Under the pieces are notes generated by a model that saw nothing but the letters and a program-made list of their open reading frames with translations, was not told where the DNA came from and made no database searches. The position numbers and the translations under genes are program-made. A stretch of 64,000 nucleotides of DNA, from IMG/VR virus record IMGVR_UViG_3300021406_000010, positions 1-64,000 of that record; one strand, 5' to 3'. The DNA comes from a virus. How positions within the stretch are numbered: position 1 is the stretch's first letter; each line of letters starts with the position of its first letter. Positions 1 to 64,000 of this stretch are shown one piece after another.

Positions 1-3000
1 CGGTAGCACTCGTGTCCGGTAGGGTGCTCGCCGGTCCCGCCACAGCAGCTGCACCCGCCGCAGTGCGCGTCGGCTGAGCCATCCAGGCCGCAGGCCAGGC
101 ATGACCCGTCCGTGGCTTCAGCGAAATCATGGGGGGCGTCCTGGGCGTCGCCCATCGTGCCGTCAATCCCGGCCTGCTGCCGCAACGCCTCGCCGGCCTC
201 CTGCGGGTCCTCCCCGGTGGTCGAGGGCAGCGCGGCCTCCGGCTCCTCGTGCAGCTCCGCGAGCGCCCCGCCCAGCTCGGGAATGCGCGGGTCCGACGGC
301 ACCGGCGTCCCGGAGCAGGTGACCGGCCAGGTGAGCGACTCCTCCATCCGGATGCCCTGCGGGTCGCGAGGGGTGATGGACGTCGAGGGGCCTCCGGCGA
401 GCACCTGGCCGCCATAGGGGAACGGCTCCTGCCACTCCTGGCCGCTCATGTCGTCGAGGGCGGCGACGTTGGACAGCGGCATCTGGAACACGCTGTCGTC
501 GATCTGGCCCCAGTTGTCCGGGTCGGGGGCGGCCAGCGGGCCGTAGGAGCCGGGGTCGGTGTCCTTGTCGGGCGGCGAGGTGGCCCCGTACGGCTTCTGC
601 GGCGGGTGCCTGCTGACGTTCTCGCTTCCCCACGGGGCGTTCGCCTGGTCAGCGGTAACCCTGCGGCCGTAGGCGTGCATGCCCTCCTCGTCGAAGGCCT
701 GCGCGCGGGACCATGCTCCCGGGCGGGGGGAGGCCGGCTGCCAGTGCGGGGAGCTGGCGTCGGGCGGCGGCGGGTTCGACTTGTCCAGCCCGTGGTTGAC
801 GTCCATGTCCCACCGGACGTCATGCGGGTTGAAGTACCGGTTCCACCCGGCGGAGGGGTGGACATTGTGGATGTTCAGGTGCGGGGCCGCGTCCTTGCCG
901 GCGAATCCCGCCCACCACCGGGCGCCCTGCCGGGTGCGCACCCCGTGGTTGACCCAGGCGTCATTGGATGCCGCGTGCCTGGTCAGCTCTCCCATCATCC
1001 TGGTGGCGACCCCCTGGCCGCGCGCCGCCCTGGCGGTGTGCAGCATGGAGACCCTGATGGCCCGCGCGTCGTCGGACTGCTGGAAGTGCAGGCTGCCCAG
1101 GGCGCGGCCGTCCTCGCCGGTGGCGATCACCGCGTGGGTCGGGGTGCTCATGGCGGGATTCGCGCGGGCGAGCCTGGCGCGCTCCTCGTGGGCGAGCTCG
1201 CTGACGCGCACGCTGTAGTCCCCGACTGGCCGCCGGGACCAGAGCCAGGCGGTGACCTGGCCGTCGCCGGGGAAATGGCAGTCCCCGGGGTGGCTGAAGG
1301 CGCATAGCCCGCCCTCGCCGTCGTCCCCCTCGTCGTCCTGGCCCGGGATGCCGGACGTCTTGCTGATGCTGGCGGACGGGGCCAGCCACTCCTGGCGCCA
1401 CCGGCCCGCGTGGGGCTCGCCCTCGTACGGCGGCCAGGATTTCACTACCACCTGGTGCGGAGCCTCAGTCGGCCCGGGGGTGACCTGCTGGCCGAACATG
1501 CCCCGCGACTGGGCCTCCAGCCGCACCGCGCACACGTGGGAGCACATCCGGCCCGCGTACCTCGTGCTTCCCTTCCGCTCGTTCTGGTGGTAGCTGGCCC
1601 ACGGGCAGCCGCAAATCCAGGCCATCACGTTGCGGTGGCCTGGGTAGGACTGGAAGCCGGACTCGTAGGTGGCGTGGTCGCCGCGCACCTCGCCGATCAC
1701 CGTGCCCGATGCCACGTGGGTGATCCGCACCGCGCCCTCGGCGCGCAGCCGCTTGGCCTTGTCCATCACGTCCCGCCAGGTGGCGGTCAGGTGGAACCGC
1801 ACCTCGGGATGGGCGGCGGCCACCTTGCGGCTGCGCCTGCCGTCCTGCGATCCCTGTGTGAAGGCCGGGCCGCCCTCGGTGACGGGGGCCTGCGCCATCG
1901 GCCAGGCGCGCGGCTCGCCCGCCTCGAGTGAGTCGCCCTCGTCGTCGTGCTCGTGCTGCCCTAGCCCGGCCACCGCGTTGTCGACCTGGTCCCGGAAGCC
2001 GCTGACCTCCTCCGGCGGGGCGTCCGGCCCCGGCACCCGGCCGGTGCCGTCCTTGGAGGAGGCGCGCAGCTGCTGGCCGTGCATCTCGTCCCACGGCCCC
2101 TCCTGCGACGGCACTTCCGCCACGTACGCGGGAACCTCCGGGGCGGCCTTCCCGGCGGCGGCGGCCAGCAGCCTCGCGATGGCCCGGTGGTGGCCGTCCC
2201 CGATCACCTTGCGGCCGTCGGGCAGCGCGACGACCAGCGCCGGCTTGCCGTTGCCCTCCTCCATGAACGCGGTGACGCGGCGGGGCTGGGAGCTGGCCGT
2301 CCAGTGCGCGCGGTCGCCCCAGTCGATCTCGTGCAGCGGCACCATCTGCGGGCCGGTGACGGCGGCGGCGCGGATCCACTCCAGCGCGGCGGGCGGGTAG
2401 TCGTCGGCCAGCTGGGCGACCAGCGCCTCCCGGGCGCCGCGCGAGGACAGGGTGTGGTGCACCCAGCGGTGCCTGCCCTGCTGGTGGTCCAGCAGCCCGG
2501 CGACGTCGGTCCACTCGCCGTTGGCGTATTCCTCCCGGGTGTCCTCCGGCTTCCCGGTCCGGTCCGGCCGGGTGGACAGCAGGTCGGCGGCCGGCATCTC
2601 GGGCCACCGCTCCTCCGGGTCCTCGGCCGCCTGCGCCTGGAACCCGGGCGGATCGCGGTCCTCGTCGGTGAAGCCCGGGGACGGCACGAAGTCCCCCCAG
2701 GTCATGGTTGGCACGTCGTGCCAGGAGTGCAGGGTACCGCGCTCGGCGGGCGTCCACGGCACGCGGGCGGTGAACGGGCCGATCGGCAGGCCGGGACCGC
2801 TGCCGGACGAGATGCCCTCCGGGTACATGCCGACGGTGGCCCCGTTGGCGTCCTCCTTGTCCTCCCCGTGCACCGGCTGGCTCCACCTGGGGTCGCCCTC
2901 CCCCTCGGTGGACCTCTCGTCGTAGGAGTCCGGCCCGGCCGCGCGGGGCACGGTGCCGTGCTGCGGGGCGTCGCCGTGGCCGTCCACGTGGGTGCCGTTG

Positions 3001-3593
3001 ATGTCGGTGGCATGGTGCCGCATTCCCATGAGGGCGGCGGCCTCCTCGATCTGCGCGAGCCGGGCCATCGCCGGCGGCATCTCCCACGGCGGCGGCGGGG
3101 CCTCCTCCTGCGGGCCGATGTTCTCGTGCACCCACTCCTGCTGGCCCGGCTCGGCCCAGTACACTCCGGCATCGCCCTCGCCGCCGTTATAGTTCTCGTC
3201 GCGGAGGTCCTCCGGCCGTCCCCAGGTGCTGTCGGCGGTCCTGCGGGACCCGATCACGGTGATGATCCCTCCCGGGTCGGGCCGGTCATGCAGGATGGTG
3301 CCCATCTCCGGGTACCAGTAAGAGGCCATTCGCGTGTCCAGCGAGTCATCTACCTCGTCCAGCGCGGCCGTCACCCCGGAGGGCAGCAGGCCCGGCGGGA
3401 CGCCCGCGTAGGGGGAGCGCACGGCGTCGGGCAGCGGGCGCAGCTGGCTGGCGGTGTAGGCGCCCTGGCCCATGCCGCCGTCGAGGACCACCTGGTACTC
3501 CTCGACGCCCGGCGCGAATGATCCCGACACGAACAGGACGCGGCCGGGGATGTTGTCGATCGTCATCACCCGCTGTCCGACCCTGAAGTCCAT
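1..3593 (-). CDS. Large multi-domain virion-associated protein (ParB-like + SWIM zinc finger + GNAT), runs off the window edge
   Basis: Translated by hand from ATG 3593 (SD GGAGG): MDFRVGQRVMTID...; VIGDGHHRA (ParB-like), CGCPW...CSH (SWIM), ARGQGVATRMM (GNAT motif A); no stop seen before position 1; absent from ORF track. Confidence 0.8.
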   Translation of the reverse strand, partial: MDFRVGQRVMTIDNIPGRVLFVSGSFAPGVEEYQVVLDGGMGQGAYTASQLRPLPDAVRSPYAGVPPGLLPSGVTAALDEVDDSLDTRMASYWYPEMGTILHDRPDPGGIITVIGSRRTADSTWGRPEDLRDENYNGGEGDAGVYWAEPGQQEWVHENIGPQEEAPPPPWEMPPAMARLAQIEEAAALMGMRHHATDINGTHVDGHGDAPQHGTVPRAAGPDSYDERSTEGEGDPRWSQPVHGEDKEDANGATVGMYPEGISSGSGPGLPIGPFTARVPWTPAERGTLHSWHDVPTMTWGDFVPSPGFTDEDRDPPGFQAQAAEDPEERWPEMPAADLLSTRPDRTGKPEDTREEYANGEWTDVAGLLDHQQGRHRWVHHTLSSRGAREALVAQLADDYPPAALEWIRAAAVTGPQMVPLHEIDWGDRAHWTASSQPRRVTAFMEEGNGKPALVVALPDGRKVIGDGHHRAIARLLAAAAGKAAPEVPAYVAEVPSQEGPWDEMHGQQLRASSKDGTGRVPGPDAPPEEVSGFRDQVDNAVAGLGQHEHDDEGDSLEAGEPRAWPMAQAPVTEGGPAFTQGSQDGRRSRKVAAAHPEVRFHLTATWRDVMDKAKRLRAEGAVRITHVASGTVIGEVRGDHATYESGFQSYPGHRNVMAWICGCPWASYHQNERKGSTRYAGRMCSHVCAVRLEAQSRGMFGQQVTPGPTEAPHQVVVKSWPPYEGEPHAGRWRQEWLAPSASISKTSGIPGQDDEGDDGEGGLCAFSHPGDCHFPGDGQVTAWLWSRRPVGDYSVRVSELAHEERARLARANPAMSTPTHAVIATGEDGRALGSLHFQQSDDARAIRVSMLHTARAARGQGVATRMMGELTRHAASNDAWVNHGVRTRQGARWWAGFAGKDAAPHLNIHNVHPSAGWNRYFNPHDVRWDMDVNHGLDKSNPPPPDASSPHWQPASPRPGAWSRAQAFDEEGMHAYGRRVTADQANAPWGSENVSRHPPQKPYGATSPPDKDTDPGSYGPLAAPDPDNWGQIDDSVFQMPLSNVAALDDMSGQEWQEPFPYGGQVLAGGPSTSITPRDPQGIRMEESLTWPVTCSGTPVPSDPRIPELGGALAELHEEPEAALPSTTGEDPQEAGEALRQQAGIDGTMGDAQDAPHDFAEATDGSCLACGLDGSADAHCGGCSCCGGTGEHPTGHECY

Positions 3594-3607
3594 GCCGCCT
3601 CCTCTCC

Positions 3608-3615
3608 CCTTCCGC
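3608..3615 (-). promoter_or_regulatory. CGGAAGG-N5-GGAGG start-associated motif
   Basis: gcggaaggggagaggagg upstream of ATG 3593. Confidence 0.45.
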
Positions 3616-3631
3616 GCAGGGCTGGCGGATA

Positions 3632-3651
3632 GCAGCTTTCCTTGCTATCGT
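3632..3651 (+). promoter_or_regulatory. RCAR-N6-YTGY operator-like site with -10 TATCGT; leaderless start
   Basis: gcagctttccttgc-tatcgt, ATG 3658 follows 6 nt after the -10. Confidence 0.7.
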
Positions 3652-3657
3652 GCAAGC

Positions 3658-4056
3658 ATGACAAGCATGGCTGGGACTTTCCCGGTGACTAGCCTCATCA
3701 CGATCGCCGCCATCTTCCTGCTGGCCGTCGCCGGGGCCATGGCGGGCCTGGTGATGGCGGGCAGCCGGTCCGTAACCAAGTGGCCGCCGAAGCCCCCGGC
3801 GCGGCCGGAGGACCGGCTGCCCGCCATCCGGGGGCCACAGGAGCTGCAGGCACTGCCCGCGCCCCGCCCGGTCCTCGCGCTGCCGGCCGCCCCGGCCGGG
3901 TGCTCGCTAGCATCCTGCGGCGGCCCCCGCCAGGAGTGGCTGCTGACCGTGATGGTCGGCGGCGTCGCCCGGCGGGACCTCGGCTTCTGCTCGTGGGAGT
4001 GCATGGAGAAGTGGAAGCGGGCCGACATGGCCAGCCGCGCGCTGGCCGCCAGGTAA
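3658..4056 (+). CDS. Hypothetical membrane protein with C-terminal Cys motif (FCSWEC)
   Basis: N-terminal hydrophobic helix; leaderless ATG after promoter motif. Confidence 0.65.
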   Translation: MTSMAGTFPVTSLITIAAIFLLAVAGAMAGLVMAGSRSVTKWPPKPPARPEDRLPAIRGPQELQALPAPRPVLALPAAPAGCSLASCGGPRQEWLLTVMVGGVARRDLGFCSWECMEKWKRADMASRALAAR

Positions 4057-4067
4057 GGGGAAAGGCA

Positions 4068-4355
4068 GTGCCAGCGATCGACATGCCAGTCAGCCCTGAC
4101 GGCAGCCGCCTGCTCATCGGTGGCAACGACAACCACGGCAAGCCGCGCCAGGAGTTCGCCGACCAGCTCGCCGCAGCGGACGAGGGCCAGTACCTCGAGC
4201 TGGCCGAGCGCTATGTCTGGCTGTCCGCGTACGCGGCCAATAACCGGCGAAGCGACTACCACTGGAAGTGCGACGCGGCTTACGCGGAGGCGAAGAGGCG
4301 CGGCAAGCCAGGCCTGTACGACAGGGCGCACCGCCATGCGTCCGGTTCCGAGTGA
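4068..4355 (+). CDS. Hypothetical protein
   Basis: GTG start with purine-rich SD; YVWLSAYAANN..SDYHWKCDA core. Confidence 0.6.
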   Translation: MPAIDMPVSPDGSRLLIGGNDNHGKPRQEFADQLAAADEGQYLELAERYVWLSAYAANNRRSDYHWKCDAAYAEAKRRGKPGLYDRAHRHASGSE

Positions 4356-4600
4356 CAGTGCTCAGCTGCGAGTTCCACGGCCCGCTCCGGCACCGCCCGG
4401 AGCGGGCCGCGTGGGTGTGCCCCGGGTGGGACGGCGAGGGCTGCAGGAACGGACTCCTCGGCACCGATGGCATCTCTGAGGAGGCATACGCCAGGGTGGA
4501 CGCGGGCCTGACGTACTGGCCAGGGGCTGACGTGGACGGGGTGCCCTGGCGCGAGGCGCGCGAGAGGCTCAGGGCTACCCGGTCGCCCCGGGGAACGTAG
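4352..4600 (+). CDS. Hypothetical Cys/His-containing protein
   Basis: GTGA overlap with upstream stop. Confidence 0.5.
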   Translation: MTVLSCEFHGPLRHRPERAAWVCPGWDGEGCRNGLLGTDGISEEAYARVDAGLTYWPGADVDGVPWREARERLRATRSPRGT

Positions 4601-7343
4601 CCGCCTGGCCCCGCCGCCACGCCTCGTAGGCCTGGTCGGCCGCCTGCTGGGCGCGGTAGGCGGCACCGTACAGGAACCCGGCCGTCCCGTCGGTGCCGCC
4701 CGCCTGGCGCATCATGCGGTACTCGGCCCAGGCCTTGCCCGCTGCCTCCGAGGCTGCCGTGAAGGCCGTCCACAGGCTGGCCGCGCTCACCACCGTCATG
4801 CCGGACGCCACGGCGGCGAGGCTCCCCGGGGCGGCCATCGACGCGGCGCCCCGGACGGTGGCCAGCGGCGCGGCGCCGATGGCGCCTAGGCCTGACAGCA
4901 CTGGCCTCGCGCTGAGCGCGGATGAGGACGCCAGCGCGCCGGATCCGGACATGGCGGCGGCTTCCGGCAGCCGGGGCGCGGCGCCCATCGTCCCGGCTCC
5001 CGACAGGACGGCGGTCCCCGCTGGCGGCGCGGCGGACAGCGTCCCGGAACCGGACAGGGACGCCGCGATGCCCTCGGCCGGCGCGGAGGACAGGGACCCT
5101 GCCCCGGAAAGCGCGGCGGCGGCCATGGAGCCCTGGAGGGCGCTGAGCGTCCCGGACCCCGACAGGACGGCCGGGAGGGCCTCGCTGCCGGCGAGGGACC
5201 CGGACCCGGACAGGGGGACGGCGAGGCCCTCGGCGACGGCGAGGGACCCGGATCCCGCCATCGCGCTGCCGCCGGGCAGCACCGGGGCGGCACCGAGCGT
5301 CCCGGACCCCGACAGGGACGCGGTCCCCGGGAGCTGCGGGAGCGCCGTCACGGACCCTGAACCCGACATGGAGGGAGCGGCCTGCTGGCCAGGGGCGGCG
5401 CCGAGCGCCCCGGAGCCGTCCAGGGCGGCTGCCCCGCTGAGCTGGGAGGACGCCGCCAGTGCCCCGGAGCCGGACATCGCGGCCGATGGCGCCTGCTGCG
5501 GGGACGCGCTGAGGGACCCGTTCCCGTCCAGGGGGGCGGCGGCCCCCAGGGCGGGGGAGGCCGCCAGGGATCCGGCCCCGTCCAGGGGGGCGGCAGCTGC
5601 CTGGACGGGGGCCATCCCGGGGTCCAGCCGCAGCGACGCCAGGTCAAGCATGCTCTCCAGCAGCGGGTGCGGCACCTGCTGCGGCAGCATGGTCGTCGCC
5701 TGCGCGTAGCTGGAGGGGATGATCGCGCTCAGCGCCGCCTGGACCCAGTCGGGCTGCCACGCATGCGACTCGGACGTGTTGGCGAAGGTGTACGTGTGCG
5801 GGATCCCGGCGCTGGTAAGCGCCGAGTCGTAAGCCGGGACGTCGGCCCCGAAGGCGGGGCCGAGGCCGATCCAGATCCTGTTGACGCCGTACTGCCCGGT
5901 CGCCGCCCGGACGGGCAGCTGCGGCGGCAGCTCCCAGGTCGACGTGAAGTTGCCGCTCGTGCCGTAGAACAGCGCCGGCGAGCCGCCGACGGCACCCCCG
6001 TTCGTGGGGTCCGTGCCGTCGTAATCGGTCATCATCGCGGGAAAATCCCAGGATGCCGCCGCCGCGAAGGCGTCCTGATGCCGGAACAGCAGTCCCTGGG
6101 CGCCCAGCCCGGAGCGGCTGAACCCGATCAGGTAGACCTTCTCGCTGCCGGTGACGGCGAGGTTCGCCTGGATCCACGCCACCACCAGCATCGTGTACCG
6201 CTCATAGCTGATCGTGGGATCCAGCGGGTTGTCCGCGTACCACGGGCCGTTGAAGCTAACGCCGGGGTACCCCGGCTGGATGCAGGTCAGGTTGAAGGCG
6301 TTGTGCGCCCCCAGTCCCTGGGCCACGCCGATGCTGTCGCCGAATGTCGTGTCCTGGTTCGCGTCGACCGGCAGCATGACGAGGAAGGCGTGCGGGTAGC
6401 TCGCTGACGGCGCGGCCGGGGCCAGCACCCGCATGGTCGTCGAGCCGCCGGCCCACGGGCTCGTCACGTTCCACGTGTCGATGCCGCCGGACGACGACCC
6501 GTACGAAACGGTCAGGTCCGCGACGCCCTGGGCCTGCCAGTCGGCCCGCTGCCACGCCTCCTCGAGCAGCATGGCGGTGAAGTGGGGGTGCGGCGGGATC
6601 AGCGGCGGCGCCACCGGGGCGGACACAACGGCAGGGCCGCCCGCCGCGACGGTGGCAAGCTCTATCGTCCACTCGGTCCACCAGTTGTCGGTGGCGTTGG
6701 ACGTGGTGAACGACCCGCCGCCGATGGCCGCCCCTACAGCGCCCGCGCTGCCCGCCGAGTCGGCGCTGGCGTTGCAGACGCCCGAGTTGCCGTTGGACAG
6801 CTGCCGCTGCGTCATCCCGGAGGGGACCCCGGTGATGCTGCCGCCCGAGTCCGGGGTGATCGGACCGAGCTGGACGACCCACGACCCGGCCCGCAGCGCC
6901 GTCCCTGACGGGGTGGTGCCGACGGCGGTCTCCGCGCCGAACGCCGGGGTGATGGACTGCGCGATCGGGTCGGCGACCCAGAAGCCGCTGTAGGAGTCAT
7001 GGGTGGCGGTCCACCAGAAGCCATCGGTGGAGCCGATGCCGCCGGTCCAGGAGATGGTGAACGTGCTGTTCGGGTCAGACGCGGTGGCGACCCGCCACCA
7101 GGCCGTGGCGAAGGTCCCGGCGGTGCCGTTCTCGGCGGCCACCAGGGGGCCTATCGGCGTCCACGCGCCGCCGCCCGATGTCGGCGTGCTCGTGGCCGGC
7201 CCGGACAACGGGAACGAGAACGTGTTGATCCCGACGATCATCACGTCGCCGACGGCCACGCCCGCCGGGATGGTGAACGTGAACGGGGTGGTGTGGGCGC
7301 TCTCCCCGAGGGTCGCCGTGGTGCCCGTGTTGTGCGTCGCCAT
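4575..7343 (-). CDS. Putative virion structural/fibre protein with alpha/beta-hydrolase (esterase) domain and SGSG repeats
   Basis: 922 aa; beta-rich T/G N-terminus, IGFSRSGLGA nucleophile elbow, SHAW His motif, many L/M-S-G-S-G-x-L repeats. Confidence 0.7.
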   Translation of the reverse strand: MATHNTGTTATLGESAHTTPFTFTIPAGVAVGDVMIVGINTFSFPLSGPATSTPTSGGGAWTPIGPLVAAENGTAGTFATAWWRVATASDPNSTFTISWTGGIGSTDGFWWTATHDSYSGFWVADPIAQSITPAFGAETAVGTTPSGTALRAGSWVVQLGPITPDSGGSITGVPSGMTQRQLSNGNSGVCNASADSAGSAGAVGAAIGGGSFTTSNATDNWWTEWTIELATVAAGGPAVVSAPVAPPLIPPHPHFTAMLLEEAWQRADWQAQGVADLTVSYGSSSGGIDTWNVTSPWAGGSTTMRVLAPAAPSASYPHAFLVMLPVDANQDTTFGDSIGVAQGLGAHNAFNLTCIQPGYPGVSFNGPWYADNPLDPTISYERYTMLVVAWIQANLAVTGSEKVYLIGFSRSGLGAQGLLFRHQDAFAAAASWDFPAMMTDYDGTDPTNGGAVGGSPALFYGTSGNFTSTWELPPQLPVRAATGQYGVNRIWIGLGPAFGADVPAYDSALTSAGIPHTYTFANTSESHAWQPDWVQAALSAIIPSSYAQATTMLPQQVPHPLLESMLDLASLRLDPGMAPVQAAAAPLDGAGSLAASPALGAAAPLDGNGSLSASPQQAPSAAMSGSGALAASSQLSGAAALDGSGALGAAPGQQAAPSMSGSGSVTALPQLPGTASLSGSGTLGAAPVLPGGSAMAGSGSLAVAEGLAVPLSGSGSLAGSEALPAVLSGSGTLSALQGSMAAAALSGAGSLSSAPAEGIAASLSGSGTLSAAPPAGTAVLSGAGTMGAAPRLPEAAAMSGSGALASSSALSARPVLSGLGAIGAAPLATVRGAASMAAPGSLAAVASGMTVVSAASLWTAFTAASEAAGKAWAEYRMMRQAGGTDGTAGFLYGAAYRAQQAADQAYEAWRRGQAATFPGATG

Positions 7344-7366
7344 GGGCGCCCCCTCCTGCTAGGAGG

Positions 7367-7915
7367 TCAGCTGGCTGCCCACGCCATCAGGTTGTACGTG
7401 GTGATGCTGTTGCTCGCCGAGCTGGTGCCCCACGCGGCGCCGACGCCGATGGCGCGGTTGGCGGTGGTGTCCACGGTCACCGTCCGCAGCGCCTGCGTGG
7501 CCGGCATCGGGATGGGGGCGGCCATCGCGGTCAGGGACGTCCCCAGGTGCAGGACGCCCTGGCCCTTGAAGGAGCCGGAAGCGCCGATCGAGCGCAGCCG
7601 GCCCCGCCACCAGGCCTCCCACGGCCACGCCGCCGCGCCCGATCCGGTCGTGGTGGCGGTCGTCTGCGCCAGGATGCTGGTCGGGGCCGCTCCCGCCGAG
7701 CCGTTGAACCAGAAGCCGAGCGCCAGGGTCGGCGTGCCGGTCGTGGAGAACTCGCCGTGTGCGTACAGGTACAGCTCCAGCCCGACGTCCATCATCTGCT
7801 GCGGGAGGACCAGCTGCGGGGTTGGCGAGATGTCCTGGAATGTCGTGAATGTCGTGAATGCGCTGCCGTCCGCGACGTTCAGCGGGGTCAGCGGGCCGAC
7901 GATGGGCAGTCTCAC
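7367..7915 (-). CDS. Putative virion structural protein
   Basis: 182 aa, T/A/G-rich, in operon after portal. Confidence 0.6.
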   Translation of the reverse strand: MRLPIVGPLTPLNVADGSAFTTFTTFQDISPTPQLVLPQQMMDVGLELYLYAHGEFSTTGTPTLALGFWFNGSAGAAPTSILAQTTATTTGSGAAAWPWEAWWRGRLRSIGASGSFKGQGVLHLGTSLTAMAAPIPMPATQALRTVTVDTTANRAIGVGAAWGTSSASNSITTYNLMAWAAS

Positions 7916-7928
7916 GTGCTGGCTCCCC

Positions 7929-8387
7929 TCACCAGGCCGAGGCGTCGGCGGTGACCGAGGACGCGGCGAAGCTGACCGTGTTCCCGTTGGACAGGGTGAA
8001 GCTGGTGACCGCCCCCTGCAGGTACCGCAGCGGGGTCGCGGCCGAGTCCCAGACCTCGATCGCGGTGACGGCGGACCAGGCGGCGCCGGCCGTCCAGGAG
8101 ACGGCGTTGGAATTGGTGATCACCCCGCCGGACGGGGTGCCGAAGGCGGGGGACCCGAGCGTTGACCCGCCGGCGGTGTACCCGGTGGCCGACAGCTCGG
8201 TCCCGTTGGCGGTGTCCGACCCGGCGGTGGTCATCAGCCGCATCTTGAACGGCGGCGTGACAGTGAAGGCCGACCCGCCGCCGGCCCCCGGGGTGTAGGT
8301 GGTGGTGGCCGTCAGGCAGTAGAGCGCCTGCATCAGCTTGTTGACCAGGTTGCAGCCGCCCGTGTTGCGGTCCGTCATGCTAGGCAC
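7929..8387 (-). CDS. Putative virion structural (fibre-associated) protein
   Basis: GTELSATGY...NSNAVSW...VWDSA pattern typical of small phage structural proteins. Confidence 0.6.
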   Translation of the reverse strand: MPSMTDRNTGGCNLVNKLMQALYCLTATTTYTPGAGGGSAFTVTPPFKMRLMTTAGSDTANGTELSATGYTAGGSTLGSPAFGTPSGGVITNSNAVSWTAGAAWSAVTAIEVWDSAATPLRYLQGAVTSFTLSNGNTVSFAASSVTADASAW

Positions 8388-8766
8388 GGGCCGCCTCCCC
8401 GGCGAGCACGCCCAGGTCCAGGACGGTCACGGTGAGGGGGCGGCACGCCGTGCAGCCGTCGACTCCCTTGCCGCAGTGGCCTCCCGGGCACGGCTCGCCC
8501 GGCGGCGTGACCGCCTGGCACGCGGCCGGGTTGACGTCGGGGCACGGCGCCCCCCTGTGGTTCAGCCCGGCGCCGGGGCAGCTGTTGGCGGCCTGCCCGT
8601 GGTGGTGCGGCAGCGCGCAGCACCCCGCTCCGGGGGTGCACTGCAGCGCGGCGTCCAGGTCGGCCACGCGGCAGCCGTCCGCGTGGCCCGCCTCCGGGCT
8701 GCACCCGGCCGTGCACGAGACCGTGGTGCTGGCCCGGCAGCCGTTGCATGTCAGGATCAGCCGCAT
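8380..8766 (-). CDS. Cys/His-rich hypothetical protein
   Basis: 128 aa, many Cys; SD-like GGGAG upstream. Confidence 0.55.
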   Translation of the reverse strand: MRLILTCNGCRASTTVSCTAGCSPEAGHADGCRVADLDAALQCTPGAGCCALPHHHGQAANSCPGAGLNHRGAPCPDVNPAACQAVTPPGEPCPGGHCGKGVDGCTACRPLTVTVLDLGVLAGEAARA

Positions 8767-8816
8767 CGGCGACTCCCGTCGTCAGGGGGACTGCGTCACC
8801 CCTTCCGGGCCGCTGG

Positions 8817-11108
8817 TCAGCCTCCCTGGGCCGGGGCGTAGCGCTCGTAGTCGCACAGCGCGTCCCCGTCTTCCGGGCGCACCCCCAGCCGGGCGCGGAT
8901 GCCCACGTGCGGCGGGTCGGCATAGGCGCGGATCGGGTCGCCGGACGTCCAGGACCCCTTCCCGTCCCGGGCCAGGGCCTCGGACTCGGGCAGGTGCTCG
9001 ACCGGTCCCGGGACGGGAAGGCCGGCGGCGCTCGCGGTGACCCGCAGCCCCTCGGCCTCCGCCTCGTCGACCGCCCGCGCCAGCCTGGCCACCTGTCGCA
9101 CCCGGGCGGACCGGCGGAACAGCGCCCCGGGCTGCGGCATGCCCCTGCGGGCGGCGCGGGGCATCCCGTCGCGCTCCTCGTCGGACTCCGGCGGGCGCTG
9201 CGGCTCGTCGCCGGGCGGCCCTTCCCCCTCCGGCGGCGGCCCCTCCGGGGGCGCGTTCGGGTCCATGCCCTCCTCCTGCGCCTGCTGGGCCTCCTCCATG
9301 TCGGCCGGGACCGGCGCGAGGTCGGGCAGCGGCAGCGGCTGCGCGCCCATCCGGTCGATCATCAGCTGCTGCGCCGCCATCGCGGGCGGCACCCCCTCGA
9401 CCTGCGCCATGGGGGCGAAGTCGGCCATCAGGTCGGCGGGGACGGGCAGCCCGGCGTCGCGCAGCGCGATGAACGCGGCCTTCCGGGTCTCCTGCTGGGC
9501 GATGATGTCGGCGACCGCCTCGTCCTGGCACGCCTGCCGCTCCTCGTCCAGGTCAATGCCCAGTCCCCGGGTGCGGGTGCGGGCCGAGATCGGGAGGCCG
9601 GACGCCCGCAGCGCCTCGGTGAACTGCCGGACGACGTCCTCGTCCCGGAAGTTGAGGACCTTGTACTCCGGCTCGGGGACCAGCAGCCTGGGCTGCTCGG
9701 TGATCCGCTGCTCGCCGGTCTCCTCGTCGGCCTCCAGGACCTCCTCCATGACCACGTACCGGCGGCCGTTGCGCTCCTCATAGTCGTAGTGCTCCTGGGC
9801 CTCGGCGACCACCAGTGCCCGCTGCCGGAAGTGCCGCGAGATGTAGCGCTGGTAGTGCGTCATCAGCTGCTCGACCAGCTGCTTGTTCAGGGCGTCGGCG
9901 GCGTACGTCTCGCCCTCTCCCGCGCCCTGCAGGAAGGTGCGGGAGAGGCCGAACACCTGCAGGATCCTGTCCTCGATCCGCTCGAAGTCGGCGGACAGGT
10001 CCGGCATGTTCTCCCGGCCGAACACCGGCTCGATGTCGACCGCGAAGTTGTGGATCAGGGCGCGGAAGTCGCCTGCCAGGGCCGCGTCGAGGGCCAATTC
10101 GAAGTTTTCGAGGTCATCGTCGGTGGGGATCCAGGGGACCTCGGTCCCGAGGTCGGTGGCGGAGGCGCCCAGCTTGCAGAGGATGAGGGGGGTGTACAGC
10201 CGGTCGGCGATCGAGTCCATCGCCGTGTTGAGCATCTCCTGCTGCAGCATGCTCCTCATGGCCCTGGTGAGCAGCGGCAGCCCCCGCAGGTTGAAGGTGT
10301 CGCCCTTGAACTTCAGCTGCCGCAGCAGGATGTTGCTCACCGGCATGAAGGCGTTCTCGGCGGTGTAGGCGGCCAGCTCCGGGTACTCCTGGACCAGCTT
10401 GTTGTACTCCCAGGCGGGCTGGCGGGTGGTGAGGACCTGTCGGATCGTCCACGGCAGCCGGATGAAGTAGCGCGGCTCCTTCAGGAACGGCGACCGCTCC
10501 ACCTTCACGTCGTCGGGGTTGAGCAGCTCCTCATCGTCCCATATGCCCAGGTCCTCATTGAATGTCGCGAATGGCCACGCCTCCCCAGCGGTGTAGTACT
10601 CCCTCCCCATGTCCACCGTGAACTCGTGGTAGTCGAGGTTGTCCTCGCCGAAGAAGTGGTCGGTGTAGAAGTCGGCGAGCCGGGAGTCCTTGCACTTCAG
10701 GCTCATCCCGAGGACCGGGAACTTGGAGAAGATGTCGACGCAGGAGCCGACGATGGGGTCGGTCTGGTAGAGCAGCCGGCAGAAGGCCCTGACCTTAGCG
10801 AGCTCCTCGTTCTGGCTGAAGTCATAGGGGAGGTTGTTCTGCCGCCAGTAGAACAGCGGGTCTCGCGGGCGCCCTGTGGCGAACTGGATGTCGGACCCGC
10901 CACCGCCGGAGGCCCCCGCCCCGCCGGCCAGCGCGGTGCGCCGGGCCAGCATCGCCGAGCGGGCGTTGGCCCGGCGGTTCTTTATCGCCTCCCGCACGTC
11001 GTCGGTCATCTTCGGCTGGCCGTCGGCGCCCATCCCGATGCCGATGGTGGCCCCCAGCTGCCCCGCTACCGATGCCTGCCGGGCGCCCGGCACGTACGCC
11101 ACCCTCAT
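8817..11108 (-). CDS. Portal protein
   Basis: RAFCRLLYQTDPIVGSCVDIFSKFP, RGLPLLTRAMRSM, DRLYTPLILCKLG, QVFGLSRTFLQG; ATG 11108 with SD GGAGG. Confidence 0.8.
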   Translation of the reverse strand: MRVAYVPGARQASVAGQLGATIGIGMGADGQPKMTDDVREAIKNRRANARSAMLARRTALAGGAGASGGGGSDIQFATGRPRDPLFYWRQNNLPYDFSQNEELAKVRAFCRLLYQTDPIVGSCVDIFSKFPVLGMSLKCKDSRLADFYTDHFFGEDNLDYHEFTVDMGREYYTAGEAWPFATFNEDLGIWDDEELLNPDDVKVERSPFLKEPRYFIRLPWTIRQVLTTRQPAWEYNKLVQEYPELAAYTAENAFMPVSNILLRQLKFKGDTFNLRGLPLLTRAMRSMLQQEMLNTAMDSIADRLYTPLILCKLGASATDLGTEVPWIPTDDDLENFELALDAALAGDFRALIHNFAVDIEPVFGRENMPDLSADFERIEDRILQVFGLSRTFLQGAGEGETYAADALNKQLVEQLMTHYQRYISRHFRQRALVVAEAQEHYDYEERNGRRYVVMEEVLEADEETGEQRITEQPRLLVPEPEYKVLNFRDEDVVRQFTEALRASGLPISARTRTRGLGIDLDEERQACQDEAVADIIAQQETRKAAFIALRDAGLPVPADLMADFAPMAQVEGVPPAMAAQQLMIDRMGAQPLPLPDLAPVPADMEEAQQAQEEGMDPNAPPEGPPPEGEGPPGDEPQRPPESDEERDGMPRAARRGMPQPGALFRRSARVRQVARLARAVDEAEAEGLRVTASAAGLPVPGPVEHLPESEALARDGKGSWTSGDPIRAYADPPHVGIRARLGVRPEDGDALCDYERYAPAQGG

Positions 11109-11124
11109 GCGGTTGCCTCCCGCA

Positions 11125-11132
11125 CCTTCCGG
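11125..11132 (-). promoter_or_regulatory. CCGGAAGG-N4-GGAGG start-associated motif
   Basis: ccccggaaggtgcgggagg before portal ATG. Confidence 0.55.
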
Positions 11133-11146
11133 GGGTTGCAATCAAT

Positions 11147-11166
11147 GCGGGATTTATTGCTATACT
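11147..11166 (+). promoter_or_regulatory. Operator-like site variant with -10 TATACT; leaderless start
   Basis: gcgggatttattgc-tatact, ATG 11173 6 nt later. Confidence 0.55.
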
Positions 11167-11172
11167 TCAGTC

Positions 11173-11688
11173 ATGCACGGCTGGGAGCCGACAAGGCAAG
11201 GAGGCTTCCGCCGTACCCGACCGGGGGTAGCTCAGAGTCCTAAGAGCGCTGCGCGGATCACGCAGAGGACGGTTCCTGGCAAGGGCCTCCCCGGACTAAT
11301 CTTCACCTGGCGCGAGCCGCTCGGGCTGCCGGGCTGCCCCTACGTCCTCCGCTGGAGGGCGGAGGCGCCCTTCGGGTCAGTGCGGGTCCACCACTGGCTG
11401 AAGGCCGACGATGACCGCGCCTTCCACGACCACCCCTGGTGGTTCCTCACCGTCGTGCTCCGGGGCGGCTACGCTGACCGGTCGCCGGCCGGGGACGACG
11501 TCCTGCGGGCCGGGTCCGTCCGGTTCCGTCGCGCCCTGCACCGGCACACGGTCGTCCCCGGCGGGGATGGCGCCTGGACCCTGGTCATCACCGGCCCCAG
11601 GGCCAGGCCATGGGGATTCTGGCGGAACGGCAGGTTCATCAAGGCGAACAAGTGGTTCGCCAGCTTCGGGCACCACCCGTGCGGGTAA
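11173..11688 (+). CDS. Cupin-fold protein (HDHPW family); start uncertain
   Basis: HHW...FHDHPWWFLTVVLRGGY...HRH...WTLVITGP...WGFW; paralog of 39905..40360. Confidence 0.7.
   Translation: MHGWEPTRQGGFRRTRPGVAQSPKSAARITQRTVPGKGLPGLIFTWREPLGLPGCPYVLRWRAEAPFGSVRVHHWLKADDDRAFHDHPWWFLTVVLRGGYADRSPAGDDVLRAGSVRFRRALHRHTVVPGGDGAWTLVITGPRARPWGFWRNGRFIKANKWFASFGHHPCG
11221..11298 (+). ncRNA. tRNA-like cloverleaf with non-canonical loops (anticodon position GAT)
   Basis: CCGGGGG/TCCCCGG acceptor, T8A9, GCTC/GAGC D stem, CTGCG/CGCAG anticodon stem with 7-nt loop, 5-nt variable loop, GGTTC/GGGCC T stem; lacks U33, TTC and CCA. Confidence 0.55.
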
Positions 11689-12216
11689 GAACCGTTCCCA
11701 GCCCCTGGTCAGGCACCATTCTTCCCAGTTGCTGGGCTGGACGGTGCGCTCGCGGCCCGGTGGCCGGGGAAGCCCCGCCTTGTCGTGACCGTAGGCGGCC
11801 AGCGCCGAGCACACCGTCTCCCCGCGCACCAGGCCGTGATCGGGCAGCCACAATTCCCCCAGGTGCAGGTCCTCGGCGGCGTCGGCGGCGATGGCCTCCC
11901 AGTCGTACCGGTCGCCCAGCATGCCGCGCATGGTGACGGTCACAAGGCGGCGCTGCTCATCCGTCTTCGGCTGCGCCGCGTTCGACGTGGTCCAGGAGGA
12001 GGCCAGGTAGGCCGCCAGGTCTACCCAGCCCACCCCGCCGGGACGGCCCTCGACGCCCCACAGGGTACCGTTCGCGTCCGCGTGGTCCGCGACGGCGACG
12101 TGGTTGGCGACGTTCGGCTTGTCCTCCAGCGCCTCGCCGAGGCGGATCATCTCCGCCGCCCATCCCGTGGTCCGCACTACCAGGACGTCACCGGGCTGCA
12201 CCGCGAGGGCGGTCAC
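11377..12216 (-). CDS. Permuted papain-like NlpC/P60 (YaeF/YiiX-like) protein
   Basis: QPGDVLVV...NHVAV...YDW...VCSALAAY; last ~100 codons run antisense over the cupin. Confidence 0.6.
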   Translation of the reverse strand: MTALAVQPGDVLVVRTTGWAAEMIRLGEALEDKPNVANHVAVADHADANGTLWGVEGRPGGVGWVDLAAYLASSWTTSNAAQPKTDEQRRLVTVTMRGMLGDRYDWEAIAADAAEDLHLGELWLPDHGLVRGETVCSALAAYGHDKAGLPRPPGRERTVQPSNWEEWCLTRGWERFLPARVVPEAGEPLVRLDEPAVPPESPWPGPGAGDDQGPGAIPAGDDRVPVQGATEPDGPGPQDVVPGRRPVSVAAPEHDGEEPPGVVVEGAVIVGLQPVVDPH

Positions 12217-12374
12217 GGAGACCCGCTGCCCTGGCCCGGCTGCCCGGTGCCCCCGGGCAGCGCCTTCAGGTCAGTGACGTTCCGGCACCCGTCGCACCTG
12301 ACCCAGGCGCACTGGGGGTTCTGGCAATGGTCAGTGACCTTCCTGGACCCGCAGGTGCCGCACTGCCTGTCCAT
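12213..12374 (-). CDS. Small zinc-finger protein
   Basis: CGTC..HC..C..CDGC; SD GAGGAGG. Confidence 0.55.
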   Translation of the reverse strand: MDRQCGTCGSRKVTDHCQNPQCAWVRCDGCRNVTDLKALPGGTGQPGQGSGSP

Positions 12375-12412
12375 CGCCCCTCCTCTCGTGCTTCCCTGGC
12401 GGGAGCCAGATG

Positions 12413-12426
12413 GCAATGTTCCCTGT
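12413..12426 (-). promoter_or_regulatory. RCAR-N6-YTGY operator-like site
   Basis: acagggaacattgc on minus strand just downstream of a TATGAT -10-like box. Confidence 0.45.
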
Positions 12427-12449
12427 AATGATCATAGCGGCAGGGCGCC

Positions 12450-12914
12450 TCAGCCGTAGTGCCGGAAGTGGACGCTGTTCTTCTGGACGTCGCTCCACTG
12501 CGTGGCATAAACAGGGCCGAGGCCGTAGGGGTCGCCGCTCTCGGCGGCGCGCTGCATCTGGCCGCCCATGAACCTCACCACGTCGGGGTGCCGCAGTTCC
12601 CGCAGCGCCCTGTCCCCCACCTTCTCGTCGTCGTCTCCCAGGTCGGACCATCCCGTGGCGCCGGTGGGATCGCCCCCGTGATGCGCCATCATCGTCCAGC
12701 GGTTTCGCTCCGGGTCCAGGTGGAAGCCGAGCTTGTGCCCTGACTCCAGGTGCGCGTGATCGTCCGGCCAGTGCTCCTCGCCCGGGTACAGCCCCCGGCT
12801 CCGCAGGTCCTCCTGCACCCGGTGCGTGCGCGCCTGCAGCTCGCTGAACGGGATCGCCCAGTTCCCCCGGTGGCCCCGGTAGTGCGCCGGGTATGCGTTG
12901 TCGCGGTAGATCAT
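12450..12914 (-). CDS. 'ESGH' paralog family member 9
   Basis: LESGH...W...HHGGDPTG...DLGDDDEKV...QMQRAAESGDPYG. Confidence 0.75.
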   Translation of the reverse strand: MIYRDNAYPAHYRGHRGNWAIPFSELQARTHRVQEDLRSRGLYPGEEHWPDDHAHLESGHKLGFHLDPERNRWTMMAHHGGDPTGATGWSDLGDDDEKVGDRALRELRHPDVVRFMGGQMQRAAESGDPYGLGPVYATQWSDVQKNSVHFRHYG

Positions 12915-12923
12915 CGGCGTCCC

Positions 12924-13334
12924 TTAACCGTAGTGCCGGAAGGCGTGCGAGGGGTCCTGCTGCCACCTCTGGTCCATCGGGCTGGTGAGGCCATGCGGGT
13001 CCCCGGCCTCGGTCGCCCGCCGCCACTGGTCGCCCATGGCCTTCACCACGTCGCGGTGCCGCAGCTCAGCCTTCAGCCGCTCGGCGAACTGGCTGTCGTC
13101 AGCGCCGAGGTCAGACCTTATCCACGACCCGGTGGGGTCGCCGCCGTGACGGATTGAGAGGCTCCACCGCCTCTCGCCGGACTCCGGGTCCTGGTCGAGG
13201 GAGTAGTGGACATAGTGGCCGGACTCCAGCGGCCCGACCATCGGCCACCCGTCGCGCTCGGCCTCGGGGCTGAGGAGCCGGTGCCGGGCCAGCTGCCGCT
13301 TCACGTCGCTATAGCGCCCGGGGATTCCCGTCAC
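12924..13334 (-). CDS. 'ESGH' paralog family member 8
   Basis: LESGH...RHGGDPTG...DLGADD...QWRRATEAGDPHG. Confidence 0.75.
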   Translation of the reverse strand: MTGIPGRYSDVKRQLARHRLLSPEAERDGWPMVGPLESGHYVHYSLDQDPESGERRWSLSIRHGGDPTGSWIRSDLGADDSQFAERLKAELRHRDVVKAMGDQWRRATEAGDPHGLTSPMDQRWQQDPSHAFRHYG

Positions 13335-13834
13335 CGTTCCTCCCCGCTGCCCCGCAGCGCGACGCCCTCGGCGTCGTGGTGCACGTACTGCATGGTCCCC
13401 CGTCGCCTGCGCGGCCCCTGCTCACCCGTGCCCCGCATCTGCCCCGCCATCTCGCGGGTCACGTGACGGCAGCCCAGCTCCCGCTGCACCAGCCTGGGCA
13501 CCTCCTCATCGCGGGTGCCCAGGTTCACGTGCACCATAACCGGCGTGGCACGGTCGTCGCCGGGGTGCCAGACGTTCATCACCCACCCCTGGTCCTGGCG
13601 GGACAGCCCGACGCCCACGTGGTGCCCGGTCTCAAGATCGAAGCTCGGGGCGTCCACGGCGTAGCCATGGGAATCCCTGAAGTGCACCGGGAACCCGGCG
13701 GCGTGCATCTGGTCGCGGACGGACCGCAGCCGCCTGACCTGGTCGCGCTGGGTCAGGGAATCGCCGGGGAACAGCTTGTCGCTGCCCCGGAACCCGCCGT
13801 CATCGGACGCGAAGTGCCGGATCAGGTCATTCAC
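13331..13834 (-). CDS. 'ESGH' paralog family member 7
   Basis: N-terminal LIRHFAS; LETGH...WHPGD...NLGTRDEEV. Confidence 0.75.
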   Translation of the reverse strand: MNDLIRHFASDDGGFRGSDKLFPGDSLTQRDQVRRLRSVRDQMHAAGFPVHFRDSHGYAVDAPSFDLETGHHVGVGLSRQDQGWVMNVWHPGDDRATPVMVHVNLGTRDEEVPRLVQRELGCRHVTREMAGQMRGTGEQGPRRRRGTMQYVHHDAEGVALRGSGEER

Positions 13835-14253
13835 CAGTCATCCTCATGAGAGCGGCGCTGGCCCCAGGGGTCATCGTCGGTGGCCAGGGGGCCACTCGAC
13901 CTGCGCACGTAGTCGAGGAACTCCGGGCTGCGGTAGCCTTCCGCGAGGCGGCGCGGGACGTCGGAGTCGACGGGGCCGAGGGGCATCCGGTACTCCATGC
14001 TGTCATCGCCGTTCACCCACCGGTCCTCCATGGGCCCGCGCGGCGGGGTGACGGCCGCCGCCCACTGGCCGAGGGCGTGATGCCAGGAAATGCCCGCCAG
14101 GTGGCCGCTCTCCATCGTCTGGCGGCGGGACAGCAGCCGCTGCCGCTTGACCTCGGCCAGGATCGCGTCCCGGCGCTCCTGGTGCTCGCGCATGCTTCCC
14201 GGTCGCCCGGACGCGGACGCGAAGTGCCGGATGAGGTCATCGCCGCGCGCCAT
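13831..14253 (-). CDS. 'ESGH' paralog family member 6
   Basis: LIRHFAS; MESGH...PLGPVDSDV. Confidence 0.7.
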   Translation of the reverse strand: MARGDDLIRHFASASGRPGSMREHQERRDAILAEVKRQRLLSRRQTMESGHLAGISWHHALGQWAAAVTPPRGPMEDRWVNGDDSMEYRMPLGPVDSDVPRRLAEGYRSPEFLDYVRRSSGPLATDDDPWGQRRSHEDDW

Positions 14254-14642
14254 TAGCCGTCCCTGAAGTCATGGAAGAAGTGACTGACGCCATGCCACTT
14301 CGACCGGGAGTGCAGGCGCTTGTCCCCTCGCGGGTCTCCCGCCCCGGCGGCGCGCTGCCATTGGTCCCCGAGGGCCCTCACGAAGGCGGGGCGGCGCAAC
14401 TGGTCCGCGACGCGGTCCGCCACCCCCTCGTCTTCCCGGCCGAGGTCCGCGATCACGGCGGACCCGCTGGGGTCGCCGGGATGCCAGGCCTGCATCTCCC
14501 AGCCGCCGCCCCACTTGCCGATGCCGTAGTTGTGGCCGGACTCCAGCTGGTTCAGGTCCGGGTCAGACGGGTGCTGGCGCCCGATCCCCTGGCCGCGCAG
14601 GTGCTGCAGGATCATGGCCTCCCTCGCCGGCTCGTCGCCCAT
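14253..14642 (-). CDS. 'ESGH' paralog family member 5
   Basis: LESGH...WHPGDPSG...DLGREDEGV...QWQRAAGAGDPRG. Confidence 0.75.
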   Translation of the reverse strand: MGDEPAREAMILQHLRGQGIGRQHPSDPDLNQLESGHNYGIGKWGGGWEMQAWHPGDPSGSAVIADLGREDEGVADRVADQLRRPAFVRALGDQWQRAAGAGDPRGDKRLHSRSKWHGVSHFFHDFRDG

Positions 14643-15064
14643 TAGCCGAACCTCCTCGGCCAGGAGGGGTCGTCATCACGGGGATGCGCCATCTGCTCGC
14701 GCATCGCCCGCATGACGTCCCCGTGGCCGAGCCACTTCCTGGCCATGGCCCCGATGGCGTCCGGGTCACCGCCGAGGTCGGCCAGTATCACCCGGGGATT
14801 CCGGAATCGTGAAGGCCCCTCGCCTGTCCGCCCTATCGTGGGGTCCGGCTCGCGGGTCACCCACATGCGCCAGGTGCCGCGCTCGTGGTTGTAGGGGACG
14901 ATGATGTGGTGGCCGGTCTCGGTGCGCATCTCGTCCGACAGCCCGGCCGCGCGCAGCGAGGCGGCAGCCCGCTCGCGCCGGGCGTCCTCGCCGCCGGCGG
15001 CGAAGTGCCGGATGAGGTTCTCGCCGAACCACCCGTCGTCGGGAGGAACGCGTCCCCGTCCCAT
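14642..15064 (-). CDS. 'ESGH' paralog family member 4
   Basis: Start ATG 15064 coupled to upstream stop; LIRHFAA; TETGH...DLGGDPDAI. Confidence 0.7.
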   Translation of the reverse strand: MGRGRVPPDDGWFGENLIRHFAAGGEDARRERAAASLRAAGLSDEMRTETGHHIIVPYNHERGTWRMWVTREPDPTIGRTGEGPSRFRNPRVILADLGGDPDAIGAMARKWLGHGDVMRAMREQMAHPRDDDPSWPRRFG

Positions 15065-15543
15065 CAGCGCTCCCCGTAGTGCGGGCCTGTCAGCCGCCTG
15101 CTGTGCAGCGCCGCGCCGCCATGGTCCACGACGCGCCCGTCCGGCTCGTCGCCGGACGGGTCGCCGTTGCCGAGCGCCCGCTTCCACTGGGCGGCTAGCC
15201 GCCCGACGACATTCGGGTGGGTCATGAAGTGCCGGAACCGGTCCGGCACCCGGGCGTCGTCCTCGCCCAGGTCGGAGGTGATCACCTCATTCGTCGGGTC
15301 TCCGGCGTGCGCAATGCTCACTTGCCAGCGGCGGGTATGCGAGTGCAGCCAAACGGAGAAGTTATGCCCCAACTCAGTACGGAACCCCTCAAGTCCTTCA
15401 GGGTAACCGCTGATGAGCCGCTGCCCGCGCAGGGCATCGTATACAGCGCTCTCGCGAGCAGCTCGCTCTCGGTTCGGGACACGGCCGGACGATCCAGAGA
15501 GCCTGTGCCTTTCCTCCTCGGGGGAGATATCCCACTCGCTCAC
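15064..15543 (-). CDS. 'ESGH' paralog family member 3
   Basis: TELGH...AHAGDPT...DLGEDDARV...QWKRALGNGDPSG. Confidence 0.75.
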   Translation of the reverse strand: MSEWDISPEEERHRLSGSSGRVPNRERAARESAVYDALRGQRLISGYPEGLEGFRTELGHNFSVWLHSHTRRWQVSIAHAGDPTNEVITSDLGEDDARVPDRFRHFMTHPNVVGRLAAQWKRALGNGDPSGDEPDGRVVDHGGAALHSRRLTGPHYGER

Positions 15544-15562
15544 CAGTCGCCCCGTACTCGCG

Positions 15563-16381
15563 TCAGCCCGCGTAGTAGGACGGGCTGCGCTTCCAGTCGC
15601 TGCGCGCCATGGTGCTCGCGTGGGCGGCGTCGCGGTGCCCGTCGTGGGCGGGCACGGTAATCACGTGGTTAGCCTGCTGCACCGTGACCATCGCCTCCTG
15701 GCCCGGCTCGATCGGCTCCCCGCATCCCGCGCAGGCGTGCTGGCTCTGGTTCCTGGCTGCTTCCATGGTCTTCATCTTAGCAAGGAAAGCTGTATCTTCG
15801 CGACCCGCCTCGCGGCGCAGCGCCGACAGCACCCGGGGATCATGACCGGAGGCGTGCGCGGCGAGGTGGCGGATGAGCTGGCCCTCGGTCAGCGGCTGGC
15901 CCTGCAGGCCCCGGTAGAGGGCGCCCTCCTTCTTGCCCTTCGGCGGCGGCTTCTTCTCGCCTTTGCCCTTCGGGAAGGGGGAGCCCTCGCTATCGTCATC
16001 GTCACCCGGCGACGGGGGCGCGCCCTCGCCGCCGGGACCAGCCTCCTCATCATCGCCAGGGGGCATGCCGCCTTCCTCGCCGCCTTCCTCCGGGGGCATG
16101 CCGCCGCCCACGGGCATCCCGTCCGGGCCGATCATGCCCGGATCCATGAGGCCGCCGTCGGGGCCGACGTCAGAAGGAGCGCCTGGGCCGCCGGGCATCT
16201 GGGGGGCGCCCGGGAAGGCCGGCTGGACGCGGACGATGTAGTTCTGTCCGCAGAAGGAGCACGCGATCGTCCCGTCACTCCTGCCCACCACTTGCCCTGA
16301 GCCGCAAAACGGACAATGAGACGTGATCAGGGGATCGCCTGGGTCGTGGGCCAACCTGGTGCCGATGCCACGTGCCGCCAT
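15563..16381 (-). CDS. Zinc-ribbon head-region protein, with a possibly separate C-terminal unit starting at 15766
   Basis: HCPFCGSGQVVGRSDGTIACSFC; P/G/E-rich linker; SD GGAGG. Confidence 0.7.
   Translation of the reverse strand: MAARGIGTRLAHDPGDPLITSHCPFCGSGQVVGRSDGTIACSFCGQNYIVRVQPAFPGAPQMPGGPGAPSDVGPDGGLMDPGMIGPDGMPVGGGMPPEEGGEEGGMPPGDDEEAGPGGEGAPPSPGDDDDSEGSPFPKGKGEKKPPPKGKKEGALYRGLQGQPLTEGQLIRHLAAHASGHDPRVLSALRREAGREDTAFLAKMKTMEAARNQSQHACAGCGEPIEPGQEAMVTVQQANHVITVPAHDGHRDAAHASTMARSDWKRSPSYYAG
15774..15793 (-). promoter_or_regulatory. Operator-like site with -10 TAAGAT inside a CDS
   Basis: acagctttccttgc-taagat, in-frame ATG 15766 7 nt later. Confidence 0.65.
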
Positions 16382-16394
16382 GATGCCTCCTGGT

Positions 16395-16402
16395 CCTTCC
16401 GG
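16395..16402 (-). promoter_or_regulatory. CCGGAAGG-N4-GGAGG start-associated motif
   Basis: ccccggaaggaccaggagg before ATG 16381. Confidence 0.55.
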
Positions 16403-16405
16403 GGA

Positions 16406-16699
16406 TCATGGCATCATGTCGCGCAGGCGCCGCATGATCCCCGGCTCGCACAGCTTCCGGCCTAGCACCCTCGCAACCGCGTCATCGTCATGGCCCAGGT
16501 GCAGGTGCACGACAAGGTCGCGGCCAGGCCAGGTGATGTTGGCCCACCACCACTCGTGCCGGGGATCCCTGCGGCCATGACCCATCCCGACCTGCACGTG
16601 GTGGCCGGACTCCAGCTTCTGCCGCTGGCTGGTGATCCCGGCCGCCAGGATCGAGTCCCACACGCGCACTAGCCGGGCCATGTCGCCGTCCCTGGTCAC
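16406..16699 (-). CDS. 'ESGH' paralog family member 2 (short form)
   Basis: LESGHHVQV...WWWANIT...LHLGHDDDAV...EPGIMR. Confidence 0.7.
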   Translation of the reverse strand: MTRDGDMARLVRVWDSILAAGITSQRQKLESGHHVQVGMGHGRRDPRHEWWWANITWPGRDLVVHLHLGHDDDAVARVLGRKLCEPGIMRRLRDMMP

Positions 16700-17007
16700 G
16701 CCATCAGCCTCCGCATCGCCCTCATCGTGCCCGGCTCGGACAGCAGCCGGGCCAGCTCGGCGGCCACCTGCCCGTCATCACGGCCCAGGAACAGGGTGAC
16801 CACCCCCTCGCGGTCCTGGTGGGTGACGTTCACCCACCAGGACCATGCCTGGGGGCCGTCCGGCCCGGGGCTGAGGAAGACCTGCAGGTGGTGGCCGGAC
16901 TCGGTGCGCATCGACGGGCCGCACAGCCCGGCGGCCACGACCGAGCCCCAGACAGCCCAGACCCTGAGCAGCGTGCGCGCGTAGAAGGCGTGGTCGCTCC
17001 AGCTCAT
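16696..17007 (-). CDS. 'ESGH' paralog family member 1 (short form)
   Basis: TESGHHLQV...WWVNVT...LFLGRDDGQV...EPGTMR. Confidence 0.7.
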   Translation of the reverse strand: MSWSDHAFYARTLLRVWAVWGSVVAAGLCGPSMRTESGHHLQVFLSPGPDGPQAWSWWVNVTHQDREGVVTLFLGRDDGQVAAELARLLSEPGTMRAMRRLMA

Positions 17008-17306
17008 GACCCGAAGCCTCCCAGGGCCTCGCCGACCAGTGCATGGAGCAGGCGCAGGTGCTTCTGCGCCAGCTGGCCGACCGCCTGCGCCCGCTCCAGG
17101 CCGGGCCGGATGTCTGCCTGCGGGTCGGCCGCCAGCCGGTCGCGGGCCGTCCGGATGAGCGCCGCAGCCTCGTCCAGCCCGGCAGCGGGGCCGCTGACGT
17201 ACGGCGCGAGGCCGGGGACGGCCAGGGCCAGCTCGCGGGCGGCTGCCGAGCTGCGGGCGAGAAGGGCCGCTGACCTGTCCAGGCCCTCCGGCGTGAACTC
17301 GCTCAC
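17004..17306 (-). CDS. Hypothetical helical protein
   Basis: GTG start overlapping upstream TGA. Confidence 0.5.
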   Translation of the reverse strand: MSEFTPEGLDRSAALLARSSAAARELALAVPGLAPYVSGPAAGLDEAAALIRTARDRLAADPQADIRPGLERAQAVGQLAQKHLRLLHALVGEALGGFGS

Positions 17307-17533
17307 GGCTCGTCCCTCGCCAGCATCATGCCGGGCCACGCCTGCGCCATGGGCACCAGCCGGTAGCCGGGAGCGCACCAGTCGCCTTGCGGGCACGGCC
17401 TGCCGAAGCCGTCCTCGGCGGGCCCTTCCGGGCAGTGCGAGGCGACCAGCTCGCCCAGCAGGATGCCCGTCTCCCCTCTCGGCAGGTACACGAACACGTT
17501 GCCCGGCCCGCTGCTAGTGGTGATGACGTCCAC
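17303..17533 (-). CDS. Hypothetical protein
   Basis: GTG 17533 with SD-like GAGGGGAG; divergent from plus-strand block. Confidence 0.45.
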   Translation of the reverse strand: MDVITTSSGPGNVFVYLPRGETGILLGELVASHCPEGPAEDGFGRPCPQGDWCAPGYRLVPMAQAWPGMMLARDEP

Positions 17534-17552
17534 TCCGCTCCCCTCGCTCAAT

Positions 17553-17572
17553 GCAGCTTTCCTTGCTATCAT
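17553..17572 (+). promoter_or_regulatory. Operator-like site with -10 TATCAT
   Basis: gcagctttccttgc-tatcat at the divergent junction. Confidence 0.7.
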
Positions 17573-17597
17573 AGCGGACGAGGAAGGGAGCCATCCA

Positions 17598-17765
17598 GTG
17601 GCGACGATAGCGGAGCAGATCGCGGCCAAGCAGGCCGAGATCGCGGCGGTGGCCGAGCGGACGCGGGCCGCGTACCACGCCTGGCAGGACCTGGACCAGG
17701 CGCATAACGCGCTGTGCGAAGAGCTGCGGGAGCTGAAGAGGCGCCAGCGGGAAGGCGGGCAGTGA
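17598..17765 (+). CDS. Small coiled-coil hypothetical protein
   Basis: GTG with SD after promoter motif. Confidence 0.55.
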   Translation: MATIAEQIAAKQAEIAAVAERTRAAYHAWQDLDQAHNALCEELRELKRRQREGGQ

Positions 17766-18451
17766 TGGCCCGCGAGCAGATGATGCTCCCCGACGCGGTC
17801 GCCGCTTACCTGGACGACTGCGCGGTGGCGCACGCGGCCGGGTGGCGCGCCGAGCCGCACGCCACGGTGGAGGAGCTCTGCCAGGTCTTCAGCATGGTGC
17901 CATCGGCGATGATGGCGGACTGCCTCGCTGGCCTGGCGGCCAGCGGGGACGCGGAGGTCGGCCTGGTGGCCGGGGAGTGGAGGTCACGGTGAGCGAGGAG
18001 CGGCACCTGGCCGTGCGCGTGCGCGACCCGGGGAGCAGCCGGTGGGAGTGGGTGGGCCATCACGGCCAGGGGCTGACCCGGCGCGTGGACGAGACATTCA
18101 CCTACCCGGACGACTGCAGGCGGGTGGCCGATGAGGTCGCCAGTCTGGCCCGCGCGCATGGCCTGATCGCTGAGGTCGTAGACCTGGACCAGGCAACGGC
18201 GGCCGGACCCCGGGGCAAATGGCGAAACTGGAGGTCGCGGTGAGCGAGAGGCAGGCGCAGGTGCCCCCGGGGACGGACATCACGCAGCCGATGGCGCAGC
18301 ACGTCGCGCTGGTCATCACCGGGATCCTGGTCGGCATCAGCGAGGCCGACCCGGCGGGGGCGGGCCAGGAGCTGCTGGAGACGCTCGGCCTCAAGGCGGT
18401 CAGGCGCAGGATCCGCTCGCGCTACGCCCATGGCGGGGACAGGACGGGATC

Positions 18452-18781
18452 GTGATGGGCGGCCTGAAGGGCGTCCAGCCGGGCGACGAGCTCATCGTCA
18501 GCGACCCGCGCTCTCCCCGGCGCAGGCCGAACAGGGCCACGGTCGCCTCAGTCGGCCGGACCTGGGTGACCGCGAGGGGCGGCCTCCGCTACCGGATCGA
18601 CGACGGGCGCGACGAGTGCGGGGCCACCGTAGCAGAGGTCCCGGCGGACTACGAGGAGCGGATGGCCTGCCACGCGCTCCGCGAGGACCTCCGGGAGGCG
18701 GGAATCCTGACGGGCGGCGCCGAGCTGTCCCGCCCGCAGCTGGAGGCGATCCTCGCGATCGTCAAGGAAGGAGCGCGATGA
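18452..18781 (+). CDS. Hypothetical protein (SH3/KOW-like)
   Basis: VQPGDELIV...ATVASVGRTWVT. Confidence 0.55.
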   Translation: MMGGLKGVQPGDELIVSDPRSPRRRPNRATVASVGRTWVTARGGLRYRIDDGRDECGATVAEVPADYEERMACHALREDLREAGILTGGAELSRPQLEAILAIVKEGAR

Positions 18782-19038
18782 CCACCAGGCAGCACCAGAA
18801 GGACCTTGTCAGCCAGGCCAGCGCGGCGCTGGACATCGCGCTCTCGCGGAACATGGGGCTGGAGCGCGTCACGCCCGTCATGACGCTGGCCGAGGTCGCG
18901 GAGGCGGTGCGCCGTGCCCGGGGCCGCTACGCGTCGTTCCCGGACGTGCGGGCCGCCCTTGACGAGGCGGTCGCCGCCGGGCTGGCGACTAAGTGCGCTT
19001 ACGGCTGGATGGCCCGTTTCGAGAAGGGAGCGCGGTGA
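18778..19038 (+). CDS. Hypothetical protein
   Basis: ATGA coupling, SD GGAG. Confidence 0.5.
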   Translation: MTTRQHQKDLVSQASAALDIALSRNMGLERVTPVMTLAEVAEAVRRARGRYASFPDVRAALDEAVAAGLATKCAYGWMARFEKGAR

Positions 19039-19493
19039 CCGCGCGGCCGATCAACTACTCCACCGTCATCGACCCGATGAAGACGGTGACGGAGTGCACC
19101 GAGCTGCTGGCCCGGCACGGGGCGCGGAAGATCCTGACCGAGTACGGCCCGGACCGGCAGCCGACTGGCCTGTCATTCCAGGTGGACGCCCCGTGGGGGC
19201 CGCAGCAGTTCCGGATGGAGGTCAACCCCGAGGGGACCTACCGGGTGCTGGCCATGGCGAGGAAGCGGGGCGAGATCGCGCCGCGCTTCGCCACCAGGGA
19301 GCAGGCCGCCCGGGTCGCCTGGCGGGTGCTGAAGACGTGGGTGGAGGTGTGCCTGGCCCTGTCGGAGACGGGGATCGTCAACCTCACCCAGGCGATGCTC
19401 TCGTTCGCCATGACCGGGCCGGACACGACCCAGTGGGACGACTTCGCGACCGCGAGGGCGATCACGGCGGGAGGCGGCGATGACCAGGCCTGA
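19035..19493 (+). CDS. Phage hypothetical protein
   Basis: NYST...LARHGARKI..EY...QAARVAWRVLKTWVE. Confidence 0.7.
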   Translation: MTARPINYSTVIDPMKTVTECTELLARHGARKILTEYGPDRQPTGLSFQVDAPWGPQQFRMEVNPEGTYRVLAMARKRGEIAPRFATREQAARVAWRVLKTWVEVCLALSETGIVNLTQAMLSFAMTGPDTTQWDDFATARAITAGGGDDQA

Positions 19494-19719
19494 GTTCCTC
19501 GCCCCGCCCGGCGGGTCGCTCGTGGCGGATACGCGCATGGCACTTGCCCTTATCGGGGTGGAAATTCCCGAGGACGACGTCCGGGGGTGGACCAAGTACG
19601 AGCTGATGCTCGCCTACGACTGGGCGATGCGGGAGCACCTGAGCGCGTCCGACAACACGGTGCGCAGGCGGCCGAAGCCGTCGTTCGTGACGGCGGCAGA
19701 GCGGGAAGGGGAAGGGTAA
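19480..19719 (+). CDS. Hypothetical protein, paralog of 26049..26534 N-terminus
   Basis: DDVRGWTKYELMLAYDWA...RPKPSFVTAAER. Confidence 0.65.
   Translation: MTRPEFLAPPGGSLVADTRMALALIGVEIPEDDVRGWTKYELMLAYDWAMREHLSASDNTVRRRPKPSFVTAAEREGEG
19572..19626 (+). repeat. 55-bp exact repeat, copy 1
   Basis: Identical to 26135..26189. Confidence 0.85.
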
Positions 19720-20107
19720 TGGGCAGGACAGGGCAGGTGGCGGCCGGGGACCTGCGGCGGGAGATCGCCAGGGCAGTCAGCCTCGAAGGCCTGAGCGACG
19801 GGCTCACGCCCATCCTGCGGGCGCACGGCCGGGATTTCGGCGTGATCGGCATGGGCGTGATGATGCACGAGGGACTGTTCGTGCTCGTCATCCACGGCGA
19901 GCGCGGAGGCCGCAAGGACCCCTTCTGGACTATCGCCGACCTGCGGACGGCACTCGTGTCCATTATGGAGGAGGGCATCTTCCCGGGATCAATGACCCTG
20001 GGCGAGGGCAAAAAGGTGCTGCTGATGATCTACGGCCAGCTGTTGGGGGTCTCCTCGGCCGCGCCGGACAGGCGCCGGGAGCGCTTCGTCCTCCAGGGGG
20101 AAACGCT

Positions 20108-20494
20108 GTGAGCCCCGGGCCGGAGGGCATCCTGGACCGCCATCCCGAGCTGCTGCTGCTGCATGTCGCGGTGCCCGTCGCCATCCAGGACACCGTGCGG
20201 TACCTGGCAGAGGACAGGCGGCTGGCGCTGGCCGCCGAATGCGGGCAGTACATCGCGGAGCACGGCGACGACCTGATGTTCCGGGGCCGGAAGGGCGCGG
20301 CGGCCAAGGCGTTCACGATGCTGGCCCACGGGCTGGCGTGCGCGGCGTTCCAGCCGGGCGGCATCGACTTCGCCGGGATGCACTTCTGCGCTGACCACGG
20401 CGCGTGCACCGGCGCGGACGGCGGCCCCCCGCAGCCTGCGCCGGTGTGCAAGAGGCTAACGGACACGATCAGGGCACGGGAGGAGTTGCTGTGA
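20108..20494 (+). CDS. Hypothetical protein
   Basis: IAEHGDDLMF...LAHGLACAAFQPGGIDFAGMHF. Confidence 0.6.
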   Translation: MSPGPEGILDRHPELLLLHVAVPVAIQDTVRYLAEDRRLALAAECGQYIAEHGDDLMFRGRKGAAAKAFTMLAHGLACAAFQPGGIDFAGMHFCADHGACTGADGGPPQPAPVCKRLTDTIRAREELL

Positions 20495-21198
20495 ACGTTA
20501 AGGCACTGATGGAGACGGCCCGGGAGTGGAGGCGGCGCATGGCCGGGCACGTCTACCTTGACTGGAATGACCAGTGGGTGGGGCGCTACCGGAGCGACAC
20601 CCACAACTACGTCTGCCCGCTGCCCTGCCTGGTGATCAGGTGGCGGCGGTCATGACGGCCAAGGGACAGCCCGACGAGTACTTCGTGAGCATACCGATGG
20701 AGGACGCCCTCCAGCTGGCCAGGTGGATCGCCAGTGCGCAACCCGGTGACGTGACGCGAACGGGCGACCATGAGCGGATCTCCTTCGAGCGCATCGGGGA
20801 CAAGGGGTTCCTGGTCCGGGCCAGGCCGTGGAAGCCGGGGTCGCGGTGAGCCGCCCGGCCCTGCAGTGGGGGTGGGTGCTGTCATGGGCGGACGCCAATG
20901 AGGTGCCAGGAGAGGCCCGGCTGCTGTGCCTGGAGAGCGGCCGTGAGGTCGTCGCGGTCAGCCCCTACGGCGAGGACCTCATCCTGGAGACGGCCAGCAT
21001 GTCCGGCCATCGCCCGGGGCTCACCTGGGGCCAGGCACGGGAGATGGCGGGCGAGTGCGATGAGGGGCTGCGGGTCAGGTTCCAGGACGGGTCCCCCGCG
21101 CTCGACCTGTCCCAGTACGGGCAGTGCGAGTCCGGCGGCGAGTACGGGCAGGACGGCGAGCCGGCCGGGCCGGAGCTCTACGTCCAGCGGAGGTGGGG

Positions 21199-21525
21199 AT
21201 GACCGCGCGCAACGCGCCCCGGAGGTTCATCCGCCTCCGCAACGGGCGGGCCATGGGCTGGAACGGCGAGCCGCACTGGGCGCTTGCGATGGCCGAGCGG
21301 GCGGCCATCGCGCAGATGAGCCATCCCGTCGAGTGCTGCAAGTGCGGTGCCGTCTACGACCTGGGCAAGATCGAGGTGACCGGGCACTACCTGGACTGCA
21401 CCATGTGGCGCACCCCGTGCTGCCGGGCGACAGTCGACGACCGGGGCAACTTCGGCGGCTTCGGCCAGCCGGCCTACCAGGACATCCCGAGGCCGCCGCG
21501 CCGGGGAGATGGCCCGGGTGAGTAA
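21199..21525 (+). CDS. Zinc-binding hypothetical protein
   Basis: CCKCGAVYDLGKIEV...DCTMWRTPCC. Confidence 0.6.
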   Translation: MTARNAPRRFIRLRNGRAMGWNGEPHWALAMAERAAIAQMSHPVECCKCGAVYDLGKIEVTGHYLDCTMWRTPCCRATVDDRGNFGGFGQPAYQDIPRPPRRGDGPGE

Positions 21526-21775
21526 CGGCCACGGGGACGCGACCCTGGTGACCAGGACCGAGACGGTCATCGAGGGACTGCCCGCCATAGGCGGCTGGCT
21601 CGACCATGACTCTCCCGGTCCGGTCATACACTTCCACCGCATGTTCAGCGAGCTGCCGCGCGAGGGCCTGGCCGGGCGGCGGATGGAGCTGCGCGCCGGC
21701 GGCAGGACATGGGTGTACGTGATCACGGACTATGACCCGGCTACCGGGGAGTTCACGGCGCAATGGCCGGACTGA
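21509..21775 (+). CDS. 'WPD' paralog 1
   Basis: WVYVITDYDPATGEFTAQWPD*. Confidence 0.65.
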   Translation: MARVSNGHGDATLVTRTETVIEGLPAIGGWLDHDSPGPVIHFHRMFSELPREGLAGRRMELRAGGRTWVYVITDYDPATGEFTAQWPD

Positions 21776-22038
21776 TGCCCGAGCCGTGGGAGGTGAGGCT
21801 CCACGTCGGCGGAGGGCGCGGGTACACGATCATCGCGGACGAGCCATTCGACGGCAGGCTCCCCAACCCGTCGGCGACGATAGTGATCCGGCCCTCCCAG
21901 CTGCAGCCAGAGCACAGGGACATGACCGTGTTCGCCGGCCAGCCGCTGGAGGTCACGTACCAGGGGAAGCGCTGGGTGTACGTCGTGCACGCGGTTGACC
22001 CGGAGGCCGGGCTGGTGCACGCCCGGTGGCCAGACTAG
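21775..22038 (+). CDS. 'WPD' paralog 2
   Basis: WVYVVHAVDPEAGLVHARWPD*. Confidence 0.65.
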   Translation: MPEPWEVRLHVGGGRGYTIIADEPFDGRLPNPSATIVIRPSQLQPEHRDMTVFAGQPLEVTYQGKRWVYVVHAVDPEAGLVHARWPD

Positions 22039-22051
22039 CGAGGAGGACGGC

Positions 22052-22339
22052 ATGACGGAAGACGAGGAGGCGCGGTCGGTCGCCATCGGCGGCCGGGACG
22101 GCAACGGGCGGCTGTTCCTCGACATCGAGAACGGCTGGCCATTTGCGATGGAGCCGGAGATCCAGGTAGACGGCTTCATCGACGCGCTGATCGCCTACAG
22201 CCCGGAATGCTACGCGGGTGACCCGGCGGCGCTGGTCGGCGAGCCACTCGTCCTGACGGTGAACGGGCGCCGCAGCGTGTACGAGCTGACGGCCTGGGAC
22301 CCGGCCGGGAGGTCCTTCACGGCGCGGTGGCCAGACTAG
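22052..22339 (+). CDS. 'WPD' paralog 3
   Basis: SVYELTAWDPAGRSFTARWPD*. Confidence 0.65.
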   Translation: MTEDEEARSVAIGGRDGNGRLFLDIENGWPFAMEPEIQVDGFIDALIAYSPECYAGDPAALVGEPLVLTVNGRRSVYELTAWDPAGRSFTARWPD

Positions 22340-22347
22340 CCACAATT

Positions 22348-22367
22348 ACAGCTTTCCTTGCTATGCT
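22348..22367 (+). promoter_or_regulatory. Operator-like site with -10 TATGCT
   Basis: acagctttccttgc-tatgct. Confidence 0.7.
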
Positions 22368-22401
22368 GGGCACGTAGCAGCCCTCCTGAAAGGACTTGAG
22401 C

Positions 22402-22623
22402 ATGTTCGGCAAGAAGAGCAACGGCGTGGCCAACCACGGCGGGGAACTCCGCATCGAAGACGTCGTGATCGACGGGGAAGACCCGCAGTCGGGAGACGTT
22501 CCCGTCGAGGACCTCCCGGACGGCGGCACCATCCGGAACACCGGGATCGCCAGCTACGGGGGGAGGACCATCATCAGGGGCTCCGCGATCGGCAACGGCG
22601 CCCGGATAGACAACGACGAGTAA
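22402..22623 (+). CDS. Small acidic hypothetical protein
   Basis: Monocistronic, between promoter motif and hairpin; SD AAAGGA. Confidence 0.6.
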   Translation: MFGKKSNGVANHGGELRIEDVVIDGEDPQSGDVPVEDLPDGGTIRNTGIASYGGRTIIRGSAIGNGARIDNDE

Positions 22624-22629
22624 GGCGCG

Positions 22630-22665
22630 CGCAGGGGCAGGCGGGAGATGCCGCCTGCCCCTGCG
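22630..22665 (+). terminator. Intrinsic terminator-like hairpin
   Basis: gcaggggcaggcgg / ccgcctgcccctgc, 6-nt loop, right after stop. Confidence 0.65.
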
Positions 22666-22689
22666 GCTATCCGGATGTCCTCCACTATT

Positions 22690-22709
22690 ACAGCTTTCCT
22701 TGCTATAGT
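22690..22709 (+). promoter_or_regulatory. Operator-like site with -10 TATAGT; leaderless start
   Basis: acagctttccttgc-tatagt-gagggc-ATG. Confidence 0.75.
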
Positions 22710-22715
22710 GAGGGC

Positions 22716-22883
22716 ATGGGAAAGAACAGGCAGGTCACCGTCCTGATCGACATGCCGCCATGGGTCGGCTGGTCGTTCGTGGTGGACCCTAACGGCTTCA
22801 TCGAAATCCGCAACGCCGACGGCGAGCTCGTGCAGGGCATGTACCTCGGCAGCATCCTGCAGGGCAAGGTCGGGCTGCTATGA
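22716..22883 (+). CDS. Small hypothetical protein (not in ORF track)
   Basis: MGKNRQVTVLIDMPPW...; leaderless ATG. Confidence 0.55.
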   Translation: MGKNRQVTVLIDMPPWVGWSFVVDPNGFIEIRNADGELVQGMYLGSILQGKVGLL

Positions 22884-22944
22884 GGGCCGCGCCGCAGCAG
22901 GACGAGGACAGGCAGCGGGCGGCGGCGGCCCTGAAGGGCCTGCC

Positions 22945-23286
22945 GTGACCGGCGCGGTCACCCTCGCCGACAGGTGCCGCCTTGCCTGGTCCATTGAGGG
23001 CGAGGCCTGGTACGCGGGGTCCCTGGACCGGGAGCGCCGCCGGCAGGTCATCATCATGTCCGCCTGCGAGGACGGCGGCATTGACTGGGACGTCTTCGTC
23101 AGCCCGGCGGGGACAGGGCTGCGGCGAAGCCTTAGCATCGCCTACCGCCCGTCCAGGGACGCGATGAGGGACATTCCCGGCATCATCAAGGCCATCCAGT
23201 CGGGCGAGGTCAGGACCGTGCGCGGCCTCATCGCCATGCTGCGGGAGGCCGGCGCCCTCGACGAGACGGAAAGGGACAGGCCATGA
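22945..23286 (+). CDS. Hypothetical protein, paralog of next gene
   Basis: EAWYA...DW...LREAGALDETER. Confidence 0.6.
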   Translation: MTGAVTLADRCRLAWSIEGEAWYAGSLDRERRRQVIIMSACEDGGIDWDVFVSPAGTGLRRSLSIAYRPSRDAMRDIPGIIKAIQSGEVRTVRGLIAMLREAGALDETERDRP

Positions 23287-23603
23287 GGCTCGGGGGCGGA
23301 TTCCACCTCGCCTACAGCGCCTGCTGGGAGGCCTGGTACGCGAGGTCCATCGGCGAGGAATCGGCTTCGCTGATCGTCTGGTCCCAGTCTGATGATCATC
23401 ACGGCTGCGACTGGGAGCTGGTCGTCCTGGGCAGCAGCCGGGGCGAGTTGCAGCCGGGCGCGGGCGGGATCGACCCGCTCATCCGCCGCCAGGCATCAGA
23501 GGTGCTGGCGGCGATGCGGGAGGCGAGGACCCTCCCGGAGATGAGGCACGCGCTCGACAAGATGGGCGCGGCCGACGAGACGATGAGGGAGAGGCGCTGG
23601 TGA
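23283..23603 (+). CDS. Hypothetical protein, paralog of previous gene
   Basis: EAWYA...DW...LDKMGAADETMR. Confidence 0.6.
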   Translation: MRLGGGFHLAYSACWEAWYARSIGEESASLIVWSQSDDHHGCDWELVVLGSSRGELQPGAGGIDPLIRRQASEVLAAMREARTLPEMRHALDKMGAADETMRERRW

Positions 23604-25453
23604 ACGCCAGGACGGGAACGGGGACGCTGGGCGAGTACCTGCGGGAGGCGTTCCGCGACTACCTCGCCGCGCTGCCTGAGCCGGAGCCGGTCGACGGGCA
23701 CGCTGCCCTGGAGCTGCTGCGGCAGGCCGGGATGAGCAGGCGCGAGGCGCGGAACGCCGTGCGGGACCTGTACGGGACGGCCGGGTCGAGCATCGAGGGG
23801 CGCGGCTGGCGGATCGCCAGCGCCGGGGGATCGCTGTGGCTGCTGACGGCCACGAGCGAGGGGAAGGGACGATGACATTCTGGATCGAGCTGCCCGCCGG
23901 GCCAGGCGAGTGCCTGAGCCTGCCGCCGGCCGTGGCCGAGGGCGAGATGGTGCGGGGTGCCCCTGAGCATCACCCGTTCACCAACCCACGGCGGCAGGCC
24001 ATCATCTTCTCGGCTCCGCCCGAGATGGCCCGGCATGAAGGGCAGTACGCCGACGACTCCGGCGGCTGGGCGCAGGTGCCGGGCCCTGCCCGGATGCTCA
24101 CCCGCGAGGAGCACAGCGCGCTCGTCGTCTCGGTCCGTCCGGACCTGGCCGTTCCGGCTGCCGAGGGGCATGATGCGCATCGCTGACCTGAGGACCGGGG
24201 ACCTGGTCAAGCTGCCGGGCGCCGGCTCCGCGCTGTTCATCACCGACCTGGAGCACCCGCTGTACCCGATGCTGCGGCTGGTCATCTGGCGGACTCCGGA
24301 CGGCGTGACCTTCATGGACGCCCTGTCCGCGAGGCAGGACCTCGGGGAGGTGGCGCCGTCCACGCTCGCCGAGCGCCAGGCGCGGCTGCGGGCGGCCCTG
24401 AACGGGGCGCCATGAGGCTGTCGGCGGCAGACAGGGCCGCTGCCGCCTTCCTCGCCGAGCAGGTGGCGGTGTACGGGCCGCTGACGCGAGGGCAGGTGGC
24501 GGACTACGCGGCACGGCTGCGCGACGGCCGCATCCCCGTCGGCTTCCTGGACCCGCCCGCTCACGTGACCGCGTACGGGCTTGAGGTCATCGCGTCCCGG
24601 ATGGCGCCAGGTGACGTAGTGTCCGGCGCCATCCCGTGGCGGAGGCGGGCATGACGGGCGGATGGCAGCCCGGCAGGCCTCCCGTGCCCGGGTACTACCT
24701 CGGGGCGTGGAAGCGCGGCGGCAGGTGGGTCGTGAGCGAGCTGTGGTTCAACCAGGACAGCGCCGGGTCCGGCTGGTGGTCATCCCGGGGCTACCTGGAG
24801 GGCACCGGAAGGACGGCCGTCCAGGTCGAGGTGAAGGCCTGGATGCCGGTGCCGGAGTACGGCGGAGAGCCCGTTCCGGGCGAGGAGGCCTGATGCATGA
24901 AGGCAGGGACGTGCCCGCTGTGCCTGACCCCGCTGCAGCGCACCCAGGAGGGGACGCTGCAGGACGGGATGAACGAGCACCTGAAGGTGATCCACCCGGA
25001 GCACTGGAAGCGGGGGTGCCGGTTCGGGACGGACCTGGCACTCCGGGAGCTGAGGTGACCCCCGCCGTGGCGCAGCCGGCCCCGGGCGACGCCGCCAGGA
25101 TCCTGCGCGGCCTGGAGATGCTGCTGGACCTGCCCAGCGCGCCCGTGGTGTACGCCGTCGTGGTGGCCGGGGCGGGAGGCAGGCTGTCAGTGCGGTCGAA
25201 CGCCGCCCCGTGGGCATGGAAGCGGCTGGTCCTGGAGGCCGCCCGGGTGCTGGACGCGCCGTCGCACCTGAGCCCCGGCCGGGAGGCCGCGATGCTGTCG
25301 TCCTACCTCGACGCGCTGGCGATCGAGCGGGGGGCGGTGCCGCGCTGCTGGGAGCACTGCGGGGAGGACCCGGACGGGCTGCCGGGGCACTGCCCGTGCC
25401 GGCGCTGCCACGGGCGGCGGCTGTGAAGGCGCCTCATTAAGGGTGATTGGGGC

Positions 25454-25490
25454 TGAAGGGCCACGGGAGCGGGGTTTCCGTGGCCCTTCA
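25454..25490 (+). terminator. Intrinsic terminator-like hairpin
   Basis: tgaagggccacggga / ttccgtggcccttca. Confidence 0.65.
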
Positions 25491-25509
25491 CATGGCCTTT
25501 TGCATGATA

Positions 25510-25526
25510 GCAATAAAGGCTATAAT
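25510..25526 (+). promoter_or_regulatory. Inverted operator-like site overlapping -10 TATAAT
   Basis: gcaataaaggctataat. Confidence 0.6.
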
Positions 25527-26048
25527 CAGGTCGCAGGAGGGAACGCAAGCACAAGTGCAATTGCACCAGCACGTGCAACAGGGAGGGGCAAATGCAGAGA
25601 GGCGACAACCCCGGATGGGCTTCCGCGACCGGGCGGGCGAGGCCGGGGGGCATCGCCGGCGGGACGGTGGTCATCCGCCGGCCGCACGGCGACCGGGCGA
25701 TAGTCGAGTGCGTCCACGGCGACCGGGCGTACCTCAGGGCCACGTGGGGGAACCGGTACGACGCCCCGCTGGCCGAGCTGGACTGCGACCCCGACCAGGA
25801 CTGGTCCGGGGCGCCGCCCCACCCCTGCCTCGGCGGCGGATCGTGAGCCGCCCAGACGCCACCATGCCGCTCCGCCGGAAGCTGGGGAGGCTCTCCAAGG
25901 GCGAGCTGATCCGCCTGCACAGGCAGGGCGGCGGCCTGATGCGCATCGCCGACTACTGGGGATGGACGCATGAGGAGCTCATCGAGGCGTGCGTCGAGGA
26001 CCAGGAGGGATCCGTGGTGATCCACGAGGAGCCGACGGGAGGGCCCCT

Positions 26049-26534
26049 GTGAACCTCACCCTGTTCGAGGAGCCCGGCATGGGCGCGGGCACCGTCCTGG
26101 AGCAGCTCGCCGCCGCCGGGGTGACCCTCGGCCTGGACGACGTCCGGGGGTGGACCAAGTACGAGCTGATGCTCGCCTACGACTGGGCGCGCCGCTCGGC
26201 GATCCTGCGGGAGGACCCCGCCGCCGAGGTCACTGGCCGCCCCAAGCCGTCGTTCGTGACGGCAGCCGAGCGCGCCCGGGAGGAGGACGCCCCCGCAAAC
26301 GGGATGGCGCGCCGCGTCGAGCACGCCCTGGAGGTCATCGCGGCCTGCGACGAGGCAGACGGCGCGCACCACCTGCAGTGGGCGCTCGACCAGGCCGCCC
26401 GCCACCTGACCGGCTGCGTGTACGAGCCGGCCACCGGCACCACCGGGGAGCCCCTCGGCCACGACCGGCTCGGCACCAGCGGGGCCTACCTGGCCTGGCG
26501 GCCGGAAGGCTGGGACAGGGGGATCGCGCCATGA
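26049..26534 (+). CDS. Two-domain hypothetical protein
   Basis: N-terminus shared with 19480..19719; C-terminal DGAHHLQWALDQ...WDRGIAP. Confidence 0.65.
   Translation: MNLTLFEEPGMGAGTVLEQLAAAGVTLGLDDVRGWTKYELMLAYDWARRSAILREDPAAEVTGRPKPSFVTAAERAREEDAPANGMARRVEHALEVIAACDEADGAHHLQWALDQAARHLTGCVYEPATGTTGEPLGHDRLGTSGAYLAWRPEGWDRGIAP
26135..26189 (+). repeat. 55-bp exact repeat, copy 2
   Basis: Identical to 19572..19626. Confidence 0.85.
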
Positions 26535-27873
26535 GGCACACGACGGGCAGGCCCCTCCCGGCGGAGCTGGAGGCCCTCGACTTCGAGGCGCGGTACGTGC
26601 TGGCGTTCATGCCGCCGGCCCTGAACGGGCTACGGTGGCGCCGCGACCGGGACTGCGCGTCCTGGGAGCTGCTGACCGAGGCCGAGTACGATGCGGGCGA
26701 CAGCGCGATGGAGGGCTGGTACCTCGCCGAGGGCGAGCACTGCCCGGTAGGGGTCCTCGCGCGGTGGACGGCCACCAGGCTCGGCCTGCCGGCATCAGAG
26801 GTCCTCCTGGACCCGGACTGGCATGAGGTGAAGCCCCGGCGGCGGCGCGCGGTGACCGCGCCGCTGTTCCGGGTGAGGAGGGCGGCGCGATGATGGCCAG
26901 TCCCGCGATCCAGGGTGCCTGCGGGTGCGGGGACGACGACCCGGCCGGGTGCGTCTACGTCAACGCCGGGTACGCGTGGTGCGGGCCATGCGGCGAGCAC
27001 CACCGCCCTCCCGCGTGCCCCAGCACCCCGGGAGAGGTGATCGCGCCATGATGGGCGATGCGGGGATATCCCGGCAGGGCGCCCTGTTCACCTGCGTGAA
27101 CGGGTACCCGTCAGGGCCAGCTGAGCTGACCGTCCGGGTCACCCGCGAGGACATCGCCGGGTTCCGCTCCTACGGCACGCATCCGGTCACGGTTGCGGTA
27201 AAGCGCATCACCGGCGGGAAGGTCGCCACCGGCGGGGAGATGGTGGACATATGGCTCCCCGTCGGGGCCGGAAGCCGGGAACTGGCGCATGACGAGCTGA
27301 CGTACGAGATGACCCGTGACACCGCCGCGCTCATCGACGCGATCGACCGGGCCACCCCGTCGCAGCGGGCGAAGATGGCCCCGTTCAGCTTCACGATGAC
27401 ACTGGCCGACCGGTGACGCGGCGGCCATGGCGGGACGCCAGGGTCACGGAGGCGGCCCTCTCGGTCCTGAGCGCGGGCGGCGGCGTCGCGTGGGGACTCG
27501 ATCCGGGCCAGTGGCCGTGGTGGGCCAGCGGGATGATGGCTGTCCTGGCCGCCGTGTACCTCGTCAGCGCGACCGAGAGGATGATCAGGAAGGCTTCCTA
27601 TCGCCAGCTCCTCCCTGGCACGGAACCGAAGACCTTGCGGGAGGATGCCCGCAAGAAGCGCCACGCGCGTTAGACGGCAGCGGCTATCAGGAAAGGGGCG
27701 CCAGTGGACGACGTCGGGTGGTACATCGCCACCCTCCACGACCTCCTCGGCCACGATGGGGTGGCCGCCGTCATCGGCATGCCAGCGTGCGACCAGGCTG
27801 CCTGCGTGCTGTGCCGGCACGATCGCGGCGAGGCCACCAGGGAGGACGTCATCGCCATGATCGGAGGAGGACC

Positions 27874-28554
27874 ATGAAGAACCAGGAAGGGCAGTCATCC
27901 CTGCCCGAGCGGCGGGAGTGGGAGCAGGAGCTGAGGACGACGTTCCGCGCAGTGCTCCTGCTCAACCCCGAGGCCCATGCCCTGGCCCACATGGCCGGCG
28001 AGGTATTCGGCGCCTACGAGGAGCGCGTGGCCGCCCTGGAGGCGGAGCTCGCGCGGGCCAGGGAGGCGGCAACGAGCGGCGTCACGCCAGAGGACAGGGA
28101 CACGGCCCGGCACGCCGCCACCCGCATCGTCCGCATCACAAGCCCGGAGATCGATCCGCGCGTGCGGGATGCCCTCGATTCCGCCCTGGAGGAGACGGGC
28201 CCTCCCCCGCTGGTGGTACCCGGCATCCCGGCGCTCAAGGCCCTCGCGAGGGACTACCTCGCCGCGCAGGAGGACCTGGTGCACCTCGCCAACCACGGCG
28301 CCCTGGCCGGGGTGGCGGAGGTCATCAGGGAGCGCAGGCGGCAGGTGGAGAAGGGATACACGGCGGTGCACGACGACGCGGCGAACCCGGACGGGGGCCT
28401 CATGAGCCTGGCCGAGGACGTTCTCGCCTTCGCCATCCAGGACCGCCGCGATGGCACCGCCAGCCCGGCCGGCGATGAGGAGGGGCTGCGCGAGGCCGGA
28501 GCGCTGTGCGCGGCCGAGATCGACCGGCTGAACAGGCTCGTCACCCCGGCATGA
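27874..28554 (+). CDS. Phage hypothetical protein
   Basis: SD GGAGG; C-terminal ERRRQVEKGYT..HDD...AGALCAAEIDRL. Confidence 0.65.
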   Translation: MKNQEGQSSLPERREWEQELRTTFRAVLLLNPEAHALAHMAGEVFGAYEERVAALEAELARAREAATSGVTPEDRDTARHAATRIVRITSPEIDPRVRDALDSALEETGPPPLVVPGIPALKALARDYLAAQEDLVHLANHGALAGVAEVIRERRRQVEKGYTAVHDDAANPDGGLMSLAEDVLAFAIQDRRDGTASPAGDEEGLREAGALCAAEIDRLNRLVTPA

Positions 28555-28874
28555 GGCAGCGCGTCATCACCCCGCCTCGTCCCGCCGGGGCGGCCGTCCG
28601 CGCCTGGCGGGCCGTGCGGTGGCGGGTGCGCGACTGGCACCGCACCCTGTGCTTCGCGTCCGTGACCAGGCGGCCCCGCTACTGGGGCATCATGGCGGCG
28701 CTCAGCGCCACCGGCACCGCGCTGCTGTCAGGGTCCCCGCTGCTGGGGACCGGGGTGGCATGGGCCGCCGCCGGGGCGCTGGGCGCATCCGCCGTCATCC
28801 TGCTGCTCATCGACGCGCTGCGCGGCACGGGAGACAGCGGATCACGAGGCGGGACCTGTTAGGGGAGGCTGGCC

Positions 28875-29285
28875 GTGGGCTACATGAGGCATGACGCGGT
28901 GATCGTGACCGCAAGCGGATGGGCGGTGGACGGGACCGCGAGAGACGTCCCCGTGCCGGACGTGGAGGCGTTCCGCCAGTCGCTGCCGGAGGAGTGGCGG
29001 CCCCTGGTGGTCGGCCCGGTGACATCCGTCGTCAACGGGTACCAGAGCTTCGCCTTCCTCCCGGACGGCTCCAACGAGGGGTGGGAGGACTCAGAGAAGG
29101 GGGACGAGTACCGGGAGCGGTTCGCGGCCCTGTTCTCGTTCGCCTTCGAGGACGGCTCGTCGCCGTTCAGCGTGCTCGTCATCAGGGCCCGCTTCGGCGG
29201 CGACGAGCCTGCCGACGGCAGTGAGCAGGAGGTCATCGTGTCCACCCGCCCGCCGTTGCCCGTCCGGGAGGAGCCAGGCCTGTGA
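28875..29285 (+). CDS. Phage hypothetical protein
   Basis: MGYMRHDAVIV...NGYQSF..PDGSNEGW. Confidence 0.65.
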   Translation: MGYMRHDAVIVTASGWAVDGTARDVPVPDVEAFRQSLPEEWRPLVVGPVTSVVNGYQSFAFLPDGSNEGWEDSEKGDEYRERFAALFSFAFEDGSSPFSVLVIRARFGGDEPADGSEQEVIVSTRPPLPVREEPGL

Positions 29286-29287
29286 TA

Positions 29288-29314
29288 GCAAGGAAAGCCG
29301 TATTAACGTATAGT
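29288..29314 (+). promoter_or_regulatory. Inverted operator-like site upstream of -10 TATAGT
   Basis: gcaaggaaagccgt...tatagt. Confidence 0.65.
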
Positions 29315-29643
29315 GGGGGGAACACCGCGAGGGAAAGGGAGTCCCCCATGCACGCGAGCAGGGCCGGGTAGCCGGCGATGCCACGACAGAGGGAAAGCGC
29401 CGTCCCCCTCGCCGAGGCGATCGGGTCCGTCATGATGGGAGCGGCCGTCGGGTGGGGCACCGGCTGGACCGGGGAACTGCCGGACGGGATGAACTACAAG
29501 CTCGGATTCGAGGACGTCCCCGGTGACGACATGGCCTTCATCACGATGGTCACCGAATCGGAGGGCCCGCGCTGGCCGGGGCATGACAGCAGCGGGCACG
29601 AGGGCAGGCGGTTCATGGTCCGCGTCACCGTCGAGGAACTGCC

Positions 29644-29955
29644 GTGAGCGTCCCGGAGCTGCCCAGGCGGACGGTGACCGTGCACTGCAAGCGGTCCGGG
29701 TATGACGTCTACATCGGGCGCCCCGGCCCCTGGGGCAACCCGTTCACCATCGGCCGCGACGGCACCCGGCAGGAGGTCATCCGGAAGTACGAGGAGCACC
29801 TGCTCGCCAGTCATGCCCTCCTTGAGCTAGTCCCCGAGCTGGCCGGCATGACCCTGGGGTGCTGGTGCTCCCCGCGCCCGTGCCACGGCGACGTGCTCGC
29901 CCGCTACGCGAACGACCCCGCCCTCCTCGCCGCCGCCCTGCTGGACGCCCCGTGA
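29644..29955 (+). CDS. DUF4326 family protein
   Basis: VHCK..YDVYIGRPGPWGNPF...LGCWCSPRPCHGDVL. Confidence 0.85.
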   Translation: MSVPELPRRTVTVHCKRSGYDVYIGRPGPWGNPFTIGRDGTRQEVIRKYEEHLLASHALLELVPELAGMTLGCWCSPRPCHGDVLARYANDPALLAAALLDAP

Positions 29956-30163
29956 ACGGGCAGTGCGCCGGCATCCGGGAGCAGGCCAGGGAACGCGCCC
30001 TCGCCGAGTACGGGGACCTGAGCCGCCGCGAGCTGAGGCGGACCGAGGACCTGCTGCTGAGGGCCGCCAGCGAACAGGTCGGCAGGGCCGACCGCGAGGT
30101 GCTGGACGGGGAGCTGGCTGCCGTTGCCGAGCTGCTGGGATGATCCCCCCTCATTCGACAAAT

Positions 30164-30183
30164 ACAGCTTTACTTGCTATTGT
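30164..30183 (+). promoter_or_regulatory. Operator-like site with -10 TATTGT
   Basis: acagctttacttgc-tattgt. Confidence 0.7.
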
Positions 30184-30218
30184 TGGCCTTGCAGGGGAAC
30201 GACGGCGAGGAGGGTCAC

Positions 30219-30500
30219 ATGGCTTACGAACTGGTGCGAGACGGCGACTACCCGGGCACGGACCTGCCTGTGTACAAGGTCTACCCGGCTGGCGACCCGA
30301 AGGCCCGCGCCATCGGCGAGGTCTGGGAGACCGGCGTCCGGGGCGTCTCCGGCCGGTTCATCCCCACCGGAACGCGCTTCCAGCTCTCAGGCTCATGGGA
30401 GGAGGCGCCGGTGCTTCCCGCCGGCGCCTACGCGGACGCGGCACGGGCCATGATCGCCCTTTACGAGTCGGTGCCCGCCACGCACAGCGCCACGGCCTGA
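30219..30500 (+). CDS. Hypothetical protein
   Basis: SD GAGGAG after promoter motif. Confidence 0.6.
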   Translation: MAYELVRDGDYPGTDLPVYKVYPAGDPKARAIGEVWETGVRGVSGRFIPTGTRFQLSGSWEEAPVLPAGAYADAARAMIALYESVPATHSATA

Positions 30501-30715
30501 CCGGCGCGATGAACAGCAGGAGCACCTGATGAGCAACTACACGATCCTCGTCACCGACCGCAAGCTGGGCGGCACGTCAGCCCATGGCCTGTTCAGGTCC
30601 ATGGCCAAGGCGAACCAGGTCATCGAGCGGTGCTTCCGGGACCTTAGCGCGGTCGAGTACCGCGACCCCGAGGAGTACGACGTCGAGGCCAAGATCATCA
30701 ACGGGGTTGAGTGAG

Positions 30716-30868
30716 ATGACGAAGACCGAGCGCGAGGCTGCGTGCCTGCGGTTCGTATGCCCCTCCTGCCACGCGGAGGCGGGCAGCAAGTGCAAGGACA
30801 AGGGCCGGGGTCGGCTGCGCCGGATCGCGCGCCCGCACCCCGAGCGCATCGCGAAGGTGAGGGCCTGA
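30716..30868 (+). CDS. Small zinc-finger protein
   Basis: CPSCHAEAGSKC...PHPER. Confidence 0.55.
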   Translation: MTKTEREAACLRFVCPSCHAEAGSKCKDKGRGRLRRIARPHPERIAKVRA

Positions 30869-31091
30869 TGGCGAGGATCCCCCCGGGCCTGAAGGCGGAA
30901 CTCGACCAGGAGCAGGCCAGGCGCGGCGCCGAGGTCGCGAGGCTGGCCGCGATCCTGGTGAAGCGCCGCGATGCGGGCCAGGAGACTGAGGGCAAGGTTC
31001 AGATGTTCCAGCAGTTCACGGAGCAGTACGACCCGAGGCACGTGGCCAGCCTGCTCATCGCGGCGATCTCGCGGATCAGCGAGGAGGACCG

Positions 31092-31295
31092 GTGAGCAGG
31101 CTGTTCCACGACCAGCCGGACGCCGAGGTGCGGGCGCTAGCCTTCGCGTGCCCGCAGTGCGGGGCGAAGGCGGGCGACCGTTGCACGTCACTGCGGCAGG
31201 CGGCGTGGCCGTCGCACCTTCGCGCCCGGCTGATGAGGCCGCATCCCCGGCGGCTGGAGCTGGAGAGGGCTTCCGCCGCGAAGGGAGCATCATGA
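31092..31295 (+). CDS. Small zinc-finger protein
   Basis: CPQCGAKAGDRC...PHPRR. Confidence 0.55.
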   Translation: MSRLFHDQPDAEVRALAFACPQCGAKAGDRCTSLRQAAWPSHLRARLMRPHPRRLELERASAAKGAS

Positions 31296-31996
31296 GCGCT
31301 GAGTTCCGGCCGCGCCTGACCGTCGCGGACGGCGAGCGGATCATCGCCGCCCTGGAGGAGTCGCTGCACGCGTGCGACGACCGCGATGAGTCGGAGGCCA
31401 TATCGGGCCTCCTGGCACGCCTCGCGCCCCTTGCGAGGACAGCAGCGGCACGCGACGCGCAGCGGTCGCGGCGGGTGAACTACCGGGTGCACCTGTACGA
31501 CACCCGGGACGGCAGGTGGCGGGACAGCGCCGACTTCGCTCAGCGGCCTAGCCAGGAGGAAGCGGCCGGGGCCTTCCACCAGCTGCAGGGTCCCGGCTGG
31601 TTCGAGCTGCGGCTGTGCCGCATGTCCGGCAGGGATGAGCACCTCGCCAGCTGGACCTGGCAAGACGGCAGCCTGGGGCGGAAGGAGGCGTGATGGCACG
31701 GGGGATCGCCGGCTACGGCCGGTATGACGACGACCCAGGGCACGTCGGCTGCCCGTTCGCGAAGTCTGACATGACGCCGTGCATCGCCCGGGACGGGCAC
31801 ACGGCCCTGTCCAGCGGTGGCCTTCGCGTGTGCGTCGGCTGCGGGCACGCCCCCGGGCGGCTGATCACCGACCTCGGCAGGGAGTACCCGCCAGCCCGGG
31901 GACCGCAGCCAGCCAACCCGGTCGCGGCGGCCAGGAAGCTCACTGAGCTGGTCCGCGCCGCCACCGAGCCGCTCGCGAAGGGAAAGGAAGAGCCCG

Positions 31997-32479
31997 ATGG
32001 CGCGCAGTGAGCAGCACCGGCCGGTGAGCATGGCCGACCTGCTAGACCAGGCGGTGTTCTGGTGCACCAGCGAGGGCGGGATCATCCGGCTGGCCGACAT
32101 GAGCCACAAGTACCTGGGCAACGTCCGCCGGTGGCTGACGGGCAACGCCGGCACCGTCCAGGAGCAGGTCGCGGCCGAGCTGTCCCGGGATGAGAACGCC
32201 GCCGGGGACAAGGCTTCCGAAGCGGGCATGCGACTCTACCTGATGGGCCAGTACGGCGACCCCCGAGGATGGATGGACGACCAGCCGCTGGCGCGGGAGA
32301 TCGACCGGCTCACGTCCGCCGAGGCGCAGGAGTCCAGGCAGGGCCGCGAGGAGCAGGTGACCGAGATCAGGGCCTGTCCCCAGTGCGGGGCGCAGCCGGG
32401 CCAGCAGTGTGTCTCGCTGTCGTCCATGAGAGGCCGCGTGCTGAACCACCCGCACGCGGCCCGGATGAGGCAGCCGTGA
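31997..32479 (+). CDS. Hypothetical protein with C-terminal zinc finger
   Basis: CPQCGAQPGQQC...PHAAR. Confidence 0.6.
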   Translation: MARSEQHRPVSMADLLDQAVFWCTSEGGIIRLADMSHKYLGNVRRWLTGNAGTVQEQVAAELSRDENAAGDKASEAGMRLYLMGQYGDPRGWMDDQPLAREIDRLTSAEAQESRQGREEQVTEIRACPQCGAQPGQQCVSLSSMRGRVLNHPHAARMRQP

Positions 32480-33049
32480 GCGGTCGTCCGCAGTGGGAGC
32501 CCGGCATGAGGGTCGAGCTGGTCGAGCATGTCGATGCCACCAGGCAGCCCCGCGAGAACGGCCGGGTGATCCCCGGCGAGGTCACCGAGGTGACCAGCCT
32601 CTACGTGATCGTGCGGCACGAACTGTCCAGGCGCCCGGACCCGTTCTTCGCGGACTCCGGGTGGCGGGCCTGGGACGGCATGTTCAGCTGGCGGCTGCGC
32701 CCGGCGGTCACGCCATGAGCGCCCGCCGGTGCCCCGCCTGCGGGTACACGGACCCGCACCCGGTAGTCACCCACCAGGAGTGCAGGAAGCGGGCCAGGGA
32801 GGCCGCCCTGCAGCGCGCGCTGGATGATGGCCGCCCGCTGGACAGGAAGTGCCCGTCCTGCGGGCGGCTTGACGTGGAGTACAACGGCAACTACTGCTGC
32901 CGCTCCTGCGACTGGGGGCTACCAGAGGACGGCGACGTGCAGCCGTGGCTGCGCAGCCTGATCAGGCTGCGGAGGTCAATGGGGAAGGACACCGCATGGG
33001 AGGAGCAGTACCTCGACTCGCCCATGCCAGGACGGCGGGGAGGAAACCG

Positions 33050-33610
33050 GTGAGCGCCAGGGACGAGTGGAGGTCAGCCCGCACCCTGGAGGACCTGGGC
33101 GAGCTGACGGCCAGGTGGCTGGAGGGCAGCCTGGATTCGGTGCCCGGCCACTCAGGACCGCCAGCGGATGAGACGCGCTGCATCGCGCCCACTCTGGCCG
33201 TCCTGAACAGGGCGGGGTACGTGACTACGTCCTCCCAGCCGGGACTCACCTCCTGGGAGGACGGCTGCCAGTGGCGGCAGCGGGCCTTCGTCACGGGCCT
33301 GACGGGCTACCGGGCAGCGGTGGCCATGAGCAACGCGATGCTGCCGCTTGGGTACTGGGTCATCGTGAGCCATACCCCCCGCCGGGGGCGCCCTGGCAGG
33401 GACCTCCCCGTGACCTGCCAGGGCGACCGGGAGGTCACCGGCGCGGGCCGCGCCCGGTCGCTGGGCGACCTGCGGAACTGGCACACGGGATTCGGGCGGT
33501 GCCACCCGGACGCGGTGGCCGCCGTCGCCGGCGCGCTGCAGGTGACGGTCATCGACCGCGAGTGGGGCAGCAACCTCATGTGGGACCGCCTCACCGCCGT
33601 CGTTGCGTGA
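33050..33610 (+). CDS. Actinobacterial hypothetical protein (DUF6919-like)
   Basis: WRSARTLEDLGELTARWLEG...LNRAGYVTTSSQPG...QRAFV. Confidence 0.65.
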   Translation: MSARDEWRSARTLEDLGELTARWLEGSLDSVPGHSGPPADETRCIAPTLAVLNRAGYVTTSSQPGLTSWEDGCQWRQRAFVTGLTGYRAAVAMSNAMLPLGYWVIVSHTPRRGRPGRDLPVTCQGDREVTGAGRARSLGDLRNWHTGFGRCHPDAVAAVAGALQVTVIDREWGSNLMWDRLTAVVA

Positions 33611-33612
33611 AT

Positions 33613-33632
33613 ACAGCTTTTCTTGCTATAGT
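33613..33632 (+). promoter_or_regulatory. Operator-like site with -10 TATAGT
   Basis: acagcttttcttgc-tatagt. Confidence 0.75.
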
Positions 33633-33832
33633 GGACCTGTAGGCCACCAGCGAGGGGAGCACCCGACGATGAGCAGGGAAACGGCGCGAAGGATCGCCAG
33701 GAGCCTGGACGTGATAGCCCGCAAGCCCGGCGGCGCAGACGGCGCGGACCTTTCCTTCATCAGTGACTTCTACTACCGCCTGAGCGCGGCCGACGCCCGG
33801 AAGGTCTTCCGCTACACCACGGCGTTCCCGTC

Positions 33833-34705
33833 ATGACGCCGCGCGAGCACGACGAGAAGCAGGCGGCGCTGGATGGCGACCTCGGCATGGCCCTGGCACG
33901 GCGGACGACGGCCCGCAATGCCGTCCACCGGCTGGCCGGCGACAAGCTGCGCTGGCACGGCCGCGTCCAGGAGTGGGGGATGAGCTACGACGGGGCGCTC
34001 ATGGCCGTGGCGGGGACCGCCCGGGAGGGCGTGGACCCGGTGGCCGTCACCGCCGCCAGGACGCTGGCCGATGCGGAGTTCTGGAGCAAGAGCGTTGCGG
34101 CCCTGAAGGACAAGATCTCGGTCATGGAGGCCGTCTACCGCAAGGACCCGTGGCCCCGCTACTTCCCCTGCCTCAACTCCGACGGCCACGTCCACCGCTC
34201 CGAGCGCGGCTGCAGCACCCTCCGCTACGACACCGCGATGGGGTGGGACACCAGCCTGTCAGGGCAGCCGGTCGAGGCGTGCATCGCGAAGCTGGGGCCG
34301 CGCCTGTGCTCGGTGTGCTTCCCCGACGCCCCGGCCGAGCACTGCCGGTCGCTGAGCGACATCACCCGCGCCGACCGCGAGGCCGCCAGGGCGGCCCGGC
34401 AGGAGGCCAGGTACGCCAAGCGGCTCCGCGATAACGAGCGGTTCCGGGAGACTGCCCATCCCCAGTGGTGCGAGACCGTGGCCCGCTGCAAGGAGATCCT
34501 GCGCGATGAGGTCGAGTACCGCGACTACTACGGGCGCGGCGAGCACTCCAGTCACGCCGCCTCGGTAACGGACGCGGCCAGGGCCGCCGAGGTGCTGCTG
34601 GCCCGCGAGGCCGCCATCCCGGGCACCGGCGCCACCCAGGACGAGATCGACCGCATCATCGCCAGCGCGGTGAAGAGGAACCGGAAGGACGGCGCGAGGA
34701 TCTGA
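33833..34705 (+). CDS. Actinophage hypothetical protein
   Basis: WPRYF...GHVH...CST...LSG...LCSVCFPDAP. Confidence 0.7.
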   Translation: MTPREHDEKQAALDGDLGMALARRTTARNAVHRLAGDKLRWHGRVQEWGMSYDGALMAVAGTAREGVDPVAVTAARTLADAEFWSKSVAALKDKISVMEAVYRKDPWPRYFPCLNSDGHVHRSERGCSTLRYDTAMGWDTSLSGQPVEACIAKLGPRLCSVCFPDAPAEHCRSLSDITRADREAARAARQEARYAKRLRDNERFRETAHPQWCETVARCKEILRDEVEYRDYYGRGEHSSHAASVTDAARAAEVLLAREAAIPGTGATQDEIDRIIASAVKRNRKDGARI

Positions 34706-36274
34706 TGACCGATGAGGAGCGGGCCGCGCTGCATGAGATGGCGCGGCCCGAGAACCAGTCCAGCGACGCGGTCCGGTACCGCATCGCCAGGAACGAGTGC
34801 GAGATCGAGCGGCACCTCGGGACGGCGGCCTGGCATGAAGCCAAGGCCCTGGAGCTGCAGGACGAGAACGAGCACATGCGAGCCGTGCTGGAGGCCAGGA
34901 AGGAAGGGGCGGGGACCTGATGATGTACGTGATCAGCTTCAGCGCCAGGGTGAGGCCGAACGACCGCGAGCGGACCGAGTTCCGCGAGGAGGTCGACGCC
35001 CACAACCAGCAGGTCGCCCTGCTGAAGGCCGGGATGGCGATCGCCGGGCGCGGCGAGTCGTTCATCGGCTCCAGCATGCAGGGCCTGGCCATCAGGCGGC
35101 GGTCGTGGTGAGCGGCCGGGAGCCGTGCCGGGGCGACGACGGCCTCGTCCGGCTGCTGGTCAGGCCGTCAAGGGGCGCCGCCACGATCAGCAGCCGGCTG
35201 CTGGCGCGGCTGCGCGCCGAGCTCAGGCCGCTCGGGGTAATCATCCCCGAGGGCGCCGGGCCGCGCCGCGTGAACGCCAGCGCGGCGGACCGGTGCAACG
35301 GGGCGTGGTCCTGGTGCATGGAGCCGGCCCTGTGGCCCGACGGCTCCACCGTCGGCTCCAACTACCCGATGGGCGTGATGGCGAGGTGCGCGGCATGGCG
35401 CGTCTCCCGGATAAGCCAGGTGGGCAGCTACGGAGACTTTTACGTGGACCCGTGCGACGCCTGCATCACCCGGCACGGCCGGGTCAGGTTCTGATGGCGT
35501 CCTGGAAGACGATCGCGGGCATCCTGGCCGCCCGCATGGCGGAGACGGAGGGCGTCGCCGGCGGCTGCCCCCAGCACGGGAGCGCCTGGCGCGAGCACCA
35601 CCGGGACTGCGCCTACTGCGAGGACCAGCGGGCGTACTCCGCCTGGCTGGAAGCCGGCGGCCATGACTTCCGGGAGCCGCCGTACGAGGGCAAGTCAGTA
35701 TCGGTGCTTGACCTGCTGCCCAGGCACCAGGCGGCAACCAAGGAGAAGGACGGTGAGTGCATCGATGACCAGTGACCGCAGGCGCAAGCAAGCCATCCGC
35801 CAGCGGATGGCGGAAGCCGGCGAGCCGTACTCGGTCGCCGCACGGCACGTTGACGAGGAGCGCGCCGCGAGGCGGCAGGCCTCGGCAGGGCCAGCGAGTG
35901 AAGCGGAGGAGGACGGCGATGAGCTACGGGACTGAGCCAGGGCTCGTGACCGTCACGTTCGACCCCCGGGACCCGGTCAGCGTCCTGCGGGCGCTGCGCG
36001 AGGCCGTCGGCCGCGACGTGCTGAAGGTCGTCGCGGACGCGGAGGCGCTCCGTGGCGAAGGCTGAAAGCGACCGGGAGCGCAGCCCGGCGGTGCGCCGTG
36101 CCCTGAACGAGCTGCGGCTGCTGCGGTCCCGGGAGGAGCTGGCCAGGAGGCAGAAGCAGTATTACGAGAAGGCAGTCGCCGCGCTGAGCCCGGAGGAGCT
36201 AGACCAGTACCTGCGCATCGCCTACGCGCAGGGCGCGCCGGCGATCCCGGAGTGCCCCTGCCAGTGACCAGGCC

Positions 36275-36311
36275 CGCGAGGCCCGTGCCGCGACCCGGCG
36301 CGGGCCTCGCG
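36275..36311 (+). terminator. Terminator-like hairpin
   Basis: cgcgaggcccgtgcc / ggcgcgggcctcgcg after stop at 36267. Confidence 0.5.
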
Positions 36312-36327
36312 TCATCCCCTCCTAATG

Positions 36328-36346
36328 GCAAGCAATCCTGTATTCT
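36328..36346 (+). promoter_or_regulatory. Inverted operator-like site overlapping -10 TATTCT; leaderless start
   Basis: gcaagcaatcctgtattct-gagggc-ATG. Confidence 0.6.
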
Positions 36347-36352
36347 GAGGGC

Positions 36353-36529
36353 ATGAAGCTGCCATCCATCCTGACCCGGCGCGGATTCGCCTGGTACGCC
36401 CTCCTGGCGTTCACCATCTGGTGGTGCTCCCGCAACCCGCATGACGCCGCCGCCGCCGGGCGCAACCTGCTCCGCTTCACCGCCTATGCCGTCGGCCAGC
36501 TCTCGGTGTTCGCCCGGAAGGCAGCATGA
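36353..36529 (+). CDS. Small membrane protein (not in ORF track)
   Basis: MKLPSILTRRGFAWYALLAFTIWW... Confidence 0.5.
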   Translation: MKLPSILTRRGFAWYALLAFTIWWCSRNPHDAAAAGRNLLRFTAYAVGQLSVFARKAA

Positions 36530-36656
36530 TGAGGCTGCGAGCACGCAATGCGCTCTGGCGGCTGTCTGACTGGCTGTGCGCACACAAGGCGACCTTCGGG
36601 CTAGGGCACCAGGTCGGCGAGCTCGGCTGGAAGCTGCGACGCCCCGGGGACCGGGC

Positions 36657-37142
36657 GTGAGCCCCGTCGTCATCGCGGAGGCCGCCACCGGGGCGGTCGC
36701 CGTCATCGCGGTCGCCGCGCCGCTGCTGGGCCTGATGGCGGCCGAGTCCGTCATGCTGCTGGTGCCAGCCGGATGGCGGGCCAGGAGGCGGCACGGGCGC
36801 CCCCGGCCCGCCATTCCCGCCCGGCTGCGGCGCATCATCGGCTCCGCTGACCGGCACCGGTGCTGCTACTGCCACTCGCGACACGAGCCGCAGGTGGACC
36901 ACATCCGGCCGTGGTCACTCGGGGGCCTGTCCGCCGCGTGGAACCTCGCCATCCTCTGCGGCCACTGCAACCGGGTGAAGAGCGACTACTGGCGGCACCG
37001 GGACGGGGACGTGCACTACAACCCCTGGGAAGGGCACGGCGACATGCACCTGGCGGCCATGATCCTCGCCCGGGAGCTGCGGCACCGGCGCAGCCCGCTG
37101 CGGTGGGCGCGGCTGGCCATCGCGGCGTGCGCCGTACGGTAG
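36657..37142 (+). CDS. HNH endonuclease with hydrophobic N-terminus
   Basis: CCYC...VDHIRPWSLGG...NLAILCGHCNRVKS. Confidence 0.85.
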   Translation: MSPVVIAEAATGAVAVIAVAAPLLGLMAAESVMLLVPAGWRARRRHGRPRPAIPARLRRIIGSADRHRCCYCHSRHEPQVDHIRPWSLGGLSAAWNLAILCGHCNRVKSDYWRHRDGDVHYNPWEGHGDMHLAAMILARELRHRRSPLRWARLAIAACAVR

Positions 37143-37169
37143 CGCGGGCGCCGGCCTCTCTTGGTGAAT

Positions 37170-37189
37170 ACAGCTTTCCTTGCTATAGT
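37170..37189 (+). promoter_or_regulatory. Operator-like site with -10 TATAGT; leaderless start
   Basis: acagctttccttgc-tatagt-ggggtc-ATG. Confidence 0.75.
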
Positions 37190-37195
37190 GGGGTC

Positions 37196-37453
37196 ATGAG
37201 CACAGCAGCTGGGACCGGGACCGTGATCGAGGTCCGGCGCGCGGAGGCCCGCTTCCCCGGGCAGCGCAGCCGGGCGTTCACCTACAGCTGGAAGGCCATC
37301 GCGGACGAGGACTTCCCGCGCCCTGACGGCACCGTCTTCCACCGCCCGGCGGGCACCTGGGTCGAGCACGGCACCAGCATTGTCGCGCTGCGGGACACGC
37401 TGCGGCGCAAGTTCGGGCGCGGCATCACGATCAGCGAGGACTGGAAGCCATGA
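37196..37453 (+). CDS. Hypothetical protein
   Basis: Leaderless ATG 37196. Confidence 0.6.
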   Translation: MSTAAGTGTVIEVRRAEARFPGQRSRAFTYSWKAIADEDFPRPDGTVFHRPAGTWVEHGTSIVALRDTLRRKFGRGITISEDWKP

Positions 37454-37616
37454 GCGGGGAGATCACCGCCAGCCAGGTCGGGGCCCTCCGCGACGAGGCC
37501 GGGCAGCATGGCGACCTGGAACAGGCCGCCATCTGTGAGCAGGCCCTCGGCGGGGACTTCACCGCGTGGGCCATCTGCGTGGAAGTCATCAGCTACGCCG
37601 CGAGGGAGAGCCGGCC

Positions 37617-38123
37617 ATGAGCACGCGGAAGAACATGATCGCCCGCGCCAGCGACGGCACCGAGGTCGTCCTGCGGACCGCCGGGGGATACGACACGGCG
37701 GGCCTGATCCGGCGGCCCGACGGCACCTGGTACATCGCGGCGCAGGGGAACTCGGCGGAGTCAGTGCGCAAGCGCACCCGGGCGGCCGTGAACCGCTACC
37801 ACGGGGGCAGCGCCCCCATCGAGGTGCGCCCCCTGCACGAGGAGACCGCGCCGATGGTCCGCGACTACTTCGGCACCCACGACGTCAGGATCACCAGCTG
37901 CTTCTCCGAGGGCCAGTGGCGCCTGGTGCTGACCTCGTCCGGCCAGCCAGGATCATACCGGGGGGACCGGACGATGCTGCGCAGGCTGGCGCTAGCGGGC
38001 GTGGAGGCCGTTGCCGTGACCGGGCAGCGGCCGGGCGAGGACCGCCAGCGGACCGCTGACTTTCAGATGGACGAGATCGCCCGGAGCTGCGGCTTCCGGC
38101 TACCGCAGCGGGCCGCGTCATGA
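37617..38123 (+). CDS. Hypothetical protein
   Basis: ATGA coupling, SD-like GAGGGAG. Confidence 0.55.
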   Translation: MSTRKNMIARASDGTEVVLRTAGGYDTAGLIRRPDGTWYIAAQGNSAESVRKRTRAAVNRYHGGSAPIEVRPLHEETAPMVRDYFGTHDVRITSCFSEGQWRLVLTSSGQPGSYRGDRTMLRRLALAGVEAVAVTGQRPGEDRQRTADFQMDEIARSCGFRLPQRAAS

Positions 38124-38487
38124 CCACCGAGGAGTGGCAGGCCCTCCAGGACGAGCTGTACGACAGGTTCTGCCGTAAGGAGCTGGACCCCGGGGAGTAC
38201 TGCGAGGCGTCCCTCGGCCTGGGCCCTGCTGCCGTCGCCATTAACGAGGAACGCAGGCGGATCGTGGAAGCCGGCGGGCGGATCGGGGTCGCCAGGGTGC
38301 CCCACGCGGACAGCACCCGCGTGGGGCACTACGGCGTGTACGGCCTGCCCGACGACGGCCACGTGGTCATCGAGTACGAGGGCTACGAGCAGGACGGCGT
38401 CCAGCACGGCATCGGCGGGCGCAGGAGGCCGGTCCGCTACAAGGCGCTGCGCGACGGCCTGGACATCACGATCTTCGGGGAGGGGCA

Positions 38488-38784
38488 GTGAGCGGCAGGC
38501 AGCTGAGCGAGCGGGAGACCCTCCTGCTGCGGGTGATCTTCAAGAGCATGCCGGATGGCATCAGCCGTGACCAGCTGGCCGAGGAGATGCAGTTCATGAC
38601 GGGAAGCGCTACCCAGGCTGGCATCACGCGGACAGTCGGCTGCCTGTGCCGCAAGAATCTGGCCTGGCAGGCCGTTCACGTCCACGCCGGCCGCAAGGCA
38701 CAGTTTTACAGGATCACCGATACGGGCCGTGATGCCCTGAAAGGCGACATGTCCGGCCAGTGGATCGCGAGGAGGAAGCGGTGA
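38488..38784 (+). CDS. Putative winged-helix DNA-binding protein
   Basis: LSERE..LL...SRDQLAEEM...TRTVGCL..KNL...YRITDTGR. Confidence 0.55.
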   Translation: MSGRQLSERETLLLRVIFKSMPDGISRDQLAEEMQFMTGSATQAGITRTVGCLCRKNLAWQAVHVHAGRKAQFYRITDTGRDALKGDMSGQWIARRKR

Positions 38785-39019
38785 AGGTCATGACCATGAG
38801 GATCGCGGGAAGCGAGGTCAGGGTGGGGGACGACGTCATCTTCCTGGGCACTCCGCACCACGTCACGTCCGTCGAGCCGTACTCCCACCCGGTGGCCACG
38901 GGGGGCGAGCAGTGGGCCATCGCCTACGCCGCCACCCCGGAGCGGCCGGCGAAGGGGAACGCCTGGGCGATCACCCTGGAGCCGCACTGCGACTATGACA
39001 TCACCCGGGTGGTAGCGCC

Positions 39020-39289
39020 ATGATCATCGACGGCCTGACCGCCCGCGAGGCGAGGGCGCTGGCAATCCTGGACGAGCAGCACGGCCCGGTCACGGTGGAC
39101 GCCCTGCACGCGGCGATGACGCGGAACGCCACATGGCTCACCCTGGGGGCCGTGAGGATGACGGGGGAAATCCTCGCGGGGCAGCAGCTGGCCGCCCGGC
39201 GGGCCGACAGGCGGTACGTGATAACCGAGGCAGGGCGCGAGTGGGTGAGGCGGAACCGCAGCGCCCTGGACGAGATCACCCGGTCATGA
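39020..39289 (+). CDS. Putative winged-helix DNA-binding protein
   Basis: LTAREARALAIL...YVITEAGREW. Confidence 0.5.
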   Translation: MIIDGLTAREARALAILDEQHGPVTVDALHAAMTRNATWLTLGAVRMTGEILAGQQLAARRADRRYVITEAGREWVRRNRSALDEITRS

Positions 39290-39904
39290 GTGAATTCCTG
39301 CACCACGTCTCCAGCCAAGACAGGATCGAGTTCAAGGAACTTCCGGGCGGCATGGTCAGGATCTTCATCCTCGGCCCGAGGGGCGGCGTGCGGGCGAACA
39401 TCACCGTGCGCCGGAGCAGCCTGGAGACCCTGGCCATCCGGATACTGGCGAAGAAGGAGAACCGGGGCGAATGAGCGAGACTGAGTCGCTGACCGATGAG
39501 CAGCTGGACTGGCTGGAGCGCCGGTACACCCCGGCGGAGGACCAGAAGTGCGTCGTATGCGGGGCGCCCCTGCGGTTCTCCCATTCCGAGTCAGGGGAGA
39601 AAGCGGTGTACAACTGCTCCAGCGACGCCGTAAGCCCGCTGCGCAGCACCCTGCCGTTGCGGGAGCGGATCGAGCATTACCGGCGCAGCGCCTGGTACGA
39701 CCAGGGAGAGGCCAGCGTCGTGGTGGTGGCCGTCCGGGAGCTGCGGCAGTGGCGCGAGCACGCTAAAGGGCGCGAGAAGGCGGCGGTCCGCGACGAACTG
39801 GACGACATCGCCGCCGACATCGCCCTCCGCATGAAGAACGCGGCACGCGCCGACGCGCTAGCCATCGTTGCCGCGTTCAGGCAGCGGAACGAGGCCCGGT
39901 AGCC

Positions 39905-40360
39905 ATGGCCGAGCAGGTGCTGACGGGCAACGCCGGCGGCGAGCGGCGCTGGGCATTCATGGAGGGCCTGGACATCGGGGCGGACGGCGACCCGTACCTG
40001 GACCGGCTGCGCATCGTGCAGACGCCATGGGCGAGCCTCTACCTGCACCACATCCACCGGCCCGACCGGGACCACGACCCGCATGACCACCCGTGGGCGT
40101 TCATCTCGCTGGTGCTGGCGGGCGGCTACACCGAGCTGGCGTGGCGGGACAAGGAGCGTCCCTCCTCATTCCGGACCCGCGAGCGAAGGCGCTGGTCGGT
40201 CGCTCGCACCCGGCGGTCCTCGGCGCACGTCATCACCGGCATCGAGGGACCGCTGTGGACGCTCGTCATCACCGGCCCGAGGCGCGCGGAATGGGGATTC
40301 TGGAGGCTCGGGGAGTTCATTCCATGGCGCGAGTACACCAGCCGGGCCGAGGACTCATGA
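39905..40360 (+). CDS. Cupin-fold protein (HDHPW family)
   Basis: YLHHIHRPD...PHDHPWAFISLVLAGGYTE...WTLVITGP...WGFW. Confidence 0.8.
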   Translation: MAEQVLTGNAGGERRWAFMEGLDIGADGDPYLDRLRIVQTPWASLYLHHIHRPDRDHDPHDHPWAFISLVLAGGYTELAWRDKERPSSFRTRERRRWSVARTRRSSAHVITGIEGPLWTLVITGPRRAEWGFWRLGEFIPWREYTSRAEDS

Positions 40361-40499
40361 GCATCCCCTCGAATTCCTGCGAGGACAACGGGTGCCCGGC
40401 CTGCGGGTCCGACGACTACAGCACGGAGCCAGGGGACGACGGCACCCCAGACTACGAAAACGGCCTGAAGACCTGCGATGAGTGCGGGGAGTCCTGGAT

Positions 40500-41525
40500 A
40501 TGACCACCGTCCTGGAGATCTGCGGCGGCGGCGGCGGGATGGCCCTCGGGCTGGAGCAGGCCGGGTTCGAGTGCGCCGCGATCGCGGAGATCGACCATGA
40601 CGCCTGCGACACGCTGCGCGCCAACCGTCCCGGCTGGAAGGTCATCGAGGGCGACGTCCGCGACCTGGACGGGAAGCAGTTCGACGGCATCGACCTGGTC
40701 GCGGGCGGGCCGCCTTGTCAGCCCTTCTCCGTCGGCGGCATGCAACTGGGGGAGGGCGACGAGCGGGACCTCTTCCCCGAGGCGCTGCGAATCGTCGGGG
40801 AAGCCCGGCCGCGCATGGTGATGCTGGAGAACGTCAAGGGCCTTTCCCAGAAGAGGTTCCTCGGTTACCGGGCCCAGGTCATCAAGAGCCTCTGCAAGAT
40901 GGGATACCGGAGCATCCGGTGGCGGGTAGTTAATGCCAGCTCGTGGGGGGTTCCCCAGCTCCGGCCACGGATGGTCCTCATCGCCGGGCGTAATCCCTCC
41001 TCCCTTTCCCTCGCCGGCGTCGGTGCTGACGGATCGCTGATCACTGACCTGCACGCAAGGGTGCCGTGGGCGCTCAGCATGCCTGGCGCGTCGTCCATGG
41101 CACCGTCCGTTGGCACGACCCTGCATGACCTCATGGCGTCCCGGGGCTGGCCCGGCGCATATGACTGGGCGATCAAGGCCAATGACATCGCCCCGACGAT
41201 CGTCGGGGGAAGCAAGAAGCACGGCGGCGCCGACCTCGGCCCGACCCGGGCGAAGGAGGCATGGCGGCGACTGAGGGTCGATGGCATGGGAATAGCCGAT
41301 GAGGCCCCCGGGCCGGACTTCCCCGTGGACGGGCTGCCAAGGCTCACCCTGCGGATGGTGGCACGGCTCCAGGGCTTCCCCGATGACTGGCTGTTCTCCG
41401 GCCGCAAGACGTCGGCCTACCGGCAGCTCGGCAACGCGTTCCCCCCGCCAGTCGCCAGGGCCTTCGGCGAGTCGATGGCGGCGGCGCTGCGGGGCAATCC
41501 GGCTTGCCCCGGGTTATGCTCGTAA
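40500..41525 (+). CDS. DNA (cytosine-5) methyltransferase, M.NaeI/M.NgoMIV-like
   Basis: GGPPCQPFS, ENV, PQLRPR, RLQGFPD, QLGNA; TRD segment GGSKKHGGADLGPTRA. Confidence 0.9.
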   Translation: MTTVLEICGGGGGMALGLEQAGFECAAIAEIDHDACDTLRANRPGWKVIEGDVRDLDGKQFDGIDLVAGGPPCQPFSVGGMQLGEGDERDLFPEALRIVGEARPRMVMLENVKGLSQKRFLGYRAQVIKSLCKMGYRSIRWRVVNASSWGVPQLRPRMVLIAGRNPSSLSLAGVGADGSLITDLHARVPWALSMPGASSMAPSVGTTLHDLMASRGWPGAYDWAIKANDIAPTIVGGSKKHGGADLGPTRAKEAWRRLRVDGMGIADEAPGPDFPVDGLPRLTLRMVARLQGFPDDWLFSGRKTSAYRQLGNAFPPPVARAFGESMAAALRGNPACPGLCS

Positions 41526-41587
41526 GTGCCGCCGACCCCCCGTAGGCGGCACAGGGCGGCGATGCCCCCGTCTCGCCGGCCCGTCAA

Positions 41588-41622
41588 GGCGGCTCTTCGG
41601 CACCAGCAACCGAAGGGCCGCC
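41588..41622. terminator. Hairpin between convergent transcription units
   Basis: ggcggctcttcgg / ccgaagggccgcc 13-bp stem. Confidence 0.6.
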
Positions 41623-41629
41623 GCCCTTT

Positions 41630-42610
41630 TCAGAGGGCGAGCAGCGGGGCCGCCTCGGCCAGCTCCCCGGCGCCAGCAGCGGCGCCGCCGCCTCCCATGC
41701 CGGGCAGCAGCGACCGGAGGCCCTGCCCCTCGAGCATGTGCGAGGCGGCACCGCCGCCGTGGTCGCCCCCTTGCGGCGCGGCCGGGCCAGGGCCGGCCGG
41801 GGTGTCGGAGATGACCTGGGACGACAAGTCCGTGGCGGCGGTCAGGTAGCGGCCCACCACGGCGCGGGCGATCCGCCCGCACTCCGGCTCCGGCAGCCCG
41901 GGGTTGGACCGGGAGATCATGGCCTCCACCCGGATGACCTCCCGCAGCACCGGGTCGGCGGAGGCCTGGCGGGGCGGCAGCGGCCCCTCCCCCGAGCCGG
42001 CGGGGAGGGTGGGCGCCATGCCGCCCATCTCAGGCGACGGGACGCCGGTTTCCAGCGACCCCGGTCCCGTCCCGGTTTCCGGCGGGGTGAAGGCGGGCAT
42101 CATCGCCGACTCGGGCATGGCGTCGGCCTGGCGGCGCAGCGACCCGGTGGCCTGGGTCACCGGTCCCGCGTACGGCGGCCGGGGCCTGGTGACATCCGGG
42201 GAAGGGCCGCCGGGGGCGCCCTGCGGCACCTCGGCGTAGGAGCCGGAGAAGTCCGGCCCCTCGTCGTGCTCGTCAGGCTTGGCGGGGCCGGACCCGTAAC
42301 CGGACCCGTTGCTGGCCAGCCCCGCCACCTCCTCCGCCGGGTCCTGCCCCTCGGCGAGGGCCTCGCGGCACAGCTCATAGCGGCGCCGGGCGGTGGCCAT
42401 CAGGTCTTCGGGATCGAGATCGCAAGCGTGCGCGATGGCGGCGATGGAGCCCTGCGCGAGGGCGCTGCGGTGCGCGTACTCCTGCGGGGAGCGGGCGGCC
42501 AGCAGGAACGGCATCACCGTCTCCAGGTGCGCGTCGGCCAGGTCGAGGGCCGCCTGCCGCCGCCCGAGGTCGTGCTCGGCCCAGCTGCCGTCCCACAGGT
42601 CGTCGCTCAC
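41630..42610 (-). CDS. Putative head/core protein, low complexity
   Basis: 326 aa; shares GSGxGSGPxKPDEH...SYAEVP segment with 44364 gene. Confidence 0.7.
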   Translation of the reverse strand: MSDDLWDGSWAEHDLGRRQAALDLADAHLETVMPFLLAARSPQEYAHRSALAQGSIAAIAHACDLDPEDLMATARRRYELCREALAEGQDPAEEVAGLASNGSGYGSGPAKPDEHDEGPDFSGSYAEVPQGAPGGPSPDVTRPRPPYAGPVTQATGSLRRQADAMPESAMMPAFTPPETGTGPGSLETGVPSPEMGGMAPTLPAGSGEGPLPPRQASADPVLREVIRVEAMISRSNPGLPEPECGRIARAVVGRYLTAATDLSSQVISDTPAGPGPAAPQGGDHGGGAASHMLEGQGLRSLLPGMGGGGAAAGAGELAEAAPLLAL

Positions 42611-44367
42611 TGCGCCCCTCCTGCCATCGCCCGTGCCCCGTGCTGGACGCGGGCCCGGAATGCCGCCAGCCGCTGGCTGGCCACCCGGTCGGTGCCCCGG
42701 TCGCCCTCATACGCGGGCTTGTTAGAGTACCCGGGCTGATTGGCGGAGTTGGGGGCGACGGGGGCCAGGGTGGCGTTCTCCGGGTGCGCCCCGGAGAAGG
42801 TCTGGGTGAACGGGCCGTCCGGCTGCTCTGGGCGCTGCGGCTTCCCCATCACGTCATCGGGGACCACCGGCCCGCCGGACAGCGGCGGGGCACCCTGGTA
42901 GGGCGGCGCCCCGCCGGGGGCAGCCGCCTCGGTGAGGCCGCCCATCGGGGGTTGGGTGCCAGGGCCGTTCAGGGGGGTGGCGCCCATGGGGTCCGGGGAG
43001 GTTCCCGGACCGTCGGTGATCAGGTCGGTGGAGGTGGCCGCCTGGCGCTGGACGTACGCCCCGGTGGCCTGGATTCCGGCCCTGCGGGCGTGCTTGCGGG
43101 TGAACGAGACGTGCCGCTCGATCCGGTGCGCCAGGTCTGGGTGGGTGCCCATCGCGTGCGCTGCCAGCCACTCCTGCTGGGCACCCGGGGCGTCGGTGAT
43201 GCCGGAGTACAGGCCCGCCTCGAACCGGGCGCTGCCCTGGGACACGAGCCGCTGCCCGGGTTGCCACCGGGTGGCGAACAGGTACCCCTTGCGGAAGTCC
43301 GGGTCATCGAAGAGGGCGTCGGGGGCGAACGTGGCCGACGCGCGGCGCAGCGACGCGGTCCTCGACGCCTTCGACACCTGGAAGGCCCGCTGCGCCTCCT
43401 GGGCGTTCGCCGCCTGGCCGGAGTCACCTCCCAGGGAGCGGGGCGCGTCCATGGGGCCGGCCGGGGCCTGGGCGCCCGCGTACCCCTCGGAGTAGCCCTT
43501 CACGTAGGGGGAGACCCCAGGGGAGGAGTCGGCGAACGCCGGCCGCTCGCCTGATGCCCGGTCGGCGCGGCCGGCCTTCTCGCCCGCCGCGTAGTCCGCG
43601 CCGCCCGGCTGGTCCGGGGGGGTGGTCTGCGGCGAGTTGTACGGGGGGTGCAGGTCGTCGGTGGTGGAGCGCGGCTGGGACCATGCGTCGGCAGTGTGCA
43701 GCGCCGCCGTGGTGCCGCGCTGCTCGGCGTACAGCAGCGTGCCGGGCGCGGTGTGCATCTTGCGGCCCTCGGCGTAGGCGGCGAGGTACTCGCCGTGCAG
43801 GTCGCGACGGCCGGTGGACTTCTCGTACTCGTCGGCCGTCATGGGGGCGCGGCCCACCATGCCGTGCATCAGCCCGGCCGTCCCGTTCCAGCCGCTCAGG
43901 TAGCGGCCGTGCTGGATCTTGGAGTGCCCGAAGTCCTCCTGGTGGCGGGGCTTGCGGCCGTCGAGGGCGTCGGCGTGGCCCATCATCCGGGCGCCCTGCG
44001 GCGGCAGGTCGGACTTTGCTCCCTGGCGCGCCTTGGGGCGCGGCCCGGCGGGGCTGGTCACCCACTGCTCCCCGAGGGAGTCCCCGAGGGGGAAGGCGAC
44101 CCCCTCGGGGAGCTGGTCGTCCTCCGGGGACGGGACGTTATCCGGGTCGGTCACCTGCTGCACCTGGTCCAGGCCGGAGGCGGCAGTATGAGCGTTGCCC
44201 CCGTTAGCAGGAGCCTTGTCCTCGGTGCGGTGCTTAATCTCCCCGCAGTATGATGACGGGTCTCGTTTTTCGCTGTTCCGGGCGACGCAGTCCTCGAAGT
44301 CCCGGTACCCCGCGAACGGGGCGCCCTTCCGGAGCGAGGCAGTGAGGCCGTCCTCCACGGCGGTCAC
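42607..44367 (-). CDS. Putative head/core protein
   Basis: GTG 44367 overlapping upstream TGA; PFAGYRDFEDCV..N...YCGEI motif; P/G-rich. Confidence 0.7.
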   Translation of the reverse strand: MTAVEDGLTASLRKGAPFAGYRDFEDCVARNSEKRDPSSYCGEIKHRTEDKAPANGGNAHTAASGLDQVQQVTDPDNVPSPEDDQLPEGVAFPLGDSLGEQWVTSPAGPRPKARQGAKSDLPPQGARMMGHADALDGRKPRHQEDFGHSKIQHGRYLSGWNGTAGLMHGMVGRAPMTADEYEKSTGRRDLHGEYLAAYAEGRKMHTAPGTLLYAEQRGTTAALHTADAWSQPRSTTDDLHPPYNSPQTTPPDQPGGADYAAGEKAGRADRASGERPAFADSSPGVSPYVKGYSEGYAGAQAPAGPMDAPRSLGGDSGQAANAQEAQRAFQVSKASRTASLRRASATFAPDALFDDPDFRKGYLFATRWQPGQRLVSQGSARFEAGLYSGITDAPGAQQEWLAAHAMGTHPDLAHRIERHVSFTRKHARRAGIQATGAYVQRQAATSTDLITDGPGTSPDPMGATPLNGPGTQPPMGGLTEAAAPGGAPPYQGAPPLSGGPVVPDDVMGKPQRPEQPDGPFTQTFSGAHPENATLAPVAPNSANQPGYSNKPAYEGDRGTDRVASQRLAAFRARVQHGARAMAGGAQ

Positions 44368-46292
44368 TTGCCGCCCACGGGCGCTGCCCCGTACTCCCTC
44401 GCCATCTCGCTGAGGTACTGCACTACCTTGACGTGCGGATCGCCGGCGGCGGCGGTCTTGCGGCCAGGGTGCCCGCAGGAGCACGAGCCGCCCGCGCAGC
44501 CGCCGCAGTCGCCGCCGGAGCAGGCCCCGCACCGCTGGGACTCGGCGAGCACCGGGCGGACGATCGCGAGGAAGCCGTGCAGCACGGCGGAGTCCTCGGC
44601 GGTGCGGTCAGAGGATCCCCACCCGGCCGTCACCCGGTTGTGCCAGGCGCCCAGGTCAGCCGGCCCCCGGGAGGCGGTGACGGCCCGCAGTCCCTCGGCG
44701 GCGCCGATCCGCTCGCACCGGGCAGCGCGGCGGGCCTGGTCGTAGTCCATCAGGTAGCCGACCGCGACCGACGCGGTGTGCGACCTGTCCCCGCAGCAGC
44801 CCTCGTCGGGCCAGTGCGCGGATCCGCAGCGCTCATGGAACGGGTGCATCACCTCCCGCTGCATCGCCCACCGGTAGCCGAACGGGTCGGGCAGCGAGTA
44901 GCCGTCGACCGAGGCCACCACCGGGCGGCGGTCCGCCCCGGCGTCCTGCGGCTGCCCCTGGATCGGCGTGGGCGCCGTGGGAGCGGACGGCCCCTGCCCG
45001 GGGGCCGCAGTGGGGATGGTCCCCGGCGGGCCGAGCGGCACCTCGGCGTAGGAATCTGCGGTGTCGAAGGCCGTGGTGTGCTCGTCCGGCTTCTCCGGCC
45101 CCGACCCGAACCCGGATCCCGAGTTCTCCTGCCGGTTGATCAGGCCCAGCATCGGCGCACCGGTGCTGGCGGCCTGCGAGTCGTGGCCGTCGCCCTCCAC
45201 CTGATTGAACGGGTCCTGCTCCTCCCCGAAGGTATCGAACACCTCGGTGGGGTACGGGGTGGCAGACGGGGCGTTGTCGGGGTCAACCGTCTGGTCGACC
45301 TGCGGCAGGCCGGAGGCTCCCTCGCGGGAGGACAGGTAGCCGACGACCGACAGGAACTCGGCCTCGGCGGCAGGCGCCTGGGCGCCGTGCGCGGAGGCCA
45401 GCGACCGGGCGCGGCCCCGGGCCTGCTCGGCCAGCTCCCCGCCGTCGCGGCGGACGGCCGGGTCCAGCGACCGGTACCACGACGACGCCTGGGCGATCAT
45501 GGCCTCCCGGTACCCGGCTCGGGGCTCCTGCCAGTCGGCCAGCCAGTCGGTGGCGGCGGTGTGGTGCTCGTGCAGCGGGACGGGAGTGAGCCGCTGGGCG
45601 GCCAGCCGCGCCCCCAGGTCGGACTCCCGCTCCCCGGCCGCCTGCGCCGCGCGCTGCCGGTCCCAGGAGTCCAGCGCGGCGACGGCCCGCGCGAGGTCCT
45701 GCCCGCTGCCACGGGCGTGGGCGGCTGCGACGGCCTGGGCCAGGGCAGTGCGGTCGGTCATCGGGGTGTCCCTCCGCTTTGGTCTCCTGACCCTTCTGCG
45801 GCCCGTGACGTCACGGGCAGGTAACGGTAACGCGGTGATAACGGCCACGACGAGCCGCAGGTCACGGTGCCGGACCGGCGGGAGCCGCCCGGCCTCCAGG
45901 AAGTCCGTCCACATGCCCGCCACCTCGTCCGCGTCCAGCCCGGCCGCCACCCGCGCCGCCGACCACCCGGCCAGCTTGCCGTGCCAGCGCTGCCTGGTGC
46001 CCTGGTCGGGCCTGCGGACCGGGACGAGGCCCCTCTGGACGGCCATGTCCACCAGGGCGCGGAGCTGGCTGCGGGTGAGGACCGCCCGGCCGCCGGCGCT
46101 GACGAGGCGGCAGGCCACCTCCAGGACGTCCTCCCCCTCCCCGGCGGCGACCCTGCGCGCTGCGGCGTCAGCGGCGGCGCAGGCGGGGTGGAGCTTGGCG
46201 CCGTGCCAGAACATGACGTCCTCGCCCAGCGTGAACTCGAGCTGGCACCCGCCGCAGGTGAGGCCAGCCTCCCAGGCCGTGATCGTGGACAA
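44364..46292 (-). CDS. Putative head/core protein; probable second (or true) start at ATG 45761
   Basis: Open 642 codons; SD GGAGG before both TTG 46292 and ATG 45761. Confidence 0.65.
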   Translation of the reverse strand: MSTITAWEAGLTCGGCQLEFTLGEDVMFWHGAKLHPACAAADAAARRVAAGEGEDVLEVACRLVSAGGRAVLTRSQLRALVDMAVQRGLVPVRRPDQGTRQRWHGKLAGWSAARVAAGLDADEVAGMWTDFLEAGRLPPVRHRDLRLVVAVITALPLPARDVTGRRRVRRPKRRDTPMTDRTALAQAVAAAHARGSGQDLARAVAALDSWDRQRAAQAAGERESDLGARLAAQRLTPVPLHEHHTAATDWLADWQEPRAGYREAMIAQASSWYRSLDPAVRRDGGELAEQARGRARSLASAHGAQAPAAEAEFLSVVGYLSSREGASGLPQVDQTVDPDNAPSATPYPTEVFDTFGEEQDPFNQVEGDGHDSQAASTGAPMLGLINRQENSGSGFGSGPEKPDEHTTAFDTADSYAEVPLGPPGTIPTAAPGQGPSAPTAPTPIQGQPQDAGADRRPVVASVDGYSLPDPFGYRWAMQREVMHPFHERCGSAHWPDEGCCGDRSHTASVAVGYLMDYDQARRAARCERIGAAEGLRAVTASRGPADLGAWHNRVTAGWGSSDRTAEDSAVLHGFLAIVRPVLAESQRCGACSGGDCGGCAGGSCSCGHPGRKTAAAGDPHVKVVQYLSEMAREYGAAPVGGK

Positions 46293-46306
46293 CGCTCCCT
46301 CCCGGA

Positions 46307-46314
46307 CCTTCCGG
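46307..46314 (-). promoter_or_regulatory. CCGGAAGG-N4-GGAGG start-associated motif
   Basis: ccccggaaggtccgggagg before TTG 46292. Confidence 0.55.
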
Positions 46315-46323
46315 GGGGAGGAG

Positions 46324-46566
46324 TCACTGGCCCGGCTGCTCCGGCGGGTAGGCGGCGAGCACGGCCGCCGCGAGCAGTGCGCGGGCCTGCTCCTTCAGCG
46401 CCGACAGCAGCATGGACGCCTCCTGGTGGGAGGATCCCTTCAGGGCGGCCTGCACGTCGGCGATGGCCCTGATGTCCTCGACGTGCCCCCAGATGTTCTC
46501 GCGATGGGGCCAGTCGCGCGGGTCGGGGCCATCGACGACGACCTCCTGCGGCTCGTCAGGAGTCAT
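46324..46566 (-). CDS. Hypothetical protein
   Basis: SD GGAGG, ATG 46566. Confidence 0.5.
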   Translation of the reverse strand: MTPDEPQEVVVDGPDPRDWPHRENIWGHVEDIRAIADVQAALKGSSHQEASMLLSALKEQARALLAAAVLAAYPPEQPGQ

Positions 46567-46750
46567 CGCCGTCGTCCTCCAGCTCAGGCTCGCCACGGTG
46601 TACGCGCGTGCACCGCGCCGCGCCGCGCTCGGACAGGTGATGGCCTCCGCTAGCGCACACCCACATCGTGACCGGCCTGCTCTCTCGCGGCTCGGTCAGC
46701 CACTTGAGCGTGCTCTCCCTGGACTCGGCCAGCCGCCTGATGAGCCCCAT
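46556..46750 (-). CDS. Small hypothetical protein
   Basis: In operon with UDG. Confidence 0.45.
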   Translation of the reverse strand: MGLIRRLAESRESTLKWLTEPRESRPVTMWVCASGGHHLSERGAARCTRVHRGEPELEDDGDDS

Positions 46751-46751
46751 G

Positions 46752-47378
46752 TCATCCCTCCAGGACCGAGCGGAACGCGGCCACCGTCGAGGCGCGCATC
46801 TGCGCCCGCGTGGCGCCGACGGCGTGCAGGATGGCGGACGGGTGGTAGACGGGCAGCAGCAGCCACGGCCCGGCGTCGTCCCGCAGGCGCCCGCGCCACT
46901 CGGGGAGGCTCCCGGGGTCGCCGGTGACGCAGTTCCAGGCGGGCGTCCCGCAGGTGATGACCACCTGCGGCCCGGTCAGGCCGATCTCGGCCAGCACCCG
47001 GCCGCGCGAGGCCTGCACCTGGAACGGGTAGGGGGTGCGGTTGCCGGGCGGGCGCCACGGCAGCACGTTGGTGACGTAGCACTCCCCCCACGGGATTCCC
47101 GCCTCGCCGAGCATCTTCTGCAGCAGCCGGCCGGCGGGTCCCACGAAGGGGGCGCCCGCTTCCTCTTCCTCCTTGCCCGGGGCCTCCCCGACGATGACGA
47201 CGGGGGCGTTCGGCGGCCCGCAGCCGCGCACCAGGCGCTTCCCGTCCGCTGCCTGCCGCAGGACCGGGATGGCCGCGTACCGCTCCCACAGGGCGTCCAT
47301 GGCCTCCTCGCGGGTGGTCACGCACTTCTCCAGGGCGTATTGCTCGTACGGCTCCACGAGCGACTCCCCGCCGTTCAC
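46752..47378 (-). CDS. Uracil-DNA glycosylase (family 4-like)
   Basis: VGEAPGKEE...PFVGPAGRLL...YVTNV..RPPGNRTP...YHPSA. Confidence 0.9.
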   Translation of the reverse strand: MNGGESLVEPYEQYALEKCVTTREEAMDALWERYAAIPVLRQAADGKRLVRGCGPPNAPVVIVGEAPGKEEEEAGAPFVGPAGRLLQKMLGEAGIPWGECYVTNVLPWRPPGNRTPYPFQVQASRGRVLAEIGLTGPQVVITCGTPAWNCVTGDPGSLPEWRGRLRDDAGPWLLLPVYHPSAILHAVGATRAQMRASTVAAFRSVLEG

Positions 47379-47632
47379 GTGCAGTCCAGGCCGCAGCCAT
47401 TGCAGGCGAGGATGGTGCCGTCGTCGTTCCAGGTGGTCGCGAGCGGGTCCCCGGCGGCCGTGCAGGTCCTCGGGGTGCAGGGCCAGTTGCCGGGCTGGAC
47501 CTTACGGCCGCCGTCGGCGTGCCCGGGGAGGTGGCCGATTCCGAACGCCGCGCTCAGCGGCCAGGGCACGTCGCCGAGCCGCACCGGGTTTCCGTCAACG
47601 TGCACGATCTCGTCGGGTGATCGCCGTTCCAT
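47375..47632 (-). CDS. Small Cys-containing hypothetical protein
   Basis: SD GGAGG; C-terminal CNGCGLDCT. Confidence 0.5.
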   Translation of the reverse strand: MERRSPDEIVHVDGNPVRLGDVPWPLSAAFGIGHLPGHADGGRKVQPGNWPCTPRTCTAAGDPLATTWNDDGTILACNGCGLDCT

Positions 47633-47664
47633 GGTGGCCTCCCTGCAGTCATTCCCATGATAAT

Positions 47665-47678
47665 GCAGGGTTGCTTGC
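47665..47678. promoter_or_regulatory. RCAR-N6-YTGY operator-like site
   Basis: gcagggttgcttgc next to a minus-strand TATCAT, upstream of the UDG operon. Confidence 0.55.
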
Positions 47679-48271
47679 TAATGAAACCCGGTCCGGGGAG
47701 CTGTCCACGATGACGGTGCCCCGGACGTCCAGCACGAGCCACCTGTCGGGGATGGCGCAGCCCACGACGCAGTCCGGGCCGTGCTGGTGGCGGTCGTACT
47801 CCCCGCCGATCAGCTCCCAGTCCCGCAGGTCGGCCGCCGTCCGCCACAGCTGCCAGCCGGCCGTCCGGTCGCACTGGACCTGCAGCCCAACCTGCAGCCC
47901 GTAGGGAAGGTCGAACAGCCGCGTGCGGGGGATGCCCGGTGCCGTGACGTGCAGGTCGTGGTAGGAGGGAGGGCCTCCGGGCGGGTAATCCCTCACGGCC
48001 AACGGCCCTCATGACCTCGTCCTTCCAGGCGATCCCGGCGGTGCCCGACCACTGCATCAGGCCGTGCAGGAACCGCATGGCCCCCTCGTCCCAGCGGGAC
48101 TCGTCCCCGGTGACGGACAGGAAGCCGCGCTCGTCCTCGGTCATCACCAGCAGCTCGGTGCCGTCGGCGGCCGGGATGACGATGCGGAACCGGGAAAGTT
48201 GCGGGATGTTGCTCGCGACGATGGCCCCTGGCGGCGCGGTTACCCTGCCTGGCAGCCGGGCGGTCATGTGG

Positions 48272-48532
48272 TCACGGGGGTCCGGCTGCACCGGGGCCTC
48301 CCTTCAGCTGGGCCTCCAGCGGGGCAAACGGGTCATCGGAGGGGACGGCCGACTCCCAGCCGGGATTCGCTGCCTCCCACGCCTCCCGGCGGTCTATGGC
48401 CGCCCGTAGCGTCCTGGGGCAGCACGGGCCAGGGTGCAACTCGGGAAGCGAGCAGTGATGGTCGATGAGGCCGTCCTCGGACTGGGCGAGGCGGCAGGAC
48501 CGCTGCGGGTGCTCGGCGAACTTAGCTGTCAT
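48272..48532 (-). CDS. Hypothetical protein
   Basis: ATGA coupling; HHCSLPELHPGPCC. Confidence 0.5.
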   Translation of the reverse strand: MTAKFAEHPQRSCRLAQSEDGLIDHHCSLPELHPGPCCPRTLRAAIDRREAWEAANPGWESAVPSDDPFAPLEAQLKGGPGAAGPP

Positions 48533-48813
48533 ATGCCCGTCACCACCAGGCGGAATGAGCGCTTCACCATCAGGCCGAGTATCTCGTCCAGCTGCCACCG
48601 GGTGGCGGCCGGGACGTCAAGCGCCAGCGGCGGGAGCGCCCCCGGCAGCGCGGACGCGGCCAGGACCACGCCGCTGAATCCCTCCAGGCAGGGAGTCTCC
48701 TCCACCCGCAGGAACTCCTCGCCCCGGTCGCGCAGGATGCGCTCCGCCTGCTCCCTGAGGCCGGGCGCGCAGAACGCCATCGGCGGCGGGACCGGGTCAT
48801 CGGGGCTGGTCAT
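48529..48813 (-). CDS. Hypothetical protein
   Basis: ATGA overlap with giant ORF stop; SD GGAGG. Confidence 0.5.
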   Translation of the reverse strand: MTSPDDPVPPPMAFCAPGLREQAERILRDRGEEFLRVEETPCLEGFSGVVLAASALPGALPPLALDVPAATRWQLDEILGLMVKRSFRLVVTGI

Positions 48814-51800
48814 GGCAAGGATCCTCCTCCCAGCGGGAAGCCTACATCGTCCTTGCCACGGCGCACCCGCAGCTCGGCGAACCGCACCCCCACCGGAGGC
48901 CGGGCGGCCGACATGTCCTCGCCATCTTCCAGGAACCCGAGCGTCATGTGCGGCTTCCACTGCCGGTGCTCACTGGCCGACAGGTCTTCCAGGGCCTCCC
49001 GCAGCGCGGTGATGCCAGGCGCGTGCACGTGGGTGAACGCCGGGACCTTGCCGTCGTCGCCCGGCGGGAAGGACCCGACCCCCTGCAGCACCGCGTCCAT
49101 CGGGGGATGCGCGGCGGCGGCGGTCCTGGCCCGGTCGCAGGCGGCGGCGTACGCCTCGTCGCTGACGTCCGCCCCCAGGTAGACCAGGGTGACGTGCTGG
49201 TGGTCGACGGCGCCCGGCAGCGGCTCGACCAGGCCGCTGGGGACGGGCAGGTAGATCATCCCGGAGCGGGGCTTCAGGTCATAGCCGGAGGCGGCGGTGA
49301 CCGGCGGGAGCTGGTGGACGCGCCTGCGGTAGTTGCTGACCAGCGCCATGGCGTCGGCATGGTGGCGCAGGAAGTCGCCACCCGATCCCGGCTCGATCGC
49401 GTCGAGGGCGGTGGCGTAGTGCCGGGCGAACTCCGGGCCGTGCATTACCTCGTCGGGGAGCCTGGCCAGCGGGTCCAGCCCGGCATGGTGGATGTGCAGC
49501 AGGTGCCCCGCCTCGTGGGCGACGGTGCCCCGGCGCCAGTGCTCCGGGTACAGCAGCGCCACCCCGGGGTGCCCGTCGATGAGCGCCACGCTGGAGGCAC
49601 CGCGTCGCGGGTCCTGGTGGGCGATGACGGAAGCGCGGGCCGCCTTGGCCGCCGGGTAGCCGCCAGCCGCCAGGGCGTGGCGCAGGATGGCCGACCCTGC
49701 CTCGCTCGGCATGCCCAGCAAGCCGCTGAAGTCGTCGGGGTCTCGGTCGTCGAGCGGGGCGGCGAGGGCGGGATGGTCAGCGTAGGCGCGATCCTGGGCG
49801 ATGCGGATGACGGCCTTGTGCGGGCGGTCGGCCGCCCAGGCGCTCAGCGGGCTCCACGCTCCACCGCGCGCTGACTCCCGGCGGCGTGGCTCCAACGATG
49901 AGGCCGTCCTGCTTGGAGGCTCATGCGGAACCCTGCTCGCGATCTTGCCCTGGTTCAGGATGATGTGGCCGACGAAGTCCTTGGGCGGGTGGAACTCCAG
50001 CACGTCGGCGCCGGCGTCCCTGGCCTGCTGCACGCTGTCCACCATTGCCTTCAGGCTAGAAAGGCCAGCCTTCCGGACCACGGCGTCTGGCGCCATCTCG
50101 ATGCGGTCCACTTTCGGCCCGTAGAGCCTGGCGACCTCAGGATCGTGGGACACGAACAGCCCGGCGTTGTCCCAGGCGTCGATGCCCGTCAGGGCGCGCT
50201 CCTTGCGCCCGTAACCGTGGTAATAGACGCGAGGGCGGACTGGCTTCCGCGCTGCCCCTGACTTGCGCACCTTCTCCCACGACGCGGCGAATCCCGGGTG
50301 CAGCGGCAGTCCCTTCATCTCCCCTGGGGTGAACCACCCGTGGCCGGAAGACTCCCAGTCGGCGTCCGGGTCGCCGCCGCGCGGGGCGAACCGGGAGGGG
50401 GAGTCCATCACCACGGTCGAATAGGCCCATCCGCCATGATCGTCAGTGTGGGTCCGGACGTGCCGCAGGCCGCCCGGCAGCGGCCCCAGCTCCTCCTCGG
50501 CCTCCCGCCGCGCCCCTTCCTCGGGGGACTCGCCGCGTCGCAGCGCCCCGCCGGGCGTCGACCAGGTGCCCCCGTGCTGGACGTAAGGGGAGCGGTGCTG
50601 CAGGAGGTAGCGGTACTGGCCGTCATCGCCCCGGTGGCGGACGAGCAGCCCGGCCGCGCCCGCCGTGCCCCAGTGGGAATGGCCCTGGGCGCAGGTGGTG
50701 TAGTCTTCGGTGTCGCCCTCGTCGTCATCCTCGCCTGGCATCGAGGTGACTTCCATGCCGATCCGGCGGATGACCCGGACGGGGTGCTTGCTGGTGAAGG
50801 TGCTTGCGTTGAAGTCGTGACGGTAGGGACCGAGCGGCTCTACCTCGTAGACGTACGCCTGCTCTCCCGGTCGCCCGGGACGGCCGAAGGCGGGGATCGC
50901 CCCGGTAGCCAGCTCGGCGAATGTCCGGGCCGATGACTCACGATCGGTGAAGTACACGCTGCCTGGGTCACTCCCCTTCATCGTCCTCTCGTGAGACTGC
51001 GCGGGGTCCAGGACGTGGCCGGGATCATAGGGCTTGTTCGTGCCGTGGAAGAAGCGCTGTGGCTCCTCCTCCAGCGCCGACGTGACGTCCATGCCGTGGC
51101 TGAGGCGATGATGCGTCCAGGCGGGGTCATCCTTCAGGCGCGTCCTGGCCTGGTGATCCGGGGGCGCCCAGGAGATGCCCATCAGCCGGACGGGAGCGCC
51201 CTTGCGGATCGGCACCTCGGCGTGATCCTCGTGCCCCCTCTCGTCATAGCGGGTAGTGCCCAGCTCGTCGAGGACGCCAGGGTCTTCCTCGATGTGCTCG
51301 CGGGCAGGCGCCTGGGCGTGCAACATGACCGGAGTGGCCCCCGGCACGGGCCTGGTGATGAGGTTCCCCTCGGCATACCCCTTGGCCGTCTCCCGGTTCC
51401 CGGACCAGTTCACCCCCGTGCCCTGGCCGACGTGGCGCAGCAGCAGCCGCGCCCGCTGGCGCACCGGCAGGGACTCATCGTGCACCTGCTCATGGACGCC
51501 GGGCGGCAGCAGGACGCTCAGCCCCCGGTGCACCTGGGCTGGCAGCCTGACGTGCTCCCACTCGGTGATCGCCGGGTGCTCGTAGCGCCACATCCGGTGG
51601 TCGGCCTCGTGCCGCCCGCTGCCGCCGTCGTTACGGTCGCTTCCGCAGTAAGGGCACGGGTCCGGCTCGTCTTCGTCGCCTAGCGCTGCCTCGGCCTGCA
51701 GGCCGCCGCCGGTCATGTCGCGGGAGGCAGTGCGGCCTGGCAGGTTCCGCTGGTGGCTCTCCCAGTCGCCGTAGGCGCCCCCGAGGGTCTCGTCTTCGTC

Positions 51801-54713
51801 CCACAGGCGCCTCGGGATGGGCATCAGGTCAGGCTGGCGCCCTAGCGGCACCTCGCGCACGACGCGCAGCGGGTGGCGCGACATCCAGGAGTTCGGGGCC
51901 GGGCCGAACTCAGGGTCGTGCCCGCTGACCTCCTCCCTGTCAGGGAGCACGGGACCAGTCGGCTCGACCTCGAAGACGCGCCCCTGGTGGGGGGTCTTGG
52001 CCTGTGCGGCGAAGTCTGCCGCCTCGTCCCGGTCGTCGGTCGCGTAGACGTGCTCGCGCTTCCTGTCCCAGGTCCTGTCCGGGGAGTTGCTCGGGTGACC
52101 GGGGCTGATCAGGTCGCCTGGCCTGAAGGGGAAGCGGGCACCGTGGTAGATCGGCACGCTCTCGTCGCGGGCGGCCGTGTGCTGCCCGGCCGGCGGCCCG
52201 TCGCCGATCATGTCCCTGAACCGCTGGTGGTGGTAGGTGAAGTCGTCCCCGGCGTGCTTCGAGATCTTGTTGAGCACCGCCCCGTAGGCCCGCGCCCACT
52301 CCGGCCCGTGGGACTCCTCGTCCGGCGCGTGCTCGTTCGGCTTCCGGCCATGGGCGAGCAGGACGACGTGGTGGGCGCACTCGTGGGCGGCGGTGCCGTA
52401 GTCCCACATCTGCGGGTGCAGGGTGACGCCGGGATGGCCGTCCAGCCACGCGGGGTTGGACGTCTTCCGCTCCGGGTGCGGGTGCCGGGAGACGAACGAC
52501 CCTTCCGTCAGCTCGGCCGGGTACCCGGCGTGCCGCAGGAGGTGGCCCACCATCTCATCGCCCTCGTCGCCCGTGGGGAAGGGCATGCCCAGCCTCGGGT
52601 GCTGCCGGCGGACCTCCTGCTGGGCCAGGGCAGTAGCGGCGTGCCACGGCTCGTGCCCGCGCAGGCCCCACTCATCCATCTCCCGGTCCAGGTCGGCGGC
52701 GTCGCGGATAAGCGGCTCGTCCTCGGGGACGTGCGCGGCGGTCTTCCCGAACGGGTCGTCGGCCTCCCCGCGCCGCATGTAGGCGTCATACTCGGCCGGG
52801 ACGGCCTTCCGGTGCTCGCGCCAGTGCCGGTAGCTGGCGAGGTAGTCATCCCCCGGCTGGTAGTCGCCGTGCTCCTGGGTCCGGACGTACGGCACGGGAA
52901 CACCAAGCCGCCAGGCGACCGCCGCCCGGTGGTGGCCGCCTCCTACTTCCCAGGCGCCCTCGTCATGGTGGGCGACCTCAACCGGGTGCTCGAAGCCGTG
53001 CTCGCGGACGTGTGCCTCCAGGTCTGCCATGTAGCGCGGCTCGCGGCGCAGCAGGTCAGCAGTTACCCCGGCGATGTCATGGTGAGGGTAGTCCGTGAAG
53101 GTCAGCCGACTGAGGTCGCCAGGGTGCAGGACGCCAGACTCTGCCTCATCCTCGTCGTCTAGCGCGGCGGTCTTGGGCGCGTGGGCCAGCTCCCGGATGC
53201 GGTGCAGCACCCCGCCCGGAGCGTATGCGACGTACTTTTCTGTCACGTTTGAAACGTCGTCCCAGCCGGTGCCATCCGGCCCGAACGCCATGTCGCGGCC
53301 CGCGTGCAGCCGGTCCCACAGCGCCCTCGCCTCGCGGGTGCGCAGCGGCTCCTCCAGCCGCAGGATGGCCCGCGCCTCGGCCAGCACCGCGCGGGCCTGC
53401 GCCAGGACGGCCGGGGGAAAATCGGCGAGCGAGTGCTGCGGGAGGTGCGGCGGGGAAACGCTCCAGCGCATGGCGGTGACGTCGTAGGCGGCGTAGGGCC
53501 TGATGGCGGTGACGCCGTCCTCGCCGCCGCCGATCGCCTGGTTGCAGTAGGCGGTGAGCGACCAGGCACCCCCGAACGGCGGGTGCCAGTCCGGGTCGTT
53601 GAACCGGGCGCGGAGCACCGCGTTCAGGGACTGCGTGACCTGGTCATCGCTCATGGCCGACAGGGCGGGTGAATGGGACCGGGCGCAGTCATAGTCCGCG
53701 CCTATGAGCACGTCCAGGTCCTGCGCCTCGTCGTTGGGGCGGCTGCCCGCCCACTCCGACGCCGACCCCCCGGCTATGTAGACCCGCAGCCAGGACTGCC
53801 AGTCGCTGCTCGCGATGCCGGAGTCCGCCCGCAGTGCCTGGTCCAGGCGGGTCATGATGGCCTCGCGGACCTCCGGGCGAAGCTGGCGGTCCTCATCGAA
53901 CAGGCGGGGGTCAAGGCCGGTGGTCGCCGAGAAGATCCCGGAGGAGGGCGACCAGCGGGCTGCTGCCGTCCTGTGCCGGTGCAGCTCCGGCATCAGGCAA
54001 CCCCGCGCCCTGGTCACCCGGACCTCCTCCAGCCCGGCATCCCGTGCCGCCATGTAGCGGTGCTCGCCGTCTTCCAGGATGGTCCCGTGCGAGCAGGTTA
54101 CGAGGGAGCCGGGGACCGTGCCATGGTCCTCGGCGTAGCCGCGCAGGGCCGCCTGCTCCCGGGCAGCCCCTGCCGCTGCTTCGTCACCGTATCTCTTCTG
54201 CGGCTCGTCCTCGGGATGGCGGTACTCCCACACGTCGCCCAGGGTCATCCCCGGGTGGTTCATCGAGGCTACGCCGTGCAGGTCATCAAGCGGCACCATC
54301 GCGCCCCGGTCCTGCGGGCCGGGGCCTTCCGCCGCCCCGGTCACGCTTTTGGGCGGAACGTGCTCCCGCAGGACGCGCACGGGATGCCTGGAGCGGTACG
54401 CCTCTGGCTCGATGCCGCCTTCCTGCAGCTCCGGGTCGGGCTCCATCGGCCCGGTGGGCTGGACCACATACACGCGAGGGGTACTCCCGGGGTTCGCGCG
54501 CACCGCCTCGTCAGCGAAGAAGTCCGCCATCTCGTGCGTGGTGGAGGCGTAGACGTGCTCCCTGGCCCCGCCCTCGCCGATGGCCCCGAGGTCATCGTTC
54601 GCGGGAAATCCGGGAGCGACCAGGTCACCGCGCCTGAGCTTGCGGTGTGTGCCGTGATACCAGGGGCCGCCCGCGTCCGCCCCCCCGGTCACGCTTTTGG
54701 GCCAGGCTCCCAT
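48810..54713 (-). CDS. Giant polyvalent protein 3: 3 Arr-like ART, 2 other ART-like, 2 ParB-like, Pol-beta nucleotidyltransferase, 2 zincin, Nudix, 2H phosphoesterase
   Basis: YHGT/FHGT...VYEVEP.G...HP.RV; DGEHR, GGHHR; GGSAS...DLDV; HECAH, HEAGH with HGPE; GGALRRGESPEEGARREAEEELG; HVT...HMT. Confidence 0.85.
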   Translation of the reverse strand: MGAWPKSVTGGADAGGPWYHGTHRKLRRGDLVAPGFPANDDLGAIGEGGAREHVYASTTHEMADFFADEAVRANPGSTPRVYVVQPTGPMEPDPELQEGGIEPEAYRSRHPVRVLREHVPPKSVTGAAEGPGPQDRGAMVPLDDLHGVASMNHPGMTLGDVWEYRHPEDEPQKRYGDEAAAGAAREQAALRGYAEDHGTVPGSLVTCSHGTILEDGEHRYMAARDAGLEEVRVTRARGCLMPELHRHRTAAARWSPSSGIFSATTGLDPRLFDEDRQLRPEVREAIMTRLDQALRADSGIASSDWQSWLRVYIAGGSASEWAGSRPNDEAQDLDVLIGADYDCARSHSPALSAMSDDQVTQSLNAVLRARFNDPDWHPPFGGAWSLTAYCNQAIGGGEDGVTAIRPYAAYDVTAMRWSVSPPHLPQHSLADFPPAVLAQARAVLAEARAILRLEEPLRTREARALWDRLHAGRDMAFGPDGTGWDDVSNVTEKYVAYAPGGVLHRIRELAHAPKTAALDDEDEAESGVLHPGDLSRLTFTDYPHHDIAGVTADLLRREPRYMADLEAHVREHGFEHPVEVAHHDEGAWEVGGGHHRAAVAWRLGVPVPYVRTQEHGDYQPGDDYLASYRHWREHRKAVPAEYDAYMRRGEADDPFGKTAAHVPEDEPLIRDAADLDREMDEWGLRGHEPWHAATALAQQEVRRQHPRLGMPFPTGDEGDEMVGHLLRHAGYPAELTEGSFVSRHPHPERKTSNPAWLDGHPGVTLHPQMWDYGTAAHECAHHVVLLAHGRKPNEHAPDEESHGPEWARAYGAVLNKISKHAGDDFTYHHQRFRDMIGDGPPAGQHTAARDESVPIYHGARFPFRPGDLISPGHPSNSPDRTWDRKREHVYATDDRDEAADFAAQAKTPHQGRVFEVEPTGPVLPDREEVSGHDPEFGPAPNSWMSRHPLRVVREVPLGRQPDLMPIPRRLWDEDETLGGAYGDWESHQRNLPGRTASRDMTGGGLQAEAALGDEDEPDPCPYCGSDRNDGGSGRHEADHRMWRYEHPAITEWEHVRLPAQVHRGLSVLLPPGVHEQVHDESLPVRQRARLLLRHVGQGTGVNWSGNRETAKGYAEGNLITRPVPGATPVMLHAQAPAREHIEEDPGVLDELGTTRYDERGHEDHAEVPIRKGAPVRLMGISWAPPDHQARTRLKDDPAWTHHRLSHGMDVTSALEEEPQRFFHGTNKPYDPGHVLDPAQSHERTMKGSDPGSVYFTDRESSARTFAELATGAIPAFGRPGRPGEQAYVYEVEPLGPYRHDFNASTFTSKHPVRVIRRIGMEVTSMPGEDDDEGDTEDYTTCAQGHSHWGTAGAAGLLVRHRGDDGQYRYLLQHRSPYVQHGGTWSTPGGALRRGESPEEGARREAEEELGPLPGGLRHVRTHTDDHGGWAYSTVVMDSPSRFAPRGGDPDADWESSGHGWFTPGEMKGLPLHPGFAASWEKVRKSGAARKPVRPRVYYHGYGRKERALTGIDAWDNAGLFVSHDPEVARLYGPKVDRIEMAPDAVVRKAGLSSLKAMVDSVQQARDAGADVLEFHPPKDFVGHIILNQGKIASRVPHEPPSRTASSLEPRRRESARGGAWSPLSAWAADRPHKAVIRIAQDRAYADHPALAAPLDDRDPDDFSGLLGMPSEAGSAILRHALAAGGYPAAKAARASVIAHQDPRRGASSVALIDGHPGVALLYPEHWRRGTVAHEAGHLLHIHHAGLDPLARLPDEVMHGPEFARHYATALDAIEPGSGGDFLRHHADAMALVSNYRRRVHQLPPVTAASGYDLKPRSGMIYLPVPSGLVEPLPGAVDHQHVTLVYLGADVSDEAYAAACDRARTAAAAHPPMDAVLQGVGSFPPGDDGKVPAFTHVHAPGITALREALEDLSASEHRQWKPHMTLGFLEDGEDMSAARPPVGVRFAELRVRRGKDDVGFPLGGGSLP
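54335..54702. repeat. 20-bp direct repeat (54335..54354 and 54683..54702) flanking one ART domain
   Basis: ccccggtcacgcttttgggc twice, 348 bp apart, in frame (PKSVTG). Confidence 0.8.
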
Positions 54714-57700
54714 GACCCTTCCGGGCCGTCGCCCGCCGCCGCGATCACCCGCAGCGCCAGGTCATGCACCGCCTCGGCGACCTCCCGGGCGACCGGGGCG
54801 TCCTCCAGCCTGACGGCCACCGCCAGCAGCCGCTCCCCGGTGAACCGCAGGAACCCCGGGATGGCGGCGAGCAGCTCCCGTGCCTCGTCCGCAGCAGTGC
54901 CGGCGGTGATGGCGGCCGGGACCACGTCGGCGACGGGGGAGATGACCATGCCCTGCGAGGCGGACTCCTCGTTGTCGCCGACCCGGCGGATGACGCGCAG
55001 CGGATGCGCGGACTTCCACTCATCGCCGTTGTAGCCGCCCTTCACCTCGCCGGTCGGCGCCACCTCGTAGACGTGGCCGCCAGCGTCCCGGGCGTAGTCC
55101 CGCGCCCCGGTCAGGTCGGTGGTGAAGTGGTTGAACTGCGAGCGCGGTCCCTCGTCGCCCCACGCGTTGGTCGGATGGCCGACAGTGACCTGGCTGCCCT
55201 CGCGCAGCCGCTTCGACCGGCTGCCATGGTAGAAGGGGCCGGTGACCTGCTGCTCCTTGCTGACGTAACCGCCCTCCGGGCCGTGCGTCTGGTACCGCCA
55301 GGTGAACGACGGGGGACCAGGTGGCTCCAGGGCGGCCTCGTGCCGGGAACCGCCGTCGTCCTCGTCCGGCTCGTGCAGGTGCCGGTACTCCTCCGGGACC
55401 GGCATCTCCCGCTTGACGTCGAACCCGGCGCGGCTGCGCACGTCATCGTCGTTGTTGCCGCGCGGCCACCCGTCCTTCAGGTAGAACGGGTCCTTCTCCA
55501 GGTCATCGGCCTTCGGCGTCACCTGGTAGACGCGCGGCGGACGGCCGAGCGTCAGGCTGGCCTTCTCCGCGTAGCCCCAGGCGTGCGCCAGGCCCGCCGT
55601 GGCGTACCCGTGCGTGCCCTCGTGGTCCATCCCGAAAGCGCGGCCACGGCCGGGAGTGACCTCCTGCAGGCCCTCCTCGGTGGTGCCATGGTAGTAGGGG
55701 CCCCTCGCGGGCAGCCCCTGCCGGTGGCGCTCGACGTTCTCGTCCAGGCGCGCCTGCCTGCCTGCAGCCGCCTCCGGGCTGACGTCGAAGGCGTGCGAGC
55801 AGTTAGCGCAGGTGGCCGTGCTCCCGCGACTGCCCGGCTGCCGCTCGCGGCTCCCGCACTGAGGGCACCTCTCCTGCGTCATCAGGGCCAGCTCGCGCTC
55901 GAACTCCGGGGATCGCCTGACCGGCTGGTGCCCCTCCCCGGGGAAGTGATGGACGGGGGCCTTGTGGCTGTCTGAGCAGTTCACGCAGAAGGGGGCCTCA
56001 CCGGGAACGCGCTCCTCGGCCCCGGACGCCTCATCGCGGTGGCGCGCCCACAGGAACCCGTCCAGGTCGCGCTCTGGCGCGATCCTGGTGTGCGGGCCGC
56101 CTTTGGTGGCGGCCGTCACCTCATGCCCCTCCCCGAAGTGCGCCTCCAGCTCCCGGGCCGCCGTGTGCTGCCGTGGCTCGTCCGCGTCAGCGGCATGCGG
56201 GAACCCCGGGTAGGAGGTCCGCTTCCGCTCGCCGCTCGGGTAGTTCAGCGGGGCGGGCCGGTCCTGCGCCTCCGCGCCGTGGAACGGCCCCCTGCGCCCG
56301 TCGGCGAACGGCTCGTCCTCGTGCGGGGAGTAGGCGACGTAGGCGCGGATGCTGGGCCAGTGAGCCGCGTTGGCGCCGTTCGCCCGGTGGTGCCCGTCGG
56401 CCACCTGGAACACGCCGTGGCGGTGCACCAGGACCACCGGGGGAACCTTGTCGCGCTGCCGGTGGTCCCTGAACCCGTCGGCGGCGCGCTTCACGCGGGG
56501 GTCCCACGGCTCGGCCTTCATGTAGTCGATGCGGCTGGTGTCCACCGTGCGCGGGCGGAACCGGATCTCTGACCCCGGGTAGCCGGTGAGCGGGTGCAGT
56601 TCACCGGTGGACTCGGCATAGGGATGTCCTGGCCGGTCGTGGTACAGCTCGGCAGCAGCATCGCCGATGTCCCAGCCGTATCCGTTGCCCGTGTCCGGCC
56701 CGAATCCCTCAGGCGCCCCGTGGACTTCAGGGTCCCCGTACAGGTGCGGGTGCCGCCTCCCGATCTCCTCCCAGGTGAGACCGTCATCGTCTCGGCCAGC
56801 CTCCAGGACGGCCTGGCGGTGCTGCGGGGTGCCCCCCAGCTCGGTCAGCGGCCTGCGGCAGTAGTGGCAGCGCAGCTCCGCCGACGGGTCGCGGACCTCG
56901 TACCGGCCCGAAGACCGGCCAGCAGGCTCCCCGAAGGGGCCGTTCAGCTGGGGCATGTCCCCGCCGGGGAAGATGCCGTGCTCGTCGTGCTCCGGCTCGC
57001 CCTCGGCGAACGTGTGGTGCACCCCGATGCCATGGGCGCGGTCCTCAGCGTGCGACTGCTCGCAGGTGAGGTTGCAGTACCTTCCCTGGTCGTACTCGCC
57101 CCGGTCCCAGCGCTCGTCCCGGGCGCGGTCCCGGGCCAGGGCCGCCTCCACCTCCGGGGAGTGGCCGTCCTCCGGCCAGTGACGCACCTCGGCGCCCTCG
57201 CGGCGGGAGCAGTGCAGGCACTGCGGCACCTCATCTGGGTCGCGCTCGGTGATACCGTCGTCCTCACCCCTGCGCATGGCCCAGGCGAAGCCATGCTCAT
57301 CCTGCTCAGGCGGCATCCGCCGGTAGGACTGATGGTCCTCGTCATCCATGTCGTCCCAGGGCTCGCCATCGTCGTCCTCGCCGCTCGCGGCAGCCTCCAG
57401 GGCGGCAGTGCGCCCGTCGTCATTGCCCTCCAGGTAGCGCATGGCCTCGTCGTGCCCCGGCCCGGCGAACATCCGGTCGATATCGCGGCCGGCATCCCGC
57501 CCGGCCCTCTCGCGGCCCGCCAGCTCGTGGTGCTCGGCCAGCGCCGCGTGCCAGTCGTCGGAAGTGCCCCAGCGGTAGTGGTGCCGGGTGCTATCCGGCG
57601 TGAACGGCTGGTCGCCCTCCACGTGCGGCGGCGTTCCCGGGTCGAGTTCCTTGTGCCGCCAGGCGTCCTCGGTGACCTCCGTCGGGCCGGAGCGCGAGGT

Positions 57701-58558
57701 GACCTTCCCGTGCAGGATGTCCGCCATCGATGACGGGCACTCGGCGCTGTCCGTGCACTCCGCCTGGGTGTGGGGACGCGGCCAGGTCAGCCGGTCGTTG
57801 CAGTACTGGCACTCCTCGCCCCGCACCGGGTCGCCGTACCGGCGCATCCGGCCCCAGGAGGCCCCCTCCATGTCGGAGACGTCCTCCCGGGCCTCGTGCT
57901 CCCACCAGTTCTTGCACGACGGGCACGAGTAGCCTCCCTCGCCCGACCAGGCGTAGCGCGCGTCGTCCGGGCCGCTGACCGCCTCCATCCGGGCGACGGC
58001 CCGCTCGTGCTCGCCGGTGCGGGCGTGCTCCGCCTCGATCCTCGGCCGCAGGTCATCCCAGTACGTCTTGCCCTCGCCGCCAGCGGCCTCGTCATTTGCG
58101 GCAGCAGCTTCCAGGGCGGCCGTGTGCCCGCGCAGGTCGGGAACCTCGCGGATCACCTCGGCAGGATCCTGGGTCGCCCAGTCATGCCCTTGCGCGTCGC
58201 TGCGGTGGCCGATCCAGCCGACCGGCCGTACCTCGTAGACGTGGCGCCCGTACCCCCTTGCCCCCTTGCCGTGCCCGCCGGGCCCCCAGTCGTCCTCGGG
58301 GTGCTCCGTCATGTAGACGTGCTCCAGCGGCTCGTCGGTGAAGTTGCCGGGGTGCCCTGGCTCGACGTGGCCGCCGGGCGCGATCTCGTGCCTGGTCCCG
58401 TGGTAGAGCGGTCGCGGGGCGTCCAGCGGGTGCCGGTGGTCCTCCAGGCCAGAGTCGCTGGGTAGTAGCGGTCCTGCGCGCCTTCCGGCCCCCGGGCGTG
58501 GATGACGCCGTAGGTGCCGTGGTTGTAGCTCCACCCGGCCGGGGACGGGGGCGTCCAT
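54689..58558 (-). CDS. Giant polyvalent protein 2: 3 Arr-like ART, ParB-like, several zinc fingers; 5' end probably continuous with upstream ORF
   Basis: LYHGT, YYHGT, FYHGS domains; VADGHHRA; CxxC pairs. Confidence 0.8.
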   Translation of the reverse strand: MDAPVPGRVELQPRHLRRHPRPGAGRRAGPLLPSDSGLEDHRHPLDAPRPLYHGTRHEIAPGGHVEPGHPGNFTDEPLEHVYMTEHPEDDWGPGGHGKGARGYGRHVYEVRPVGWIGHRSDAQGHDWATQDPAEVIREVPDLRGHTAALEAAAANDEAAGGEGKTYWDDLRPRIEAEHARTGEHERAVARMEAVSGPDDARYAWSGEGGYSCPSCKNWWEHEAREDVSDMEGASWGRMRRYGDPVRGEECQYCNDRLTWPRPHTQAECTDSAECPSSMADILHGKVTSRSGPTEVTEDAWRHKELDPGTPPHVEGDQPFTPDSTRHHYRWGTSDDWHAALAEHHELAGRERAGRDAGRDIDRMFAGPGHDEAMRYLEGNDDGRTAALEAAASGEDDDGEPWDDMDDEDHQSYRRMPPEQDEHGFAWAMRRGEDDGITERDPDEVPQCLHCSRREGAEVRHWPEDGHSPEVEAALARDRARDERWDRGEYDQGRYCNLTCEQSHAEDRAHGIGVHHTFAEGEPEHDEHGIFPGGDMPQLNGPFGEPAGRSSGRYEVRDPSAELRCHYCRRPLTELGGTPQHRQAVLEAGRDDDGLTWEEIGRRHPHLYGDPEVHGAPEGFGPDTGNGYGWDIGDAAAELYHDRPGHPYAESTGELHPLTGYPGSEIRFRPRTVDTSRIDYMKAEPWDPRVKRAADGFRDHRQRDKVPPVVLVHRHGVFQVADGHHRANGANAAHWPSIRAYVAYSPHEDEPFADGRRGPFHGAEAQDRPAPLNYPSGERKRTSYPGFPHAADADEPRQHTAARELEAHFGEGHEVTAATKGGPHTRIAPERDLDGFLWARHRDEASGAEERVPGEAPFCVNCSDSHKAPVHHFPGEGHQPVRRSPEFERELALMTQERCPQCGSRERQPGSRGSTATCANCSHAFDVSPEAAAGRQARLDENVERHRQGLPARGPYYHGTTEEGLQEVTPGRGRAFGMDHEGTHGYATAGLAHAWGYAEKASLTLGRPPRVYQVTPKADDLEKDPFYLKDGWPRGNNDDDVRSRAGFDVKREMPVPEEYRHLHEPDEDDGGSRHEAALEPPGPPSFTWRYQTHGPEGGYVSKEQQVTGPFYHGSRSKRLREGSQVTVGHPTNAWGDEGPRSQFNHFTTDLTGARDYARDAGGHVYEVAPTGEVKGGYNGDEWKSAHPLRVIRRVGDNEESASQGMVISPVADVVPAAITAGTAADEARELLAAIPGFLRFTGERLLAVAVRLEDAPVAREVAEAVHDLALRVIAAAGDGPEGSWEPGPKA

Positions 58559-61500
58559 TCCGGTTCGCCGTTCTCCTCAAAGTGGGCGACCACCGGCGGG
58601 AGGTGCAGGCTGCTCTCGCTCGGCGTCAGCGGCCGGAACGGCCTGCTGGCCTCCGGGTCGTGCAGCACGCGCTCGAACTCCCCGTTCCTCCTGGGAGTGC
58701 CGCCGAAGAAGTCGGTGTGCTCCGAGAGCTGGAAGACGTCCGGCCACTGCCGCTCGCCGGGGAGGCCGCGCTGGGTTTCGTGCTGGTGCGTCGAGTTGGT
58801 GCGCTGGTGCTCACCGGCGTGCCACCGCTCCTGGTTCTTCGGGGACATGTGCAGGTCGGAGGTGCGGGAGTCCATCCCGTGCATGTGGTGCATGTGGTCG
58901 CGCAGCTCGCCCTCCCTGGGCGGCTCCACGTAGGGCAGCGCCGCGCGCCTGGCGGCCTCCGCCGCCGCCTGGCTCCTCTCGTACGCGTCGTCCTCATCCT
59001 CGGTGTCGCGGCCTTCATCATCGTCATCCTCGTGGCCACCCTGGATGTCGTCGTCCCAATCGTCCTCGTCCATGGCAGTGGCTTCCAGGACAGCCTCGTG
59101 GTGGCGGCCCTCCTCGTCGAACAACGGGTCCATGTGCCGCTGGCCGCCGGGCCACTGGCGCTGCGCCTCGTCCTCGGGCAGGCACTCGGCGCCGGTGTGC
59201 CGCTGGGTGACGTCCACCTGGTCCTCACCGAAGGCGATGGCACACCGGTTGGCATCCTTCTCCGAGCTGAGGCCATCACACGGCGACTTCTCGAAGGCGT
59301 TCCCGTACACGATCCCGTCATGGCCCTGAGACCGCAGGTGGGCGATATGCCGCTGGGCTATCTCGTACTTCTCCGGGTGGGCGTTCAGCCAGCCGGTCGC
59401 GTACGGATGCACCTGCCGGTGCTGGCGCATGTAGTGCTCGCTCGGCTCGTCCTGGCGGCGCATCCGCTCGCCGTCGTCGGCGTAGTCGTAGGCCACCCCG
59501 ACGTCAGACCCTTCGTCGTGGTACTCCTTCAGCTCCGGGTCCAGGTGCCGCTCGATGTGGTTGCCGGCCTTCCACTCCCGCTCGTATGCCTCCTGGTCCA
59601 TGTCGTGCTCGGAGGCGTAATGCTTCGGGCTCCTCATGAGGAGCCGGGCGTGGATGACGTTCTCCTGCGGGCCGCCCTGCGGGAAGCCGCCGGATGGGTG
59701 GTCGCCGTGGGCGAACTGCTCGGCCACCTTGTGGCAGGCGGTGAAGTGGTGGCCCAGCAGCGTGTTCCAGTGCGACGTGTCGTCGGGGTCGTCCTCGTAC
59801 TCCAGGTCGCTGTACGGCCGGTCGCCGCCGAAGTCCCCGAACCGGTGCGGGGAGCCGTGGAACCACTCCAGTCCCCGGGTGTGCGGGTTCGGGTACGGGG
59901 CGCGGCCCGGTGCGGGATCATGGAGATCATGGCGCTCGCCCTCCGAGGCGAGCGAGGATCGCAACGGGTACGCGGCTGCCGCTGCGGTCACCGGCCTTGT
60001 CCTTCCCGTGCTGGGGCGCGCCGCGACGGCCTCGCGCCGGGCGGGGGCCGAGGGAGGCCCCTCCGGCGGGTCGCGGCGCTCGCGCCCCTTCAGCCCGCGC
60101 GCCCACTTCTTGCCCTGTTCCGTCTGGTCCTTCGAGTGCCTCGCCTTCGGGGACATCTCCTGCGACCAATCCCACATCGCGGTGGCCAGGCCCCGGGCCT
60201 GGTGGTCGCGCCCGTCGCCGAGCAGGGACCCCCTGGCGGTGTCGTCCTCGTCGCCGGCCACGTCCATGTGGTGGACCCAGCCGGTGGCGCCGAACCAGTT
60301 CAGGCGGCCGACGACACGGCCCTCGGGGGTGTGCGCCTCGATGAAGTGGCGGGGCTTACGCTCCCCCATGTCCTCCGTGCGGTAGCGCAGCGTGTAGTAC
60401 CCGAAGGGCCGCTCATCGCCGTCCCGCTGGCGCGAGGCGCGCTTAGGCGACAGGGGCGGCTCCTCGTGCGGTGCCACGATCGCGGGCGGCTCGTCGCGGG
60501 CCGCCTCCCTCGGCGGGACGCGCATCTTGTGGCTGCAGTACTCGTGCATGTGCAGGGCCTCGCGCGGCTCGCCCCAGTAGCCCCACTCCTGCAGGTCGTC
60601 GCCGTTCCCGTTGCGGACGTCCTGCGCCCGGACGGTGGTGCCCCAGATGTGGTACCTGCCAGGGTGGTCAGCGGGCAGGCTGCCCGACGGCGGGTCGTTC
60701 ACCTCGGCGGCAGTCTGCTCGGCGTACTTCCGGTTCAGGGCCACCCAGTCGCCTGGGTTGAACTGGCCCCGCTTGGCGTTGCGGGACTCCGGGTTGAGCG
60801 CCGGGGCGGCCCGCCAGATGCGGACCTTCGCGCCGGGCTTGCCGCGCGCCCTGCGGATCATGCGCAGGTGGTCATGGCCGAACTGGCCCTCGCCGAAGTC
60901 ATACCACTCAGGGTGGTCGTAGACGTCGGCGGGGAAAGTGTCGCCCTGCGTCAGGTCGTGCAGCGGCGCAGCCTCGTCGTTCGGGCGGTGGCTGACGCCG
61001 TAGTCCTCCGGGGTGGCCGCCGCCTCGAAGTGGGCCACCACCTCCGCCACCGGGGCGGCGGGCGGCTCGGCCGCCGCCTGGTGCCGCTGCTTCCACCGCC
61101 GGATGCGCGGGTCCTCCTGCTCCAGGTGCTCGCGCGTGCCGCCCGCCTCGCCATGCCAGGCGTTCAGGGCCTCCTCCACGTGCCGGGGACCGACGTGGGC
61201 GGCCAGCTCCCCGGTCTTGGGGTCGGTGTCCAGCCCGGTGACGTCGTGGGCGTACTCCCCGGTGGCCTGGTGGTGCAGCTGCAGGTACATGCCGCCGAAG
61301 CTGCGGCCCGTCCAGCCGGACGGCCTCCCAGACGGAAGGCGGTGCTCCAGTTCGTAGTACGGCTCGCCGTCGTCCCTGAACCTGATCTTGCCGCGCCCGC
61401 CCTCGTAGCGGGTCATCAGCTCCTGGCCGTTGCGCAGCGCCCGGTCGGACTGGCGGGACTCCTCGGTGCCGCCGGGGTCCTCGATGTCCTGGACCTTCCT

Positions 61501-62856
61501 GAACAGAGCATCACCGAACGCCTTCCCCGCCTCCTGGGACTGGCGCTTGTGGTCGATGTAGTCCCGGCTGGCCTCGGCCTGGTGCTGGGTCTCGAAGCCC
61601 CGGGCGTTGCCGGTCATCGCGTGGCGGCCCGCGTTGTCGACGACGTGGAAGCGATTGGTCTGCGGGTGGCGGACCACCTCGTACGGGCCGTGCCACTCCT
61701 CGCTAGGGCTGTAGCCCTGCGGCTCGTGCACGCGCGGCTCCGGCCGGGCGGCCAGCTCCAGGTCATAAGCGCTGACCCGGGAGTGCGGGAACTGCGGCGG
61801 GTTGCGGCGCAGGTGCTCCCGGTAGGCCTCGTGCAGCCCGACGGCGTCGACCTCTCCGGGATGCGTGCGGCGGACCTCGTCCGGCTCGCGACGGGTGGTC
61901 AGCCGGTACCAGTCCTGCATGGCGCTGCTGTTGCCGGAGAACATGCCACGGCTGCCGTCGTAGGCGCCCTCGTTCGGGTGGGTGGACCTGCCCTCGCGGT
62001 CCACGACGTGGTAGGTGGCGTTGCGCTCCCGCTCGCTGTAGTCGCGGCCCTTCTCGCGCTCCGGGTCCCGGGTCACGTAGTAGGGGCCGTGGTCGGGGGC
62101 GGTCAGGTGCGGGTGCTCCTCCAGCCTGCGGTTACCCGGGTCGCGCTGGCCATCGCGCATCCGGGCCAGGAAGTGCCCCGCCACCGGGGACTCGCCCGTG
62201 GGGGTGGCGAACACGTCCTCGCTCTCGGGAACATCGGCGGCTGCCTCGAAGTGGCCGAGCAGGTCATCGCCCGCGCTGGCCTTGCGGAGTTGCCGCTGAT
62301 GCGCTTCCATGCGCTCATAGTCCTCACGCGTGAAGTCCCAGTCCGGCCCCCATCCGTGCGGGCTGCCCAGGTAATGCCTGCCCTCCTGGTAATCCCCATG
62401 GTCGCCGCTCCACTCCTCGTGCAGCCTGACGACGCGCAACGGATGATCAGTAATCCGCGATCCACCGTGTCGCAGCTGGCCCCGCCTGGTGCCCCCAAGG
62501 TTCTCCGGGTCATGCATGTGCGGGCCTGTCGGCTCTACCTCATAGACTCGCGCTCGCCCGGACTCCCCGTACCGGTCAGCTCCTGGCGGCTCGTGGGCAC
62601 CGTCAGCGAACCAGCGAGCCTGGCCGGGGTTGACCGACATGTAGAGGGGCTTGCCTGTCACTGACTGCCACTTCGGCAGCCTGCCCACGTGCTCGTAGTT
62701 CCGGTGCGCGGCGGCTTCCTCGCCAGTCAGCAGGTCCCCGGGATGCAGTTCGTACCGCGTGCCGTGAAAGAAGGGGCCGCGCTCCTCGTCGAGGAAGCCT
62801 GCCCGCCGCTCATCGCCCATGCCCTCAACGATAGCAAGAAAACCTGCATTAGTCAT
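58309..62856 (-). CDS. Giant polyvalent protein 1: Arr-like ART, two further ART-like domains, GNAT
   Basis: FFHGT...VYEVEPTG; IWRA...PGDWV...EWGY; HQARGLATAM; WFHGS...HFT...GHDGIVY; starts at ATG 62856 (SD) or 62820 (leaderless). Confidence 0.8.
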   Translation of the reverse strand: MTNAGFLAIVEGMGDERRAGFLDEERGPFFHGTRYELHPGDLLTGEEAAAHRNYEHVGRLPKWQSVTGKPLYMSVNPGQARWFADGAHEPPGADRYGESGRARVYEVEPTGPHMHDPENLGGTRRGQLRHGGSRITDHPLRVVRLHEEWSGDHGDYQEGRHYLGSPHGWGPDWDFTREDYERMEAHQRQLRKASAGDDLLGHFEAAADVPESEDVFATPTGESPVAGHFLARMRDGQRDPGNRRLEEHPHLTAPDHGPYYVTRDPEREKGRDYSERERNATYHVVDREGRSTHPNEGAYDGSRGMFSGNSSAMQDWYRLTTRREPDEVRRTHPGEVDAVGLHEAYREHLRRNPPQFPHSRVSAYDLELAARPEPRVHEPQGYSPSEEWHGPYEVVRHPQTNRFHVVDNAGRHAMTGNARGFETQHQAEASRDYIDHKRQSQEAGKAFGDALFRKVQDIEDPGGTEESRQSDRALRNGQELMTRYEGGRGKIRFRDDGEPYYELEHRLPSGRPSGWTGRSFGGMYLQLHHQATGEYAHDVTGLDTDPKTGELAAHVGPRHVEEALNAWHGEAGGTREHLEQEDPRIRRWKQRHQAAAEPPAAPVAEVVAHFEAAATPEDYGVSHRPNDEAAPLHDLTQGDTFPADVYDHPEWYDFGEGQFGHDHLRMIRRARGKPGAKVRIWRAAPALNPESRNAKRGQFNPGDWVALNRKYAEQTAAEVNDPPSGSLPADHPGRYHIWGTTVRAQDVRNGNGDDLQEWGYWGEPREALHMHEYCSHKMRVPPREAARDEPPAIVAPHEEPPLSPKRASRQRDGDERPFGYYTLRYRTEDMGERKPRHFIEAHTPEGRVVGRLNWFGATGWVHHMDVAGDEDDTARGSLLGDGRDHQARGLATAMWDWSQEMSPKARHSKDQTEQGKKWARGLKGRERRDPPEGPPSAPARREAVAARPSTGRTRPVTAAAAAYPLRSSLASEGERHDLHDPAPGRAPYPNPHTRGLEWFHGSPHRFGDFGGDRPYSDLEYEDDPDDTSHWNTLLGHHFTACHKVAEQFAHGDHPSGGFPQGGPQENVIHARLLMRSPKHYASEHDMDQEAYEREWKAGNHIERHLDPELKEYHDEGSDVGVAYDYADDGERMRRQDEPSEHYMRQHRQVHPYATGWLNAHPEKYEIAQRHIAHLRSQGHDGIVYGNAFEKSPCDGLSSEKDANRCAIAFGEDQVDVTQRHTGAECLPEDEAQRQWPGGQRHMDPLFDEEGRHHEAVLEATAMDEDDWDDDIQGGHEDDDDEGRDTEDEDDAYERSQAAAEAARRAALPYVEPPREGELRDHMHHMHGMDSRTSDLHMSPKNQERWHAGEHQRTNSTHQHETQRGLPGERQWPDVFQLSEHTDFFGGTPRRNGEFERVLHDPEASRPFRPLTPSESSLHLPPVVAHFEENGEPEWTPPSPAGWSYNHGTYGVIHARGPEGAQDRYYPATLAWRTTGTRWTPRDRSTTGPGTRSRPAATSSQGTPATSPTSRWSTST
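62828..62847 (-). promoter_or_regulatory. Operator-like site with -10 TATCGT; leaderless start at 62820
   Basis: gcaggttttcttgc-tatcgt-tgagggc-ATG. Confidence 0.65.
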
Positions 62857-62870
62857 AGCCGCCTCCCGCA

Positions 62871-62878
62871 ACTTCCGG
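62871..62878 (-). promoter_or_regulatory. CCGGAAG(T)-N4-GGAGG start-associated motif
   Basis: cccggaagttgcgggagg before ATG 62856. Confidence 0.5.
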
Positions 62879-62904
62879 GCGGGAAGAATAGCGGGAGGCG
62901 GGGC

Positions 62905-63111
62905 CTAGGAGGCGACGGGCATGGCCTGCGCCAGGAACTCCTGGCAGGGGCCGCCCTCGGGGCCCGCCGTGCAGGCGAACGCCCGGCACGCGGTGGTGCC
63001 GTTGGAGTGCAGGGCGTACGGGTGCCGGCACCGGGCACAGGGGCCGGAGCGAGACCGGGAGGCCTGCGGGACCAGGGTCTTCTCCTGGGGGAAGGGAGCC
63101 TCGCGCGTCAT
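62905..63111 (-). CDS. Small zinc-binding protein
   Basis: CARCRHPYALH...C...C...C; SD AAGGAG. Confidence 0.55.
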   Translation of the reverse strand: MTREAPFPQEKTLVPQASRSRSGPCARCRHPYALHSNGTTACRAFACTAGPEGGPCQEFLAQAMPVAS

Positions 63112-63189
63112 CGTCTCTCCTTCCGTCACGTGGCAATCATCCTGTCCAGGATACCGTGATGATCACCAGCGGCTGAAGGGGGCGCGCCG

Positions 63190-64000
63190 TCAGGACCGGT
63201 GCCGCCGCATGGCGGCCGGGGAGCGGCCGAGGCCCGGCGGCATCCGGGACCCGGGGACGGGGCGGGTGCCACGGGACAGGCCGCCCCGGCCGGTCATCCC
63301 GCCGAGGGACGTGGCGTAGGGGTTCTGCGCCTCCGGGTTGAACCGCTGCAGCGCGTCGTAGTCGCCCATCGCCGCGTGCGGGCGCAGGGACCGCAAGTCA
63401 GAGCTGATGTAGGCCTTCATCTGCTCGCCCAGCAGCCGGGCCACGGTAATCGAGCAGGCGTCGGCGATGTCCTTGGTCCGCACCGGGCCGGAGTCCGCGC
63501 ACACCACCTTCGCCTGGCCCTCCGGCTTCTGCACGAACCGGAGCTCGTCCCGCAGCTCCCCGTGCGGGGGGCAGTGCGCCAGGCCCATGTTGAGGCACGC
63601 CTTGAACGTCTCCCAGGTCGCCCAGTTCAGGGCGGCGGTCGCGGTCCGCTCCCACACCATCACGTTCTTCTGGAGATGGGCGCGGCGGACCATCTTCTGC
63701 AGCGCCTGGACCGACGCGGCGGCGTTCCACTGGTCGAAGGACAGCTGGCCCGGCTGGAACGGCAGGACGACGTTGGCCATGATCCAGTCGCGGACCTCGT
63801 CGTAGTCGATCGTGTGGCCCTCGAAGTCGGCCGGGTCCCAGAAGTGCACCAGGTCGATGACCGCGTGGGCCAGCTGCGGCTCGCCCGGCACGGGGAGGCC
63901 CGGCTCGGCGTGCGCCACCACCAGGCCGAACCGGCAGTTCACCGACGACGGGTCACCGTGCGCGGTGTAGGAGACGGACAAGGGGCCGCGCGCCTGCATG
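63190..64000 (-). CDS. terL: Terminase large subunit, C-terminal nuclease domain (partial)
   Basis: AHGDPS (RNase H-like first Asp), SFDQWNA, TKDIADA; heads the virion operon. Confidence 0.75.
   Translation of the reverse strand, partial: MQARGPLSVSYTAHGDPSSVNCRFGLVVAHAEPGLPVPGEPQLAHAVIDLVHFWDPADFEGHTIDYDEVRDWIMANVVLPFQPGQLSFDQWNAAASVQALQKMVRRAHLQKNVMVWERTATAALNWATWETFKACLNMGLAHCPPHGELRDELRFVQKPEGQAKVVCADSGPVRTKDIADACSITVARLLGEQMKAYISSDLRSLRPHAAMGDYDALQRFNPEAQNPYATSLGGMTGRGGLSRGTRPVPGSRMPPGLGRSPAAMRRHRS

Follow-up and report, generated by a model that had tools for sequence, protein, structure and literature searches.

The head proteases of T4, phiKZ and SPN3US recognise short motifs that end in Glu, namely L/I-x-E for T4 gp21 and A-x-E for phiKZ gp175 and SPN3US gp245 (PMC10052503). 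The herpesvirus assemblin precursor of the UL26 type is laid out as an N-terminal protease, an R site, a linker, the scaffold and an M site, and is cut at Ala|Ser (PMC4498786). Polyvalent proteins, described in phages and conjugative elements (Iyer, Burroughs, Anand, de Souza and Aravind, 2017; PMC5512222), were predicted to be processed by MPTase or assemblin-like peptidases, and in that account assemblin-like domains stand at C-termini only. The paper does not discuss junction linkers, since the word 'linker' is absent from its text. Among cultured phages, the gp89-gp90-gp91-MCP head module of Bixzunavirus (Mycobacterium phage Bxz1/Stubby), whose proteins are annotated as hypothetical, has the same gene order as the phage studied here: portal, then further on a 1271-aa protein, the protease fusion, a small protein and the capsid protein.

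The window, the whole stretch of DNA that was analysed, comprises positions 1 to 64,000 of IMG/VR record IMGVR_UViG_3300021406_000010, a 166-kb phage genome of 71% G+C. Three giant ORFs lie directly downstream of a gene at 63190-65310 that has no Pfam match, in a gene order that is kept in relatives. A preliminary description of this DNA had proposed that a recurring [KRHV]-[TQE]-A-[AS] linker at the domain boundaries of these ORFs is a head-protease cleavage code, and every linker word that it listed was found in its place. The giants, their words and the other proteins concerned are as follows.

58309..62871, minus strand: ORF1, called as 1520 aa, which forms the N-terminal part of a giant polyvalent protein of the A type; Arr at residues 33-150, ParB-C-like region at 538-771
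61072-61083, 60499-60510, 59980-59991 and 59089-59100, minus strand: ORF1 linker words HQAA, REAA, VTAA and HEAV, respectively
62245-62256, 61024-61035 and 58576-58587, minus strand: ORF1 words of the VVAHFE type
54689..58558, minus strand: ORF2, 1289 aa as called; three Arr domains at residues 50-138, 954-1051 and 1108-1192, ParB-like module at 582-778
58115-58126, 57401-57412 and 56807-56818, minus strand: ORF2 linker words HTAA, RTAA and RQAV, respectively
56156-56167, 56108-56119 and 55331-55342, minus strand: ORF2 linker words HTAA, VTAA and HEAA, respectively
54692-54961, minus strand: conserved C-terminal ~90 aa of ORF2
48810..54713, minus strand: ORF3, 1967 aa, B-type giant polyvalent protein
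ORF3, first half in order: Arr1 (54363-54665), ParB-like, NTase-like (53175-53969), ParB-like, zincin/MPTase1 (52182-52733), Arr2
ORF3, second half in order: Zn-ribbon/unknown, Arr3, NUDIX (50247-50714), unknown, MPTase2 (49302-49901), LigT/2H (48825-49295)
41630..46292, minus strand: three further cargo-type proteins of 642, 641 and 326 aa
45552-45563, 44769-44780, 44448-44459, 44179-44190 and 43351-43362, minus strand: words HTAA, HTAS, KTAA, HTAA and RTAS of these proteins, respectively
8817..11141, minus strand: portal protein, with RVTAS near its C-terminus, left out of the motif system
3..3593, minus strand: start of a polyvalent protein of the head region, ~1480 aa with ParB-like, SWIM-like and GNAT parts, wrapping round to genome position 165495; homologue of Bixzunavirus gp89

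In relatives, ORF2 is the continuation of ORF1 within one gene. The modules of ORF3 were called from Pfam matches, PHROGs matches and BLAST breakpoint mapping, the last of which gave at least 12 of them. Its catalytic domains are three Arr, NUDIX, 2H/LigT and SprT-like HExxH, the HExxH domain being present twice as weak SprT-like matches; those of ORF1 and ORF2 are Arr. As in the proteins of PMC5512222, ART, ParB-like, MPTase, GNAT, NUDIX and RNA-repair domains are fused in giant proteins whose genes adjoin packaging genes, and several unrelated catalytic domains stand on one phage-encoded polypeptide in a packaging or late-gene context. The giants are polyvalent effector proteins; that they are polyproteins of a large actinomycete myovirus forms part of our best explanation, in which we have middling confidence.

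Breakpoints in ORF3 were set from BLAST peaks over 42 homologues, without reference to the motif. Six of the eight ORF3 sites lie no more than 4 residues from a peak (null 1.86, p=0.0025), and V-T-[SG]-x variants stand at four more peaks, so that ~10 of 14 ORF3 junctions are marked and the proposed placement at domain boundaries is borne out.

53961..53972, minus strand: RTAA, ParB-like1/NTase-like junction; the homologous junction in L007 reads KTAA
53163..53174, minus strand: KTAA, NTase-like/ParB-like2 junction
52734..52745, minus strand: KTAA, ParB-like2/MPTase1 junction
52170..52181, minus strand: HTAA, MPTase1/Arr2 junction
51723..51734, minus strand: RTAS, ~40 aa past Arr2, nearest breakpoint peak 22 aa away
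50739..51086, minus strand: Arr3 region with a variant on either side, VTSA at 51075-51086 and VTSM at 50739-50750
49899..49910, minus strand: RTAS, unknown module/MPTase2 junction
49290..49301, minus strand: VTAA, MPTase2/LigT junction

For the NUDIX junction the homologous words are KTAS in L007 and RVAS in L008. An RTAA at ORF3 residue 1863 falls inside the LigT domain. Almost all module junctions carry the word [KRH]-T-A-[AS] or a looser form of it, in which V/F may stand at position 1 and Q/E/V at position 2. We also noted a second junction word, [VL][VL]xHF[EDGA], with 34 occurrences in cargo proteins and 0 elsewhere; it often comes directly after T-A-A, is also found at the true N-terminus of A-type giants, and has the look of a tag more than of a point of cutting.

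Counts were compared with composition-preserving shuffles. The form [KRHV][TQE]A[AS] occurred 8 times in ORF3, 6 times in ORF2 and 4 times in ORF1, against expectations of 1.23, 0.76 and 0.85, respectively. For the strict form [KRH]TA[AS] we obtained 10 in the giants (48810-62871; 0.63 expected) and 6 in the minus-strand block 41630-48008 (0.41 expected), compared with 0 in the plus-strand early block 17000-41525 (0.88 expected), 0 in the portal-side block 3-17007 (0.42 expected) and 3 in the remaining genome (3.99 expected). The contrast between minus-strand and early proteins that the preliminary description had called for, with Ala content controlled, was therefore obtained; the enrichment is not caused by Ala content, because the giants are less Ala-rich (10.7%) than the remainder (13.9%). 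In a motif-blind search, TAA was the top over-represented tripeptide in ORF1-3 (14 vs 2.45 expected).

Position-by-position scans of a 51-kaa family pool recovered the residue classes that had been proposed. Preferences were K 22x, R 12x, H 9x and V 5x at position 1, T 13x, Q 3x and E 2.5x at position 2, A 13x at position 3, and A 13.5x and S 11x at position 4. Forms with Q/E appear partly generic, since they are also ~2x enriched across the whole genome (36 vs 18.6). Synonymous codons for K/R/H, T and A in the motif vary as freely as background, which, with Ala content excluded as an explanation, indicates that selection acts on the peptide. Just four residues are conserved among 78 non-redundant motif instances; the flanks are free apart from weak preferences for A/L at +1 and an acidic residue at +2. 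The acidic stretches said to follow the motif were seen as a modest trend only, with D/E at 32% vs 15% two residues past it. Taken together, these sequence comparisons support a signal that is under selection as a peptide and stands at the junctions of modules throughout the phage family.

The family is sizeable, with at least 280 related capsid-gene stretches in IMG/VR, and the motif is also enriched in IMG/VR relatives; 42 metagenomic homologues contain 142 sites vs 9.5 expected. It is kept at homologous junctions even where the neighbouring modules differ. Mycobacterium phage Stubby (65% G+C), whose protease is 41% identical, has 4 of its 9 strict genome sites in gp89 and gp90, where 0.43 are expected. 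The Bixzunavirus words there are R-T-A-A, and K-T-A-G follows the protease domain; unlike the present phage, however, Bixzunavirus lacks the giant Arr-rich ORFs after the terminase and has far fewer sites. The code could not be extended to all the proteins for which it had been suggested. The portal RVTAS is unconserved as such in relatives and not above chance, the enrichment in the 1-3593 protein is not significant (1 vs 0.7), and neither the portal nor the portal-side polyvalent protein that starts in 3..3593 has the strict motif.

The prohead protease is the N-terminal domain of a 1331-aa protein encoded outside the window, at genome positions 158775-162770. It has no Pfam match and matches the PHROGs head-maturation protease family phrog_18299 (E 1e-20). 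Its AF2 model aligns with T4 gp21 (5jbl; Z 10.2, rmsd 2.5, 127 aa) and with herpesvirus proteases (Z 7-8.7), whereas unrelated folds reach at most 5.8. A His and a Ser (in T-S-M-G) are invariant in 26 sequences, the third catalytic residue not being established. The model thus supports an assemblin-fold prohead protease, as in the T4 gp21, phiKZ gp175 and SPN3US gp245 systems. Most of 33 protease-fusion orthologues have [KR]-T-A-[AS] 10-20 aa past the protease domain, and most have an acidic run and K-T-A-[AS] ahead of a scaffold-like C-terminal tail; in this phage the site after the domain is a degenerate K-A-A-A. In relatives the protease is followed, within the same protein, by Arr, ParB-like, NUDIX and other modules of ORF1-3 with the motif at their flanks, an indirect hint at delivery into the host along with the DNA; a 43-aa module of the 641-aa protein stands directly behind the protease domain there. 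The major capsid protein has a variable leader and then a conserved R-[VF]-A-[SAK] (80 relatives and Stubby), a word with V/F, not T, at position 2.

The orthologues are laid out like the herpesvirus R site (PMC4498786). A protease of the same fold stands at the N-terminus with an x-x-Ala-Ser/Ala word at once behind it, a second such word comes ahead of a C-terminal assembly region, and the presumed P1 and P1' positions hold small residues. In contrast to herpesviruses, the phage protease and tail are separated by hundreds to ~1700 residues of cargo and zinc-ribbon modules, and the phage motif has a basic position 1 and Thr at position 2. Unlike the proteins of PMC5512222, the protease is N-terminal here, and the protease fusion and the separate giant genes exchange modules. 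The analogy with T4 gp21 and phiKZ gp175 that had been drawn holds for the logic, with one short motif that the protease would share with components of the capsid or scaffold and with proteins that are internal or ejected, and with ADP-ribosyltransferase cargo as in T4 Alt. It does not hold for specificity, since those enzymes cut after Glu and the motif [KRH]-T-A-[AS], at which cleavage is presumed, has no conserved Glu. Cleavage of the L/I-x-E or A-x-E type was considered and rejected; the best flanking position, two residues past the motif, holds 10 Glu among 78 instances. If the motif marks cleavage sites, specificity must therefore differ. The putative sites also lie between many catalytic modules of one polypeptide, in contrast to the removal of a single N-terminal propeptide in T4-type systems.

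The junction signature also comes after the head-maturation protease of the phage itself, and for that reason cutting and packing of the giants are probable. The reading that we consider most likely, and hold at about even strength, is that the motif is the recognition site of this assemblin-fold serine protease. The comparative evidence lends similar support, short of proof, to the giants being cut into separate enzymes that are packed in the capsid. Under this reading the giants would enter the procapsid together with the protease-cargo-scaffold fusion, and the protease would free itself at the site just past its own domain, cut the scaffold-like tail and trim the capsid protein leader at R-V-A|S. 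Every cargo junction would be cut, the scissile bond probably joining the first Ala to the next Ala/Ser, and the mature head would hold the individual enzymes (ADP-ribosyltransferases, ParB-like nucleases, NUDIX, 2H phosphoesterase, nucleotidyltransferase and others) to be injected with the DNA. A literature search for proteomic or N-terminal sequence evidence on this phage and its relatives found none, and no capsid-targeting signal was identified in the giants. The cleavage code as first proposed is partly supported, by the junction signal, the protease fold, the motif behind the protease, the shared modules and the related word in the major capsid protein, and is narrowed by the loss of the portal and the 1-3593 protein.

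More broadly, and a little more tentatively, this soil actinophage family may use a four-residue 'punctuation' code that the head protease reads, so that interchangeable polyproteins of many enzymes would yield a capsid-delivered cocktail of separate anti-host enzymes, with modules being exchanged freely between the protease-scaffold fusion and giant genes that stand alone. It would be a phage counterpart of eukaryotic-virus polyprotein processing, with a herpesvirus-like Ala|Ser/Ala specificity. Were the code real, it would give a sequence-only rule for predicting which phage domains are packaged and injected, valid for hundreds of uncultured actinophages and the cultured Bixzunavirus mycobacteriophages, would answer how a polyvalent protein that combines a dozen incompatible activities is put to use, and would define both a new specificity class of assemblin-fold proteases and a linker that could be transferred to foreign proteins to load them into capsids. 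Phages that grow on laboratory Mycobacterium smegmatis allow a direct test of the idea.

It is less likely, though a serious competitor, that the motif stays uncut and is a short linear linker element kept as modules shuffle, for example a helix start or hinge, or a signal for docking or packaging that the scaffold, portal or a chaperone would read. Four residues with the weak flanks described could start a helix, the second junction word resembles a tag, and cleavage is deduced from sequence. However, a purely structural linker would seldom call for K/R/H-T-A-A/S with each position preferred 9-22x, and the word is found where self-processing classically takes place, behind the protease and ahead of the scaffold tail. 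Furthermore, the 642- and 641-aa proteins are a single ORF in relatives, with the gene boundary here exactly at a T-A-S junction, and the NTase-like module (ORF3 residues 249-513), bounded by RTAA and KTAA, matches a stand-alone gene of other Streptomyces phages, LuckySocke among them; the modules therefore work apart.

We regard it as unlikely that the motif is a cleavage site for the zincin-like MPTase (HExxH) within ORF3-type giants, whether that enzyme would act in cis or in trans and whether it would do so ahead of packaging or once injected. Autoprocessing of this kind was proposed for polyvalent proteins generally (Iyer et al., 2017; PMC5512222), and the alternative enzyme is at hand, with the two HExxH domains of ORF3, at least one zincin peptidase in 33 of 42 ORF3-type giants, and the motif or R-E-A-A at both ends of the MPTase domains. 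Nevertheless, an HExxH domain does not accompany the motif wherever it occurs: the motif is equally present without MPTase in cis in ORF1/ORF2, the 41630-46292 proteins and the protease fusions, 6 of the 9 homologues without MPTase keep 1-8 strict sites, and Stubby has no match to the ORF3 MPTase domain, yet has the motif in gp89 and gp90. Its position right behind the prohead protease domain is better explained by self-release.

Finally, the G+C content of the genome and its generic Q/E forms might suggest a by-product of G+C- or Ala-rich composition, or a DNA repeat or recombination scar, without protein-level function, but this is very improbable, being contradicted by the shuffle counts, the lower Ala content of the giants, the free codon variation and the recurrence of the enrichment in 42 homologues and in a mycobacteriophage of lower G+C content.

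The window forms the first 64 kb of one 166,488-bp contig (71% G+C) whose portal, encoded in the window, is related to those of Rhodococcus phage E3, Gordonia phages and cluster C (Bixzunavirus) mycobacteriophages, which places the source among large actinomycete myoviruses. Close relatives of its capsid protein are encoded by at least 280 IMG/VR stretches, many of them on 150-166 kb contigs. After ORF3, more minus-strand genes run down to 41630, small plus-strand genes fill about 17000-41525, and a portal-containing minus-strand block adjoins. The principal genes are as follows, with "genome" marking coordinates of the whole record.

63190-65310, minus: 706-aa gene, without a Pfam match, preceding ORF1, ORF2 and ORF3 in gene order
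58309-62871, minus: ORF1 (N-terminal part of the A-type giant)
54689-58558, minus: ORF2 (continuation of the A-type giant)
48810-54713, minus: ORF3 (B-type giant)
genome 156390-157418: capsid protein
upstream of the capsid protein: 215-aa protein
genome 158775-162770 (8775-12770 of L006, a later stretch of the same genome), minus: protease fusion, 1331 aa, upstream of the capsid protein

The giants are textbook examples of the polyvalent proteins described by Iyer et al. 2017 (PMC5512222). By Pfam, ORF3 carries a NUDIX domain, a 2H/LigT phosphoesterase and three Arr-type rifampin-ADP-ribosyltransferase domains, and ORF1 and ORF2 carry further Arr domains; an HMM built from the copies brings the Arr total to seven across the three ORFs. 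A ParB-C-like region of ORF1 was recognized through PHROGs, and a pair of paralogous HExxH domains, weakly similar to SprT, lies in ORF3. ORF1 and ORF2 are a single gene in all relatives examined. Here (58440-58560, minus), the codon-position G+C signal passes from the ORF1 to the ORF2 frame near 58465-58480, 160 nt ahead of the ORF1 stop, and downstream the ORF2 frame has no start codon. The frames differ by -1, with a C-CCA-G run at about 58459-58463, and the switch may reflect programmed -1 slippage, a genuine frameshift mutation or an error in sequencing; a TTA-led ribosome hop was rejected, since there is no TTA there.

All of the linker words listed in the preliminary description were found in the sequence. 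ORF3, ORF2 and ORF1 contain 8, 6 and 4 copies of the broad form, [KRHV][TQE]A[AS], compared with 1.2, 0.8 and 0.9 in residue shuffles, and the strict form, [KRH]TA[AS], was far more telling.

Strict motif, observed and expected counts
Giants ORF1-3: observed 10, expected 0.63
Minus-strand block 41630-48008: observed 6, expected 0.41
Protease fusion protein: observed 2, expected 0.17
Plus-strand block 17000-41525: observed 0, expected 0.88
Portal-side block 3-17007: observed 0, expected 0.42
Remaining 25,000 aa of the genome: observed 3, expected 3.99

The enrichment separates the giants from the plus-strand early proteins, the comparison originally proposed, and it stays when Ala content is controlled, with Ala making up 10.7% of the giants and 13.9% of the rest of the genome; on the shuffles and this comparison, an Ala-rich or high-G+C artefact was rejected. 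In a search that made no use of the motif, T-A-A was the top over-represented tripeptide of ORF1-3 (14 vs 2.45), above the Arr signature words. When each motif position was freed in turn in a 51-kaa pool of family cargo-type proteins, enrichment was seen for K (22x), R (12x), H (9x), F (6x) and V (5x) at position 1, T (13x), Q (3x) and E (2.5x) at position 2, A (13x) at position 3, and A (13.5x) and S (11x) at position 4, recovering the residue classes first described; the Q/E forms are partly generic, at ~2x enrichment genome-wide. Motif codons for the basic residue, Thr and Ala vary about as background (CAC/CGC/AGG/AAG; ACC/ACG/ACT; GCC/GCG/GCA), and therefore the constraint acts on the peptide; a DNA-level repeat or microhomology scar was rejected on the same ground, with no constant nucleotide word. 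Over 78 non-redundant instances, constraint was strong at the four core residues only, with weak trends toward A/S three residues before the motif and A/L/R one residue after. The acidic stretches said to follow the motif reduce to a similarly weak trend (D/E 32% vs 15% at the second residue after, same instances). Two further proposed carriers fell away: relatives of the portal show only an Ala-rich stretch at its C-terminal RVTAS, and enrichment in the 1-3593 protein was not significant.

About 14 module junctions of ORF3 were defined, without using the motif, by breakpoint peaks in BLAST comparisons with 42 metagenomic homologues of shuffled architecture. Of the eight broad ORF3 sites, six are no more than 4 residues away from a peak (null 1.86, p=0.0025), in agreement with the domain-boundary placement noted earlier, and V-T-[SG]-x variants sit at four additional peaks; a cruder test of ORF1-3 together, with fewer relatives, gave 9 of 18 sites vs 4.0 expected (p=0.008). 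Exceptions are the RTAA at residue 1863, within the ORF3 LigT domain, and some junctions that lack the word, for example at the NUDIX end. Streptomyces phages such as LuckySocke encode the module between RTAA(248) and KTAA(514) as a separate gene of 328 aa. Proteins of 642 and 641 aa that meet at 44340-44540 are a single 1114-1215-aa ORF in the relatives L007 and L008, and their boundary here, a stop codon, falls exactly at a T-A-S junction. A frameshift between them was rejected in favor of a normal stop and restart, the apparent 170-nt overlap being only an upstream-extended open frame.

In L007 and L008, the word is kept at junctions homologous to those of this phage while neighboring modules differ: R/K-T-A-A precedes the NTase-like module, and V-T-S-M (this phage), K-T-A-S (L007) or R-V-A-S (L008) precedes NUDIX. 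The 42 homologues (81,598 aa) hold 142 strict sites vs 9.5 expected, with at least one site in 38 of them, and the motif is also enriched in giants downstream of the 706-aa-gene counterpart on five further contigs. As an independent replicate, Mycobacterium phage Stubby (65% G+C; protease 41% identical) has 9 strict sites in about 43,000 aa vs 5.6 expected; gp89 and gp90 hold four of these vs 0.43 expected there, and K-T-A-G lies behind its protease domain. A-type giants and protease fusions hold 34 copies of a second junction word, [VL][VL]xHF[EDGA], typically V-V-A-H-F-E, of which none was found in the remaining 35,000 aa of this genome or in B-type (ORF3-like) giants. This word frequently stands directly behind T-A-A and is the very N-terminus of the L007 and L008 A-type giants; it might serve as an N-terminal tag that cutting exposes.

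The protease itself lies at the head of the fusion protein, where residues 32-215 gave a PHROGs match to a head-maturation-protease family, and the gene order around the capsid protein is identical in Bixzunavirus. No match to the domain was found in Pfam or in a PDB sequence search, and its identification comes only from PHROGs and fold comparison. An AlphaFold2 model built on 26 orthologues (pLDDT 77) best matched T4 gp21 (Z 10.2, rmsd 2.5, 127 residues), followed by the VZV, PRV, HSV-1, HCMV, KSHV and EBV proteases (Z 7-8.7), with unrelated MCE domains at Z 5.8 or below; one His and the Ser of T-S-M-G are invariant in the alignment. When 33 orthologues of the whole fusion were aligned, most relatives had A-K-A-A-[SA] and then [KR]-T-A-[AS] about 10-20 residues past the conserved end of the protease domain, where this phage has K-A-A-A only. 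A long acidic run and then (R)-K-T-A-[AS]-A-L precede the conserved C-terminal region, which, judged by its position, is probably scaffold-like. The two sites are about 500 to 1700 residues apart, and the insertion of different cargo modules gives orthologues of 709 to 1985 aa. The fusion of this phage (genome 158775-162770) carries zinc ribbons, DUF7178, an acidic run of ~120 aa and the conserved tail.

BLAST of ORF1-3 against the protease fusions of relatives revealed the same modules, in frame behind the protease, several again with the motif on their flanks.

ORF1 33-613 and 597-782: in L046
ORF1 260-635: in L064, L048, L051 and L061
ORF2 ParB-like module: in L071, L072 and L074
ORF3 NUDIX module: in L048, L050, L074 and L084

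A protein led by the prohead protease must be in the procapsid, and this is the strongest argument available for a putative head-cargo role of these modules. In the capsid protein of 80 relatives, conserved G-L-R-x-R-V-A-[S/A/K] and then K-S-D-D-Y come after a leader that varies in both length and sequence (G-R-F-A-K-A-S-D-D-Y in Stubby). The constant part is a basic residue, V/F and Ala; a variable residue follows, one residue can be absent, and a putative cut would fit better after that Ala than one residue further. The PDB match of the capsid protein, 6wkk, is uninformative on the mature N-terminus. R-V-A-S of L008 and K-T-A-S of L007 occupy equivalent positions before NUDIX, which links the capsid word to the cargo word.

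The motif is real, under selection, specific to junctions, present across the family and linked through its position to the head protease. We infer cleavage, the scissile bond and packaging, and hold it about evenly balanced whether the phage's prohead protease cuts this code. No N-terminal or virion mass-spectrometry data for Bxz1-like phages were found in the literature. The same constraint could reflect a recognition linker that stays uncut, which we regard as possible but doubtful. Cutting by the zincin-like HExxH peptidase of ORF3-type giants is unlikely: self-processing was proposed by Iyer et al. 2017 (PMC5512222), and the domain, though not found in the first relatives examined, is present in 33 of 42 ORF3-type homologues, its ends usually marked by the motif or R-E-A-A, but the motif is equally frequent in proteins and phages without it, and none of the ORF3 type was found in the Stubby genome, a weak negative. 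An artefact is scarcely credible.

In known phage cases, head-protease cuts remove propeptides, whereas the putative sites here separate up to a dozen enzymes. The logic resembles that of T4 gp21 and phiKZ/SPN3US (A-x-E), in which one short motif is common to protease, shell components and internal proteins (PMC10052503). The residues differ, and a Glu at the cut site was rejected, as none is conserved in the 78 instances. Small residues at the presumed scissile bond are reminiscent of herpesvirus assemblins, whose precursor, consisting of protease, R site, linker and scaffold, with sites between Ala and Ser/Thr, matches the fusion's layout of protease, site, variable stretch, site and tail (PMC4498786). 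Peptidase processing of polyvalent proteins was predicted by Iyer et al. 2017, in whose text the word "linker" is absent (PMC5512222).

Several further features were observed. A helical C-terminal stretch of ~90 aa in ORF2 (residues 1200-1289; 54692-54961, minus) is kept in all relatives despite differing upstream modules and is a candidate capsid-targeting or docking domain. Positions 540-624 of phrog_15528, annotated as portal protein, match the ORF3 NUDIX module (residues 1379-1467), and this family may contain a NUDIX-like region. Two strict sites vs 0.04 expected were counted in Stubby gp76 (28152-29861 of L157; hypothetical, 569 aa, located a few kb upstream of the portal region), which may be another Bixzunavirus head protein. 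The coding strand of 4575-8400 is ambiguous because third-position G+C is ~0.95 on both strands; a 922-aa minus-strand ORF there is atypical in its G+C at the first and second codon positions, and no family matches were obtained on either strand except a Gp80-like fibre match at 7929-8387 (minus). The record ends (window 1-141, genome 166348-166488) repeat ~47 codons of one ORF, and the 3-3593 ORF therefore extends across them to genome 165495 (about 1480 aa), the duplication reflecting a terminal repeat or else, in a circularly permuted genome, an overlap left by assembly. Finally, a uracil-DNA glycosylase superfamily protein (46752-47501, minus; Pfam UDG, E 2e-26) lies amid the cargo-type genes.

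Follow-up and report, generated by a model that had tools for sequence, protein, structure and literature searches.

The DNA comes from an uncultured large soil phage, a myovirus of high GC content with a 166-kb genome, whose distant kin are Rhodococcus, Gordonia and Mycobacterium cluster C phages. The window is a stretch of 64,000 nucleotides (positions 1 to 64,000 of IMG/VR record IMGVR_UViG_3300021406_000010). Between positions 12450 and 17007 there are nine minus-strand ORFs, p1 to p9, running in the same direction as the portal gene with overlapping stop and start codons; their GC3 of 0.81-0.96 is of the coding type. Seven of them are contiguous: p1 (12450..12914, 154 aa, with a C-terminal FRHYG and of the p1/p2 subtype), p2 (12924..13334, 136 aa), p3 (13331..13834, 167 aa), p4 (13831..14253, 140 aa, the most divergent copy), p5 (14253..14642, 129 aa), p6 (14642..15064, 140 aa) and p7 (15064..15543, 159 aa). 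The start of p6 was set at an ATG; its ORF is open to 15187, but the GTG at 15187 would overlap p7 by 124 nt. A gene for a zinc-ribbon (Zn-ribbon) protein of 272 aa (15563..16381, minus strand) separates p1-p7 from two short copies, p8 (16406..16699, 97 aa, of the p8/p9 subtype) and p9 (16696..17007, 103 aa).

Downstream of p1 there are a Cys-rich ORF of 67 aa (12213..12416), an ORF of 279 aa (11377..12216) and the portal gene (8817..11141; phrog_2833, E 3e-136), all on the minus strand. The distance from the array to the portal is 1.3 kb. An earlier note had placed the array just upstream of the portal and within the head operon. The position is right except that the 67-aa and 279-aa ORFs intervene between p1 and the portal, and the term head operon is loosely right: the portal lies downstream and is read the same way, but the genes for capsid and protease come about 20 kb later on the circular map. 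On the other side, a divergent early/late switch region (17007-17463) adjoins the array, with small plus-strand genes beyond.

The nine genes are true paralogs of an alpha/beta domain of about 110 aa, which we named the ESGH domain. Profiles built from the other eight copies recovered each of the nine left out, with E values of 6e-29 (p1), 1e-25 (p2), 5e-18 (p3), 9e-10 (p4), 2e-25 (p5), 7e-14 (p6), 4e-25 (p7), 2e-15 (p8) and 6e-14 (p9), while the remaining 1,580 six-frame ORFs in the genome (at least 60 aa) gave no match at E ≤ 10. A search of the whole 166-kb genome found exactly nine copies. This agrees with the nine divergent paralogs of the earlier note, seven contiguous and two past the zinc-ribbon gene. 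Its statement that the family is unrecognised also holds: none of the nine proteins had a match in Pfam or PHROG, and the PDB sequence search with the family gave nothing below E 0.28.

The family is rare. Searching 1.84 billion sequences with the ESGH profile gave 79 representatives at E ≤ 1e-3, and 65 of them are shorter than 200 aa. No credible Pfam match was obtained with 64 family members, and neither these nor the nine copies matched PF12699, the head paralog family A of phiKZ and SPN3US. Two of the 79 representatives are eukaryotic AP2-repeat proteins and were treated as false positives. The AP2 DNA-binding domain, with its core of three strands plus a helix, was rejected at the profile level: comparing the family alignment (64 sequences) with 14 AP2 repeats by hhalign gave 27% probability over 23 columns, and PF00847 matched only one of the 64 members (E 0.03).

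The ESGH array is accessory. At each of ten related loci the portal comes next after the Zn-ribbon gene, without any ESGH domain there; what relatives carry between the two genes is small genes of other, unrelated kinds or an extended Zn-ribbon protein. None of five related records searched contained the domain, and four complete relatives, with portals 64-76% identical to that of the source phage, have no copy in the whole genome. Contig L010, with 98.9% identity over the stretch between portal and p4, has seven copies and lacks p5 and p6. It has a recombination breakpoint inside the array at p4/p7, where identity is 99% on one side versus 81-88% on the other. In L023, six or more ESGH ORFs precede the portal. 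The 279-aa ORF, which could be assigned to no family, was inserted along with the array; it is present in L010 and absent from the other relatives and L023.

The ESGH genes turn over quickly, at an array locus with a defined insertion site. The copy-number variation that the earlier note proposed to look for is real (nine here, seven in L010 and none in the four complete relatives). Its duplication with rapid divergence stands in part: copy number and a dN/dS of 0.49-0.53 for ESGH genes, versus 0.09 for the portal, are matched with it, but the paralog subtypes (p3-, p6-, p8/p9- and p1/p2-like) are each kept in distant phages, and the description is too simple. The arms race that it read from this divergence is not demonstrated: no ESGH gene has dN/dS above 1, and the subtypes are kept in distant phages.

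The Zn-ribbon protein has an N-terminal CPFC...C.FC ribbon, an acidic linker rich in Pro and Gly, a basic patch and a conserved motif which bears a short tag (LIRHLAA, 15857-15877, minus strand). In other relatives it stands in front of ESGH domains in fused proteins of up to 1185 aa. Among the ten multi-domain representatives, seven have the Zn-ribbon protein before one to five ESGH domains: P0014, P0019, P0033, P0050 and P0057 carry the fusion, and P0016 and P0017 begin inside the Zn-ribbon linker. At locus L021 the fusion was confirmed on DNA. P0014 (1139 aa) combines the Zn-ribbon part with five ESGH domains and with a Cys/His module that has its homologue in a giant protein of the source phage (54689-58558); P0017, P0019, P0033 and P0057 have a similar composition. 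Residues 369-571 of this giant protein match residues 332-559 of P0014 (E 6e-36) and residues 767-922 of P0017 (E 2e-33). The giant gene is of the "polyvalent" type, with a module shared with fused ESGH proteins, and the Zn-ribbon protein beside the portal serves as a fusion platform, with putative head association.

The tag (hydrophobic-R-[KRH]-x-A-[ST]) also starts three of the nine copies, as LIRHFAS at residues 4-10 of p3 (13805..13825) and residues 7-13 of p4 (14215..14235) and as LIRHFAA at residues 17-23 of p6 (14996..15016), all on the minus strand; p1, p2, p5, p8 and p9 are without it and p7 is doubtful. The strict pattern [LIVM][LIVM]xH[FL][AE][AES] has eight sites in all six frames of the genome: p3, p4, p6, the Zn-ribbon protein, three module junctions of a giant protein at 58309-62871 and one frame of non-coding type. 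A looser form was found within the first 30 residues of only three of the 186 called genes, namely p3, p4 and the prohead-protease protein; p6 is tagged too but is not among these called genes. The N-terminus of the prohead-protease protein is tagged in five of five phages (the source genome and all four complete relatives), and the capsid protein and portal have no match to the tag patterns used.

At least 15 of the 64 solo family members start with the tag. In fused proteins, 24 of 27 matches fall in linkers or no more than 8 residues from the edge of a domain; ten tags are placed 9-27 residues ahead of the next domain. The enrichment against shuffled sequences is about 10-fold, for a tag that is short and whose definition was partly drawn from the same sequences later counted. 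The tag could be a remnant of a fold, with its resemblance to the first helix of a His-rich module (L-R-x-H-L-x-x-x-H-G) in relatives.

The ESGH domain is confidently foldable, with pLDDT of 91.4 for the p2 model and 87.3 for the p3 model (87-91). The domain is predicted to start with a helix, which leads into a sheet of four strands and then a pair of helices; a fifth strand often follows late in the sequence. In the p3 model the tag region lies outside the globular part, with a pLDDT of about 50. Structure search ranked DR_1245 first for both models (Z 5.7 for p2 and 5.8 for p3), below the Z of 7-8 that is the tool's typical level for unrelated best matches. AmyR of the YbjN family is in the top five for both. 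The p2 model matched SchA, ExsC, SicP, Spa15, AvrPphF-ORF1, SycT, SycN/YscB, InvB, SpcS and SigE with Z 4.4-5.2, and 13 of the top 31 matches of the p3 model are chaperone-like (Z 4.2-5.8, 78-97 aligned residues, rmsd 2.8-4.3). The modelled fold only weakly resembles type III secretion chaperones, many of which score Z 4.2-5.5. The size and the order of helix, antiparallel sheet and helices are similar to class I chaperones and the YbjN/DR_1245 fold; ESGH has four consecutive strands and then two helices.

ESGH proteins might then be escorts like class I chaperones, which would bind the tag or a nearby stretch of the giant proteins, keep them competent for loading and pass them to the portal or prohead. 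Two models independently ranking DR_1245 first, many class I secretion chaperones high in the searches, and many paralogs beside many tagged cargo modules within one genome fit this idea. However, the Z scores are weak, and at E ≤ 1 no chaperone or YbjN family was among the Pfam matches of the 64 members. Class I type III secretion chaperones have acidic pI, whereas the pI of ESGH proteins is 6.2-6.9 in seven copies, 8.4 in p6 and 10.0 in p8. Being tagged and built into long proteins, as the ESGH domains are, would be unusual in a chaperone, and relatives with giant proteins have no ESGH. So we consider escorts rather unlikely. Still less probable, a long shot, is a wider "cargo-loading code", where the tag would be a portable prohead address for the protease, the giant enzyme strings and the solo modules, and chaperone-like ESGH proteins would be its readers and escorts, anchored to the portal by the Zn-ribbon protein. 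If true, it means a chaperone/effector logic like that of type III secretion inside a virus head.

In the nine-copy alignment E-x-G-H, W and L-G are invariant, but in the 64 family sequences only G, H, L and G are conserved at 90% or more. A small metal-dependent enzyme or self-processing domain with a site made of E-x-G-H and H-x-G-D, such as a peptidase cutting the tag, would be matched with the conserved E/G/H, the frequent H-x-G-D-P motifs, the high His content (3.9-8.4%) and the tags at a fixed distance ahead of domains. But H40 of p2 is the sole polar residue conserved at that level, p4, p6 and p8 have other residues in place of the second His and the Asp, and no hydrolase was found above noise among the structural matches of the models. 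An enzyme is therefore very improbable, and a non-enzymatic role is suggested by the conservation of only G, H, L and G.

Internal head proteins of physical role, as filler, core or scaffold-like parts which organise DNA or ejection proteins and have no host target, would be in keeping with the portal context and the shared tag. There is also precedent in the head paralog families of giant phages, which vary from 2 to 20 members; in SPN3US, family B has 20 members and family A is pfam12699 (PMC5694885). As described there, these are likewise arrays of diverged small proteins of unknown function whose copy number varies greatly between related phages. They differ from ESGH in fold family (no PF12699 match here) and in host phage (phiKZ-like, not a 166-kb actinophage), and their presence in the virion was shown. 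Against this role, four complete relatives have the same head genes without ESGH, so it is not needed to build the head, and the near-identical phage of L010 manages without p5 and p6. We regard a purely physical role as unlikely.

The nine copies probably belong to a kit of accessory proteins, which may be loaded into the head and injected with DNA. As a tentative preference, we speculate that ESGH proteins are solo modules of polyvalent proteins, loaded into the prohead by the tag, ejected, and acting as non-enzymatic binders. The domain comes from a pool of small modules that a clade of large actinophage myoviruses uses for long polyvalent proteins; it is encoded singly here on both sides of the Zn-ribbon gene and fused behind the Zn-ribbon protein in other relatives. 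The tag would direct the proteins into the prohead and would probably be trimmed there, like the capsid-targeting sequence of T4 internal proteins; the proteins would leave the head together with DNA and, in the new host, bind proteins of the host or of rival elements. We infer this packaging, cleavage, ejection and binding; packaging, which the earlier note had raised as a possibility, is indirectly supported by the Zn-ribbon fusions, the module shared with a giant polyvalent protein and the tag that the prohead-protease protein has too. Counting against this reading are the tag on only three of nine copies, its shortness and partly circular definition, its likeness to a helix of the His-rich module, a capsid protein and portal that do not fit the tag patterns, the adjoining early/late switch region, the subtypes kept in distant phages with dN/dS below 1, and the weak match to known protein-binding folds (best Z 5.7-5.8).

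For the polyvalent proteins that phages and conjugative elements encode, small domains are described which are strung together or solo beside virion genes, are joined to an anchor associated with the head and are proposed to enter along with DNA (Iyer, Burroughs, Anand, de Souza, Aravind 2017, PMC5512222). Features of such modules are present here: at least two other domain types share one long phage polypeptide with ESGH (P0014 and similar), virion or packaging genes are nearby (the portal downstream of the array, L023, L021), and solo versions occur in related elements (the nine here and the short representatives). As in that description, the source genome has giant proteins, and a giant-protein module shares a polypeptide with ESGH in relatives. 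Unlike the domains described, ESGH has no match in Pfam, and instead of MuF or a portal fusion the anchor here is the Zn-ribbon protein encoded upstream of the portal. Like MuF or SPP1 gp7-type proteins in the same source, the Zn-ribbon protein is a conserved small portal-adjacent protein with C-terminal modules variable among phages, but it has no MuF match and is upstream, not downstream, of the portal. A term search of PMC5512222 found no repeated linear tag at junctions and N-termini.

In T4, IPI-III and Alt have an N-terminal capsid-targeting sequence of 10-20 residues which takes them to the prohead, is removed by the prohead protease and is followed by ejection with DNA (PMC7411985). 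ESGH proteins are similarly small and accessory, with an N-terminal motif common to p3, p4, p6 and the prohead-protease protein, but it is absent from five or six of the nine copies. Unlike the T4 proteins as described there, to which they have no sequence relation, their putative signal is in three of nine copies and also internal between fused domains.

Less probable, yet a serious alternative to packaged modules, are cytoplasmic anti-defence or host take-over proteins made after infection and never packaged, with the vicinity of the portal as an insertion hot spot and a tag that serves processing or docking and has nothing to do with the head. The array was indeed inserted at a variable spot where relatives hold other small genes or Zn-ribbon extensions, a clear tag is missing in six of nine copies, and turnover with relaxed constraint fits conflict genes. 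The divergent switch to small plus-strand genes also adjoins the array, and early or middle expression is possible for this reason. Against it, ESGH is fused to the portal-adjacent Zn-ribbon protein in proteins shared with the giant polyvalent module, the prohead-protease protein begins with the same tag in every phage compared, and every ESGH gene points the same way as the portal, with stop and start codons that overlap.

Phage proteins that travel in the head and are injected before any gene is expressed serve as first-strike weapons against the defences of the host. To our knowledge, few such families are known outside T4, P1, N4 and phiKZ-like phages. For large actinobacterial myoviruses, we add an unnamed domain family, a conserved Zn-ribbon protein by the portal as fusion platform, and a short tag across solo, fused and prohead-protease proteins. 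If the tag is a signal for loading and cleavage, the injected proteome of the clade becomes predictable by a sequence rule from genomes alone, and the tag would also be a handle for putting foreign proteins into heads of this type. Otherwise, the family still offers a clean case of an accessory array that turns over fast at a defined insertion site.

In locus L014 a small gene separates the Zn-ribbon gene from the portal; by eye and unscored, the 67-aa Cys-rich ORF next to p1 resembles it.

Nine minus-strand ORFs of coding-type base composition were located in 12450-17007 of the record, which has 166,488 bases, is rated complete, contains about 72% G+C and has the window as its first 64 kb. 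The nine paralogs share a domain of about 110 residues, named the ESGH domain, and are p1 (12450-12914), p2 (12924-13334), p3 (13331-13834), p4 (13831-14253), p5 (14253-14642), p6 (14642-15064, its ORF being open up to 15187), p7 (15064-15543), p8 (16406-16699) and p9 (16696-17007). Between p7 and p8 there is a minus-strand gene for a 272-aa protein with an N-terminal zinc ribbon (the Zn-ribbon gene, 15563-16381), and most pairs of adjoining ORFs overlap by 1 or 4 bases. The earlier note had placed the array just upstream of the portal. The portal gene was confirmed at 8817-11141 on the minus strand (phrog_2833, E 3e-136), but two minus-strand ORFs intervene, one of 67 aa (12213-12416) and one of 279 aa (11377-12216) which was inserted with the array. 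A promoter and terminator scan of 8000-18500 gave no signal exceeding the shuffle level. The p6 ORF runs 124 nt upstream into p7 in a different frame (15064-15187), and P0015, a 287-aa protein of a relative, holds a p7-like and a p6-like domain in one chain by reading through exactly this extension; an indel on the relative's side could account for this, or else a frameshift site in the window.

Alignment of the nine proteins showed the shared motifs that had been noticed by eye, with E-x-G-H, W and L-G invariant. Each protein was recovered by a profile of the other eight, with E values from 9e-10 (p4) to 6e-29 (p1) and 4e-25 for p7, a kinship well above chance level. Of the genome's other six-frame ORFs with 60 aa or more (n = 1,580), none matched the ESGH profiles at E <= 10, and the whole-genome search returned exactly nine ESGH genes. 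The nine had no Pfam or PHROG match, in agreement with the note's remark that no family was recognised. A credible Pfam match was found for none of 64 family members, and sequence search with the family profile found no solved structure (best E 0.28). When 1.84 billion representative proteins were searched exhaustively with the family profile, 79 matched at E <= 1e-3. Two of them were eukaryotic AP2-repeat proteins, P0073 (E 1e-6) and P0082 (3e-4); a relation to AP2 was rejected in favour of a shared hairpin pattern, with a profile-profile probability of 27% over 23 columns and zero AP2 structures among the fold hits. The 8.6-kb region, p2 and the Zn-ribbon protein had zero matches among 50,697 phage records, while the p3-type pattern was absent from the prokaryote genomes of a 185,579-species collection and occurred in IMG/VR only in L010, a near-identical contig. 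ESGH is a real, rare and unnamed domain family, and the observation of a nine-member array was confirmed by alignment, leave-one-out profiles and genome search.

The AlphaFold2 model of p2 (64-sequence alignment; mean pLDDT 91.4, pTM 0.84) begins with two helices, continues with four antiparallel strands and two more helices, and ends, after a loop, in a short strand; the p3 model (pLDDT 87.3) has the same order of elements. Foldseek, the structural check that had been suggested, found zero matches at E <= 1e-3 in PDB and BFVD, and its top rows (YopH, metallo-beta-lactamases) with TM 0.15-0.24 were discarded as noise. The ESM Atlas rows were also set aside: the best feature score of 0.79 is under the meaningful level of the tool, and the structural rows, including Imm25 immunity at TM 0.59, were based on a poor model from the Atlas itself (pLDDT 0.53). 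An exhaustive structural aligner ranked DR_1245 first for both models with best Z of 5.7 (p2) and 5.8 (p3), which is under the Z 7-8 that the aligner's own guide gives as typical for unrelated best hits and therefore provides a fold-class lead and no family assignment. AmyR (YbjN family) and many class I type III secretion chaperones ranked close behind for both models; the matches of this kind covered 78-98 aligned residues at an rmsd of about 3-4 A, and made up 13 of the top 31 rows for p3. Such matches would suit ESGH proteins acting as secretion-chaperone-like escorts of tagged cargo, an idea that we consider rather improbable. Prediction of a p2 homodimer (two copies, 64-row alignment; score 0.00, mark 0.42) was uninformative either way. 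Across the 64 sequences only G, H, L and G were at least 90% conserved. This argues against an enzyme, and a small metal enzyme or self-processing domain is very improbable.

The portal was 35-38% identical to those of Rhodococcus phages E3 and Finch, Gordonia phage Skog and the Mycobacterium cluster C (Bixzunavirus) myoviruses. PHROG scans of the other genome regions placed the tail sheath (124821-126443), the major capsid protein (156390-157418) and a 1331-aa protein whose N-terminal part, of about 230 residues, is the head-maturation protease (158775-162770), and also baseplate and virion proteins. Neither Pfam terminase PF03237 nor capsid PF05065 was matched in the genome, the capsid having been found via PHROGs. 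A minus-strand gene open at 1-3593 and a minus-strand gene at 165495-166268 matched the same PHROGs (2940, 30974), so the record is circularly permuted and cuts a gene of about 1450 aa; part of its product is GNAT-like (PF00583, E 2e-4). Along the minus strand the circular map reads array with Zn-ribbon gene, portal, large protein, protease protein and capsid, so that the structural region has the array at its head end. At about 17.0-17.5 kb, next to the array, the genes change to small plus-strand ones.

With the Zn-ribbon protein as query, 11 IMG/VR loci were retrieved, ten of them not near-identical (portal 64-84% identical) and the eleventh being L010. In the ten loci the portal comes next after the Zn-ribbon gene, with zero to three small, unrelated genes, or else a Zn-ribbon protein extension, in between. 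There was no ESGH domain in the retrieved flanks of the ten, or anywhere in five of those records (four rated complete), so the domain is not needed to build such a virion. The head-end position of the array would allow ESGH proteins to be inert internal head proteins, but the four complete relatives without the domain weaken this explanation, and we regard it as unlikely.

L010 has 8.9 kb and is 98.9% identical to the window from portal to p4, but merely 81-88% identical from p7 leftwards, and this shift indicates a recombination breakpoint inside the array. It lacks a 754-base stretch containing p5 and the greater part of p6, and the copy-number comparison gave seven ESGH copies in L010 versus nine in the window. 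Proteins p1-p3 are identical in the two, and the others showed identities of 98.5% (p4), 63% (p7), 84% (Zn-ribbon protein), 76% (p8) and 88% (p9). For this pair of phages the dN/dS values were 0.49 for p7, 0.53 for p8, 0.53 for p9, 0.33 for the Zn-ribbon protein and 0.09 for the portal; the array genes are constrained, though far more relaxed than the portal. Another locus, L023, has at least six ESGH ORFs directly before a portal 75% identical to that of the window. Proteins like p3, p6, p8/p9 and p1/p2 occur separately in other metagenomic phages. The array is a fast-turnover accessory insertion. The earlier note had read it as duplication with rapid divergence in an arms race; the unrecognised family, the fast turnover and the relaxed dN/dS bear this out in part, but the paralog subtypes are old and dN/dS was never above 1.

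The conserved portal-side Zn-ribbon gene is a fusion partner of ESGH domains. Among the proteins from the profile search, P0014 (1139 aa) and P0016 (947 aa) have five ESGH domains each, P0017 (1185 aa) four and P0019 (1017 aa) three, and P0033, P0050 and P0057 are also multi-domain. Five of the long ESGH proteins start with the Zn-ribbon protein and two begin inside its Pro/Gly-rich linker; the fusion arrangement is visible on DNA in locus L021. P0014 (residues 332-559) and P0017 (767-922) contain a Cys/His-rich module homologous to residues 369-571 of the 1289-aa giant protein encoded at 54689-58558 (E 6e-36 and 2e-33, respectively), which ties ESGH domains to the module pool of the giant multi-domain proteins. 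Iyer et al. (PMC5512222) describe polyvalent-protein domains that stand alone next to virion genes, and also fusions with head-associated anchors.

A short linear motif, hydrophobic-R-[KRH]-x-A-[ST], here called the tag, is found at domain junctions and protein N-termini. Domain joints of the fused proteins carry S-L-R-R-(R)-A-A (19 observed vs 1.8 expected from shuffles) or [RK]-T-A-[AST] (9 vs 1.1), usually with acidic residues next, and the latter is equally enriched in the giants of the window (11 vs 1.1); these roughly ten-fold figures are generous, since the patterns were partly derived from sequences later counted. In the fused proteins 24 of 27 tags lie in linkers or at most 8 residues from a domain edge, and 10 of 27 sit 9-27 residues ahead of the next ESGH domain. 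The tag stands at the very start of p3 (M-N-D-L-I-R-H-F-A-S), modelled there at a pLDDT of about 50 and apart from the globular body, and at the starts of p4 (D-D-L-I-R-H-F-A-S) and p6 (E-N-L-I-R-H-F-A-A). Among 64 solo family members, at least 15 open with the tag, typically as M-x-W-D-x-I-R-[RK]-A-A-[SA]-G. The pattern [LIVM][LIVM]xH[FL][AE][AES] had 8 sites in six frames of the whole genome: one each in p3, p4 and p6, one in the Zn-ribbon protein's conserved C-terminal motif, three where modules join in the giant at 58309-62871, and one in a non-coding-looking frame. Within the first 30 residues of 186 called genes (p6 not among them), [LIVM]R[RKH]xA[AST] was confined to p3, p4 and the prohead-protease protein. 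The latter begins with [LI]-R-K-[YQ]-A-[ST] and has a second copy, [IL]-[RV]-K-[AST]-A-H, about 20 residues on; this pair, which had no part in deriving the patterns, is present in the window phage and in 4/4 complete relatives. The tag is common to ESGH proteins and the prohead-protease protein.

The array is a new domain family, akin in kind to accessory head or ejected-protein arrays and to solo polyvalent-protein modules, with two additions: a Zn-ribbon protein as fusion platform, and a shared tag. PMC7411985 describes T4 internal proteins that enter the prohead by an N-terminal capsid-targeting sequence of 10-20 residues, removed by the protease, and the tag may be likened to it. A second analogy is with the head paralog families of giant phages, whose member number varies from 2 to 20 (PMC5694885). 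By these analogies we tentatively propose, with less than even confidence in the whole chain, that ESGH proteins would enter the prohead via the tag, be trimmed, be ejected with the DNA and bind host or rival proteins without catalysis. Three features suggest binding rather than catalysis: no catalytic set is conserved, the surfaces vary, and the fold class is a protein-binding one. The weakest links are the target and packaging, only 3/9 copies being tagged. That count would also suit cytoplasmic accessory proteins that are never packaged, a less probable alternative; the tag of the protease protein would speak for loading into the prohead.

Two relatives (L021, 1373-3361; P0019) have an insert of about 330 residues within the first Cys motif of the Zn-ribbon protein, between CPF and CGSGQ, with homing-endonuclease-like motifs and an end ...N|C; by eye it looks like an intein. 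A His-rich module, L-R-x-H-[LM]-x3-H-G ... H-E-x2-H, recurs in extended Zn-ribbon proteins of relatives (P0017, P0041, P0057, P0066; L017 9980-11005; L018 9965-11392) and, close to the C-terminus, in the 1520-aa giant of the window (58309-62871). The first helix of this module resembles the tag, and the module may be a zinc-binding mini-domain or a zincin-like site.

The 279-aa ORF had no Pfam match and a weak PHROG match (phrog_1128, E 0.005), and may resemble a permuted papain-like enzyme. It was rejected as tag protease and is not generally linked, because it is absent from L023, from relatives with fused proteins and from those free of ESGH. Its last 100 or so codons overlap a convergent plus-strand ORF (10876-11688) with a protein-like end (HDHPWW...), so that the listed length is probably too great for one of them. 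The 67-aa Cys-rich ORF (C-x2-C ... H-C-x-N-P-x-C-x-W-V-x-C-x2-C) looks by eye like the 58-aa gene (4500-4676) that separates the Zn-ribbon gene from the portal in locus L014, and may be a second small zinc protein travelling with the portal. In cultured distant relatives, a gene of about 120 aa directly upstream of the portal starts C-x-C/C-x2-C ... C-x2-C (L036 5508-5864, Finch gene 14; L037 5395-5763, Bigswole gp236). Having a small zinc protein before the portal may be more widespread among such actinophage myoviruses. L010 (894-937) is without 332 bases of window 16977-17308, most of a 130-aa ORF upstream of p9 (17004-17396), which adds doubt that this ORF is a gene. On the plus strand at 21509-22339, three adjoining small genes of 88, 91 and 114 aa have the common ending ...A/T-x-W-P-D and look like a further paralog trio among early genes.
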